From contig RDEW01000023.1 in the NCBI GenBank assembly GCA_011109175.1, positions 86,257 through 150,256 of the forward strand: a stretch of 64,000 bases of DNA. The letters are read 5' to 3'. This document shows, one piece after another, positions 1-64,000 of the stretch. Both the position numbers and the translations under genes were made by a program. The DNA comes from Dicyema japonicum. Its lineage: Eukaryota > Animalia > Dicyemida. The notes beneath the pieces are model-generated. The model was not told where the DNA came from, searched no databases, and saw nothing but the letters and a program-made list of their open reading frames with translations. Each line of letters opens with the position of its first letter. Within the stretch, counting starts at the first letter, position 1.

Positions 1-189
1 AGCGTCGCAGGCCTTCCTTATTGGTCACCCGTGAAGATAGGAGAAAGTTTGGTTCTTTTCTTCCAAATGCCACCTCGTTGTCGCCGAGCCACATGACATT
101 TCTCAAGATGAATCGAAAATTTGTAGAAAATTTGAGTCATACGTTCAGCGACGATCAATCGAGAATCCTAAGGACGAGTCAGGGAGTTA

Positions 190-1400
190 AAGAACAGATA
201 ATACTTAAAATTCGAATAGATGGACGAGACTATCGAAGGTTCTCTTAGGAACTCCACTATGCAAAGAGTATGGAAGTGGATCAAGAAGAGAAAAGGCGGG
301 TCTATATCCAACCCGACAGCCTCATAAAATATCATACTTATTTCTCCTACAAGGAGTTTTCTAAAGAACACCAAGTATTCCTGAAAAAGATTGAACCGAA
401 ACGCTCCAATTACTGGATCCTCTTTACTAGCTAGAATGTCCACAGAGCCATATCTAAGGCAAAACTCAGAGGCCAAAGGACCAGACAACATAACCGCATG
501 TGAACTGAATCTTCAACCTATCCATCAACATGAACACACTATTGAAATATGAAAGAAGTCTATAATCAAACCTATTCGAAAACCTAACCAATGAACCATC
601 ATCCTATCGCCCAATCTATTTTGAGTCAGATCTCAAGGATCTTCGAAAGGCTTGTTCTGGAAAAAGTACAGGATTCAATCTCAATACCTTCGACCCAGCA
701 CGGATTCTGGGTAACCATTTGTAACCCTCACACAATTTATTGCATGAGAATTTAACTCCCCCAAACTCCATCAGAAGGCAGTACTTATATCTGTGGACAT
801 CACAAAAGCGTTCGACTCAGTCACTAGAAAACTCCTTACAAAGAAAATATTTGAAACCAACATCCATCCGAACTTGAAACTTTGACTTGGAAACTTCTTA
901 AATGGAAGACGAGCACAAGTACTCTACAACAACATCAAATCAAGATCTCGCTACCTTCCAAATGGAGTCCCTCAAGGCTCCCCACTGTCACAACTGTTCA
1001 TCTCTATATTTACTACATGCCACAAACCTGTAATGAAAACTGCCTAATCCTCTCCTATGCAGACGACATCATTCTTACCTTCAAGGACAGAAGCATTCAA
1101 TCACCGACTCAGTTCGCTCTACAAATGCTTGACAAGCTGGAACTATGGCTCTCGAAGCGGAGACACATCAACAACAAAGTTTTCTGTCACGCTGTTTACC
1201 ACTTACAAAAGACAGCTCTATGAACCAAAAATCTTTATGAATAACGAAGCTATTCTTATTAACAAAACATCGAAAATTCTTGGAGTCACCTTTGATTTGG
1301 GACTCACCTTTATCCGAATGTGAGAACTTCTGCTCTGAAAAAATGAGAATTTAAAAGTGCTCTCAAAAACACTTAAATACCAAACTGGGATCCTTGCCAC
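190..1400 (+). mobile_element. Degenerate APE-type LINE (family V), RT fragment
   Basis: RT motifs VDITKAFDSV (about 790-825), GVPQGSPLS, SYADD and KILGVTFD across frameshifted ORFs. Near-identical to 47270-48290, 38425-39364 and the reverse complement of 60968-63511. Confidence 0.9.
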
Positions 1401-1856
1401 TGTTTACTTTTGTGAGGCCTTGTCTTTGGAGCCAATGGAACTAAAGAGAAGAGTTCACAAGTATCAATCCTTAACTCCATAATATTTAATATCTATATAA
1501 TCGACTTTCCACTACCAAACTCACAAGACAAAAGAGGGATATACTTATCAGACAACTATGGTGCAACAGTTCACCACCTCAACCAATTAAACAATGGCAG
1601 GTCTTAAAAAATTCAACATCATTTCATTCATTTCAGAGAATGTTTAAATGTAATATTTATGTTTTTTATTTTGTAAAAGCTTCAAAATGAAGATTTTAAA
1701 ATGAAATTTACAAGTTATGAGAAAAATCATAATTGTGGAAATCTCTGAATGCTTGTACCAATTTGGAATATATGGACATTCTTTATAGTGATCCCTGATT
1801 TAAGGATTGTTGTTGTAGCTGTCGAAAGGATAGTTTTCTTCTGAAAAGAGGGGACC

Positions 1857-1980
1857 AAAAGGACCGGGGTAATAAGCTTCCGCTCTTGGCTGTGACGTTT
1901 TTTCACTCAAAAGGACCGGGGTAATAAGCTTCCGCTCTTGGCTGTGACGTTTTTTCACTCAAAAGGACCGGGGTAATAAG
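1857..1980 (+). repeat. 52-bp tandem repeat, about 2.4 copies
   Basis: Unit aaaaggaccggggtaataagcttccgctcttggctgtgacgttttttcactc at 1857 and 1909; partial third copy at 1961. Confidence 0.97.
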
Positions 1981-2399
1981 TTTATCTACACGTCATGTGC
2001 TTCTCCTTCAGGTTGTGACGTTTGGAGATTTCACTAATGATTATCCAATGATGATGAACCAGAGTTGTCTACCATAAACTCTCACAATCCTCTTTATCAA
2101 ATCTGATGATATTAAAGTAAATCCTGGCCCATCCTCTTTTATGCTAACCAAATACTTTCATTGGTCGGGAGCATATCAAGGACACCTAATAACCCACCAT
2201 ATCACGAAAATGGTGAAAAGTATTTAAGATGTGAGAAAAACACTGTCTATCTAAATTACAATCTCAATGAGAACATGGAAATAAGTCCTCGAGTTATTAA
2301 ATCGGAAAACAATAAATATATTGTTTTCAGATTAATCAATCTGATGGTGAATATGAACATGGATATTTTCACAAGATAGATGGAGGTGTTCGTTCCATC

Positions 2400-3700
2400 G
2401 CTGTTTGAAATATTTTCAGAACTTTATGGCTTAAAATTTTTGAAAAACTCGTATGCGTCCACTTTAGCGAAGCGATGTATCCTACTCAACTGGCAGTTGA
2501 TGTTCTTCAGGGTTCGACGTAACCAACGTCTTTAACTCTCTAAAAAGAGGTCGAATAGACGCTCCGGAGATTAGTATGAAATCAAGAAATCATCAATAAA
2601 TTTAGAGTAGACGAAGCCAATGAATGATCACGGTATCTCTCCTTATTTTAGTTCAGGGATGAAGCCATTGGTGATCCCAATGTCTCTCAGTAGATCCTCA
2701 TAGACAGGGAAGGTGTAGAATTCGTCAATCTCCTATTTTAAGTAAATAATTAAGTGCATAGCTTCTCAGCACATGTAGTCAAACGATTAAAATCCAGAAA
2801 TCTGCTTAAGCGGTTTAACAGATCTTCTAAACATCCAGCAATTGAATATAAAGATCTTTGGAAGCAATATTTTTTATGGATTCAAGGAGCAAATGAGTCA
2901 AGATAGGTTGAACAAGATCGTCGACAAATAGATCCTTGTGGGATTCCGTTTTGTAGAAATTTAATGATAGACCTATTTTTCTGATAAACTTAATAATATC
3001 TTAGGTTCGGTTAGATATCAAAGATTTTACTTATTAATATCTTTCTTTAGACTAAAACACCTTTTTATGTTAATAAAGCATACTATGGAGTTATGATGCC
3101 TAGGTCATCACTGATGACTCATCAGATATGAATTTTGATAACCAAGTGAGGTGACTTGTATTGGAGAAACCCTTCTTGAATCCGTCCTGGAAGGATATTG
3201 CTGGCAAGTACTGTTGAATGAGTTTTAGAAAAAGTGATATAAATCTGTGTGATGAATGAGATCCTCTGGTCTTTCAGGCATTAGGATTGGTCATACATCT
3301 CTGCAATTTCCAGACGGTTGGAATAAAGCTCTGGTTAATGAATATATTAAAATTTGAGTTATTATTCTTATCGCATAATGGACTATTGTGTGGAAACAAC
3401 ACATGTTTCATCCAGTTTGGGTTTATGGGAACAATGGTGACCCAATGGTTTTCTGTATCATGCTGTTTGTGAAGTATTTCATAATTTAGTGGAGATTATT
3501 TCGGTCTTCTAATCTGTCACATGTCAGCAGCTTATTATTTCATTTAAGAGTCTTCCACGTCAGTGAGAGAACACCTTATTATTCAGGGAGGTCTTAAGTC
3601 TTTACAATCATCTTCCGCTTCTTACAGACTTTTTTAGTATCTCATGTTCCAGAGCTCGGTTGTTCTTCCCTGATTATTGACTTGGTAAACTTTGTCTATG
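2400..3700 (-). mobile_element. Highly decayed LINE RT remnant
   Basis: Minus strand near 2900-2950 reads GIPQGSI..LFNL across frames. No long ORF; boundaries approximate. Confidence 0.45.
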
Positions 3701-3793
3701 ATCAGAGTAGTCCGAGCTTCGAGGAGTACGTTAGTTCTTATTAACTTTAGTCTACCAAACTAAATAAATTTGTTATAAAGTAAATTAATTAGT

Positions 3794-5356
3794 TTAAAGA
3801 GGCATGGATGTCTTTTTATCCGAATTTTGAACCGCCCATGGTTGAATTGTGCCTTTGCAGCAAAAGTGGAACGAAGCCCATCCGATAATGTTGACTACTA
3901 GAGCTAAAGTATAGACGTATTGCCATTCACGTGGTTTGTGCTAACATAATAAAACAATTTACAGTATCTGAAACAAAAATGAATGCAGTTTCAGTAGATA
4001 TGAGTCCTGAAAAAGCTCCTAATGTGTTGATGATCCCCGAAATAATGCCAAAGTATTGTGGGGCCACATCCCCAATATTAGGGATAGTCGCTGCAATGAA
4101 AATCCCAGAAGTGAAACAGGAAAGTAGAACGAGTACAATCCCATAACCGAACTTTTCAGGGGGAACAATGGTAGACAGTAATAGGAATACTGCAGTGGGA
4201 ATCATACCCGTCTTAGTTTAAAAATTATTACCGATTCCGTTAAAGAACTTTTTAATTTTGAGTTTGTCCGTTTTGAATTTGGCGTGGACAATATCTCCGA
4301 TTATACTACAGGTTGTTCCTCCCATCCACGTTAGAAGGGGGGTCAAAAATGTGATGTAAACTTGCTGTCCTTCAATTTACACGGAAATACATCTTTGACT
4401 TGGACATAATATATATCCGCAATGTATGAGGGAATAATTGTGGCCATCAAAAACAAATTCCATGCCGCGGATAGCTGGGAACCAAAAATAGCGAGAAATG
4501 CTTTCGACGTAAACATAGCTTTCCAGGGAACAGTCTAAAGTTTATTTTATGATTACTTTGAGATCAGTCACCTGCTTCCTTTCGATTCTCTCTTTTAACA
4601 ATTGTTTTTCCTCATCTTTGATAAACCTGTTTTTTTGAGGATCATCGCTCATCAAAATTTGCCAAAAAATTAGCCAAATGAATCCAAATATTCCTTAAAT
4701 AATCTCAATGATAAACCAAATAAGTAAAATGACACCTTCCATAAACTCTGAAGGTATGCCAGTCCAGATGAGATTATTAACGCGACAATTGTTCCAAAGT
4801 AGGTCCCTTAAAGATAATTGATCACTAAACCTGGAAATATTAACCCAATGGCAGACGTGCGAGTATCAGGAGTATACCAATTTGCCATGATCACTGAAAA
4901 ACAGGGGAAGAATACTCCCTTCTGTCAAAAAAGACTCTACCTGTGCAACACCGCTTATCACTCTCAGGACAACGACATAATATGGAGATGCCTCGAAACA
5001 AATTGGAGTTAAAACCGTCAAAATTGAAGATAGTAAAATAGATATTGCAAGAGTAATCTTTGCTCCATACCTTTCTGCGGACATTCCACCAAGTATCTGA
5101 GTGAAACAATATCCTGCATAGAAGGACATCAATACCACTGATTTTTGAGACCGAGTCCAATAAAATAACTACTAATAACTATCTTATTTCTACCCTTGGT
5201 TCATTCTTGTTGATTGAGACAATCTGGGCGACTACAACATTTATGGTCTGTCTCTGCATGTATGTGATTGCGAGACAGAAGAATGTAGCAACTCCTACCA
5301 TTACTCGTCCTCTCACTGATACTGCTTCTAAAATGATTATTTTAATTACTTTCCAT
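3794..5356 (-). CDS. SLC17/sialin-like MFS anion transporter, about 9 micro-introns
   Basis: Spliced translation MEKAVSVRGRVM..ITYMQRQTINV..LFYWTRSQK..FYAGYCFTQILGG..VPWKAMF..KFFNGIGMIPTAVFL..DVAPQYFGIISGIINT..REWQYVY..IQPWA*. Introns are 22-26 nt; one appears to be GT-GG (4208-4231). Confidence 0.92.
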
Positions 5357-5685
5357 TTAATTACCTTTGCATTATCTACTATTTATAGCAGTCTTAATTG
5401 TTTACAACACGCCCAAATAAACACATTTTCCACATTTCCACCATAACCAGGAATAACGGACACAACCGTCGACAGGACTCGAATCAGAATTTTAAGTTTT
5501 GAAGGAAAATTGAAAATGTTAATGATTATTGTTGGACTATAAATATCTGAATGAAGAATTATGTGGTTTGTTCAAAATAAATGGAAATCATAAAATAAAC
5601 ACTAAACGACATGGATATCATAAATTATTCAAATTTAATTCAATTTAACCAAGTTTGATCACTAATCACGGATTTTCAATAAATA

Positions 5686-5926
5686 AAATTATTCCAAAGA
5701 CAAAGGGTAAAAACAAACTAACAAAGTCCTTCATTCTGACGCGTTCTAGTGATTCCAGAACTCGTCTCTAGGTAACGAAATTGTCTCCCATGGAATAATA
5801 GTTGAATCATTTTGAACACCAGCTAGGCATTGGGCGTCTCCTTAGTAAGGTGGATACAATGACACCATCAGGGGGAAGGAAGATAAATTTTTAACCAATC
5901 GACCACACCACATGGCTCCACGTGGA
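5686..5926 (-). mobile_element. SINE-like repeat, family B (structured core, tail ending ...gtctttggaataa)
   Basis: Reverse complement aligns over about 240 bp with 27068-27295; tail also present at 21165-21245. Confidence 0.85.
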
Positions 5927-6859
5927 TGAAATAAATTGATAAATTGTTTACGTGGTTTAAAAAATAAAAATTATTATTGTTTATTGCTAGATTATTCAGA
6001 ATTTTCATATTTGAAGGAATTCCAAGTTCACTCATTGTTCTCTACATTGTAAAATAATTTCCAGTCCTCTTGGATCTGTAGGAATCTAAAATAATAATTT
6101 TCCTCGACAAACTCTATAGTAATGTATTTATCATACTTGTCTATTCTACATGAGAGAAACCAGTAGAAAGGATAGTAGGAAGTACTCCACAAGCACAATA
6201 AATTTAGTTTGTAATCATAAAATGATAACTGAAATATTTATGTGGTTTGATAGTTATCTATTGTATAATAATGATAATGGACTGGACACAGGGATCACTT
6301 AATTAGGGTTAATAAAATTAAAAAATAATTCAATTTTGGTGTACTCATTTGAACTTAAAGAATAAAAATTACTATGAAGCATTTTTTCATATTAAACTGT
6401 TTTTTCAATTATTGTTCTACGCAATCAGAAAAACATGAATTTTCGATCCTATCATAGTTGAGGTTTTTTAACATTGAATACATGGAAAATGAAACATTAA
6501 TGTAAATTTTTTAGAAGATTCAGAAAATAGTGAACAAGAATGTAAAAAATAAGACCTTTAGACAAAATGAATATTACAGTTAGATTAATTGTAATAGAGG
6601 GAACTCTCAGCTAATGTTGAGAATGAGATTACTCTATAATTCCTTTAATAAGAAAGTACAAAACAAGTAAAGCAAAGAAAAAGTTAGGAATTAAATATTA
6701 TTTTAATAAACTTAAATACGATTTTGTTCATATAAGGCATTTTTATAAAAATTCTTTGTTCATTGTTCTTCTAAATTATTGATTTTAGTTTTTAAGATTA
6801 GCCACAAAATTCTAAAAAACCAAAAATGGCCGATTTTTGAGAGTCGACTGTATAATAAA

Positions 6860-7304
6860 AATATTGGTAAGCGACTTGTGACACCCAAAGTTTATCAAAT
6901 GTAGAATAATGGACCACCTACATAAAAGTTGATAGGGGATTCTTAATGTTTTTGTTTATCTCCAAATGGAAGAATACAAACCCTTATTTTTTGAATGACT
7001 TGTTCTGCTTTCGTTTGTCAGCACTGAAGACAGAGTTAATTTATAAAATAGTAATGACTTTTCAGAAATCTTCGACTGAGTGGTTAGAATGGACTATTCT
7101 GAGTCATAATAAAAGTGGTAGTAATTGAGAGAGTGCTATTTGTAGAGTGAGGGATTGTAGAGGTATAGTGATTTCAAAATCGAGTGAGACAAAATGAGAT
7201 CTAATCAAAGTTGTATATCTAAGTACATTGGCATACTCTATTTGGTAGATTCTCCCCCTGAGAGTTGTTAACACCGCGGTTGTATTCTCTTTGAAACTAC
7301 GCAT
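6860..7304 (-). pseudogene. Decayed proteasome alpha-5-like fragment
   Basis: EYNRGVN..GRIYQIEYA across frameshifts resembles the PSMA5 N-terminus [21 protein letters not shown]. Downstream similarity is weak. Confidence 0.45.
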
Positions 7305-7896
7305 TTCTAGTATTTAATAGAATATAACTTGAGAATTATGATTGAAATCGCTTTTCTATATAAGACACATCTGCGTCCTATTTAATAGCCTGACTGAGGA
7401 AGAGAACAAACTTGTCAGGCCAGTCAGGGAGATATTCAAATCAGGATGTGTAACTTCCTAGACCAGCAAATGGATGGTTAACAAGAAAAGGGGGTACCGG
7501 AATGAACAGTCCAGGCCAACTGGAGGACTGGAGTACCAATTCCGTAACCTATTGTTTAATTAATTTTTCATTAATTTTTCTACAATTTAGTGAGGGCGGG
7601 TTACTTAACTAATTAAATTAATTATACAAGAACAGAAGAACAAAAGACATTTTTATTTAAAGAATCACCGAAAAAACAAATGAGAGTAGGGGCTGTCAGG
7701 TGATTCCGTCCTCCTTGAAAAGTTGCCTCATTTTTTTCGGTGTTTTTCCCGAGTGCCGACACACTTCCGGTGTGGACGAATGCCTTTTTGGAGGTTTAGA
7801 GGTTTTAGGAAATACAATGATAAAAAATTGCCTTAAACGAAAGAGGTATCAAGGGTGTTTCAGTGATTTCTTCCATATTTGATTTAAGTTTAATGA

Positions 7897-8206
7897 GCCG
7901 CGTGGCGCCATGTGGTGCTGCGTGGTTAATTGATTGAAGTTTTCTACTTGCTTGTCTGTTCCTCCTCTCTCTTCCTATTAGAGTGGCGTCATGTGATCCA
8001 CTTGTCTAGGTGACGCCTAGTGCCAGGTTGGCACGAAAAGGGATCATTTGCTCCTCCCCACTCCACTGGAGGGGTTTCCACAACTGCATGTAATGGACGT
8101 CTTACCTTTTATGCTGATTCCGGATGGACTCTGTAGAAGTGGAAACTGGATACACTTAATTAGTTGTTTACTTTAACTTCTTTCTCGGTGTATCCGGGGT
8201 TAATAA
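7897..8206 (+). mobile_element. SINE-like repeat, family A (hairpin head, structured core, tail ending ccggggttaataa)
   Basis: Reverse-complement copy at 14787-15096; 3' fragment at 31217-31320. Confidence 0.9.
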
Positions 8207-8488
8207 ATTAAATTAAATTCCATATTAACGGAATATTGCTCTCGTGTTATTTTCACTATCACTGAAGGTCCCAGGTGCTTCAGTTCGGGAAAAGAGACGA
8301 CGAGTTATTAATTTTCCTTGGTCACTGAATGCACCCTAAAGTGGTCGAAAATGTTATGTTGGGGGACTTCCTGAATCCACTATGTTATGACTACAAAATT
8401 AAATGAAATTAATTGTAATATAATTTTAGTACCAAATTAATAGGTTTATTAAATAAATAAAATAAATTAATAGATTAGTAACCAAGTA

Positions 8489-9827
8489 ATGTTTGTACAA
8501 TATTTGGACTCTACTCAAGTCGATAATATCAAAAAATACAAGGTGAGTTACAACATATTTGTAGTACAGTGGAGTAGACACCAGTCCTTTCTCAAAATAC
8601 ATTACCCGTCCATTTTGGAGTTGGTTGGTCAGGGTTGGTTTGTTATCATATGTTAGACTTACATTCCTGTTTGGTTATCCCCAAATTTGCTCACCATTTC
8701 CAGTTTGGGGGTACTTATGTTTGCATACTTTGTTATTGACATGTATGACTATAACTTTTGCACGTGCACATACAAATCTGTGTTATTCGTTGCTATTCCT
8801 GCATGGGTTTGGATTATCACGTCAATATGTGTATTTTTATCCCACACTCTTGGTCTACCTTGTATAAGGACATATAGATGGAACTGACGGAATGCAGGCG
8901 AGGAAGCTTGGGATTACCTCCCCAATGGGGGAACTACTTGATCATGGATGTGATAGCTTCTCTGCCTATTTAATCTCAGTCTTTATATTTTCCTCTCTCT
9001 ATTCGTGTGGGCCTGGAGGAATTGGCATTCTTAGGGTTGTTGTTAATATTGGGAGTATTCTTACCCTATTCTATATCTCACATTGGGAGAAATACATTAC
9101 AGGAACTCTTTTCCTTCCATGGGGTTACGATCCAATGTTCGTGGTTGTTATGCCTTACTATTTCAGTTTATTTCTCTTTTTATGCTTTTCATGCCCTTAT
9201 TACAACCTATTCCTATGTTTACTCCATTCATTTGGGGGTTCTCTATTTTGGATACTTTAGAGTTGGTCTACCAGTGTTGTAATGTGTCATTTACGTTTAG
9301 TTTGTGTGTGGGGTATCTCAACGCCTGTTTGTATAATGAACATATACAAATCGTACTCTGAAGGGACTGGGAAGATGAAACCCTTCTGGAGGCCATTCGA
9401 CCAGTTTGGGTCATTATCTCCTTTAATATTATATTTTATATTTTTTTGTCTTTTGAGTCTCCATTCCGTAATCCAAAGTACGTCATATGGCTGTATGGAA
9501 TTGTATCCTCCAATATTGCTGTCATATTGCTTGTGATTTGTAGTGTCGTCTGATTGTAGCACAAATGACTGATTCTCAGTCTCCCATATTCAATCTCTTC
9601 TTCGTCCCAATCATCTCATTCGTTGGTGTTCTTGTATTATACCATTCTCTCTTAGTATCATCACTATTGGTGGAGAACATATTTTTGGTTATGGTCTGGG
9701 TTATCTCTATTTTACATGTACATTACTTTGTAAGTGTGGTTTTAATTTGCCTGATCCATAGATTTACCAATTATGCCATGTACTCAATATTCAATTTTCA
9801 AAGTTCCCAATAATATTATTATTCTAA
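8489..9827 (+). CDS. SELENOI: Ethanolaminephosphotransferase 1 (EPT1/SELENOI-like CDP-alcohol phosphotransferase), micro-introns, one apparent 1-nt deletion
   Basis: KYKYSGVD, WLSPNLLT, DGTDGMQAR..GELLDHGCD and SHWEKYITGTLFLPWGYD (EPT1-type). A -1 frame change near 9385 is needed to reach EAIRP..GIVSSNIA|CRLIVAQM. The 3' end is uncertain. Confidence 0.88.
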
Positions 9828-9942
9828 CACAATAAAGTCATCTTTTTTGTTTTTAAGGACTAATCGTCCAGACCCCGTTGAGATAACATTTGGGAAAACT
9901 GATAGTCAAAATAATTAACAAAAATAGAGATTAATAAATAGG

Positions 9943-11280
9943 TTAAGGTTTAGTCAAAATAATATCCATGTATTCAATCACACGTGGGTCATGCAGAATA
10001 TCCCTATGACCAGTATTCGAGAACTCTTTTACTTCCGCCCATGGATGTTTTCTCCCACACTCCCTCAGACTTGATATTCTCACAGTTCCATCCCCATCCA
10101 CGTACCCAATCTTTGGGGACGACGGAAACTTCTCCCATGTGTCATATCTGGTTCATAAACCCCCTAACCTGAAGGAATCAATCGTCTGGACCCCCCGCGA
10201 GTAAATACAGTAAAGTTCGACATCTTCAGGAACACGGAGACCAACCAAAAAGTCTTTGTACATCTCCCACATTTCCAACATATCCCCGACATCCCCACCA
10301 AGTCTCTTACATCACGGAAACTCTTACTTTTACGATTAAGTCTAAATCACGAAGACTGTAGTCCACTCCCTCCACCCAAACAGGACTCCCTGAGGTAGGG
10401 AGTAGGGCGAACGAACTGGGAAAGGTGCGTATGGTATCACGAAAAATAGGACTCTCATCCAAGTGCACATTAAAATCAACGCCCACGAGGATGCCGGCCA
10501 GGCTTATTATGGAGCCATTATAAGGCCCGGAAACGCTAATAAACCGTTTGATGTATTTTTCCCGCCACAAAAGAGGCCGAGATTGCAGAAAGTGAGTCGT
10601 AACCAAGCAACCATAACTGTGGGCTAGGAGAGTCACAGGAATGCCAGAAATTTCGAACCTCTGCTCAATCAGAGTCAGCAGGTCCTCAAACAAGGTCCCA
10701 AAGTCGTCTACTTTAGAAATCAACCCAACTGAGGCCCATTCGGAAGTCAAATGGGATGCCGAAAAGGTTCTCGTTTCTCTTGTACGGAAGGGCAGACGAT
10801 TTAGAAGTCAGATGGGAGATAATACTGGAGAAATACCCGGTGAACTTGGAAACTATGTATTAAGAAGACAAATAACTAGGATATGAGTCGTCGAGGTGCT
10901 CAACGGACGACGGATCCCCGAAGGACCGGTTTTCACACTCACTCCGGTTTGGTTTACCGGGGACGAGTCTATCCAACGAAGTCTTGAATTATATACGACC
11001 TCACCTCAGATTGTAGTGGTAGCAGTAATCAAAAATAGGTAAAAAGTCGTAGGGGGAGACCCACAATAGATAATAATCACTGGTTTGGGACTCGCAAAAT
11101 GGGTAGGGTTTAAAGGTTCTGTTCAGTTTCGAATATAGCTTTGATCCTCCGTCACCAGGGACTAAAATTAAAAGTTATTTTACTTAGAAATAAAGGAGAG
11201 AATTTTTGAGGCGAAGATTTAAAAAATAAATGTAGTGCGAATAAATTTATGAGTGCTGCCACGCCCAAAGACAATAGAAC
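9943..11280 (-). CDS. LCAT / lysosomal phospholipase A2 (PLA2G15)-like acyltransferase
   Basis: PGDGGSKL, FGD.SSVEHLD, GIPFDFR, LLAHSYG lipase motif, LYCIYSRGVQT, DGDGTV, HRDIL. Introns 21-24 nt. Two apparent 1-nt deletions (about 10925 and 10327); start codon unresolved. Confidence 0.88.
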
Positions 11281-11374
11281 ATTTTAAATTTTTAAATTAA
11301 CTAATATTTATTAAAAATTTAAAATAATTATTTATTAAAATTTAATTTTGATTGATTAAATTAATTAGTCGGAC

Positions 11375-12750
11375 TACTCCACACAGCCCGCGGCCGAATT
11401 GGACTATATTGAGGAATACCATCACTGACAATCAATTGGGAACACGAAGAATGTGTCAAGGGGTTAAAGAACAGGCAATAATAAACCAGTGCATCAACCA
11501 GAAGAACGAGAATAATTTGGCCACAATGTGGAAATATGTTAAAAAGGCCTTCCATTCAGTAGATCATGACTTTTGTATTGGGTACTCGATAACTCTGCAC
11601 TCCCTTAATGAATTGTGGAATTCGTGAAAACATGATCTCGAAATGGAATTTTAATAACAAAGAAATTGGGGAAATTAAAATAAAGAGAGGGATGCTGCAC
11701 AGTGACTCTGATACCGCAGATCTTCATGCTTGTACCTTCTGAGCAGGATAATAAATGAGAAATAAATGGTTACAACCACGATCCCCTAGTTATGCAACAA
11801 CCACCTGCTGTTTTGGACGACCTGAAAATATTGTCTCGATAAGAAAACATAACGATTATGATGGAGATTAATTATTTCTTTCAAGTCCCTGGAATTTAAA
11901 GAAATGTCTAAAAATCTGTTACTAATGTGCTCACGCTGTGTCTGAAGCTAATTGCTCGACGGAATATGGATATCTTGGTGTGTTAGAGGATAGAAAAAGC
12001 AACGTCTTGAAAAGCCAAGCATTGAAGATAATATTTGATGGGGATAAAAAGAGGACAGTCTGACAAAAACAAGATTAAAGTAACATGTTCAAAGCCATGA
12101 ATGAACACGTGTTATCATTGTATAATTATTACATTGGGCTCATTAATATAGAACCTTGAGAATTTGAGATGATCCACCAAACATAAGGAATATTCTTGTA
12201 CAGAATCGCATTCATTTAAAACCTGGAAACAAGGATAGACTCTATCTGCCAAAAGATTAGCTTGAAAGAGGATTGGTATCATTACCCATAAAAGTGAACG
12301 GATGCTTTTACAATTTTTCCTAGACCTGGAAAAGTCGAATTATTGTTTGGGAAAAACAGGGATTCTACATAAAATCAAAGAAAACACATTTGGCCACAAT
12401 CGTAGAATTCCTCAAGGTGAAGTGGGAACTATGTACGACGATGAGAAGGAGAACAAGAAGTTATCCCTACCAACATAAATATTGATTGGCCACACCAGAA
12501 GGTTTGAGGGAAACTGATATCGATATGGGAATGGTTGACGAAGGATGTGCAATGAGGAAATTCAGACCACTATACAAAGGGAAAATAGAAATGATTTATG
12601 CGGACAATGTCGACCATATTTCCGAAGACTTTTGGAACATCTATTATAAAAAGCACCTAGATACATGGGAAATGGTTTCTTACTATAGAGACAAAACATA
12701 ATGAACAACATTCTCAAAGAGAAACGGCGATACATTAAAAAACTCTGTTT
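11375..12750 (+). mobile_element. Decayed R4-like (REL-endonuclease) non-LTR retrotransposon
   Basis: NQLGTRRMCQGVKEQAIIN, KKAFHSVDH, IKRGML, RLYLPK..RGL. Same family as 15430-16310. Confidence 0.8.
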
Positions 12751-12981
12751 CCTTCAATGAGAAATTGAGGATATTAAATCTTGGCTAATAAGACTATGCA
12801 TAACTAAAGAATTTATGGCTTAAAGTCCTATAAAGTGGAAGGCATAGAGTAAAATTGCAAAAAATCCTTCAAAAGGACTTGAAAACGTAAAAAGAGAATT
12901 GAAATCCACGGATGATCTGGACTCATTAAGAACTACAATTAATATTAGAAGTGTGTGAAGATTAACAATTGCACATGCGAG

Positions 12982-13182
12982 CAGGGGCGTACCAAAACTT
13001 TTTGCTGCCAGGATAATGCGATCAAATATAAACTTGGCTGCTTTGACAATAAAGACCTCAAATATGTATCTTTTTAACTTTGAAAAAGAACGTTCACAAA
13101 TAACATTTGAGTAGTCAGTCTTAAACACGGTACTGTTGCCCAAGACATTAATGTAATGTTGAATTTCTCGAACTGGTACCAA
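12982..13182 (-). mobile_element. hAT transposon 3' remnant with TIR
   Basis: CERSFSKLK dimerisation motif. Terminal caggggcgtac (12982-12992) matches the TIR at 32643-32653. Further hAT-like scraps at 13260-13400 (+) and about 14480-14520 (-). Confidence 0.7.
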
Positions 13183-14786
13183 TGCACGATGCTACTGCGA
13201 GTAAAGATATCTTTGTAGAACTACTACAAATTCTCTTTGACTAGGGGTTTTATTTGATAATACTTGTATGTTTATACACCGATAATGGTTGGGAGATATG
13301 CTGGTGTTGCTGCCAAATTGCGAGCTGAAATAGAAAAGTTAAATCCTGAGTCATCATTTATCACTTTCATTGTATTATCAATCTATTATAAATGTGGCCC
13401 TCGAAGCGAAATAAGTTTGACACCTCTGGTTTAGAACATTGTTTACTTCTCATCAAGCGATTATAATTCGATTCTCTTAGTAATGGCTATAGGACTAATG
13501 CTTAGTTACCGTTCTGAGATTTATTTAATCTTAGAAAAGGATTTATTTTAATTCGACCATAAAGACAACTGGTCTACTATGTGAGCAAAAGATCTTATGG
13601 GACAACTCATCTTTTATATAAGGAGAGGAAATTCTTCACTGAGAAACCACCTGCGTAGACTGATTCTTCCCTTCCAACACGGCTATTCACATGGGATAGC
13701 GCTTTGAAGACAGTTCTCCCTCAAACTAATTTGGGTATAAAACCTCGGGGTTGATTAGCGCAATTCCCTCGTTCTCTTACAAGATATAGGATCATTATTA
13801 ACCAGAAAAGAGACAGTCGTGAAAAGGAATGGCTAATAGTGCAAATTCACTACTTGGTTATGGCATCATAAGTAGTTACTGTTTAACATTTTACCACACT
13901 TTATGACTAGGCAATCACTTTTTTAACCTTAAAATTAAAAAATTTAACATTTTCAATTTAAACAATAAAAGACAACTTTTGTTTTAAAGACTATTTATTG
14001 AAAATAGACATTACGTAATTTTCCAGATTTAGTGTACAAAAGTTTCTGTTTGTCCTCAAAAAAACTCTTGAATTGCGAAAAACATCTTTCGACAGATACC
14101 GAGGATGGCTGACAATATAGATGGAACGAATACATTTTTACATTTCATATTAATAATTTTAGTTAGGTCGCTTTCCAAACTTCTCTTCTACAAATATTTT
14201 TTGACCCTTGTTTCATCTTTCCCAAAATCTATTGCACTAAGCGTCGAATATGCGTACTCTATTATACACTAGTTACTTTCAAATTGTAATATTTTTCTGT
14301 GATAATTTACTATATAAGAACAACCTGGAATATGTGAATAGTTATGCGAAATGGCGCATAAGCTCTACTATTTTTTCACTTTTCAATGCATTCTTCGTAG
14401 AACTACTAAAGTACCTTCGTCCTCAATTAACTCAGAAATGTTAATCACTAGGATTAAATTTTTTGATTAAAAAGATGCAGCCTTCAACCTGGTACCCCAT
14501 CTCGTCAATACGACTTTGGGAGGAAATTGTTTTTCGGAAAACAAAAATTTTATTCAACATCATTTACATTCTGAAAGGGGTGAATTACCCAATCTGGAAC
14601 TTTGAGTTAACATAAATCTTTGAAAAGTCCCTTCATATCTTGTTCAAGAGTGATCAAATGTTCAATATAAATTTCAAAATCATTTTCAGAAAAGAAGTTT
14701 TTAAGACCACTGAGACGTGGAAATTGGATTAATTCTTTCCTGCCAATATTCCTACAAAATAAAGGTATTTTCGAAATTTTAATTTT

Positions 14787-15096
14787 TTATTAACCCCGGA
14801 TACACGGAGATAGAAAGTTAAAGTAAACAACTAATTAAGTGTATCCTGTTTCCACTTCTACAGAGTCCACCCGGAATCAACATAAAGGGCAAAAGACGTC
14901 CATACTTGCAGTAGTGGAAGCCCCTTCCAGTAGAGTGAGGGAGAGCAAATGATCTTTTTTCGTGCCGGCTTGATACTCGGCGCCACCTAGACAGGTGGAT
15001 CACATGACGCCACTCTAATAGGAAAAGAGAGGAGGAACAGACGAACAAACAGAAACTTCAACCAATTAGCCACGAAGCACCACATGGCGCCACGCG
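14787..15096 (-). mobile_element. SINE-like repeat, family A
   Basis: Reverse complement of 7897-8206. Confidence 0.9.
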
Positions 15097-15429
15097 TTTC
15101 GAAATAAAAGTAGAAATAAGTGACTTTTCCTAAATTAATTTAAAAAAATAATACCTTGATTAAATTAATATCAGAAAATTGTAATTTCAACATAATAAAC
15201 AGAAAGGTCGTCTTTCATCACTAGGAAATGTGATGAAACCATATTTTAAATATTTTAGAGTCCAGTGGGCTGTCCTCACGGCATGCCAGTTCTACAAGTT
15301 GGGAGGTAGCAGAGGCGTAATCTTCATCGTATACCTTCATACCATGCTTATGTTCAATGAGCATACTTTCGAGCGTTCTCTTCAGTACAACCGATTGGAT
15401 GCAAGTCCTCGTTGATTCTTCAATAAATC

Positions 15430-16310
15430 ATTTATCCATGATTCTTGAAGCATCTTGAGACAACTCCATCCCATGTCAAAACCACTGGAATAATCTTCAC
15501 TTGGCATTCATAGAGCAGCGAAAGTTTATTTGCAAGCAAGTCATATTTGTGAAGTTTCTCAACTTCAACTTGCTTCAATACTTTCCCTGTCGGCCATTGC
15601 ATATTTAGAGACAAGAAATCCTGCGATTGTAGCCAAGTGCCATTTTTTTGTTTTTATTATTCGCAGAATCCCCGACCTTCGCAAACACACAGACGACTGT
15701 TTTTCCAAACTTTTAATGAAGTGGAAAGGAATTATTTCGATCTTAAACGAAATCGAGGAAAGTCCTCTTCCAAAAGTCTTCCTGTCTAAAAGCATGGTTA
15801 TTCTCTTCTTAAGTATGGACTCTTAAGTATGGATTTACAGTCCACTTCTTGACTATGGTCTTTACAAAGTTAACAATCCAACGGGGTATTCCTGAGCAGT
15901 CCAATACATTAAATAAAAATTCATGGTCAACAGAATCAAAGGCTTTCTTCAGATCAACCCAAGCAGAATAAAGGGCGTTTCCATACTCCTTATTTAAGCA
16001 TTGATTAATAAGGGCCTGTTCCTTAGCGCCCTGACAATGTTTCCACGTTCCCAGGTGATTATCAGATAATAGCCCAAACGAATCCACAAAATCTAAGAGT
16101 TTGGAATTAACACATTTGGTAATAAGTTTAAATAAAGTTGGCATACACATTATAGGACGTAAGTCTTTAGGAGTCTCACAATCATCCTTTTTAGGAATTA
16201 AATAGGTTATTCCAGTATAAAACCAACTTTCAGGCAAATATTCCCCATTAATAATTCGGTTAATCTCAGTACATAAAAAGCCATGTAAAGATTCCATTTT
16301 TTTAATAAAG
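15430..16310 (-). mobile_element. R4-like REL retrotransposon, internally deleted
   Basis: GITYLIPK, LRPIMCMPTLFK, CQGAKEQALIN, WVDLKKAFDSVDH; then a jump to RKTFGRGL and the C-terminal EKLHKYDLLAN..IIPVVLTWDG. Confidence 0.88.
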
Positions 16311-16399
16311 AAGTTATATGACTCATCGCATCCACTCGCCTTTCAAATAGTAAAATAATAATTTGTTGAAATAATTAAAAAAAAGGTACGTAATAAAAT

Positions 16400-18830
16400 A
16401 AATCAATAATTACAGGCAATAATTAGGACGACAGAATGGCGAAGGCGTTACCTCTGCCATTTCGAGCCTCTGCCTCAACCAGAGTCCCTCCCGTGGCTCG
16501 CACCTTTTTGAGGCGAGTTTGCTTTCAATGCTGTGGAGAAAGGCTTCCGTCTTCGCGCCTACAATTCCAGTTGTCTCCGCAGCAATGGGGCGAAATGGTA
16601 ATGGTCTCCGAGGAATTCGTACTTATGGATCTTCTTGACCTCTACCTGGTCGGCTGCGTCTCCGGGAGAGTGCGTCGCTGTCAGCAATCTGGCTCCTGAG
16701 AAGTGTCCACACACGTTGCGTCCCAGACAAGTGATTTTCCGTGGGAGTATGGAAATAACGTCATTCCATCCGGCCTCTTCCCGTCGCATCTGTCTAAGCC
16801 CATGGTTCCACTTGGGCCGGAAATCCCGCAGCCTTGAGGGCTTGAAAGATGATGTCACTGAGGGCTGCGTGGCGCGGTGCTCGACCAGCACTCCGTCGGC
16901 AAGAGAGTGGATGTAATCCTTTCGTATCAACGTCCCCGCCGCAACGGAATTTGTGTCTCGGCATATGTCCAGTCCTAGGCACAATGCCACCCAGATCCTC
17001 AAGCTGTTTTCGTCAAGGAGGGTCCCCAGATGTGGGCAAGGTAGAGCCTCGAGCCAGACTCATTTCCGCGATAATGCTTGCTGGTCGGTGTTGGTTAGCG
17101 CTTTTTTTCGCGTTCGACGGGAATTCCAAGTTCAACTCACCCCACAACTTGCTAACTCTGTCAAGCTCCGAGTCCAAGGTATGTCAAGTTACGTAGGACT
17201 GCTTGGGCCAAGCGACTGCAGCTCGCAAGGGATGAAAAGTAGGCAGGCAGGGCGGCTTCAAGGGGAGATCTCAACCCAATGCCCCCATTTCTCGCAGGTT
17301 GTTTGCACATTGTCCAGCCCACATCATCGAATTTGACATTCAGTATTGACTCCGCCGATCGTCTCAGAGTCCCATCAGCCGACAATAGTGCATTCCGGTG
17401 TTCAAAACATGGTGAACATCTCAAAATGTACATCATCTTCGACATAGAAATACATTTCTTGAGCAAGAAGAAAGACACATGTGGATCCAAAAATGATACT
17501 CTCTTTGTAAAGGCTTCAACTTCATTATTCTTACTGGTAAGGCATTTTTCCAGCTCGTCGTTTCCGAGAGGGCAGCCAAGGAAGTGTACCTTGTCCAAGG
17601 AGGATATGCTGATACCTGGAAGTAGGGATCTGAATTCTTGGCAGGCAGTAGAAAAGTTTTGTGATGATTGGAAATATTGATCAGTTCCGATTTCATAACG
17701 TTGACACTTAAACCCAATTCGTTTAGAGCAGGAATGGTTGAAGGAATATCCTGATATACGTTCTCCCATGAGCCGGCTATTGTAGCGTCGTCTAAGTATC
17801 ACAGGTAGAGTTCACAGTTTATGCTTCGTGCCACTGTGTTAATTGTCATTGCAAAAAGCAAAGTCCCTAGAGGGTCTCCCTGCTGAACGCCTGTGCGTGA
17901 ATATACGATATCGTTTCCGTAAACTAAGACTGAGTCCGTCCCGTACGATGAGTGTACAAGTCGGCAAATCTCTGGTTTCCAAAATACAGTCTCTCCTCAG
18001 CGTGTTGAAGGCATTTGATATATCAAGCTTCAGGCCTAGCCTTTGGGTCTGGGAATTATTGTCGTTGAAGTAACTCCTCGCGGCGTGGACTGCTGCCTCG
18101 CAACCGCCGGTCACTCCCACCCCAAGTTGAGTTGGAAACAGCTCTTCAGCAACATTGTGGGAGACTTTCTGGGCAGCGATTTTAGCAGCAAGCCTTCGAA
18201 AGTATGTACCGATCGCAATTGGGCGGACACCTTCATCTCCTTTTTCGGAATGCCAATAGATGTCCACAAAAAAGAAGGTCTCTAGCAAATTTTGGAATAT
18301 CACCATTAACCATTCGAGTGAGCAGCAAGGTGATAGACGTTAACAAGGCACGGCCGGCTTCAGCAGTAGCTTCAGAGGTTAAGTCCTTTATATGGCTTGG
18401 GCGCAGTCCGTCCGGCCTCCGCAGCTACTGGGTGCAAAAAACTTTATTCCACGCGCTACTTCAAATTCCGTGGGAGTAAATGCCGGGAGGTCTTCTGGAA
18501 TTGTCAAGTTCCACTGGTTCGGTGGTGGAGCAGGTGCTCCTTTCTCAATAACTCCAAGACTTCACGGCACTTCAACAGCGTTTCGTCACAAAACACCACT
18601 CTTGAAGCTGCGCGAACGTCCCCTTTCATCAGTCTTCGGTTCACCCTCTCTTGAAATGTTTTAGAATCTTCCTGTTTACTCTCAGCTTCTGTAGACAACT
18701 GTTTGCACCGAAATACTTGCTCAGACTCGATTCCAGAGTTTTGCTGCGTTGAAGTGGCCAAAAAGGCAGAAGTACTCTTCTTGATTTTGAGATTTTGACA
18801 TCGGAAAATCCAAATCATTACTCGCACTAC
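16400..18830 (-). mobile_element. CRE-like REL non-LTR retrotransposon, 5'-truncated and frameshifted
   Basis: VRPIAIGTYFRRLAAK, QLGVGVTGGCEA, KLDISNAFN, GVQQGDPLG, GGIGLRS..ALPAYFSS, LSCRRSAGR..RH and REL motif KRPDGMT..WDATCVD. Confidence 0.9.
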
Positions 18831-18834
18831 GGGG

Positions 18835-20930
18835 GAGACATGCTTGGAGTGTTCCTGGTGTCACAACTGCTCTACACTTATGTAGAGAAGCCGATGATCA
18901 TGTGGGACATAGGGAGCGACCATATACCCCAAGAGATGTTATTGAACCTAGCTCCAGACTCCATGGAATCTGTGTTTACAGGCCGTCATAACTCTAAGAG
19001 TTAATTCTTATTTATGACGGCCTAACAAGAGTAAGCTGGGAACACTACATAAGGTACATATCAAGAAACCTCAAAGACTGGAAGGATAAAGATTATTCCC
19101 CAAGTGAAATCGACATCATAGACAATGAACTCTCTCTCCATCATGATGGAGACATACTTAATGCTTTACGCATAAAGGAGATCCTCAAGTACAATCATGG
19201 AAAGAACATCAGTCTTTCCCGTTCCATATTATCTTTGATCAATGAAGGAATCGCCTGAGGACCAAACTCAGAAGATGGACTGGATAGACCGGATTGCATT
19301 GACCGGACAATTGAAGATAATCAAGAAAGCCATTGAAGAGGAAGCAAGATTCTCTCAAGAACAATGTTTGAGGGTAGAGGCAAGCAATCTAAACACCAAA
19401 GACCTCTCGTTCTGGAAGTTCTACAAAAGAATAACTGGGCAGGAAAGGAATGACATAAAAATCTCTTTGACTAAGCCAGAAGGTGGACTATGTTCTATGG
19501 AAGAAGCCCCAGATATCTTTAAGAAGCAACTAGACCGCATTCAGGGGGTCAACTCATTGGAGCTGATTCCGAGGGAGATGTTAGATTCTTCACATGTAAT
19601 TTTAACCTACTCTTTGGACGATCTCAAAGATACTGAAATGAATATAACTACGGAAGACGACTGCAATCATGAAAAGCAAGGCTAATGCTCTGGACATGTC
19701 CATCTAAGCATGAGATTGTTCAAGGAAGGCCCAGAGGATCTATTTCCCATACTAAAGAATTTATTCAATGCAAGCATTCATTATTGCCATGTCCCAAAAC
19801 GCTGGAAATCTTCTATAGTCAGAATGATACTGAAACCAGGAAAATCGAGGAGGGACCCACTCAGCTATAGGCCGATAAGACTCATCTGCTCGATCTCTAA
19901 GATTATCGAACGAATTATCTTCAGAAGTCTTAACGAGCACATAAAAGAAAGTGGTTTCCTCCTCGCAGAACAATGTGGCTTCAGACCTGTAAAATCATGC
20001 ACGGATTGCATCTACCAGATGCATTCAATGGTCAACCTGGTATGTTTGGATCTGTCCAAGGCTTTTGATAGCGTGTGGCACGAAGCCCTACTATCAAGGC
20101 TAGCAGCTGCTGATATTCAAATGAAACTTTTCATGTGGATAAAGGACTTCCTAACAGAACGGACTTCCCAAGTACGTGTTGGAGCAAATATGTCAAAAGA
20201 TATCATACTGAAGAGGGGAGTTCCACAAGGTTCTGTCTTGAGCCCACTTCTGTTCAACATATTCTTGTCAGACTTCTCAACTCCACCGGATATGAACACC
20301 GGACTATTGATATACGCTGATGATATTCTGATCACGAATACATTCAGGAAATCAACTCTCACGGAAAAAAGAATCAAGTCATTCATTGAACAAGTACAGG
20401 ACTGGTGCACCAAGAGAGGGATGAGACTGTCCACTGAGAAGTCCACTTATTTAAGAGTCAGTCGCCTAAGGAGGCATCAGACGCAGCCTTACTCACTTGA
20501 CATTCCTAAAGTAAATTCACTGCGCTACCTCGGAATAGTAATCGACGGGAAAGGTTCCTTCATGGAGGACATTAGACGAAGAAGGAAGAAGGCGCTTCAC
20601 CACTTTTATGTACAAGAAAGTTGTTTGTAAGCCTGGAAACCTTCTTGTTCATCTTCATGAGAATCATTCTTCCGGAGCTGCTATATGGATGCGAAGCATG
20701 GTTTTTCTCTTGCCAAAAGAAAAAAATTATGTTACTTATGGAAAAAACTAGAAGGTCGGCAATAAAGTTGGCTTTGGGGAAAAGGCTTTTTGATGTTTTT
20801 AGTACTGAAGAAGACAAGATTCTAACACCGGTCAAATATATTGTAGAGAAAAGGATCGATAGGATCCGACGATAGAAAGAGACTAAATGGAGACGGGGTG
20901 CATCGGAAGTGTCCAGGCCGCATAGGCGGA
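18835..20930 (+). mobile_element. APE-RT LINE (different family), 5'-truncated
   Basis: APE C-terminal IGSDH, YRPIRL, QCGFRP, DLSKAFDSVWH, GVPQGSVLSPLLFNIF, YADD, LRYLGIVID. Confidence 0.92.
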
Positions 20931-21164
20931 TACGTTTAAATATCCCTTAAACTAACTCCTTTTTATTGTTGAATAAATTGGTTTCGGTTTTGTTTTGGTT
21001 TGTTCAGTCTGAGTTTATCAGGTTAATCGGGGATTTGGAGGACTGCGGGAGGAAGAGCCTAGAATGACATGATGGCTATTCCAGAATATTGGGCTCCTGA
21101 TCATGAGTGGTAACTCTAATTGCATTCTCAATGCCTCCATACCATAATGGAGACCTTATAATAA

Positions 21165-21245
21165 AAAATTATTCCAAAGGGTAAAACCAAACTAACAAAC
21201 TCCTTTCACCAGAACTTGTCTCCAGGTAATGAAATTTTTTCTTGA
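21165..21245 (-). mobile_element. 3' tail fragment of SINE-like family B
   Basis: Matches 5686-5790. Confidence 0.7.
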
Positions 21246-21396
21246 TGGAAAGAAAAGTTACTGACATTAATTATAAAATTATTAAATTTAAACAATTCAA
21301 ATTTTAAATTTTGAAAAAAGGAAGGAAACAAAAATAAATGTTTCCTAAAATTGGCAAATTCTTAAATAAACCAAAAACTACGTAAAAATAAATCAA

Positions 21397-22565
21397 ATGG
21401 ATTTGGTAGCTGCTTTGAAGAATCGTGTTAAATCTTACAAAAACGACGATTTTTACGGAAAGTTTAACCACTATTATGGAGTCACACTACTCGCCTTAAT
21501 ATCCGTGATCATCTCCACGAAAAACTTGGTGGGAGACCCAATCCACTGCTGGTGCCCAATACACTTTACGAGTAATTAAATTTTGTCATTTTCAGGCGAT
21601 ATGGTGAGATATGCAGAACAGTCTTGTTTTACTGGGGGAAGGTTTTACTTCAACTCGGCTGTAAAGGAAGACAACTTGGAATCTGTTATATCGGGGAAGT
21701 TTTTCCATTGGATGATTTTGATTACCATACTTCTTGCCTTACTGTATCGACTGCCGTATATTCTTTGGTGTCGCACGTGTTCAGTCAGCGACATTAATGT
21801 TAACCAAATTATTGAATTATCAATAAAATGTGGAGATGTTGATTCTGAACAGAAAAAATCAAAAGCATTCAACATTTTATTCGAGTATTTTGCAAAATAT
21901 AGAAACTCAAGAATGGAGATGGATTTCGAGGGACTTGCAAAAAATAAAATTATAAAATTTATTTATGTCCAGTCAAGAAAATTTAATTCAATTTCATCAA
22001 TGTATATTCTGGTAAAATTCATGTACTTTGTAATCACGTTGTCTCAGATTGTCATTATAGAATATTTTGTTATATGGAAGACAAAAAGCAGTTTCAGTGA
22101 AGTTATGTTTTGGGATTTCATTAAAGTCATTAAGAATGTGGAAACAACGTTTTTTCCTCGATCTGTTTTGTGTAAATTTGACTCCAAGGAATTGGGTCAC
22201 ATTGAGACTCCTCGAACGCACACAGTTGAGTGCATTCTCCCTATAAATCAATATGCACATATTCTCTTTACTGTGTATTGGTTTTATCTCCTCTTTGGGG
22301 GTATAATCAACTTTATTGGAATTTCGAAGTGGATCTGGTACCTCTGGTTCAGATGTGTCCACCAGGGATACCTGATTTCACTTCTGGTGGAAAAGAACTC
22401 CATTTTCATAAGAAATTTTTTATTAATTCTTATTTGAGTTACGACGGCATTTTTGTTATTCGATTGGTGGCGGACAACACAAGTGATCTTTTTGTCAAGA
22501 AACTGGTCTCCAAATTGTTCGATAAATACATGGAGTCCGCCCAGACATATAATTTTAAATGTTGA
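21397..22565 (+). CDS. Innexin (gap-junction protein)
   Basis: DDF..KFNHYY, GDPIHCWCPIHFTS|DMVRYAEQSC, FPRSVLCKF, CILPINQ, YLSYDGIFVIRL..NT. 24-nt intron at 21572-21595; a second junction near 22387-22412 is either a 26-nt intron or a 1-nt deletion. Confidence 0.95.
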
Positions 22566-22609
22566 TTTTTATAGTTTAATATGTGAGCTTTGTTTATTTT
22601 GAGATAAAT

Positions 22610-24330
22610 TTAATTCCTAAGTAATATATCAAAGAAGGACTGTCAATAGAAGTGAGCAATCCGCACAGGAATTAAGAGCTTAAGGGATATTGAAGACGGA
22701 ATTCCTATGGAGCGGATCACAATGATCGGGTTCGGCCCAAAGAGAGTGAATCTGTCAAGAGTCCCTAATATAGTTATTTTCTTCAGTTTTACCAACATCA
22801 AACTTCCTCTTAAAATGTTTAACCAAATCCCAAATAGACCGTCATCACAGACTTGTTATATGGAAAGTTTATAACTACTCTGATGTTAAGACACTCAAAA
22901 TATATGCCACGATCGGTCCCCTCATGGAAATTTATGCCAATGATAATTCTTGTAGGGTGGTGCCAGAGCTATTATTTTCTCATTTCAAGAAATTGTAAAA
23001 AAATTAAACTTTCATAAAAGTCAGTTTCACGCAAAGTCCTCAACAAAAGACATTCCTTTTAAAATTTTTGGATATAAAACTACATTTTTTGGAATGAATA
23101 TAGCAAATAAGGAGTATTTGAAGTCCTCTTCATAACATAACATTTTTATTAAAGACCAAGACGTAACGATAGTTGTGGGAGATTAAGTTGTTAAAAATCC
23201 TGCCGAGAGATCTGGATTCTTTAGCATTTCTGCCGCTAGCCTTCACATAGAGAAATGAAGCCACTATAGTAAAATAAAGAAGAGAACAGAAAAAAAGAAG
23301 AGGAATTATTAATCAACAACGTTATTCACTAATATATTTCCCTTTCGGACATAGATTTCCTTGCTAGGCTTCAAAAAATTTCTTATCGTGAAAAGGAAAA
23401 AATAAGCGAGAGAACAAGCGAAAGAGGAGCTGACTTAGTGCATTTCCTTACAAATCATGAAGGGAACTGTGTTTTCAATTTTGAGATCATCTACCCTTGA
23501 ATAAAAGGAACAATTAGTTGTTAACTTTTGGTAATCATGAAGACGAAAAAATGCTTCAATTGATGATCTTATCCATTCCAACTGTCCACAACCTTGTGTT
23601 GTGTTAAGAGGGAAATATAGATGCTTAAAAATATATTCAAAATAATAACTTTTGTATAACCAAAATACTATAATTTATAATCTTAGTTTTTGTATAATTT
23701 AGTTATATAAAAAAGTGAAGAGCTTCTTTGATTCTCATTCGTTGGTTAGTTATGATAACTGTTCTTTGCTTGAATAAAGTGTGTGTCCTGTCTGGGAGGA
23801 GCGATAGCTAATGTGGCTCCTCGTAAAATGTATTAGTTAGTTCCCATGGCATCAATCGTTGAGCTGTCATCAAAAAATTTTATTTGGCATAAAAAACTTT
23901 CCCTAGTCGTCAGTTAACAGAAACCCCCATAAATGTAGATATAAGACAATCTATTATTAAAAGAACGTCGAATATCGACAATCGAAGTTTCTCCAGATTT
24001 TGGGCGAACATGATTTGTACATAGGGTTTGTAGCAATTGATGTCTTCTATGTGTCCTAAAGCCAATATACATAATATTAGCGACAATCGTAAAAATAAGC
24101 CTTAGAAAGAATCATTGTTCAAATTCCTCCAATTTTTGGTCAGACTTGAACCCAGAATGTATGCTTATCCAGCGCTTCTGTAGTTAGAGTTTGTACCTCG
24201 TCACATAGGAAAAGTGATTGTTGAGGAACCATAACTGGTCTCCTATAATTTGCAAAGGCCCAGGAATAAAACCGCAATAATTTTGTAGTAAATTGGCTAT
24301 TATGTGATTAAAATGATATCATTAGAGTGA
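22610..24330 (-). other. Putative multi-exon gene of unknown product
   Basis: Successive stop-free stretches (e.g. IANLLQNYCGFIPGPLQIIGDQLWFL; FKHLYFPLNTTQGCGQLEWIRSSIEAFFRL) separated by GT..AG micro-intron candidates. No family recognised and no complete model built. Confidence 0.35.
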
Positions 24331-24365
24331 AGAATCAGTAATTAAACGACCACAATTAAAAATAT

Positions 24366-25511
24366 CTAATAATTATTATTCCTGGAATCCATCAATACAG
24401 TATGAAGGATTACATCAACCACTGCATAAGGGTCACAATTTGCGGCAGGACGTCTGTCTTCCAAATATCCGCAACCCTTTTCGTCTACTTCCATAGGGAC
24501 TCTTATGGAAGCCTTCCTATTGGCGACTCCGAAGGAAAAATGATCGTAGCTGCTTGTCTCACAGGTACCAATTAGTCTTTTATAGTTATCCTTTCCCCCA
24601 TTTCCGTCGTATACTTCCATGTGAATGCTATGATTCTTCTCCATCTTTCTTATTGCCGCATATATGTGGTTGATACCATTTTCTTGGCGCATCAAATTTG
24701 TGCTAAAATTCACGTGCGCACCAGCTCCATTCCACGGGCCTTCAACTGGTTTTGGGTTTAATGTGGCAATCACTCCAAAGTCTTCACAAACTCGTTGGAG
24801 AATAAACCGAGCCATCCAAAGATGGTCACCGATTTCGATCCCGCCACATACTCCAATCTGAAATTCCCACTGTGAAGGCATAACTTCTGCGTTTGTTCCG
24901 CAGATTTTGATCCCTGCATAAAGACAAGCCTTATAATGGGCCTCCACAATCTCCCTACCAAAGGAACGATCAGCTCCGACACTGCAGTAGTAGGGACCTG
25001 AAAATTTAGAATCCTTTCCACCTTGGGGCAGTGGAAAACCATTTTCAGGCCACTGATAAGGACGTCCATTGACTCCCATTAATGTATACTCCTGCTCTAT
25101 GCCAAAATAGGGCTCGTAAGATTTACAAAATTCTGTGGTTTTTAAACATTTGTTTCGTAAATTGGATTCTATTAGTAAATTATATAAAATGACTTGTGGG
25201 TTCCAAATTTGGATAATAAGTTTCACAGAGGACCAATATATTGCAAGGAGGCAAAAAGGGATCTTTAAAAATAGCGACTGGTTTTATGTAAACGTCAGAA
25301 TTTGAACACGTTGATTGTCCTGTGCTGGAACCATCAAAATTCCAGATCGGAAGTTCTTGGGGGACTTGACTTGAAAGTCAATAGTCCGAGACTTTGATCT
25401 GAGGTTGTTCTCAGCGTCAATCCAAATGTAGGTGGCTATAATTTGGTTTTCTGGCTGATGAAGTCGCGAGTACTTCTCCCAAACCGAGACTTTGCTGCCT
25501 ACCTTATCCAT
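24366..25511 (-). CDS. GLUL: Glutamine synthetase (type II)
   Basis: [88 protein letters not shown]. 25-nt and 24-nt introns; 1-nt deficit at about 25360. Confidence 0.97.
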
Positions 25512-25599
25512 GTGATACGATCCTGTAGTCAAACTGAGTTTTATATTTACGCTAAATCGACTTATTAAGCTTTCTAATTAATGCGGTTATCACTGAACG

Positions 25600-26620
25600 T
25601 ATTGGATTATTATCATACTTTCAAGGCTACGTATTTTGTGAACGCTCATTTTTGTTATTTTATTGCTGAAACTTTTATCTTCAAAAATTGGCGGGTAATT
25701 CCTTAGTAATTTGTTTTATCAGATGACGTCTTAAATCTGACAAAAAATTTTCAAGTGAAAATAAAACCCTTAAGTTACAAATTATTTTAATTCGATAAGT
25801 TAATTTACAATGTTCCAGTGTGGATTGGTTTACCACAAAATTAAAGGACTTTAGTGATAATTGCACATTATCGTGAAATCTGCATTCGTGACAACATTCG
25901 TATAAACTAAATCCTCTTAATTAGTCGCCTTTTGATTATTTTCTCGCAAATCATCTAAACTCTGTGAACACACGTGATCGGTGACTCTTTAAAGAATATT
26001 TAATATATAGAGTACCAATATTAGTCCTGACCTATTTCAGTGATTTTTAAGAAGTTAAGGTTCATTTGTTTGCAAGTAAAAAACACTGCTAGTAAATTCT
26101 AATTAGGTACTCCAGAGACTCACGACTCTTCAGCCAGAAATCATGCACTATTTCCTCGTTTTAAATTTTCCTGCATAATTTGAACCTTACAGCATTTTAT
26201 TGGGCTTCAAATCAGTAAATCAACTCCATTAAGTCGAATCCCTGGATGAATATCTAAACGAGATACCTTAGCAGTAATCAGCAAGCCATCTGTTCTATAA
26301 GTATATAATACGTCATATAAATTCTAATTGAATTTGATTATTCAAAATAGAAAAAAATAATCTATAAACTCTTTCTCAAGCAAATTTATCACTAAAGCTT
26401 GAATACAGAATTCAAATTTACAATTACTGGGCACATGATCGAAAGAAACGATCTTCGACACCACAGAGTCGTCTTTGAAAGAAGGAATCTCTGAGAGGAA
26501 TAATCCAGTCTTGTGATCGATTCGTCCAAATGGAAAGGACTCCTGCAATCTACGCGCGTATCGCATTCAGTTACTAAAGTTCCTTCGTGAAAGTCCATTT
26601 CGTGTGAGTGGTGAAGCACA
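25600..26620 (-). other. Putative multi-exon gene of unknown product upstream of GS
   Basis: Protein-like open stretches (GRIDHKTGLFLSEIPSFKDDSVVSKIVSFDHV; EIVHDFWLKSRESLEYLIRIY; LSDLRRHLIKQITKELP). Not identified. Confidence 0.3.
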
Positions 26621-26700
26621 TAAGCTTACAAAAGTTACTTCCAGAGAGTGCAACAGATAGATCATCTGTTAGGTTGATGAATTAACTCTTAATTTATATT

Positions 26701-26912
26701 ATTATTAACCCCCTCACAATGGTAAGCCCAGCACAGTCAAACTAATTAATCCAAGGAAGAAACCCAAGGAAGAATATCTTCTTTACCAAACCCATCTTCC
26801 AATAATACATTACAGGCTTCCGCTTCAGAAGAGTGGTGGAGAAGTAGGTCCGCCCTCTTCCATTTTCATTACACGTCCTACCGTCGCGGAAATCACTTTA
26901 TTCTTTAGCGCA
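26701..26912 (-). mobile_element. 5'-truncated tRNA-derived SINE, family C
   Basis: Reverse complement aligns to about 59330-59510; ends gggggttaataat. Confidence 0.85.
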
Positions 26913-27067
26913 ATAGTTTTCATAATCTCTACTATAGAATTTAGTATTAATTTTGAAAAATAAAACCCATGTTTTTCGCAGCAGAATTTTTATAATTAAA
27001 ATAATCTTAATATATCGAATTTATATTTTTTAAATAAATCTTAGTAGTAATCTTAAGTAGTTCCATT

Positions 27068-27295
27068 ACGCGTGGCTCCATGTGGTTCTACGTGGATATT
27101 TGTCAAAATTATTTTCCTTCCTTCCGATGGCGTCAATGGATCCACCTTACTGATGAGGCGCCCAATGCCTGGTCGGCATCAATAGGATCCAACAATTCTT
27201 CCCCGGGGACAACGTCGTTACCTGAAGACAAGTTCTGGAACGAGTCTGGATCAATGAGTTAGTTAGTTTGGTTACCCTTTGTCTTTGGAATTTAA
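27068..27295 (+). mobile_element. SINE-like repeat, family B
   Basis: Aligns to the reverse complement of 5686-5926; shares head and core with family A. Confidence 0.85.
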
Positions 27296-27339
27296 TTACG
27301 TAAACTATATCCAAGAATATTCAACAGGATAGTGGATAT

Positions 27340-27800
27340 AGAAGCAGATGGAAACAAGTTGTTATTACAAAAATGGCAGAAGATCCTGGGAGTAGTATTC
27401 GACACCCATCTGACTTTCTCGTGCCACGTGAGAAATGTTTTAAACAAATGTGAAAAGAAAATCAACCTCTTGAAGGGGATCTCTGGATAATGGTGATCGG
27501 AAGTCATCCCGTTCTGAAATCACTATACAGTATGTCGATGCAAATCATGGGGACTCTTAATTTCTTGGACGAATGCCCAGAGAATTGCGGCAACCCAAAA
27601 AAGAGCGTTTTCCGTGATAGAAAACTGGATCAAAGGCGATATAAATGCTACACCTACCCCCTTGGAAGACCTAATAAGAAGAAAAGGAGGCCAAACTCAA
27701 CGATACCAGAGGATCACTCATCCTCTGCGTGCTTGTGTTGGATCGAGGGAAGACCACCGGGCCAAGCTGAGAGCCCTATTGAAATTTGCCGGTATCACTT
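27340..27800 (+). mobile_element. LINE RT C-terminal fragment
   Basis: KILGVVFDTHLTFSCHV..KKINLLKGISG. Confidence 0.7.
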
Positions 27801-28273
27801 AATTTTTTTCATTAACTGTGGTCTTTGGAAATAAATTTTAATGAGATTTCACTGATCTTCGAGAATATCTCAGTTTTTTACCTTTATACAAGTTTTTTCT
27901 AAAAACCTCCGTGGTCAATGCTCCCGAGAACAAATTGGAGTTTCTTTATATGAAACACCATCATTTATGCGAGTTCATTACTGAGAACCTTCTTGGTAGC
28001 GACATTGCATGCTAAGATTGGAACTATTAACTAATTGTATAAATTCAAGTGGATTTTTAACGACTGTTAACAAATTTAATTCTAACGACTCATGTTTTTT
28101 CTAGCAGAATTTTATTTGATTTCTATCTCTTATGAACAAATCTAGCGTCCGATCGTCCAATATGTGAAGTATGTACAAGAGCAGCATGCCAATCACTATC
28201 AAAAGCCTTAGATATATCGGAACATATTGACGTAAGGTATTGTTATTTTTTAGTAACATAACTCTTCTCAGTT

Positions 28274-29076
28274 TTGCAAAAATCATCAGTCTTTCTGCTT
28301 AGACGGAAAATCCCTGGAGAATTTAAGAATTGGTCTTTGCGAGTTAATCAGGAAAAGACTGAACACATAAGAATCACAAGGGAATCAAAATATATTGATG
28401 AAAATTGGAGGAAAAAAAGGAAATTGGGATCCTTACTTGGTGATAGCGAGGACATGATAGAAGAGTTCTAGCCACTGCCATGTATAAGAAAATGCAGAAG
28501 ATATGGAGTCGACGAAAACTAATAAAAACAAATCTAAGAATAAGAGTATTCAACTCATATATAAAACCGGTGTTTATGTACAACTCGGGTACATCGGGGG
28601 TCACAGAGCTAGAGCTAAAAAATGGATATATTTCATCGCAAACAATTACGCAATATAATGGGCCTAGGTTGGCCCAAGAAGATTTCAAACAAGAAATTAT
28701 ACTCTGTGGCACAATCGAGGCCAATAAGCATCGACATTATTGAATCAAGGTGGAGACTGTTAGGCCACGTGCTCAGAATGGACATAAACGCCCCTGCAAA
28801 TATAATAATGGACAACTACTTCAACAATGAAAACAAACTATCATTAAGAGGAAGACCCAGAGTCACTCTACCCGTGGCTCTGAACAAGGATCTTAATGGG
28901 ATTAGAAGAAATATTAAATCTGCAGACTTAGAAGATTTAAGGACAGATGCGCAAAGCAGAGGGCGATGGAGACGCCTAGTGAAGCAGATTGTGGAACGTG
29001 TGGCACAAACGGGACCTTAGTTAATATAACGTTCTTTGGTTCTGTGAAAATACTTTTTAATAATAATATGCCAACA
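28274..29076 (+). mobile_element. RTE-like LINE 3' fragment with (TAA)n tail
   Basis: LRVNQEKTE, KLGSLLG, RIRVFNSYIKPVFMYN, RWRLLGHVLR, GRPRVTL; 3' UTR resembles that at 39367-39420. Confidence 0.85.
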
Positions 29077-30101
29077 GCAATTGATGGCAAGTTTGAAATA
29101 TCAATCTACTGTCTCTTGGTGTTTTAGGATTATTTGTTCAAGGGAAATGGATGAAAGTTTGTCCTTGATGCATTAGTTTATTAGCAGTGGTATCAATAGT
29201 GAATCCAAAATAAATAAGATAGCAAGGAAATTCAATTTCATGAGTCACACTATAATGTAATCATAGAACTCAGTTTTTTCAGTGGTAGTCATCAATTTGG
29301 AACTAATTTATACAATAAAACTTGCAATGCACTTTGCTCCAATCACAGGTTGTTAGGTGGGGGGCCTTTTCTCATTCAAAATTTAAATAATGAATGACCT
29401 CATCTAATCGGGTACCAATATCAGACCATGATTTGACCACCAAATTTTCATTTATACTTCGTTTTTTGTAAGTATAATATAGACCTAACCAAGAGATAAC
29501 GATTGAACATAAATCTGACTAGAAACAGAAGCAAAGTGATTGAGTTTTTTCAATCCGTTTAAATTAGATTTAAATACAACACGATAAGGCAAAGAACAAA
29601 TACCACAAAGGCAAAGTTGAGAAATTTTTAATGAAACTCAAATTTAATTTGCAATATCGATTTCCTATGTAATTAATTTCTGACGAGTAGTTGATCCTTA
29701 TTATTTTATTCCGCAAAAATAAATTCCTAGACTTTCAAATAAGGTACAAGTTTTTGTACGTCGTAATCTCTGGTTAAATATAAATTATTAGATCCAATCC
29801 ATGTGGAAAAGAGCAATGCCATACGGAACACGTGGGGAATCTAGAAATGATTGGGAAAATGAATTCCAAAATTGTCTTCTTTGTTGGTAAGGTGGGGGAC
29901 TCTATTGATAGTGGAAAACGAGCTAAAAATTCATAATGAAAAATGACATCTATAACTTCTTAAAGATATACATTTTTAATAAGTTTTTTTAATTTTTACA
30001 CAATTTTTGCCATTAAATTAATTAAAATTATTGTCCTATTTATTATCCTATTTTACGTCTCCACTTTTCCTTACATAGATTGTGATCTTTACTATCCCTG
30101 C

Positions 30102-30300
30102 ATATTAACCCCACATATACCTGAAATAGGTTTTATCCATTTTCTCTGGTTGTAGTGGAACGTACCTCTCCAAGGATTATTGGAATTAAAGAAGAGAGAC
30201 CTTCTTGCATGCCGCCCAGATATTGGACGTCTCCTGTTAAGTAGATCTAACGACGTCTCTAGGAATTAAAGGAGGCAAAAGGAACAAAGTAGTCTTAGCA
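30102..30300 (-). mobile_element. SINE-like repeat, family D (same structured core, third tail type)
   Basis: Reverse complement contains gacgtc..agatct..gacgtc..aggtct core; ends ggggttaata. Confidence 0.65.
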
Positions 30301-31216
30301 ATATAACTTGACCATCTTATTTTATGTATTAATCAAAGGCCACCAGTGGCCTGCCTAGGGACGGTGGACATAGGGGCAGCCTCCTCAGGGGGCATAAGAT
30401 CCATAAAGTTCACACTATTAAGTTGTACTCACTTGTTTCTCAATGTTTTTTCATCATACACAAAATCGACTGCTAGTGATCACTTTGTTTTATTGACAGC
30501 CCTGAAGACTTCGAACGTACTGGTTTTAATCGATGGCAGTTGCGTGTTCGCTGTGAATTCCCTTATCGCCCATTGTGATGAAAATCAGTGACCTTTTTGT
30601 TATGAGGATGTTACTCTTGCGAAGCATAACGTGCGAAGTGACGGTTGTTTTTCCTTGCTACAGTTTTCTGTTTTGATTTCCTCTAATTGATCTTACAAAT
30701 GAAACGAATACAAATCGCCACAAGAAATAGCTCAGAGAAGATAATGCCATGAGAGGCTGTTTGATGAAGAAGCGACACGTGGCAAACGATCAATCGGATG
30801 CTGACAATTTCGAACCCGCGGCTGTCATCCAAGAGGGCATCATAAATCCAGTGATCACATAACTCTATACTGATGGTGATAATCAGAATGCAAATTCTTA
30901 GCAAAAATTGATTCCAGATGACGCTGATGATTTTAATTATAATACAGCTTTCACTTTTAACTATGAAGGCAACGACATCGTTGAATTTTTATTATTTCGT
31001 GACCACGACTTTGGGCGTTTAACCGATTTCCACATATTTAATTAAGTGCTTAGTTCAGCAAGGATCGGTGAATTTCCAACACCAGAAAGGTACTTTTGCT
31101 GAAAAGGAAGGAAGGTCATTTTCTAAGCATTAATTTGAAACTTGGTCAAGTAATGGCGAGCGTTTTCTGAGAAAATGAATTTTATATTCACCAACAAGCT
31201 TCCTTTTGTTTGTTTT

Positions 31217-31320
31217 ATTATTAACCCCGGATACACCGAGAAAGAAGTTAAAGTAAACAACTAATGAAGTGTATCCAATTTCCACTTCCACATCCGGAAT
31301 CAACATAAAAGGTAACGTCC
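31217..31320 (-). mobile_element. 3' fragment of SINE-like family A
   Basis: Matches about 8095-8206. Confidence 0.9.
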
Positions 31321-31449
31321 TTTTGCTTTTTTTATTTTCAAGATGCAAATCAAGTGTTTGTAACAAAGATGAACTTATCCTAGAATTTATGAACATGAAA
31401 GAAATCCTGATCACACAATTTGGATTTTGCATAAAAACTTGAGAAATCA

Positions 31450-32653
31450 TGCACAATTGATTACAAACTCCTAGAGCATATTTTGAGTGAGAAAAAGAAA
31501 TGGAGACTTATTGTTGAACAAATTGTCGATATTGTTTTTCCCCTTGCAAGACAATATTGCGTTGTGAAGTCATAGAGACGAAAGAAATTCAAAGTCGGTG
31601 AACGATGATGCTAATGAAACCAATTCTGGATACTTTTTGGATATTATCAAATTGTTAGCTGATTGTTGTTTTGTAAGAACATTTGCAGAATATGAAGAAT
31701 AAACGCACCAAAGTCAACTATCTGTCTAATAGGAGGCAGAATAAAATAATCAATCTTATTGGTGATTAAAAAAAATTATTTCCAAAGTAAAGAAAGCCAA
31801 ATATTCTGGCGTTAGATTTCACTCCAGGTGTATCACATGAAGATCTAATTGTGGAGATTATGAGGGTAAGGTTGTAGAAATTAGTTTTTCTTGGCTTCTC
31901 TCAAGTTTCTGAAAAACACTCCAAGCTTAGTGAAGAGGGTGATAGAAAAGATGGAATTGACTTAAATAAGACGAGCTTACAATAATGAATGGTGTTCGAT
32001 GGATATCAGAAATTAATCCTCAAACACAGTTTATCAATTGTGAAAACCATAACTTAAATTTGGCGTGTGTTCATAAGTTAACCCAACACTACATTTTTTG
32101 GTATTGTTGACAAAATTTTTGTTTTCTTTTCATCCTCGACATCACGCTGGGAAGTACTAAAGTCAAAAGTTAAGAAAACATTTATTATGAGAACAGATGT
32201 AGTTCACACTAATCCAATTGAAATCATTCAAGAAAATTAGGATGAATTTGTATCTTGTCTTGAGTATTTTGGATTTGGAAAGTTTACAAGTGAAACAAAA
32301 TCTGATGCCTATTCTGTCACAGTACAAAGATACTAAACGCTACAAGATCCCAAGATTGATAGGCTCAATAGAATCATTCACCTTAAATTTGAGGTCATCA
32401 TTAAGAGTGCACTCGGATAGGCATTAGAATACTGTCAAAAGTCAGGCGAAAGAAAATTATGCCTGAATAGAGTGCGAAAGATGAAGACTTATCAGAAGTT
32501 GATGAAATAAAAAGAATAATGAATGAATTCGCAAACAAACCGAAGGGAAAACTTTCAAAACGCTCATGACGCACTCGTAGGCTCGTTGACAAATTTTTAT
32601 TTTATACACTCACCAGGGACATTAAGAAATCAGAAAGCTTTAGTACGCCCCTG
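31450..32653 (+). mobile_element. Decayed hAT (DUF4371-type) transposon with 3' TIR
   Basis: GYFLDIIKLLA, NYLSNRRQNKII, LD.TP.VSHE, FSSSTSRWEVL; terminal gtacgcccctg. Confidence 0.75.
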
Positions 32654-32724
32654 AAGACCACTTCTAAAAACCCAGAAGTAACTAAGTTATCCCAACATGT
32701 TCCAACAGCGGCCTCAATTTGTCA

Positions 32725-33009
32725 CAGTGGTCCTCCATTGACTCCACACAAGCATGTACTGAACATATAATTGTCAGAGAGAACGTAAATTCTGCGCCGT
32801 TTATCGGTTTAGTGACTACAGTGCATTTTCCAGGAAATCAACTGTTCTGTCATTAGTAATGACATTAAACCTGAAAATGTTCAGGAATGTTTAATTTCAT
32901 ATTACAATAAATAATTTCGTTTATTTTTCCATAATGCAATTTCTGCAATTATTTTTTTTGAAATTTTTATTTTCTGGTTGCCCTAATTGTTATTGTCTCA
33001 GGACCACTG
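32725..33009. mobile_element. 285-bp MITE-like element with 10-bp TIR CAGTGGTCCT
   Basis: cagtggtcct at 32725-32734 and aggaccactg at 33000-33009. No matching 8-bp TSD seen. Confidence 0.55.
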
Positions 33010-33072
33010 AGTTAAGGGAAAATAATCTCCCATCTAAGTGATCTCAGACCGACACCAATGTAGATTTGTTTA

Positions 33073-33436
33073 TTTAATAACTCCAGGTTAACAATCTTTG
33101 GAAAGTCCAACTTTAATAACTAATTAATACAAGGAAGTAACCCGACGAAGAATATCTGCCGACCAAATACATCCTCCAATACTCCATTACAGGACTCGGA
33201 AGAAAGGTGGAGAAGTAGGTCCATCCTCTTCCATTTTCATCACTCGTCCTATCATCGCGATATCATCTATTCTTAGCAGAAGATAATCTTCACCAATGGA
33301 CATAGTCAGAGAAAAGGTAGGAGAGTCCTTTTCAACAACTGTGTCGCCATAAGGGCTCGTCGCCTCGCGGGTGGGATCGGTTGACGAGAATGGCTAAAAA
33401 GTTCTGATCAAAAGACTGCGTTAAGCTAAGAAGGCC
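33073..33436 (-). mobile_element. tRNA-derived SINE, family C (near full length)
   Basis: Reverse complement aligns to 59130-59515, including the ggccttct..gct.aacg head and gatcccacccg core. Confidence 0.8.
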
Positions 33437-34865
33437 TCCCAATGTAGCTGATCGATAGATGTGTGCGAGATAGTCAATAATTGTTATTAGGTCATACGTA
33501 AACATCTTCAACAGTATGATTGGATTAATTCTTTACTACGTGAAAGAAAATCGAATGACTTAATATTTCTGAAGAGACTTTTTTAAAAAGATCCGCCCTG
33601 AGTTTTATTCTTTCAACATTTTATGCCAGACTTCCCACAACTGAGATACAGGAGTACACATCTGTTATTTATACCAGTTTATACCAGTTGGTGGTTGGAG
33701 TTCTCAATTAATCTACAGACAAAAGCTATTCGTGTAGTTTTCATGATCCATATTCAGTTTTTGTGAGATCTCAAAAAGTGAAAACCTTATGGTCTATCTC
33801 AGTGGTTCCCAACATTAAAGTGCTCACGGAACCCTTTTAGGCTAATTTATTTTTGCGGAACCCTTCCAATTTAATTATTACAATTTTCACTTAAAACATA
33901 GTAATAACCAAAAACAATTTTAATGTGAACATTGAGATAACTTTTTATCATAGTTGTGTAACGATAGGAGTTGACTACTATATCCTAATATCAGCGGAAG
34001 AGTTTATTTTTATATTTTGTTTTAATAGATGTATATATTGAAAACCCCGAATCGCATAAGTAAATTGTTGGAAAAGGTAATAGTGTAACTTTTTCTAAGA
34101 TATCAGGATATTTTGAAACGTATGCTCTCCAACAATTAAAAAGGGATTCATTTTATATATCTGACTTGACGTTGATTTTGATATCAATAAGATGTTCATA
34201 TTTAATTGATGTTAGATTTGCTGGTATTACTTTAACTTTGGATTTTGAACCCAATCCTCATCAAATTTATTCGCAATGTAATCATCCAAAATTACCAATG
34301 ATCTTTAATTTCCTAAAGTACTGTGTCGTCCAATGAGCAATTTAATTCATCAAGATACTCTTGCAAAACGGCAAAGTATGTAATGTTATTTTTATTTACG
34401 CCCATTACTTTATCGGTCTAAATAAAAACAGTTTGATATTTTACTTGTAGTCATAATTTATTCAATTTTTCATAAATTGAAACCAAATATGCAAATCTCT
34501 GTAAACAAAGGTTGTTTTCCAAATTTTTGTAAATTGGAAAATTTCGTTTCTTGAGTTGTCGTCCTTCGCAAAATTGGACATTTCCAGCTTACCATTCAAT
34601 TTGTTTTGAAAAGGGAATATATTTATCCTTTAAATGAGGATGCTTCATCAATAAATGTCTTGATAGTTTGAATTTGTTAGGCATTATGTGATGGCATATT
34701 ACATATTCTGCCGTATGCGGTAATTCAGATCCGTTCTGAAAAAATACATATGAAAGGTAGCTTTCATATGGGTTTTTTTACTAAAATTATAATCATAAAA
34801 AATCTTTTGTGAATATTTTTCGGAATTTCTCATGCAATTATTGTTTCTCAAAATTGACTAATTAT

Positions 34866-35700
34866 TATTATAACCCCGGGAACACAGGAAAGAGAAAAAA
34901 GTTATCGTATAATTAAATGATCCCGGTGTCAGTGCGTCCTCCTTTGTTTCGACTTTGCAATTTTTTATGATCGTCCAAAAGGGGGAAGGTTTGATCTTAA
35001 AATTTCGAGCATACTTCTGGTAGACAAGAAACTCATCTTCAAAGGGGTTACCAGAAGATCGCACCATTTTTAAGAATTTTTGTTGTTCGTCACCGAGATG
35101 TTCCCTAACTTTTTGAGATCAAATGTGTTCCTCATTTTGACGTAGACGTCATTCTGTCACAATTAAGAAGGATCCGAGGCATTGGTTTTGTATGACCTCT
35201 AATTTGTTCTGCGTGGATATTGACAATGGTGTACGCCGTACATGCATGTTCTATTGTAGAATATACTGTTTGTATAATAATTTGAGATGAGAAAGTAAAG
35301 AAATTGGAGATCTAGTAAAGGTCTTGAAGGATCCCCATCTTTTTGTGAACTCTTAAAATTATTGTGTCCACATGATGTGTGAACGTCATCAACGGGTAAT
35401 ATGTAACTCCAAGGATTGATGGGTTCTTATTAACTGGGATAAGCTCCAAAAAATTTATCCAAGAATCAGGGATTTCCCATTATCTTCAATAAAGAAGTAG
35501 TCATGAGTCTGCATTAAAAGTACGAAATCTTTGATTCTTTTCGGATAATTCGGCATTTTAATTGACAGCAAAAAATCATGAACACGTTTAGAAATTTGTT
35601 TAATTTTTAATAATAGGTGAAATAAATGCAGAATGCATGGCGTCCTGCCGTACCATCATGTCCAGCCAATCTTAAATTAAACATCCCACAACCGATGTCT
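34866..35700 (-). mobile_element. Decayed LINE 3' part with ccggggttataataataat tail
   Basis: NPSILGVTY..MTFTHHV..NKLEVIQN; tail at 34866-34880. Confidence 0.7.
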
Positions 35701-36515
35701 TATGTGAATGTAGACTACACAAATATCCTCAGAAAAAATGCTGATACATTTAAAGTAAAAAGTGTGAGACTGATCCCTATCTTTATCCCTTATTCAAAAA
35801 ATCGATTTTTACTTAGAGATTAAACATTGGCTGTGAGATGTTCAAACTTAAGAATTTGCCCGGAGATTATGCGAAAGAGTATCACCGCATCCACGGCTTT
35901 TTGCATTTTTATACATATGGGAGTCCACTGTTAAACCTAGAGCGGTAACCTTTATACCGTAAGTTGTGATTCTAAGAATCTGATGATCTGGCTCCTTAAC
36001 AGAGAAAGATTGTCGCTTCAACAAGAGAATACCTGGGAATCACGCCAAATGCCCAGTCTACCTCAAAGAACGTGGCACGTTCCACTGTTTCATTTTTGTT
36101 TGATGACGAAATTGAGACCTCAACCTTTAGATGTAGTCACCACATAATACCTCCTCACGGAACCACATTCGAATATCCGAAAATGTGTCTCATTATGGAG
36201 TCCTGGGCTCACCTTGGCTGTATCATTTTCTGTGTCTTCCACACACTTTGGAATTGTTTTATAGATTTTAGGATCGATAAATACCGCATAAAGATATTTA
36301 GGTTAATAACACTCCAGTGGTCATGAAAACATAGAGGACCGATTGACTATAACGCGAAACACGATGGACAAATGAAGAGTAGTGATATAAACAATGGAGT
36401 AATAATACCTGGACTGTCATGCAAAACAGATCTACTCTAAAGAAAGGTCAAACGATCACCCAAGCATGTTAAACAGAAAATAAAAAATCGCCTAAAGATA
36501 AACACAAAAGATAAA

Positions 36516-37086
36516 TCAATTATTTTTCACGCTTTCTCTACAAATGTTGAAAGAAAGAATGTCCACGACGGATCTCCCATCCGACGATATCACACGTCCT
36601 CCGATAGGACTCTCGTTCACATAATTCAGATCCTTCAGTGTCTTTAAGGAATATCTGATGACACTCCGAGAGCCCTTGCAGAAGTGACAAGGACGACTCC
36701 CACGCCTCTGCTTGGCTACAAATTAGACTCGAACTTACAGCCGTAGATCTTCTGGAATCTCGTTAGGCCGATCGGTCTCTTAGTTCCATAGAGTTTGAGC
36801 AGTAAAGAAGCTGTGATGAACAGAATGGCATACCTGTACGAACGACGAACCAGTCAGGATCCATGGGACTGAGTTCCTTGGCGTTACTTGTTTTCACGTA
36901 GTTCATACAGTTAGGAACCTTAAATTTGTCGTTTCTAAAATATCCTAAGGAAAGTAACTTTTTGATGTAGTCAGCGATTGCCTTCACTAATATGTCCTGA
37001 TCCACGTCCTTTCCGCTGATTGCGTGTACTGATGATAGGTTCTGAATTATAAGCAAAATATAAACATTTGTGACTGAAGAAAACAT
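36516..37086 (-). CDS. RPS19: 40S ribosomal protein S19
   Basis: KDVDQD..VKTSNAKELSPMDPDWF..RTAS..IYGSKQRRGSRPCHFCKGS..GGRVIS..G; introns of about 33, 24, 23 and 23 nt; frame intact. Confidence 0.95.
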
Positions 37087-37204
37087 TGCAAACGACTAAG
37101 AAGGAGCACGTTTAACTTTTTAAATTTAAATTTTTGAAAAATTTTTAATTAATTATAATTGGATTCCACTTTATTTAACCAACAATAAAAAGTTAATAAT
37201 TAAT

Positions 37205-38070
37205 AATATATGGCAGGTTCTATTCTGGTTGCTGAGACAACTCCGAGAGCGTCTTGTCCAATTGAACCCTCTACCTATATGGCATCTCCGAGCTCTGCCT
37301 CCTATACTCCAGTGTCAGGCTCGCTAGAGTCCGCTTTAATACAGTGGACTGTAGATAGGCCTGGAGCTTCCTATCTACTCCTAACTGCTTCACATAACCC
37401 TTGTGGTATTTTGTTGCAATTCCTTCCCACGTTATTATTATTGGAATAACGAAAACCTTGCAACTAAGCATCTGCTTAATTGGCCAGAATCCTTATCGTG
37501 TACCACAATGTCCGGTTTTTTGTGGTTGACTAGCACCGAGGAACGGATAACATTGTCAACCTTAATTTGGTCCCTGATGTTCTCTACTACAGATTATGAG
37601 TCCGCAACTTTTTGGTGTGGTGAATACTTATTGCATAGTAGAAGATGAAGACTCCTTACTACCTCGTTATGCCTCCACACATAGTCATGACAGATCCACA
37701 TCGAGTGGCTAAATGATTAACCGACATGCTCCTTGACTTACAGTGGGGACATGTATTTGTTGATCGACCCCAAAAAATATTGCGGTCTTGCATATACGTG
37801 TACAACGCCTCTGATCGAGGTGAGTTGTCACCGTATTTTAGCCATATTGTCGACGGCTTAAGGTCGACATGTGGGTTGTCCAATGCTCTGAAGAGGACCT
37901 TATGAAGGCTTTTTAAGTTGATCTTTTCCGTCAAATTATTATATTGTAATTCTATCAACGCCTTCACATTTACTAGCCCACCATCATCAACAGCATAATT
38001 AGCAGACAAAAAATGTCTGATAATGCCTGATACGGAAACACCTTCAATCCTGGACTCAACTAAAAATATT
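37205..38070 (-). mobile_element. R4-like REL retrotransposon C-terminal fragment
   Basis: CPHCK..SVNHLATRC..RHNEV zinc knuckle; IPIIITWEGIATKYHKGYVKQL..AYLQSTVLKRT. Confidence 0.85.
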
Positions 38071-38424
38071 TAATTTCATCAAAAAAATGTTTTTTTTAAA
38101 TAAAATTTTTAAGTGCTATATTTTGTTGTTAATACCTATAATGCTATTTTTTTGATTCCTATATTTTAAATTTTTAATGTTATAAAAATTGCTATAATCA
38201 CCAAAGTCGGTTAACTTGATCAGGTGAGTGGAAGTGTAATCTCTGGCCGTGTTGTGATTTGGTCTAAAATCTTTGAGACTGAACAAAAGAAAGAGATTGT
38301 ACGTACTAATCCTCACATGTGTCTTTATTAGGCTTTAAATTGAGATTACTGTCTATTGCTTCCGAAGCATACAAAACCCGAGTTAAACTTTTGACTGAGG
38401 AAGGTATTATTATTAAGCACAAGT

Positions 38425-39332
38425 GACGAGCACAAGTGCTCTGCAACAACATCAAATCAAGATCTCGCTATTTCCCAATGGAGTCCCTCAAGGCTCACCA
38501 CTATCACCCCTACTCTTCATCTCTACATAAACGACATGCCACAAACCTGTAATGAAAACTGTCTAATCCTCTCATATGCCGACGATATCATTCTTGCCTC
38601 CAAGGACAGAAACATTCAATCAGCGACTCAGTTGGCTCAACAAATGCTCGATAACTTGGAACTATGGCTCTCGAAGCGGAGACTTGACACATCAGCAGCA
38701 AAGTCCTTTGTCACATTGTTTACCACCTACAAGAGACATCTCTGTATCGAACCAAAAGTCTTTATGAAGAACGAAGCTATCTCTATTAACAAAACACCGA
38801 AGATTCTGGGAGTAACCTTTGATCAGGGACTCACCTTTATCCGGCATGTTGAAAACAGAGTAACTTCTGCTCTGAAAAAAATTAAGAATATTAAAAGTGC
38901 TCTCAAAAATATTTAGAGATCAAACTGGGATCCTTTCCACGATATACAAACAATTCATCCGACCAACGATGACGTATGCAAGTCCTTCATGGGCAATGCA
39001 AATGTCACGATCTTCCACATTGAAGCTGTCTGCAATCGAGGAGACTGCAATGAGGTTAATTGGACCAGATCACAACATCCAACCTATTGAAAATTTTTTA
39101 ATTGAAATACACCGAAAACTATTAAAGGAGGCTGTTCTACCGAGCTGCCCTCTATTCCAAATACTATCGAATTATCTACAATCATACAGAAATTGTGAGC
39201 CGATGCCATGTCCTATGAGAAGAGCTGTTCAGGATTCTCGACCCCGCCGGACTCGTCCTCACCTTTGTCGGTCTGGATCACTTAGTTAGATGAGAACTTT
39301 TATTTCTTTCTCTTTGACCCAGTGATCCTGGG

Positions 39333-39364
<32 letters not shown>
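38425..39364 (+). mobile_element. LINE family V, 5'-truncated, intact 3' end with (TAA)n and TSD
   Basis: GVPQGSPLSPLLF, YADD, ILGVTFD; tail at about 39335-39364; TSD tattattattaa(g)gcac at 38405-38420 and 39366-39382. Confidence 0.95.
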
Positions 39365-39365
<1 letters not shown>

Positions 39366-39366
39366 T

Positions 39367-42140
39367 ATTATTATTAAGGCACTTTCACGAAAGCCATAAT
39401 GTTTATACCCCACATGTGCAACACTCAAAGAAACAATATTTATAGTTAGTCTTCTCCATCTTCCTCTGTCGACTGCGAGTGATCTCAATTCGTTTAGGTC
39501 GTCCCCCGTCTTTAGATTTTTTCTCACACGATTTAAATTTTGTTTAGGCAGTCGAAGTGTCGATCTAGGTCGTCCGCGAAGGGTTTGTCGCAACTGTCAA
39601 AGTAATCTTCCATCGCTTTGTTAGCGAGTGCGTCCGGGTTCACTTTTAATACATGCCCAAATAGCCTCCACCGGGCATCTATCACATCCTTACTATGTAA
39701 GAACACATAAACTTGTTGTAGATACCAGTGGTTGATATTCTACGTGGCCACTCCATTCCGAGTAAGCTTTTTAGTTGCCTTCTATGGAACGAATCCAGTT
39801 TCAATAGTTCGTTGAAGGAACTTCCACATGTCCCAGCGTTGTACAGTAGGATCGGTTTCACAAACGCGTTGTAAAGCCTTCATCTGATGTCAATTACTGT
39901 GCTGTCACGTCCCGTGATACAAAATCCACATCATCCGCATAAGATGTCTCTTCTATGTCTCCTATATAGCATTTACGGAGGTCGCGGAGTGCAGATTCAA
40001 GGTATATGGTGAATAGTAAAGGGGAGAGGGAATCACCCTGGGGTGTCCCAATCGTTGTTTTGAAACTGCGGGAAATTGCTCTTTCTGTCCTCACAGATAG
40101 TCTTGTATTCGCAAGTAGTAGTCTGATTATCCTAACCGACGATTTGTCCAATATTTGCTCAAGCACATTCATCAGTTTCTGTCTGTTTATTTAGTCGAAA
40201 GCTCTGGAAAGATCTATTCCCAACACAGTTGTTGCGCTCTTGAATCTTTGGTGCGTTACGTAGCGCCATCTGTGGCTCCATACAATGTCTGCCGTAGACC
40301 TCCCTTCTCGGAGCCCACTTTGACTTGCTGGTAGATATCCGCCACACCCTTTATCCGGCTTAGTGCAATGTTTGCCAGCACCTTGCGTATCGAATTCAGA
40401 AGTATTATCGGACGGAGATTTTCTACTGGTCCTTTTGATTTGTTCGGTTTTTGTATGGGTATTAATAGTCCATTTCCAAGTCCTAGATCGGTATTAGTTT
40501 CAAAGATGTCATTTAGGGTTTTTGCAATTGTGTCGCTAAGTCTTTTGGCCCATATTTTAGGAGCTCAAGGCTTATGTTGTCCGGCCCAGCACTCTTGTTG
40601 TTCTTCAGTTTATTTATCGCTAATTCCACCTCTTCCACTGTGATTGAGGTTTTTAGCGCCGTTGCTTCTCCCTGGAAAGGTTAAAAGTCTTTATTTTCTT
40701 TATTCAACAGTGTTTCGAAGTGTCGTGCAATCAATTCTGCTTTTTCTTCCGGGTTACCCACGAATTTTCCATCTTTGTCTTTGATGTGAAGGATGTTTTG
40801 TCCTTTCTTTGTCCGCAGCAGCCGCATACATCCTTGAATTTTCCTTTAGGCATTCCACATCTTTTAATAGGGATGTAGTAATTTTCCGTGAGTGTTTTCT
40901 ATTCATCTTTTTGATTTTCCATTTTAGTTTCCTTTGTTGGATATTAAGCTCTTTTTTTACTCTCGTCTGACGTGTTTGCCGCTTTTAGCCGTAGCTCCCT
41001 GCAATACTTAGCCATATCTGGCACGTTCGGGTGGTGATCCAATTTTAGGGCGTGATGATTTCGGACTCCAATGCATATATTGGCCGACTTAGAGATTACC
41101 TGTTTTTGTTTGATCCCACAGAGTTCGTACTGATGATTCCGGTGCGGTTTTCTCCATAAGAGTCTCGATTTGTTCGTGATATTTAGCTCTACAAGTTGGC
41201 TCTAACCACAATTTTTCTGTCTGAAAGTATATATTGGGCTTTGTCTCGCCTTCTTCGCGTTTTCAATGTATTTTTTCCCAGTCAGGTGCTTTTTTACAGA
41301 AAGTTTTGCAATGACGATCCTGTGGTCGCTGTCGTTGTTGTTCCCTGGTAGGAACGTGCATCATTTATCAGGTGTTTATCAGACTTTCGGCAGATAATGT
41401 AGTCGATTTGATTATATATATTCACGGTCTCTCCGACAGAGTTTTTTCTTTGTCCGTGCCACGTCGTCTTGTGGCAAGCTGAGTGCGTAAAGGCCGTGTT
41501 GCACAGGAAAAGGCTATTTGCCTCGCAGAAGTTTACCAGAGAGGCTCCAGATGCATTTCTTCTTCCGCGCCGTGTCTTCCAATAGAGGATTCTTTGGGCC
41601 CCATTCGCATTCCGGCTTTTGCATTTATATCTCCCGCAACAAAAACAAGGGACGAGGAAGCATTATTAGAGTATGTGCTTGATAGTTCTGAGTAGAATTC
41701 CTCGAGCTCACCGGGGTTCTTGATTACTCGTCCACAGTGTGGTGCATAGACATTTATGACGGTTAGTAGACTCTTGGACGGGCATAGTTCATTTAGTTTG
41801 ACTTGTAGGACACATATTCGGTCGTTGACTCTCCAATAGCGATGTAATTTTTTAGGGTAATCCACGTGTAGAGCAAATCCCATGCCGTAATGCTTGCATT
41901 CAGTTGGGAAGAGAATCAATCGGTAGTTGTTCCATGTCTCATCGCGTCCATTTTCGATTTTCGTCTCTTGTAGGCAGCCAATAGATATTTTGTATTTCTC
42001 GAGATCGTCACAAAGTACTTTCCTTTCCAATCTTTCAATATTCTACGTACGTTGAACGTCATTAGCTTGAGTTCTCGATTGTATAATGAGTGTTTTTCAG
42101 ACATTTTTCTTAACCGTTGTACAAAGAAGAAACGAGGCAC
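39367..42140 (-). mobile_element. Near full-length RTE-like LINE (APE+RT), internally deleted
   Basis: MTFNVR, CLQETK, INVYAPH, AGDINAK, GTPQGDSLSPLLF, YADD, GRPR; (TAA)n 3' tail. Confidence 0.93.
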
Positions 42141-42283
42141 GTCACCACCTCATCAAAAAAGGAAGGAATTCTAATTATATTTAAAGATAAATATATATTT
42201 AATTTGTTAAAGATTGATCTTATTAATAATAAATTAAATTGTGTTGCATTTTTTTAATAAATTAAATTGTGTTACATTTTGTG

Positions 42284-44101
42284 ATGGTTTTAATTAATGT
42301 AATATTAGTCCCCTTTAACAGACGACTCGGAACCTTTCTCAGCCAAAATAGTAAGCCATACAACATTCAAAGACCACACAGTTTAGTTAAAATAAAACTC
42401 CTAGGAATATTCAATATTGGTCACAAAAGGATATGATAATCAAGTAACGTACTCAGTGGGAAAGAGATACAGCCAATTTGAATATTTATATACTCTTCTA
42501 AGCAAGTATTTTTCTCAAACCCCCCAAATTCCACCTAAAAAGGTAATAGGGAAACTCAATTACCAATTTGTTCAGCGCAGACTGGATGATTTGCAGGTTA
42601 TTGTCAATTAATAATATATAGAATTTTTTAAACCTAATTTTACAACATTTTCTTCTTTCTAAGTTTTGGATTGTTAAGGAATTCTTGGAAACATTTGAAA
42701 ACCGTAGAATCATTAATGGTAACCGCAAATAGCCATTTTAGATGTGCATACTGAGAATACCTATATTTTTTTCAGAAATGACAAAAACTGGACAGTCCAC
42801 AAAATGCTTGGAGATATTGGCTGGAGGGGATCAAAAAACTACTTTACAGTCTCCAAGGCTAGTCAGAACAAACAAAAGACGGACTATCTTCTCTCCTTTG
42901 TTTTTGTTATTCCTTACTTTAGACTGAGTTCTCAGCAGACCGTAGTTTGTCTTCAAACAATTTGGAAGCTGTCGTTAATTTATTTGGAGATTTACAAGTA
43001 CTCTTGTCTGTGTATATCCACAATGGTTGTAGTGTCAGCTAATTATTCCACCTGTCTCCGTTCATTTTTCCATCTCTGGTATGTACTCAACCCATGTGTT
43101 TCTACCCAACGGATCAGTCAGAGACCAGATGAGCAAAGTAATTATCATTATATCACTACAAGAACAAGTACTCTGCCTCCTTTCTAAAGAAAATGAGTTG
43201 TGAACCTGTAAACCATTCACTTCCACCTGCCTCTGTTAACCTTATGGCCTTGCACCTCCTCAAAGCACTGAAATATCTTCACTCTCACGGATTCTTCCAT
43301 GGTTCATTATAGTGTTTATTGATAGGGAATGTTCAGTTAGGGAATGTTTTCTTCGTAAACGGCATTTACAAATTGGCAGAATGTGAGAGTTCTCTCGTTG
43401 GTTCCACGAGTTTGTTTAGACCCTTCTGTGTTGGACATAGGGCCATTAAAGTTTTAATATCTCTGATTCTAGAGTACTGAGGCCTTTGATATCTATTGTT
43501 ATGGTCATTTGCTCTATGAGGCTTCCACGGGGAGACTTTCTTACTGAACCCTTTATGGACACAGAGTCAGCCCACGTGCTAATTAGTGACCAGGATTTAG
43601 GTTTCTTTTAATATTATTCAGTCTATGTATTGTCTTCTATTCTCGGAAATCAAACACTCAAATCAGGGATTCCTTCTATTGACAATTTGTTGGAGATCAA
43701 GTTGGTCACGTGGTCATATTTTAGGTACTTTAGATACATCACAGACTATGTTTCGTCTCTTCACACTCGCATACCTAGAAAAATACAGGGATTATTGCAG
43801 ACTCATAGTGAAAAGTGGTTGGAGAGATTGATTGCCAACAGAAAATTGGTTGGGGAGTAATTTAAATTCAGATTAAAAAGGCCACTGTGAGAGACAGATT
43901 ATCCTCTCTACCTTCTGAGGAGAAGAACCGCATTCTGAGCCTCCACAAGGTTACTGTAGCACTGATTGTTGTAGAAACAGTCAAAGGGCTTGTTTGGATG
44001 GGAGTGTAGCTAAGGAAATAACAAGTGAGTCTGGAGAAGTGGTGGAGAACACTAAACAGACTTTTATAATGGAAGCACCTAAGGAAGAACCAAAGTCATG
44101 A
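42284..44101 (+). CDS. PXK: PX domain-containing protein kinase-like protein
   Basis: PX motif KRYSQF..IPPKKVIG; IFFRND..GDIGWR; FLKK..; LKYLHSHGFFHG; FDIYCYGHLLYE; GIPSIDNLL. Many 20-35-nt introns; frame breaks at about 42299 and 43530; C-terminus uncertain. Confidence 0.88.
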
Positions 44102-45469
44102 GGATCAAGGAATATCCTTTTTGCCGATATTTGCAAAAAACGGATGGATTAATGATTATTTATTAATTGGTGTTTTATTAATATTAATTTTTTGTCTATA
44201 TTGCAATCATCTCTCAGGGAATCATACAAATAGCACATTTAGGTATTACGGTCTCACTGTGCTTTCATCATGACATTTCTGCAATTGTGGAATCAATTTG
44301 AAAAATAATATCAAATTTTGTCTTGAAATAAGAGTACTGATAAATTTCAGGAAAATACATGACTTGTGCCATCGTTTCAAGAGAAATTGACGATATTCAA
44401 CAACAAACTATTTTATCTTCAACTTTATTATTAATGGGGTTCACTGGTGGGAGACGTCAGAAGAGTTATCTAACAATGACTTATATATTCGCTATCAACG
44501 TTGTAGGACAGTTTTATTTTATTGAATACTTTTTTGGATTTTATTTGGGATTAAAATCCTAAATGAATACGTCTACGGACAGGAGATCTCAGAATCCCTA
44601 CTTTCCTCGAATAACTGTGATTACGTACTCGTAATCGAGTTAAATGCATGCTGCAGATCAACATTTATGCTGGAAAATGTTCACTATTACTTGGTTTGTT
44701 ACATTACTGTAGTATAATTTTTCACATTGTATGTTCTTTCAATAATTGATGAAGACATCAGTAATAGGAAATGATGGGTTAACTATACTAAGTTTATACA
44801 ACGTTGATTGTGCTAAATTATAAGACCTACTTTCAACTGAATATATTAAAGAGAACACAAATTACTAATGGCATAATTCATTAATCTGATTGTTGCATCT
44901 TCCTTGTATTGAAAGAGACAGTCATCAATGATGTAAACAACGTTAAAAGTTTATGGAGTCATCTGTATCTTTCAAAACAGTTCCCCCAAGTCACTAAACC
45001 ATTCTCTGATAATAAATATTCTCAATTTGTCAAAATATAAAAATATTTACGAAAAATGGGTTATAACTTAAATTTAAGACATTTTTGTTAACATTAACAA
45101 TTGAGATAATTTTAAGAAAGAAAAGAGAGTAAATGGTCATATAGCGGCAGCCCTGATTGCTTGGCTATTCCCTCTCAGGATAGCGATTCGCTCAAATAAC
45201 CAGCAGCGCTAACGAGGGTCTTCTGTTCGTGTAGCGATCCGATTCCCAAAAAAAGAAAAATTGCAATTACTAAAGACAATCGCGAGGAAATGAATCAGGG
45301 TATCGTATCAAATGACAATTCACTTACATTGATGGGGATTAAAGAACAGCTCATTAATAATGCTAATATTACAATCTCTCAACAATTCATCGCACTTTCA
45401 AGAGAATGAAGTATTCAAGAAAAAGAATCAAAAAGGTGTCGGTGACAACAACATCTGAAAAAATCTACA

Positions 45470-45900
45470 TGCGAGACACTTTTTTCGCAAAACCAAGGGA
45501 AATAGAAACATAGTATTTCTAGATAAAAGTTAATATACATAAATTATGGGTATTCCCATTAACATTGAACCAACATTATATCATCAAAGGGACAAAGTGT
45601 CACTTTGTGGGATCATTTCGAACACAAAAATAGAATATTTCGAACTTATATCGGAATCGACTACCAAATTTTTTGAATTTTTTTAATAAAAATAAATGGA
45701 ATATTAAGACACAAAACCGTGATTGCATAATGTCAGATTTCATCACTGCGAAGAAATCAAAATGTTTTTAAGAAGAGAAAATGTTGAGCTACTCTATCTA
45801 CTACCATATAGTCCAGACCTCAATCCTAAAGAAAATGTTTTTTCTACAATTAAAGCAAAAATGGATAAGACCACGTGTTTCAAATTAGATTGAATTGAAA
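45470..45900 (+). mobile_element. Tc1/IS630-type transposase remnant
   Basis: VFLD.. and NVRFHH..LYLLPYSPDLNPKENVFSTIK. Confidence 0.8.
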
Positions 45901-46379
45901 TCAATCATTATGAGTGTTCGCAATACTCTGAATAATGAAAGGGATCTTTTTGCCAGCATATATGCAGCAACGTGGGACCTTATAAACAGAATTTTTAGAA
46001 GGCAGAATAATTAATTTTGATGATTTGTTGTTGTTATTTTTGATTTTTAAAAACTAAAAAATTCTTAAAAATTTATATTTATGAAACTAGAATGCAATTT
46101 CGTTATTGAACCGTCACTATTTTGAACGCTGACAAAATTATTAGACAATTTTGCTACGACAGTGACAGGATCCTTGTATGGATATTCAAACCTTTGTAGA
46201 CGCAAAGAAGGATTAGTACCATAATCTTTCTGAATACGAACCTTTTAGTAATTATAAATTGAATACAAAATCTTCATTGTTAATTCATAATTTGATTCAT
46301 TGTTTAATTCATAATTTGATCGATCCCATTTTCCTATTTATTCTTTTATCATAAAAGCACTCAGATCGACTTTCGGCAA

Positions 46380-47052
46380 ATTAAACTTGAAGTCATCTTT
46401 TGTAAAATTAAAGGAAAAAACCTTTACTAAATGTTTCGGGGTTATCTTGAATGTCTGGCTCCGTTACTTCAATACTATTTTCCACAATAGAATTGAACCC
46501 CGGGATCCTTCAATATCTCTGAAACGGACAAATACCTACAAGAAATAAAAGCACAAATTTACACGTGGATGAGTGAGGGGTTTGATTGTATAAATACACT
46601 TTTTTCGGATATTCTTTATCAACTCTTTCTTGTCACTCGAAGCCATCAATTTTGCTAAACGTCTTGTGATCGTCTGATTAAATCTTTCAACGTTCCCCTG
46701 ACCCTGAGGATTGTTAGGTCTTCCATGGATTTGAGTAATTCTGTAATCCTCACACAATTTTCTGATATGACCGTTCTTGAACTCTGTGCCGTTGTTGGAA
46801 TGTAGAAACCTACAAGGCCCAGAATCCATGAAAATGTCTTCTAATTTGTTGGTCACCTCGATTCCACTTTTATTTCCAGGTTCCTTGTAAATCCATATTA
46901 ACTGACAACAACCAAGAAAAATGATCATTTTGACTTTCAAATCTACACAAATAACCTAATGATCTATTTTTTAAAAGATCAACTTGAAATCTCTCATTAA
47001 ATAAATCTGTAACAATACGACTATAATCTTCAAATTGCGAACTGGCAAACAT
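46380..47052 (-). mobile_element. rve integrase remnant (Ginger2/KRBA2-like)
   Basis: ERFQVDL, LHSNNGTEFKN, IHGRPNNPQGQGNVERFNQTI; no RT or LTR nearby. Confidence 0.8.
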
Positions 47053-47269
47053 TGAGTTGCAAATCGAGGATTTTATGGGAATATAAATAGTAATAAATTC
47101 AGTTCCAAATCAAAGTTTTCAGTAATTTTGGCAGAGATCCTACAAAGTATTCCAAAAACTGAGGTGTTCCAGCCCCGAGGTACGTTCCAAATCGAGGTCG
47201 GACTGTATAATATAAATAATATAAGACTCGTTTATTTATCTGTCTCAAATTCTTCAATTAATGACAGCC

Positions 47270-48290
47270 TTGCGAACTGGAGAGGATTCAAGGAGTACGT
47301 CGACACTTGCATTGAACTACTGAATATTCCCACTCCTCCCTCCGTTTAACAATAGTGTCATGGTTCAACTCGATCATAAACGCTGTGAAAAGAAAGTACA
47401 TTCCAATGGGCAGGCAACCTACGTCATCACAACGTTACAACACAACGACGAACGTTCATCAGAGAATGAAATAATCTAAAAATGGTGAAATCCCCAACAG
47501 AAGAGAACATCAGAAAACTACGATAACTGATCAGAGATCGTAACAGAAAACTTTGTTGCTGATCGACAAGAACATAGAGAAAATTCAAATAGATGGAGGA
47601 GACTATCGAAGGCTCTCTGCAAGAACCCCAACGCAGAGAGTCTGGAAATGGATCAAGAACATCAAAAGAACCTTCCCAGAGAGAAAAGGCGAAGACAATC
47701 TCATAAAATATTATACTGATATCTCCTACAAGAAATGAACTATTTTCCTACCGCCTAATATCTATTCTGAGTCCGGTCTTAAGGATCCTTGAAAGGCTTG
47801 TTCTGGAAAAAGTACAAGACTCAATCTCAATACCTCCGACCTAGCACGGATTCTGGGCTAACCATTTGACCACAACCCTCACACAATTCATTGCGGAAGA
47901 ATTTAACTCCCCCAAACCCCATCAGAAGGCAGTACTTATATCCGTGGAAATCTCAAAAGCGTTCGACTCAGTCACTAGAAAACTCCTTACAAAGAAAATA
48001 TTTGAAACCAACATCCATCCGAACTTGAAACTTTGACTTGTAAATTCTTAAATGGAAGACGAGCACAAGTACTCTACAACAACATAAAATCAAGATCTCG
48101 CTACCTTCCAAGTAGAGTCCCTCAAGGCTCCCCACTGTCACAACTGTTCATCTCTACATTTACATCATTCTTGCCTCCAAGGACAGAAGCATTCAATCAC
48201 AGACTCAGTCCGATCTACAAATGCTTGACAATCTGGAACTATGGCTCTCGAAGCGAAGACACATCAACAACAAAGTCATCTGTCACGAGA
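47270..48290 (+). mobile_element. LINE family V, internal fragment
   Basis: Near-identical to 190-1200 and to the reverse complement of about 61600-62720. Confidence 0.92.
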
Positions 48291-48585
48291 TTTAATTCCA
48301 CTTGTATTAGAATTTCTGAAAAAAAACCAGACGAATTGAGACTACATCGATTCATTTTGTTTCTGACTATTACTGTTTCTTCAATATTTTTTAAAGAATT
48401 ATAATTTAAAAACTTTCATGGCAAAATACAGTCCAACCTCTATTTGGGGCGCACCTCCGATGTGGGGCATTTCTACTTCGTTTTGGACGCTTTATAAATT
48501 TTCTACCAAAAGTGTGATAAATCAATTAAATTTAGCACCTCTATTTGGGGATTATTTTTTATTATATAAATTTACTAAAAATTGG

Positions 48586-49290
48586 TTAGAGCAGAACAAT
48601 TAAAGACAATTCTCCCCTCTTCGATTTTTTAAAGCCATATGAGCATAAGGTATTGCGTATTTCTTCCTCATTTTGCTTCTTTCCGTTCATTTCACTAGCC
48701 GTTTGAATTTGCTCAAGTTGGTGCTTAAGTTTAGTGAGTTTGTTTTTCATTGATTCTTCCCAACTACTTTTAGTGTTTTTCTTTTTAGTAAGAGCCTCAT
48801 AAGTGCACTGCCCCGCAATATATTCCTTGATTGCTGCATTAATTCCACACAGAATCTCTATTCTAAGCATTTTCTAGGAATCTTAATAGTATGGATACCA
48901 AGGTTCCTTCCTGAAGTGAGTAATTTCGCATTTTTACAACGAAACTCATCAAAACATTTTCGAAAATTTGAAACTTCTACCAACTGTTTTTCTTTCACTG
49001 ACAGGCTACAAAATAGTTCACTGGATTTGCAGGAGAGAAGCACTTGAAATTGGCAATGGACTTGGATTTCCCGAATCTCAAGTTAAAAGGTTTCGTAATC
49101 AGAGGCCACCCACCACTGGGAATCCTCTTGAATCTTGATTTTGCAAACTCAAGGACTTCCACCGCCCATTGTTTCTGCTCCACAGTATGAACTTTGTAAA
49201 CTAGACATTGCAGAGAGAAGATGTTCTTTAAGGTCAGTATTGACAACTTGTGTTTTGGGCAAGTCATCGACCACATTCTCTATGGTTCTT
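48586..49290 (-). mobile_element. N-terminal fragment of an R4-like REL retrotransposon
   Basis: Myb-like W..EVLEFA..IPSGGW..PFN..FGKSKS and YIAGQCTYE..SSWEE motifs. Confidence 0.55.
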
Positions 49291-49434
49291 TTGTTTTTTC
49301 TTTTATTAATTTTCGTAGATTGGTCGAATTAAACATATTTCTTTTATTACAAGGACCATGTCTCAAATCCCCACAAAATAGAACATAACAATTTATTAAT
49401 AATTAGTAAAATAAGTAATCAATTATGCTTCTTT

Positions 49435-52400
49435 TTAATCTACACTAACACCTACCATAACCTTATCCCTTCTCTCATCCACCATAACCTCCACATCTAA
49501 TGCCTCCAAATAGTTGGAATAACTCCACTCCATCTTATTTCCTTGCAGTTGGACAGTCTTCCCTGTTTGCTTCGTCTCCTTCACTATTTTTTTGACCTCC
49601 TCCACTGTCTCCCCATCTACCTCCTTGATCTTTGGAGAGACTGTGTTCTTTCTAAACTCTCCAAACTCCGCCCAAATGGTGAGCAGCCATCGAAACACAG
49701 AGAACTACAACATCACACACAGCCTACGTGGGCCTCCCTGAACAAATAAGGGTTCAAGTCCCCCGTTGTGTCAATGATCTTCTCTACTGCAGCCTTCCCC
49801 ACTGCCACCTGTATCTGTGGGGGAATGTGAGAGTTCAAGAAACAGTTTATAATCGAAGTCACCTTGGTCCTCTTCAGGGAATCGTCACACTTTGATAGGA
49901 ACAGTTGCTTTGATGATTTACAGTCACTACCTTGTACTTCTGGACCTCCTCCCAAAACATGAGGTTTGTCTCACAGTTAGATCCCTTTGATCTCAAATAG
50001 ACCCGGAACCGCTCGTAGATCCTCGGGTCCTTCATGGAGGCTCTAAAGTCGAGGATTTCCACAGCACTAGGCTCCGGTTTCAATTCCTTGAATAAACACA
50101 CCTTTAACCGGTGTAATGCTCTTTTTTCCCACCTTTTCTGTCAGGTCCTCAATTTCCTCCTTCTTCATCTTCTCCTCAGCCTTCTCCACTACCACAGCAG
50201 GGACCGGATCCTCTGTTAGGTTCTGCAGGAAAGCAGGGATCCACTTTGAGTTGAGTCTGTTAGCCACGTGAGTCTGCATGATCGAGACTATCTTTGGCGG
50301 TGGGATATCATTCAGCAGCTTAGACCACCCCCCACAGAGAGCCATAGCCTGAGTTACTCAAAGAGGCACCTTGTTCTGCTCCTTCTCGCTGGCAGGAGAG
50401 TTCTCACCAAAGAAATATTTGTTGTTGAGGTACCGTCCTTTGATTTCTATCAGTTTAATGTCGCAGGAAGCCTTGTCCACGTGGGACAGTCTCTTGAAGG
50501 CCTCAATATCCAGCCAGCATTCCAGGTCTATCGAGGCACCGTTCTCCCTTAGGAACTCCTTCAACCGTTCAATCTCCACACTGAGAGTAAGCCTCCACCA
50601 ACCCGTCACTGAGGATTGACTGTATGGTAACTTTGGACTTTTTGGACGTCGCAGCTTTGATTTCCGGATGGAACACTGGCTCCACGTAATCCTTCATCGG
50701 CTCAAATGGGAACAATATCTCCTTCAATTAAAGAGAGAAAAACCTTCTTAACTCTTCCACGTGCCACAAACTCGTTGACAGCTCTCGACTTGGTTTCCAG
50801 TTTAACGGAAATGGTTTTCTGCGGCACCTACAAAAATATATTCCCAATCAATGTATTTAATGCAGCTTTCATGTTTAATTGGACAATCAATGCGCTAATT
50901 ATCACCTTCTTAAGCCTAGTCTTGTCCAACTCGCAGTACTCCACGTGGGTTGGCATCAATTTCGCCAACACGAAAGACTCCACTTTATTAAACAGATTTT
51001 TTGTGTGTCGATCCAAATTGTTATAAATTTCGCGGGATTTTTCGTTCGGAAATCCAAAATAGTTTTGTGCATCTGAGTGGAGACATGTAGCATAAATGTA
51101 CTAAATTCAGTCTCCAGTAAACTTTGGAGTATTTTTCTACCAAATTAACGTCAAAAGGCTCCAAATCAAATAGATTCTTGTAGTCCTCTATTAGGTTCCA
51201 TATTTTGTAACAATTCTTGAGAGTTTCATCCTTCTTGTTCAGCAAGTGATCGTACAAGACGTAACCAGCCAGCTTCTCCAATTTCATGCATCTCCTCACT
51301 TTGTCTAGTATTTCTTCACTTTTTTCCCGCCTCTCCTATAAATAATTTAAAATTCAAATTTGACAGAATCGGCCGACGTGTGAGCATGGGCGTCAAAATA
51401 TACTCTGAACGGCTTGGCCAGCTCGTTCTCGATTTCAATAATATTCTTGTGCAACTCCCTAACGTGATCCCTTCCAATAAGCTGATCCCTTCGCAGGAAC
51501 ATCGGCATCCTTGGATGAAGCGAAATCACACCAGTACGTCAGTAAAGGTTCAATAATCTTGTTTTGGAGTTTCAGAATAGTCTCTCTGTTCCAGTTGGCG
51601 GGGTTGTTGACCTCTTCAAGATGTCGGGGATCGATTGCGTTACTTGACGTAGGCCGAGTGAAAATATCCTGTATTGATTTAGGAAACCTGTATGAACACG
51701 TGAATGTTACTGAATTTGGTCGTGGATGAGTTTTAGTCTGTCAATTTCGCGCCAAAAAGAAAAGAATCTTCCTGCGTTATTGGCTTTGAGAAACTCCTCG
51801 AACATTTCAAGAGATTCAAGCGAATTTATCGTTGTGGTTAACCTTTTTGGTAATAAATTGCTTGCGACCTTTCCTTCTTTTGTTGGGTTTGTTTATATAT
51901 AATCTCGTCGACGTCTTCGAAGGGGTCTTCATAGTGGACTTGCCTCTTTCCTTGCTTAACCTGCAAAATTGGCGATCCTTGGCTTTTATGATCTCCGATT
52001 GGCTGGGTTTCTTGGGTCTTTTCGATCTCTTCGTCAATGTTTGGCGCCCCGTCAGACTCGTTGAGGGAATACTTTGTCCGAGGATCAACCCCTACGGGGG
52101 ACTGGGTTGAAAAGTCCCCCTTCAGCTTATCGTTCGTGAGTGGGTTGAAAGCCAAGAAGCTAATATTTCTGATCTCGTCATCTGACATGCTATTCTGACT
52201 AGTTCGACGACTCGGTTGCACAGTGGCCTCTTCGGACAGTGAGAGCAGGAAGGGAGACAACGCCGATTCCCTCTCTTCTGCTGCCTCTTGAAGCATGGGA
52301 GTTACATAATCGAAGACAATTTGACTAAAGTCAGTGTTCGTTGTGATCTAAGTAAAAATTATGTTTACTTGTGACAGTAAACGTCCAAGTCTGTAGTGCA

Positions 52401-52852
52401 TGTAGTACTCACTTTGTAGGAAATGTCCCAGTCTATTGACTTTGACCCACGTGACTGTTTGGGAACCCAGAAGGATCTATTAGTTAGGATGATCTAAACC
52501 TTGACGTTATAGTTGATCTTAATATCCTCGTCAGTGTCGACAGGTTTCCCTTGGTGCTCTGCCAGGACTTGAGTGCGGATTTGTGATATTAGTTTGTCCC
52601 GATGAGGACTGATAAGCTCAAAGGTGTAGTTGTTGCAGTTGAATTTTATTTGTTTTGGAAAAGTCTATGAGGAGAAAACAAATACTTCAAGGGACAGGAA
52701 TCGATTAAAACAATCTAAGAAAAGCTCATCCGTCGACAGCAGTTTTTCCTAAGAGATTATGATTTATAGTACAAAGTTAGCCTCACTGCACTCAGGAGGA
52801 TCTATTTTTACCGCTATTAGTTTAAATTACTTGACTTTATTATGACTGACAT
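49435..52852 (-). CDS. RGS22: Regulator of G-protein signalling 22-like (multi-RGS-like domains)
   Basis: LSTDELFLDCFNRFLSL, PLLTYW, FLRENGASIDLECWLDIE..YLNNKYFFGENSPAS..CGGWSKLL, IINCFLNSHIPP, PYLFREA, WSYSNYLEAL. Many introns, mostly 20-29 nt; the first exon junction is uncertain. Confidence 0.9.
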
Positions 52853-52885
52853 TAGTTGCCAAGCAATATTAATTTACAAAATATA

Positions 52886-53575
52886 TTAATTTAATTTTAA
52901 TAAATATTCCTCAAGTTTAATTTCCCTAGTACAACAGTTAAATTTATGACGGAAGACCTCAATAAACTCATCTTCGACTTCTCTTACCAGCACAAGTCTC
53001 CCACATTCTTCCGTGAAAGAAGTCGCCTTACTACCTTCTAATCCGCAGGGAGTGATATTATCGAAATATGTCAGATCTGTATTACAGTTTATCCCCAATC
53101 CGTGCATAGTCACGTGGCGAGTTGACCTCACTCCAATCGCCGCAATTTTCTTTCTGTTAACCCAACAGCCGATGTTATCGGTGGTTTCCCCGGTTAAATT
53201 GAATTTTTGGCAAAGTCCAACGGCGGTATCTTCAAGCTTGTGGATGTAGTTTTTCAAGGTCATGTTGAAGTCCCGTAGATTGAGGATAGGGTAGGCCATC
53301 AATTGACCGGGTCCATGGAATGTAATCAGCCCCCCACGGTCAATTTTATGGAAGGAACTAATGCTTCTTAGGTACTCTGCATCCTTAGCATACTGGGAGG
53401 ATCGGTACCCAACTGTGTATGTTGGTTCGTGTTCTGTGAGAAGAAGACAGTTCATATCTTTGGTGGAAGAGATTATTTTATTGAGTATGGTTGAATGGAT
53501 CTTTTTCTGTAACTCCCAAGCAGAGAAATAATTGAGAAATCCAAGTTTTATTACATTGACCGATGGCTTTGACAT
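52886..53575 (-). CDS. LIPT2: Octanoyltransferase (lipoyltransferase 2, LipB-like), intronless
   Basis: LTEHEPTYTVG, DRGGLITFHGPGQLMAYP, KKIAAIGV, TMHGLGINC, ITPCGL. Confidence 0.96.
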   Translation of the reverse strand: MSKPSVNVIKLGFLNYFSAWELQKKIHSTILNKIISSTKDMNCLLLTEHEPTYTVGYRSSQYAKDAEYLRSISSFHKIDRGGLITFHGPGQLMAYPILNLRDFNMTLKNYIHKLEDTAVGLCQKFNLTGETTDNIGCWVNRKKIAAIGVRSTRHVTMHGLGINCNTDLTYFDNITPCGLEGSKATSFTEECGRLVLVREVEDEFIEVFRHKFNCCTREIKLEEYLLKLN

Positions 53576-53734
53576 TAAATTTTAAATTATTTTTAATCAA
53601 AATTTAATTTTTAATTTTGATTAAAAATAAATTGATAAATTAATAATTAACAATCTCCATGTAGTTTATCTGGGGTTATAAAATAATATATTTTGGTTAA
53701 GGTGACCTTTAAATACGATGTCTGGAAAACACGG

Positions 53735-53900
53735 AACTTATGGGCTAGAATTCTCCTCTTGACGTTCAATGTCAGGGGGCTCTCCAGCACCCGGAAAAGA
53801 AGATAACTTTGCCAAGATCTCCTCGGATACAAAGTATTGCTCGGATGTCTTAACAACATGGAGATTTCAGACTAATCTTACTTCCCTGAGGATTCAGGCA
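53735..53900 (+). mobile_element. RTE-like APE N-terminal fragment
   Basis: LLTFNVRGLS..LCQDL. Confidence 0.6.
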
Positions 53901-55339
53901 CTACAGTCCCGTGCAAATGTTACTGCCAGGGTCAAGTAATTCATAAGATAAGCAAAAATGTTACTTTTATTTGATAATTTTTATTATTTTAAAAATGCTT
54001 TTTAAATTTTAGCCAACCTAATCAATTTTTTATTTTTTTATTTCATCCCTTAAAAATGAGATTTTTCCACTTTTTATTTTTTCAGTTCTAGTACCTCCAT
54101 CAATTACTTTGTCTTCATTAATGGACTTTTCTTTTTCCTCGAAACCTCAAGTCATTGAGAGTTTCCAAGCGCTCTTTTAAACTATAGATGACGAGACTGA
54201 TGACGTGTTGGAAGATTCTCTGACCTATTTTGGGACAACATAGAAGTACCAGGATGTGAACAAAAGGATAAACAGTATTATTGAAAAATATGATGATTAC
54301 ATCCAGCAGAATTTTTGACTGCGCTTTCTCATAACCTTTAAGTAAATGTTTTTATCTTTAATTTTATCTCTGAATTTAAAACCAGAATTTTCTGTCGGCC
54401 TAAATCTGTCTGGACACCGAAATTTTAATGATTTGCATTTCTTTTTTGAAAAAATATAATTTTTAGATTTTTTTAATGTGGACTCTCGGAATTAATAATA
54501 TTATTCACTGTTTTTCTTAAAATTCGAATATTAAATAAGAAAATCTGTGAGCGATTGTTTGGCACGATGTAGTATTATTCTCATCTTTGTATCTCAAAAT
54601 TTAGAGTTTTTGGTAGCAATTAAGCCTTGTATAATTGCAACGAGAAACTTTCAAACACATGGTAAAATTTTTAGTTTTAAATTATTATTTAAAAAAATAA
54701 TTGAAAAAGATTAGTAAAAATAAATGTTATGTTTTTTAATAATGTTGGCCAATTAGAGGGACTGTAGTCTCTCCCCATAATTTTGAATAATTATTTTTTA
54801 AAAATTTTATAATTCCATTATCTGATGGTTGAAGAAGAACATTCAATGTTGAATTAATTTGTTTTTCATGTAGCACAGTCAGGAGAATAAGGATTTTTTG
54901 AGTTTTTATTTTTTATTAATTCGACATAACTACGAATTAAAAATATCCTTTGTCATCCAGCATTCTGGGATGATGAGTACGTTGTGATGGATTAAAAATT
55001 TTAAAACATCTGGGATTTCTAAATTTCCTGACTAATAGTGGATTCCATTTTCTCCAACATTGTTGCAGCATAAAACAACAAAATTTTTTCTTTGCTCTGC
55101 TTATAGTAAGATGAATTATCGTTTTCTTTTAGAAATATTTTTTCCGAGTTTTTTCTTCAAAAAAAGACAAGTTTAATCGCAGTTAAAAATATTTTTCTTT
55201 TCATATTTGAATTTTTCATCAAAAAACGACAGTGATCAATGCCACCCTTGAACATGAATTTTAGTGTAAATATCACTAAATTTTGAATAGAAATGATATT
55301 TTAGAAACTAAGAGTGATAAACTCACATGACTGTTGTCC

Positions 55340-55900
55340 ATTCTCCGTGAGTCTCTGTCCTCGATTCCGAAGATTACTATATTTTATGAGCAATCAAATC
55401 AATTTTTAGAACAAAGGCTACATCATGGCTTGCATTTTTTGAGCGCGCGATGGAAGTTACCATTCATGACCGAGAGTCTATTGTTCTGGAAGAGACATCG
55501 TGTCATTCTAGGCTTCCCTCCCACAGTCCTGAAAGCCGTTCGATCAACTTAATGAACGTGTTGAGGTCAAGCACACCAGACGTCTTAACAGAAATTGTCT
55601 GGAAGGCAAACTGATCCCCATTTTTGGAATCTAACAGTACTCGATGCGGACTTTAGAAGATTCGCGTTGAGAAAGTAACTGTGTAAGTTGAATCTCAAGC
55701 AAGAGATCTCCCTCGGCTCATGGTTATATCATTCAACCTTTTGACATCATCTCTGTCAAGTTGCAGTAAGCAAGTACCCTTGCGCCTCTAATAGTCGTCA
55801 TTGCAGTTGAGTTTAGCGTGGAAGGAATTTCTCTCCGTCTGCACGACAGCGCATGTAGCCCCTTACTGTTAACAATCCCACTATCAAAAGAGCAACTCCA
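55340..55900 (-). mobile_element. CRE-like C-terminal remnant
   Basis: GLHALSCRR and decayed REL region similar to 16600-16950. Confidence 0.55.
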
Positions 55901-56169
55901 ACAAGAATAGTATCTCCATCCGACAGGGCACTTTATTGATTTGTTGATAGTTATGACTAAATAGCGATGAATTGTTATTAGCAATGTCCGCGGAACAAAA
56001 CGTTAACTAATTTGCGATTCCACTTTTGCAATGTAAGTCATTTCCATCCTCCCCTGTTTTTCGAAACAACCTTTAGATCATTCAGATCCTATGTTGTTTT
56101 CAGCTTTCTTTCTATGAAAGTGAGTTATTCGGCAACGTCGTTCTTTGTCGATATCGATACGTTGCTTTG

Positions 56170-56625
56170 ATTAACATAGAGAAGTATGATTCCATGGCCT
56201 GATTGGCCGGTGCCATTTCCGAAGCTCTTAGGATATGTCCAGAGAGCTTCCATTTCGCCCAAGTCACTTTATTCCCAATCTGTGTTGTATAGTGATTCTG
56301 TAGAGTTCGTTGTTGGTCATCCGTTTCGCCAGTAGATTCCCAGAAGTCGTAGTTGTTTTATGTGGAAAGAGTTGAGGTTCTCCAGTTCTTTGCTGGTTAG
56401 GTTCCAGGTCCACGCGTTGTAAAATAGAATTGGTTCGATAAAGGAGTTGTACAACCGAATTCGAAAGCGAGTCCCTATGTACTTTCCCGCATCCAGATCG
56501 TCCACAATTTTTTGAAAAAGGCAACCCCTAGAACTTTCCTGTGAATAACGTCCTCCGAGTCTCAGAAGAGAGATCCAACTTTCTTGCTTGTTCTCCACTT
56601 TTCCTCGATTCTCGTCGTGTAACGG
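56170..56625 (-). mobile_element. RTE-like LINE 3' fragment
   Basis: WISLL, RFRIRLYNSFIEPILFYNAWTW, NSFHIKQLR. Confidence 0.8.
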
Positions 56626-57674
56626 GATAGCGATAAATGCATAAGGTTGAAGAATTTTGATTATTTAATTTTATAATCTCCGTAAATTAAGAATCGAACA
56701 ACAATTTGGATTACACAGATTCTATAATTGATCCTCCAGTGATTGTGTATTGTTAGTCTTTAGTGAATAGGCATGTTGCCTGCACACTATTTGTAGTAGA
56801 ATGAATCCTCATCAATCGTTATTTGTCTCGTGGAAGCATATATTCACTAATTCTTTTCATTGCAAAGTTATAATTTCCGTATGCATCCTCGTGTTAAAGA
56901 ATAAAACTTATAAAAGCAACAATTAAGGCTTATTGTTGAGCATTTTTGAAAGAAAACAGAAAACCTATTTGAATTTTATTTTCTAAATCAAGACAATTTA
57001 CTGCGTAACAATAAATAGTTTAGGATGGATTGTAATAAATTTAGGGATAAGCAAACATTTAAAAAAGTAACAGGACTAAAGAATGAGATTTAATATTGCA
57101 AAAAAGCAATCAATGGTAAAAGCGTCACACAATTAACTTTATTACGTACAATTGATTAAACATATTCATAATAAAGTACTTTAACCACCACATTAACTTC
57201 AATTAGAGTCCCCGAATATTTAACAAACAATGTTGAAACCCAATTTTAAATATTTCTTATTCCCAAAAAATCAAATTTTGGATCCCACTAGATTAATCGT
57301 GGAAACCAAACGCATAACATTTTAAACAGACAAACATCGTGCCCAAATCAAGGATACAATAGTGTTACTTAAGATTCTTAGACTTCTCACAGAGTAGTCT
57401 CGCATGGCTGAGGGATAATTCATATACTCTGCTCTTATACTCTCCGTAAAGCCAACATGAACTGTGGAAAATTAAATGTATTGAATGTTATTTCTAGGCG
57501 AGTTGTCTCACATTCCAATAAGGAAATCACTAAACCACAAGTCTTCCCTCATTCTTTAGTATGATCACAGAGTAATCTCACACCCCAATAAAGAAATCAC
57601 AGAACAATATTCGATTCCCTACCTCAAATTAAGGATATCATAATTAAGCATAAGTAACTTCAAGAATTAGTGAG

Positions 57675-58965
57675 TTAATGTATTTTCCTCCTCTTAATAT
57701 CAGTTGGGTCACTCTCACGACGTAGAGATGGAAAATTAAACCTCCGTGACAAATAATCATATCTCATCCTCGATGTAGCCGTCGAACTCGTCCGTGGCGG
57801 AAGCTGAGTCCCAACGTGATTAGTCTCACGATTGGATAACAAAGGAAAATCCACCCCTGGTTCATTCGACCCAAATTCTTCAGATTGACCACGTGGAAGG
57901 TTCGTCTGCACTCTTTGAACTTCCTCCATCTCAATCGACTCAGAAGGACCCAGATCAATCTCAGACGATTCAGCTGGCTCGAACTGAAGGTCATCTACAA
58001 GGTCGTCCAGCTGGTGGGAAGTTGTACCTTCCATTCCGATGTCCTCAGAAAAATCCAATTCACTAGAAAAAGACGGAACTGGACTAGAATCACGGACAAA
58101 TGACGTGGTCCCCCCCTCGAGGCTCATCTCACTCAAATTTGCAGTCCTGGCTGTCTGAAGTCCCTCAGACATCTCAGTCTCTGAAATTCCGCTTGAAACA
58201 CTCGACACGCTGTTTTCTGTGGTTCTTGAAGTTTGATTGAATTGGGCCCATAAAGGAAATCCAGTCGACTGCCCAAAGAAGGTGTCAATGTTCTGACGCA
58301 GAGAAAGTAGGCGGTCATGGAGCAATTGAATGTCCCCCAATTGTTGGTGACTGTAATCGGTTCTCCCCTGTCTGATGTTCTCAATTCGACGCCTTCTCTG
58401 TTCAATGTCTGCGTAGATCACACTCATCATAGTCACGATCCTGTCTTCATTTATAAATCCGTCTTCCCTCGACTTCTTTACACGCTCCTGGTTGAAAGTC
58501 TTCAATAAATCGGGCACGTGGCGTTCTTTAATTATGTCATGGCCATGCACGTGCGTATAGTAGTCTGATAGTTTCCCAATCCAGCAGCAATGGTCCTGGA
58601 GACAACAAACACAGAGACTGTCCAGCTCTGACTTGATCTTCAAGTCCATCTCGAAGGGTCCGTTGTCCCTGCAGACTGGACAACTCAGACTTCCGCGGTT
58701 ATCCGAGACCATCCAGTTGTAAATGCAGCTTTTGCAGTACAAGTGGTTGTTCTGGCATTTGCAGGGGTCACGGAGAACGAGGTAACTAGAAATTAGTAAA
58801 TATGACGTTAATTTATAGAAAATATTGGTCCAACCAGATTGAGCAGCTATATTGATCAGCATAAAAAGAAGATATAGACGGGGTGAAAAAATCCCACATA
58901 TAACCCCCCGATAGAACTTTTACGGGTTCCTCCGCCTGAGTATTTACTTCTTCTGAAATATCCAT
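57675..58965 (-). CDS. TRAF/RNF41/RNF151-type C3HC4 RING protein with long Ser/Glu-rich tail
   Basis: Exon 1 MDISEEV..GGYMWDFF..YSCSIC joined across a 49-nt intron to YLVLRDPCKCQNNHLYCKSC..CPVC..CCWIGKLSDY..H. The provided ORF starts at an internal codon. Confidence 0.85.
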
Positions 58966-59129
58966 GTAACAAACGAAAGCCTAACAATAAACAATTTATT
59001 CAAACAATTCAGTTTACCGATTAAATATTTTAAATTTAAATAATTATATATTAAATTCACTTTTAATTCTTTAAATTCCAGTTTATATGTTTTCCTGAAA
59101 AAAAACAAAATCAGTTAAAATAGTTTCCT

Positions 59130-59515
59130 GGCCTTCTGGCTGAACGTAACGTCTGATGACATCGGATCTGAAGGTTGTAGGTTCGAATCCGAAAGATGGA
59201 GTTTTCAGCGAAGGTCAATTCTCTTCAAACAGATCCCACCCGTGAGGTAACACAATAGGTGAAAAAAATCTTCCTACTTTTTTCCCTGACCAAATCCACT
59301 AGCGAATATGACCATTATGAAAACTCTTCCGCTTAAAAATGAAGTGATGTCATTGAAGGTAGGACGTGTGGTGAAAATGAAAGAGAGTGAACCTACTTAT
59401 CCACCTTTTTTCGGAAGCGGAAGCCCGTAGCAGACTATTGGATTTGGTCGGCACAAGCAGACTTTCTCCCTTGGATTAATTAGTTATGACTGTGTTGGGC
59501 TCACCAAAGAGATAA
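59130..59515 (+). mobile_element. tRNA(Arg-TCG)-derived SINE, family C (full-length copy)
   Basis: Head ggcc..tggctgaacg..cgtctga..catcggatctgaaggttgtaggttcgaatcc has A and B boxes and a tRNA-Arg-like anticodon arm but no proper acceptor stem. Body matches 26701-26912 and 33073-33436. Confidence 0.85.
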
Positions 59516-60967
59516 ATAGTTTCCTAGTCAAATATTTCATTCAATTGAATAAAATTTAAATTTTTAAATGTAAATTTTCAGATGAGTTCCCATGGACCAT
59601 TTTATGGTTAGGGTTTGGCAAATTACACTTTTTTACTTTCTCATATGCCTGCTGACATTATGGTCTCGGATTTTTGTAGTCCATCAGGACCTGATTCACT
59701 GTGTTAAAAGAATGTGGGCAGCATCTGACATTATGATAAAAATGGCGGACGACCTGGATTACCTAAGAGAACTAGCGCGCAACAGAAGATCATAGTCGAG
59801 GCTGACGGATATAGAATGATTTGGAATACGACACAATGGAAACTTAACTATTTTTATGTTTTCTCGGGGGTGCTTTTAATAATACTAATAAGTTCCTCCT
59901 GGATGGCACTTCCTTCAAGTCCGAGCATGCAAGACTGCCGGGATCACCTGAATTTTTTCATTTTGGCTATGGCGGTATTTTGTGGTTCAATAAATTTAAA
60001 ATTGAATAAAATAAATTCATAATTACTTTCAATGAGATTTTATGCCGAGAATTATATTTTTATTTACAATTTTTAATATGGTAATTAAGAAACCAAAAAA
60101 AATTAAGAAATCTATAATATGTGGGTTTTGAATGACAATTAATATGATGGCTGTGATTAGTTAAATGAGAACATACATTTTACGTTGCTAATAATAAATC
60201 GTTGAAAATAATGACCTGTTTGTCTGACGTATATTTAAGTATTAATCAGTGTGATCAATATTATGTATTTGTTGATTGGAAATAGATCAATAACTGGCTA
60301 ATCTGATCGTCACTATTACGTCAAATTATTTAAATAAAATCCTCTAAGAAATATCGAATAGAAATGGTAGTTGACCAAACCCTAAAAAGCCGAAAGATAA
60401 AGTTCAAACTATTCTACTCAGACCTTTAACTTTTTCCTTGTCTTGTTCACTTTTCTTGTTCACTTTTAAGAAAGCTATCGGTTTATCTATGGTAATTCCC
60501 TCGATATCCATGATGTAAAATCTACGGCCTCCTATTTCATTATTTCATCCATTAATCTCATATTTCGACATTATTTTGTAAAAGCCTTCCTTTGGAACAG
60601 TGGATGAGTTTATTCGCCAAGTGTCGGGACCCTCTACAAGCAGTAAATCGATAGGCAATGCATGTGTTGCGTAAAGATCTAACCTGGCAGCAACGAACGT
60701 AATAAAAATTCAAGAGATCCAGTCAAAAGCAATCAATTTACTGGAAAATATACGGATAGAGAAATTGTTCCCAGAACACTTGAGTCTATCATAGAGGCAA
60801 CTGGAGGCAATTTCAGAAGAGGAGGGGTAAAAGACCCCGTCCGTGTAGAAAATGTGTGGGGTCACGGTTGAAGCATCGAGAAAAGATGGCCCGATATTTG
60901 AGAGATGCTGGGATCACCTGAACATTAGTTAGTGGTTAAGACGGTGTTTCTTTGGCTTAAATAATAA

Positions 60968-63511
60968 TTATTATTCCTCTAGGATCACTAGGTCAAAGAG
61001 AAAGAAATAAAAGGTTCTCAACTAACTAAGTGATCCCAGACCGATAAGGGAGAGGACGAGTCCGGTAGGGTCGAGAATTCTGAACAGCTCTTCTCATTAA
61101 ACATGGCATCGGCTCAAAATTTCTGTATGATTGTAGATATTTCGATAGTGTATAGAATAGAGGGCAGCTCGGTAAACTAGTCTCCTTTAAGAGTTTCCGT
61201 TGTTATTCGATTAAGAAATTTTCAATGGGCTGGATTTTGTGTTCTGGTCAAATTATCCTTATTGCAGTCTCCTCGATTGCGGATATTTTCAATGAAGAAG
61301 ATCGTGAAATCTGCATTTCCCACGAAGGACATGCATACGTCATCGTGGGTCGGATAAATTGTTCATAAAACGTGGCAGGGGCATCAGTTTGGTCTCTAAG
61401 TGTTTTTGAGAGCACTTTTGAAATTCTTATTTTCTTCAGAGAAGTTACTTTGTTCTCAACATATCTAATAAAGGAGAGTCTCTGATCAAAGGTGACTCCA
61501 AGAATCTTCGGTGTTTTGTTAATAAGAATAGCTTCGTTCTTCACAAAGATTTTTGGTTCATAGAGCTGTCTTTTGTAAGTGGTAAACAGCGTGACAGAGG
61601 ACTGCTGTTGATGTGTCTCCGCTTCGAGAACCATAGTTCCAGCTTGTCAAGCATTTGTAGAGCGGACTGAGTCGGTGATTGAATGCTTCTGTCCTTGGAG
61701 GTAAGAATGATGTCGTCTGCATAGGAGAGGATTAGGCAGTTTTCATTACAGGTTTGTGGCATGTAGTAAATGTAGAGATGAACAGTTGTGACAGTGGGGA
61801 GCTTTGAGAAACTCTACTTAGAAAGTACCGAGATCTTGATTTGATGTTGTCGTAGAGTACTTGTGCTCGTCCTCCATTTAAGANTTTCCAAGTCAAAGTT
61901 TCAAGTTCGGATGGATGTTGGTTTCAAATATTTTCTTTGTAAAGAGTTTCCTAGTGACTGAGTCGAACGCTTTTGTGTTGTCAACGGATATAAGTACTGT
62001 CCTGGGCTTGTAGGTTTGATTATGGACTTTTTCCATATTTCAAGGATTGTATTCGTGTTAATGGATAGGTAGAAAAAATAGGCTAATAGTTCCAGGGCTC
62101 GATGGCCTTGGTGCTTCAGATCACTTGTGGTTATGTTATCTGGCCCTTTGACCTCTGAGTTGTTGGCTTTGGATATGGCTCTGCTGACATCCTGATTAGT
62201 AAATAGAATCCAGTAAAGGAAGCGTATAATCTTTTCAGGAATACTTGGTGTTCTTTTGAAAACTTCTTGTAGGAGATATCAGTTTAATATTTTATGAGAT
62301 TGTCTTCGCCTTTTCTCTCTGGGAAGGTTCTTTTGATGTTCTTGATCCATTTCCAGACACTCTGCGTTGGGGGCTCTTGAGAGAGCCTATTTGAATTTTT
62401 TGCCTTTATGTTCTTGTCGATTATCAACAAAGTTTTCTGTTACGATCACTGATCAGTTATCGTAGTTTTCTGATGTTCTCTTCTGTTGGGGATTTCACCA
62501 TTTTTAGATTATTTCATTCTCTGATAAACGTTCTTCGTTGTGTTGTAACGTTGTGATGACGTAGGTTGCCTGCCCATTGGAATGTACTTCCTTTTCGCAG
62601 CGTTTATGATCGAGTTGAACCATGACACTAATTGTTGGGATATTTAGTAGTAGGCATATTTAGTAGTCCAATGCAAGTATCGACGTACATCTTGAATCCT
62701 CTCCAGTTCGTCATTAATTATCGTCGGAAATTGTCCTTTCATCCGTGATCTCGTTTTGACCTCCAAAAATATTGGATTGTTGTCACTCCTGGTGTCATAT
62801 TTCACTGATTAGTCAATGAGAGAGGCCAGGGATAGGGATGACAGTGAGATTTCAATGGATGAGGCTTCATCGTTACGTCAAGTAGATGTTCTTATATGGA
62901 AAGCCGGGTCTTTGAGTTTACAGAGACTGTGAAAATCTTAAATGATCGTTTTCTCATTTTTTCATAAGCTTATTGTGTCAACCACAATGGGTGCTTAGCA
63001 TTGAAGTAACCACAGATGATCACATCATTCAGTGATGTGAGAGGAGTCAATCTGGGAGCACAAGAAGAGCAAGAACTCAAAAATAGGAAATATCACCAAC
63101 ATTATTGAAAGTCTTAGGAATCGGAATTTTGCAGCCACAAGTTACATATTCCATAATCTTTAAGCATACTGTTGTAAACATTCTCAGTTATATCCTCAAA
63201 CGGAATTCCGTTGCGAATTACTGTGAGAAGGCCCCACCAAGTTTCCCAGGTCTGTTACGACGTATTACTGTGAATCCTGGAAATATTGGTGTTGAATTCC
63301 TGGGGAAAGTTTAGATTCTTGGATTAATAACATTTCGATGTGATGTTATTTCAAATACATCCGAAGTTCAATTACCTTGTTTTTGATTCCATTTATATGA
63401 GTTGGACAGTTCTGATGGTCCGGGGTTTGCCTTAACGTCTCCGCAACGGCACATGCCTTTCTGATTAGTCCACCCGTGTCCAAATGCCACCACTATGTTG
63501 GCGAGCCACAT
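60968..63511 (-). mobile_element. Near full-length LINE family V: leader peptide + 2A-like motif + APE + RT, decayed
   Basis: GDVKANPGP, INGIKNK, LIQESKL, ICGYFNAKHPLW, RSDNNPI, KAFDSV, YADD, ILGVTFD; 3' UTR and (TAA)n as in the 39200-39364 region. Confidence 0.92.
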
Positions 63512-64000
63512 GCCATTATCACAATCGAATAATAAATGAGTATGTCACGTGATAAACCTCAAAAATATAATTTGTTTTATGTCAACAAATCAAAATACTG
63601 AAATTCTATTATTAAAATAGCATATAGAGTTTCCCCCAATATGGTAAGAATAATATTCTGTATAATCATTTTTCGTTCTCATTTACTCCTTCCAACCAGG
63701 CTCAACGTTTCGATAAAAGGCAGTTTGTTAGGACCAAAAACATTTGAGATTTTACCTGAAATCGTTTGGAAGAATAACTTCTTTTACAAAGAATCAAATT
63801 TTTCTTTTTTCTTGCCAGTTTCCAGGAAAACATTAACGTTTTGAAAATGTGTACAATCGAAATTCAACAGATAACACTTTCCTTATTCCTAGTGTTGTTA
63901 TTCGTTCTGGTCTACCCATCTATTCCTAAACAGGTTCAAGCAGACAAGTGAAGACTTGGAAAATTAAACTAATCTGATTTACAAGCACAGTTTTTTATTA

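Follow-up and report, generated by a model that had tools for sequence, protein, structure and literature searches.

A double-pseudoknot RNA module of HDV-type helix order common to SINE families and LINE 5' leaders of Dicyema japonicum

HDV-like ribozymes are known from the 5' ends of the R2, RTE and L1Tc/Ingi retroelements (L1TcRz residing in the Pr77 region) and are also carried by the non-autonomous derivatives NARTc, RIME, SIDER and R2 SIDEs (PMC3185411, PMC4035085, PMC3414825). L1TcRz cleaves in vitro with a P1.1 of a single base pair, one construct even without P2 (PMC3185411). SINE bodies that stem from the 5' UTRs of RTE and Vingi elements have been described (Kojima 2018, PMC5786205), and it was argued that a SINE whose head is followed by an active 5' ribozyme would end up truncated (PMC5786205). 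SINE superfamilies, on the other side, are defined by a conserved central domain, as in CORE, V, Deu, Ceph and Meta (PMC4824008).

The stretch of dicyemid DNA analysed here (64,000 nt, AT-rich, hereafter the window) carries SINE-like elements with a module in which the helices follow the order P1-P2-P3-P3'-P1'-P4-P4'-P2', a nested double pseudoknot of the HDV type. The modules of families A, B and C are 62 nt long and homologous to one another, and a model built from them (R1) was used to score the elements of the window, which are the following.

7898-8200 (+), full-length family A SINE: 87-nt head and leader, 62-nt module, body and a tail ending in (TAAA)n
14793-15096 (-), second family A copy, 87.6% identical to the first, 85.3 bits with R1
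27060-27300 (+), family B SINE with an A-type head and an unrelated tail, 74.8 bits with R1
5691-5922 (-), older B-like copy, 74% identical to B, 73 bits with R1
30187-30267 (-), C-type module with a pyrimidine leader, from a low-copy family, 69.4 bits with R1
33150-33391 (-), headless family D element with a weak module 3 nt from its 5' end
59120-59450 (+), family E copy with a tRNA-like head and a D-like body, its module broken by deletion of P1' and P4

Within these elements the first-pass annotation had listed seven copies of the module; all seven stretches exist, the fourth being offset by one base, as its P1 starts at 5866.

7985-8046 (+), copy 1, family A: perfect, with P1 6/6, P2 6/6, P3 3/3 and P4 5/5 pairs
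15011-14950 (-), copy 2, family A: P1 6/6 (one U·G), P2 5/6, P4 4/5
27129-27190 (+), copy 3, family B: P1 6/6 (one U·G), P2 6/6, P4 5/5, P3 2/3
5866-5804 (-), copy 4, B-like: P1 6/6, P4 5/5 (two wobbles), P2 4/6
30257-30197 (-), copy 5, C-type: P1 6/6, P2 6/6, P4 4/5
33388-33323 (-), copy 6, family D: P1 6/6, P2 and P3 weak
59221-59272 (+), copy 7, family E: without P1' and the 5' half of P4

The perfect copy 1 is built up as follows.

7985-7990 (+), 5' strand of P1, GGCGTC, pairing with 8012-8017
7994-7999 (+), 5' strand of P2, the pseudoknot helix, TGATCC, pairing with 8041-8046
8001-8010 (+), P3 hairpin, CTT/AGG here, CCU/AGG with a 4-5 nt loop in the family consensus
8012-8017 (+), 3' strand of P1, GACGCC
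8020-8034 (+), P4 hairpin, GTGCC, 5-nt loop, GGCAC
8035-8040 (+), J4/2, GAAAAG, purine-rich, the sole nearby C in family A being the last base of P4
8041-8046 (+), 3' strand of P2, GGATCA

Recurrence of the helix order, proposed for all seven copies, holds for five. The P3 consensus of family B is CCU/AGG, against the two of three pairs formed in copy 3. Copy 6 scores only 8 bits with R1, though in the expected register, and is probably a weak relative, while copy 7 gives no match to that model; copy 7, and largely also copy 6, lend no backing to the claim of a shared fold.

The elements are of SINE design, with a foreign head, a middle part homologous to a LINE 5' leader, target-site duplications and a (TAAA)n tail. 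Family A has at least 1877 candidates genome-wide at 93-97% identity, its boundaries being set by aligned copies with target-site duplications of 8-14 bp; family B has 774 candidates, family D 519 and the C-type 9, with relatives of the latter at L063, L066, L067 and L068. Families D and E are defined by the window copies and match coordinates. The division into four SINE-like families needs revision: A and B have a head in common, C is part of a swarm of low-copy families with tRNA-like heads, D is headless, and E, related to D, bears a tRNA-like head and a broken module. No tRNA was predicted in the window by ARAGORN. Comparison of the 3' tails of the module-bearing families revealed no similarity to each other. 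The proposed exchange of a ribozyme-like module among retroelements thus stands insofar as a covarying module of HDV order is common to otherwise unrelated families with dissimilar tails, but the ribozyme part of it is not supported. In one further element copy, at L039, the module is absent.

Covariation was counted with P2 written as a pseudoknot, and slid 3' partners and shuffles served as controls. Among 18 distinct variants 81.8% of the cells are paired (33-45% with the 3' partners slid) and 21 cells are double changes, compared with 10.8 +/- 2.6 in shuffles. Among 102 distinct copies, obtained as matches, 87.7% of the cells are paired (34-49% when slid) and 87 are double changes, compared with 35 +/- 4, a count which none of 500 shuffles exceeds. 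The assertion that pairing is kept while the sequence changes is thereby supported. P2 is 88% paired in the 102 copies, though it had been left out of the search model, and its outer pair is UA in 40 and GC in 30 of them; GC/AU covariation is found at the second pair of P1 and at the outer pair of P4, and the P3 pairs (CCU/AGG) are near-invariant across the SINEs. G·U pairs occupy consensus positions, the U·G of P1 being present in 37 copies, as expected if it is the sense-strand RNA that pairs; the (TAAA)n tail lies on that same strand. The module is a genuine RNA fold formed by the sense strand of the elements.

The model built from the SINEs finds the same module in the 5' leader of APE-encoding LINEs, single-ORF APE-RT elements in which it is situated about 30 nt before the ORF and a few bases from the 5' end. 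In two of these, L036:1275-1369(-) and L031:3779-3873(-), the four helices all persist in differing sequences, with P2 as UGGUCC/GGACUA and UGGUUU/GAACCA, P3 as ACCA/UGGA and ACCAAU/AUUGGU, respectively, and P4 hairpins that are unrelated in sequence; the HDV-type helix order thus extends to the LINE versions. Both modules are followed by an ORF with weak matches to endonuclease families, below Pfam's own cut-offs. The linker ATTTGCT after the module is common to LINEs and SINEs. The module came from the LINE 5' leader into the SINEs, and part of its covariation could predate the separate SINE captures, having arisen in the LINEs.

In HDV-like ribozymes P1, usually of 7 bp, has a G1·U wobble at its base, beside the cleavage site. 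P1 of the present module has 6 bp and begins with a G-C pair in 81 of the 93 copies with letters there and with G·U in 3; G1-C stands at the base of P1 in A, B and C, and among the LINE versions compared G·U occurs only in the L036 copy. J1/4 is CA; a UG partner for it lies at non-homologous positions of L3 in A and B, and the C-type has none, hence P1.1 between L3 and J1/4 is not conserved, and the reservation of the first-pass annotation about a clear G1 wobble and P1.1 was well placed. L3 measures 4-5 nt in the SINEs when P3 is taken as CCU/AGG. P3' abuts P1', and J4/2 is purine-rich and often preceded by C. It begins with CAAGA in B, GCAAGA in C and CAUAAAAA in L036, with C before A in all three; family A has a single C there, the last paired base of P4 (C-G-A-A results if this pair opens), and in the abundant L031-type LINE J4/2 is AAGU, with no C. 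A C in J4/2 is not universal among the versions. An Rfam search of the whole window yielded no ribozyme match at gathering score or at E <= 10, and stretches of 131-161 nt that enclose the modules of SINEs and LINEs yielded no match to the HDV, CPEB3 or drz models at E <= 10.

The 5' ends of the copies, which are a genomic footprint only, were read with a query that runs from 10 nt of leader through P1 to the 3' end, P1 thus being at query position 11. The sequencing runs on record for this organism are four from a single 2019 study, stored as contigs, and none of them is listed as RNA. All 40 of the best 40 family A copies start at positions 1-5, 38 of the best 40 family B copies at 1-7 and the other two at 13 and 18; none of these 80 starts at position 11. 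In addition, 30/30 aligned family A copies keep the 87-nt head inside the target-site duplications. LINE copies start 3-6 nt or 7-19 nt upstream of P1, and 30 of the 42 family D matches listed start at query position 90, which is 33391 in the window, 3 nt upstream of P1. The RNA that was reverse-transcribed into the genome was not cut at P1. One B-like copy, at L031:2846, starts 1 nt before P1; it is headless and within chance expectation.

Since the hallmarks are missing and the reverse-transcribed RNAs are uncut, we read the module as a ribozyme-derived or ribozyme-like structural cis-element of LINE-leader origin, borrowed by SINEs, in which cutting is weak or lost (probability about 0.6). 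According to this proposal, the fold would have arisen in the 5' leader of the single-ORF APE-RT LINEs of this genome and would have been carried into SINEs composed of a head, a piece of LINE 5' UTR and an unrelated tail, in whose lineages selection would keep the helices while the HDV catalytic hallmarks are missing. The present role, which like the descent from a true ribozyme we infer, may be that of a 5' recognition, assembly or stability signal for the LINE machinery. A more specific version, offered tentatively as the odds are rather against it, is that a former 5' ribozyme has turned into a non-cutting recognition element which the LINE machinery needs on its template, e.g. for assembly or 5'-end completion, and which is the obligatory core domain of a SINE superfamily.

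An active HDV-like ribozyme, cutting just 5' of P1 and so separating SINE body from head, or LINE RNA from an upstream transcript, is suggested by the helix order, by P3' abutting P1' with a purine-rich J4/2 often after C, by the closeness of the module to the 5' terminus in LINEs and in family D, and by the headless copy that begins next to P1. The 5'-terminal precedents in R2, RTE and L1Tc/Ingi and those in NARTc point in the same direction (PMC3185411, PMC4035085, PMC3414825), and as L1TcRz is active with a non-canonical core, such a core is no proof of inactivity (PMC3185411). The copies, however, speak against cutting, as the best of A and B never start at P1 and always retain their heads, 3-19 templated bases precede P1 in LINE and D copies, and the one exception is what chance allows; the G1-C base of P1 in A, B and C (G·U only in L036), the J1/4 without a conserved partner in a short L3, the J4/2 of the abundant L031-type without C and the empty Rfam searches agree with this. 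We consider a working ribozyme, as proposed in the annotation, distinctly improbable.

Somewhat less improbable, though still unlikely, is that the fold matters only in the LINEs, in translation initiation or 5' processing for instance, and is passive in the SINEs after repeated captures, its covariation having been made in LINE lineages. HDV-like folds reportedly promote translation of LINE ORFs (Ruminski et al. 2011, as cited in PMC5786205). The largest helix changes do separate LINE from SINE versions, the unrelated tails and two kinds of head fit repeated recombination, and the module has been lost in some elements (E at 59221 and the L039 copy). Families A and B, however, carry the same head and yet are set apart by two double compensatory changes (U-A/G-C at the outer pair of P2 and G-C/A-U at the outer pair of P4), an indication of selection later than the origin of the SINE, and the fold is intact in the consensus of the most successful families, A and B. 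A chance arrangement of short palindromes such as GGATCC and GACGTC, or an inverted repeat at the DNA level with no RNA structure, is scarcely credible. Two helix strands do resemble restriction-site palindromes, and a loose descriptor of the topology gives 41 matches in the window, mostly AT-rich chance ones, so the topology by itself is not significant and the evidence is the covariation; the topology-only scan was rejected as evidence. Nested-only folding gave modest z-scores of -0.8 to -2.1 (+0.12 for the D copy, which is no stabler than shuffles), values of limited use because pseudoknots are outside that folding model. Partner strands, however, co-vary non-palindromically, as in GGAUUC/GAAUCC and in the two LINE P2 helices, pairing drops in the slid controls, and G·U pairs fall in consensus positions. 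One GC-rich descriptor match, 16500-16425(-), falls where a coding stretch ends.

Both the HDV-like ribozymes of LINE 5' termini and SINE bodies of LINE 5'-UTR origin have been described before, and according to the literature a ribozyme and a SINE head should not coexist, since cleavage by a working ribozyme would remove the head. In the dicyemid, compensatory changes preserve an HDV-shaped fold, uncut, in SINEs with thousands of copies, which would be either a natural case of ribozyme silencing with the fold retained or a second, non-catalytic use of the fold. This bears on the old question of the role of conserved SINE core domains; if the structural cis-element is indeed a non-cutting recognition element, it would be the first core domain of a SINE for which a fold is defined and a function can be tested. 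The module RNAs are short and well defined, hence suited to direct bench tests, and the elements document the repeat biology of D. japonicum, whose genome paper treats repeats only in bulk.

With the HDV-like ribozymes of LINE 5' ends the module shares the helix order, the site in an APE-RT LINE leader just before the ORF, and its presence in both autonomous elements and their non-autonomous parasites; it differs in that G1·U is missing, P1.1 is not conserved, L3 is short, the J4/2 C is inconsistent and bases are kept upstream of P1, the SINE fold lying about 87 nt inside, behind a head. RTE- and Vingi-derived SINEs have the same architecture of head, LINE 5'-UTR piece and tail, and there, too, headless "bipartite" derivatives (here D) exist beside headed SINEs (here E, A, B and C). 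In the present case, however, the captured piece is a pseudoknot supported by covariation and kept across many families, whereas a 5' ribozyme had been expected to be incompatible with a SINE head (PMC5786205). Likeness to CORE, V, Deu, Ceph and Meta is one of architecture, a single short central domain being combined with differing heads and tails; the dicyemid domain is known so far in one genome only and, unlike those domains, its fold, of tertiary type, is defined and its origin can be traced to LINEs.

The seven stretches for which the first-pass annotation proposed a recurring helix order (P1-P2-P3-P3'-P1'-P4-P4'-P2') are all present in the window sequence as described, and all lie within retroposed elements.

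7898-8200 (+) and 15096-14793 (-): family A copies, element of 303 bp
27060-27300 (+) and, older, 5922-5691 (-): family B copies; 774 genome candidates
30257-30197 (-): C copy, low-copy; 9 genome candidates
33391-33150 (-): family D; 519 genome candidates
59120-59450 (+): E, related to D and tRNA-headed; P1' and half of P4 are missing from its module

Family A has at least 1877 genome candidates with 93-97% identity, and its aligned copies end in (TAAA)n and are flanked by target-site duplications of 8-14 bp. Its module starts at element position 88, preceded by a head and a pyrimidine-rich leader. About 30 nt of the family B head (CGTGGCGCCATGTGGTGC...) is common to family A, and the tails of the two families are unrelated. 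The C copy is part of a swarm of small families related to one another (genomic loci L063, L066, L068, L047, L022, and L048). In most of these, the remnant of a tRNA-like head is followed by a leader with AATTCCTAGA at its end and then by the module; the head of the L067 locus, unlike that of most C relatives, is of the A/B type. For family D, 30 of the 42 matches listed begin to align at window position 33391, three bases upstream of P1, therefore D has no head and carries the module at its 5' end.

Several features were observed alongside. The head common to A and B (window 7898-7935 (+) and 27069-27102 (+)) contains CGTGG, CCATGTGG, and GCGTGG spaced ~10 bp, as well as a T4 run, and has no match among tRNA, 5S, 7SL, and snRNA models. 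At the 5' junctions of the family A copies at L016, L017, L019, L020, L025, and L026, 12-19 extra copy-specific bases separate the upstream target-site duplication from the SINE start; either transcription started upstream, in the flank of each source copy, or bases were added at the 5' junction. At L051:1440-1520 and L061:1700-1780, a family B copy without its first ~20 bases directly abuts the 3' end of an A-like element with its A/T-rich tail, and the B junction position is identical at both loci, which could reflect an A-B chimera or a template switch that happened more than once. In an E-like element (L039:2591-2749) a tRNA-like head is joined straight to the 3' part and the module is absent; either some relatives with a head, at least, can do without the module, or an internal deletion occurred in this copy. 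Host gene fragments (innexin, glutamine synthetase, lipoyl ligase, and a RING-finger protein) occur among the repeats at window 21583-22437 (+), 24366-25226 (-), 52886-53575 (-), and 57675-58862 (-).

The module is a real, covarying, HDV-shaped pseudoknot. Topology alone was rejected as evidence, a loose descriptor yielding 41 matches in the AT-rich window (GC ~37%). Among 18 distinct variants, 81.8% of the cells are paired, compared to 33-45% after sliding of the 3' partners, and 21 cells carry double changes, compared to 10.8 ± 2.6 in shuffles. A covariance model built from P1, P3, and P4 only (P2 was omitted) detected 88 copies at E < 0.002 in 291 kb; genome-wide, the module would number roughly 5,000-19,000 copies. 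In the alignment made by this model, with P2 added by hand, 87.7% of the cells in 102 distinct rows are paired (34-49% slid), and 87 cells show double changes against 35 ± 4, a count reached in 0 of 500 shuffles. The claim that pairing is kept while the sequence changes is borne out by these counts. P2 is 88% paired despite its absence from the search model, its outer pair being UA (40) or GC (30); the second pair of P1 and the outer pair of P4 alternate between GC and AU, and P3 (CCU/AGG) is nearly invariant among the SINEs. G.U pairs occupy consensus positions, which fits RNA pairing on the sense strand, this being the tail-bearing strand. The module of family D scores only 8 bits, albeit in the expected register, and that of E was not found by the covariance model. 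Therefore, the fold is sound in five of the seven copies, D is a weak relative and E is not a fold, and the proposed recurrence stands for five copies only.

Two more distant versions of the module, L036:1275-1369 (-) and L031:3779-3873 (-), were detected by the model. In both, the four helices are retained but built from different sequences (P2: UGGUCC/GGACUA and UGGUUU/GAACCA; P3: ACCA/UGGA and ACCAAU/AUUGGU; the P4 hairpins are unrelated). Downstream of each comes the linker also seen in the family A SINE and, ~30 nt on, an ORF with weak endonuclease-family matches, below the cut-offs of Pfam itself. The L031 type is abundant (549 candidates). This position ahead of endonuclease-matching ORFs identifies the module as the 5' leader of single-ORF APE-RT LINEs. 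The module is of LINE origin and serves as the core of abundant SINEs; the structured module suggested earlier is indeed common to families A, B, the C swarm, and the LINE leaders. Just before P1 lies a leader that is rich in pyrimidines and terminates in UAG(A)/GAU (window 7960-7984 (+), 27105-27128 (+), and 30258-30285 (-)); it is kept across SINE families with differing heads, therefore the conserved unit exceeds the 62-nt fold. An extra hairpin with an apparent compensatory change is seen ~10 nt 3' of the module, at window 8047-8090 (+) and at the same position in other families (CUCC/GGAG in A and in the L036 LINE, CUUC/GAAG in L022, ACUCC/GGAGU in L048b); it is absent from family B. Another LINE, with two copies whose 5' ends are at window 63416-63530 (-) and 1-104 (-), has a 2A-like GDVKANPGP peptide heading its ORF, and its first bases (AUGKCAU...GUGGCAU around a CUCG/CGAG hairpin) may adopt a different P1/P3-like arrangement.

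The A and B modules, which have a head in common, differ by two double compensatory changes (P2 outer pair U-A vs G-C; P4 outer pair G-C vs A-U), a sign that selection maintained the fold once the SINE had arisen. SINEs encode nothing, hence a role in translation fails to explain this selection. The most economical inference, and only an inference, is that the module would serve the LINE machinery, which the SINEs borrow, as a signal for recognition, assembly or stability.

The module had also been proposed to be a self-cleaving ribozyme, however, the hallmarks of the HDV family are mostly missing. P1, 6 bp long, starts with a G-C pair in 81 of the 93 copies with letters, J1/4 is CA with no conserved partner in L3, in line with the earlier caveat that a G1 wobble and P1.1 are not clear, and L3 is 4-5 nt. 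As to the C-purine-A tract attributed to most copies, B, C, and L036 have J4/2 beginning with a C, the only such C of family A is the final paired base of P4, and the L031 type has none at that place. No HDV, CPEB3 or drz match was obtained with the Rfam models. A module with such a core may nevertheless be active, since L1TcRz cleaves with a P1.1 of one base pair (PMC3185411).

The ends of the copies also bear on cleavage. Cleavage would leave the tail on the 3' product, from which headless copies would be expected, thus the headed copies observed argue against cutting. With a query comprising 10 nt of leader and the sequence from P1 (position 11) to the 3' end, the best 40 family A copies all start at positions 1-5. 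Among the best 40 of family B, the start falls within positions 1-7 in 38 copies and at 13 and 18 in the other two. No copy of either set begins at P1. The head lies inside the target-site duplications in 30 of 30 aligned A copies. LINE copies begin 3-6 nt or 7-19 nt, and D copies 3 nt, before P1. The ribozyme reading is unsupported and, for the propagating RNA, is contradicted by these start positions.

Kojima predicted that an active ribozyme behind the head would truncate a SINE, and uncut headed copies are the outcome predicted for the survival of such a SINE (PMC5786205). The "head + LINE 5'-UTR + tail" design, described in the same work for RTE and Vingi, is also that of the SINEs described here. 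SINEs with a LINE 5'-UTR body are a known kind, as are HDV-like ribozymes at LINE 5' ends; the variant in which a covarying, LINE-derived pseudoknot forms the core of a SINE is new.
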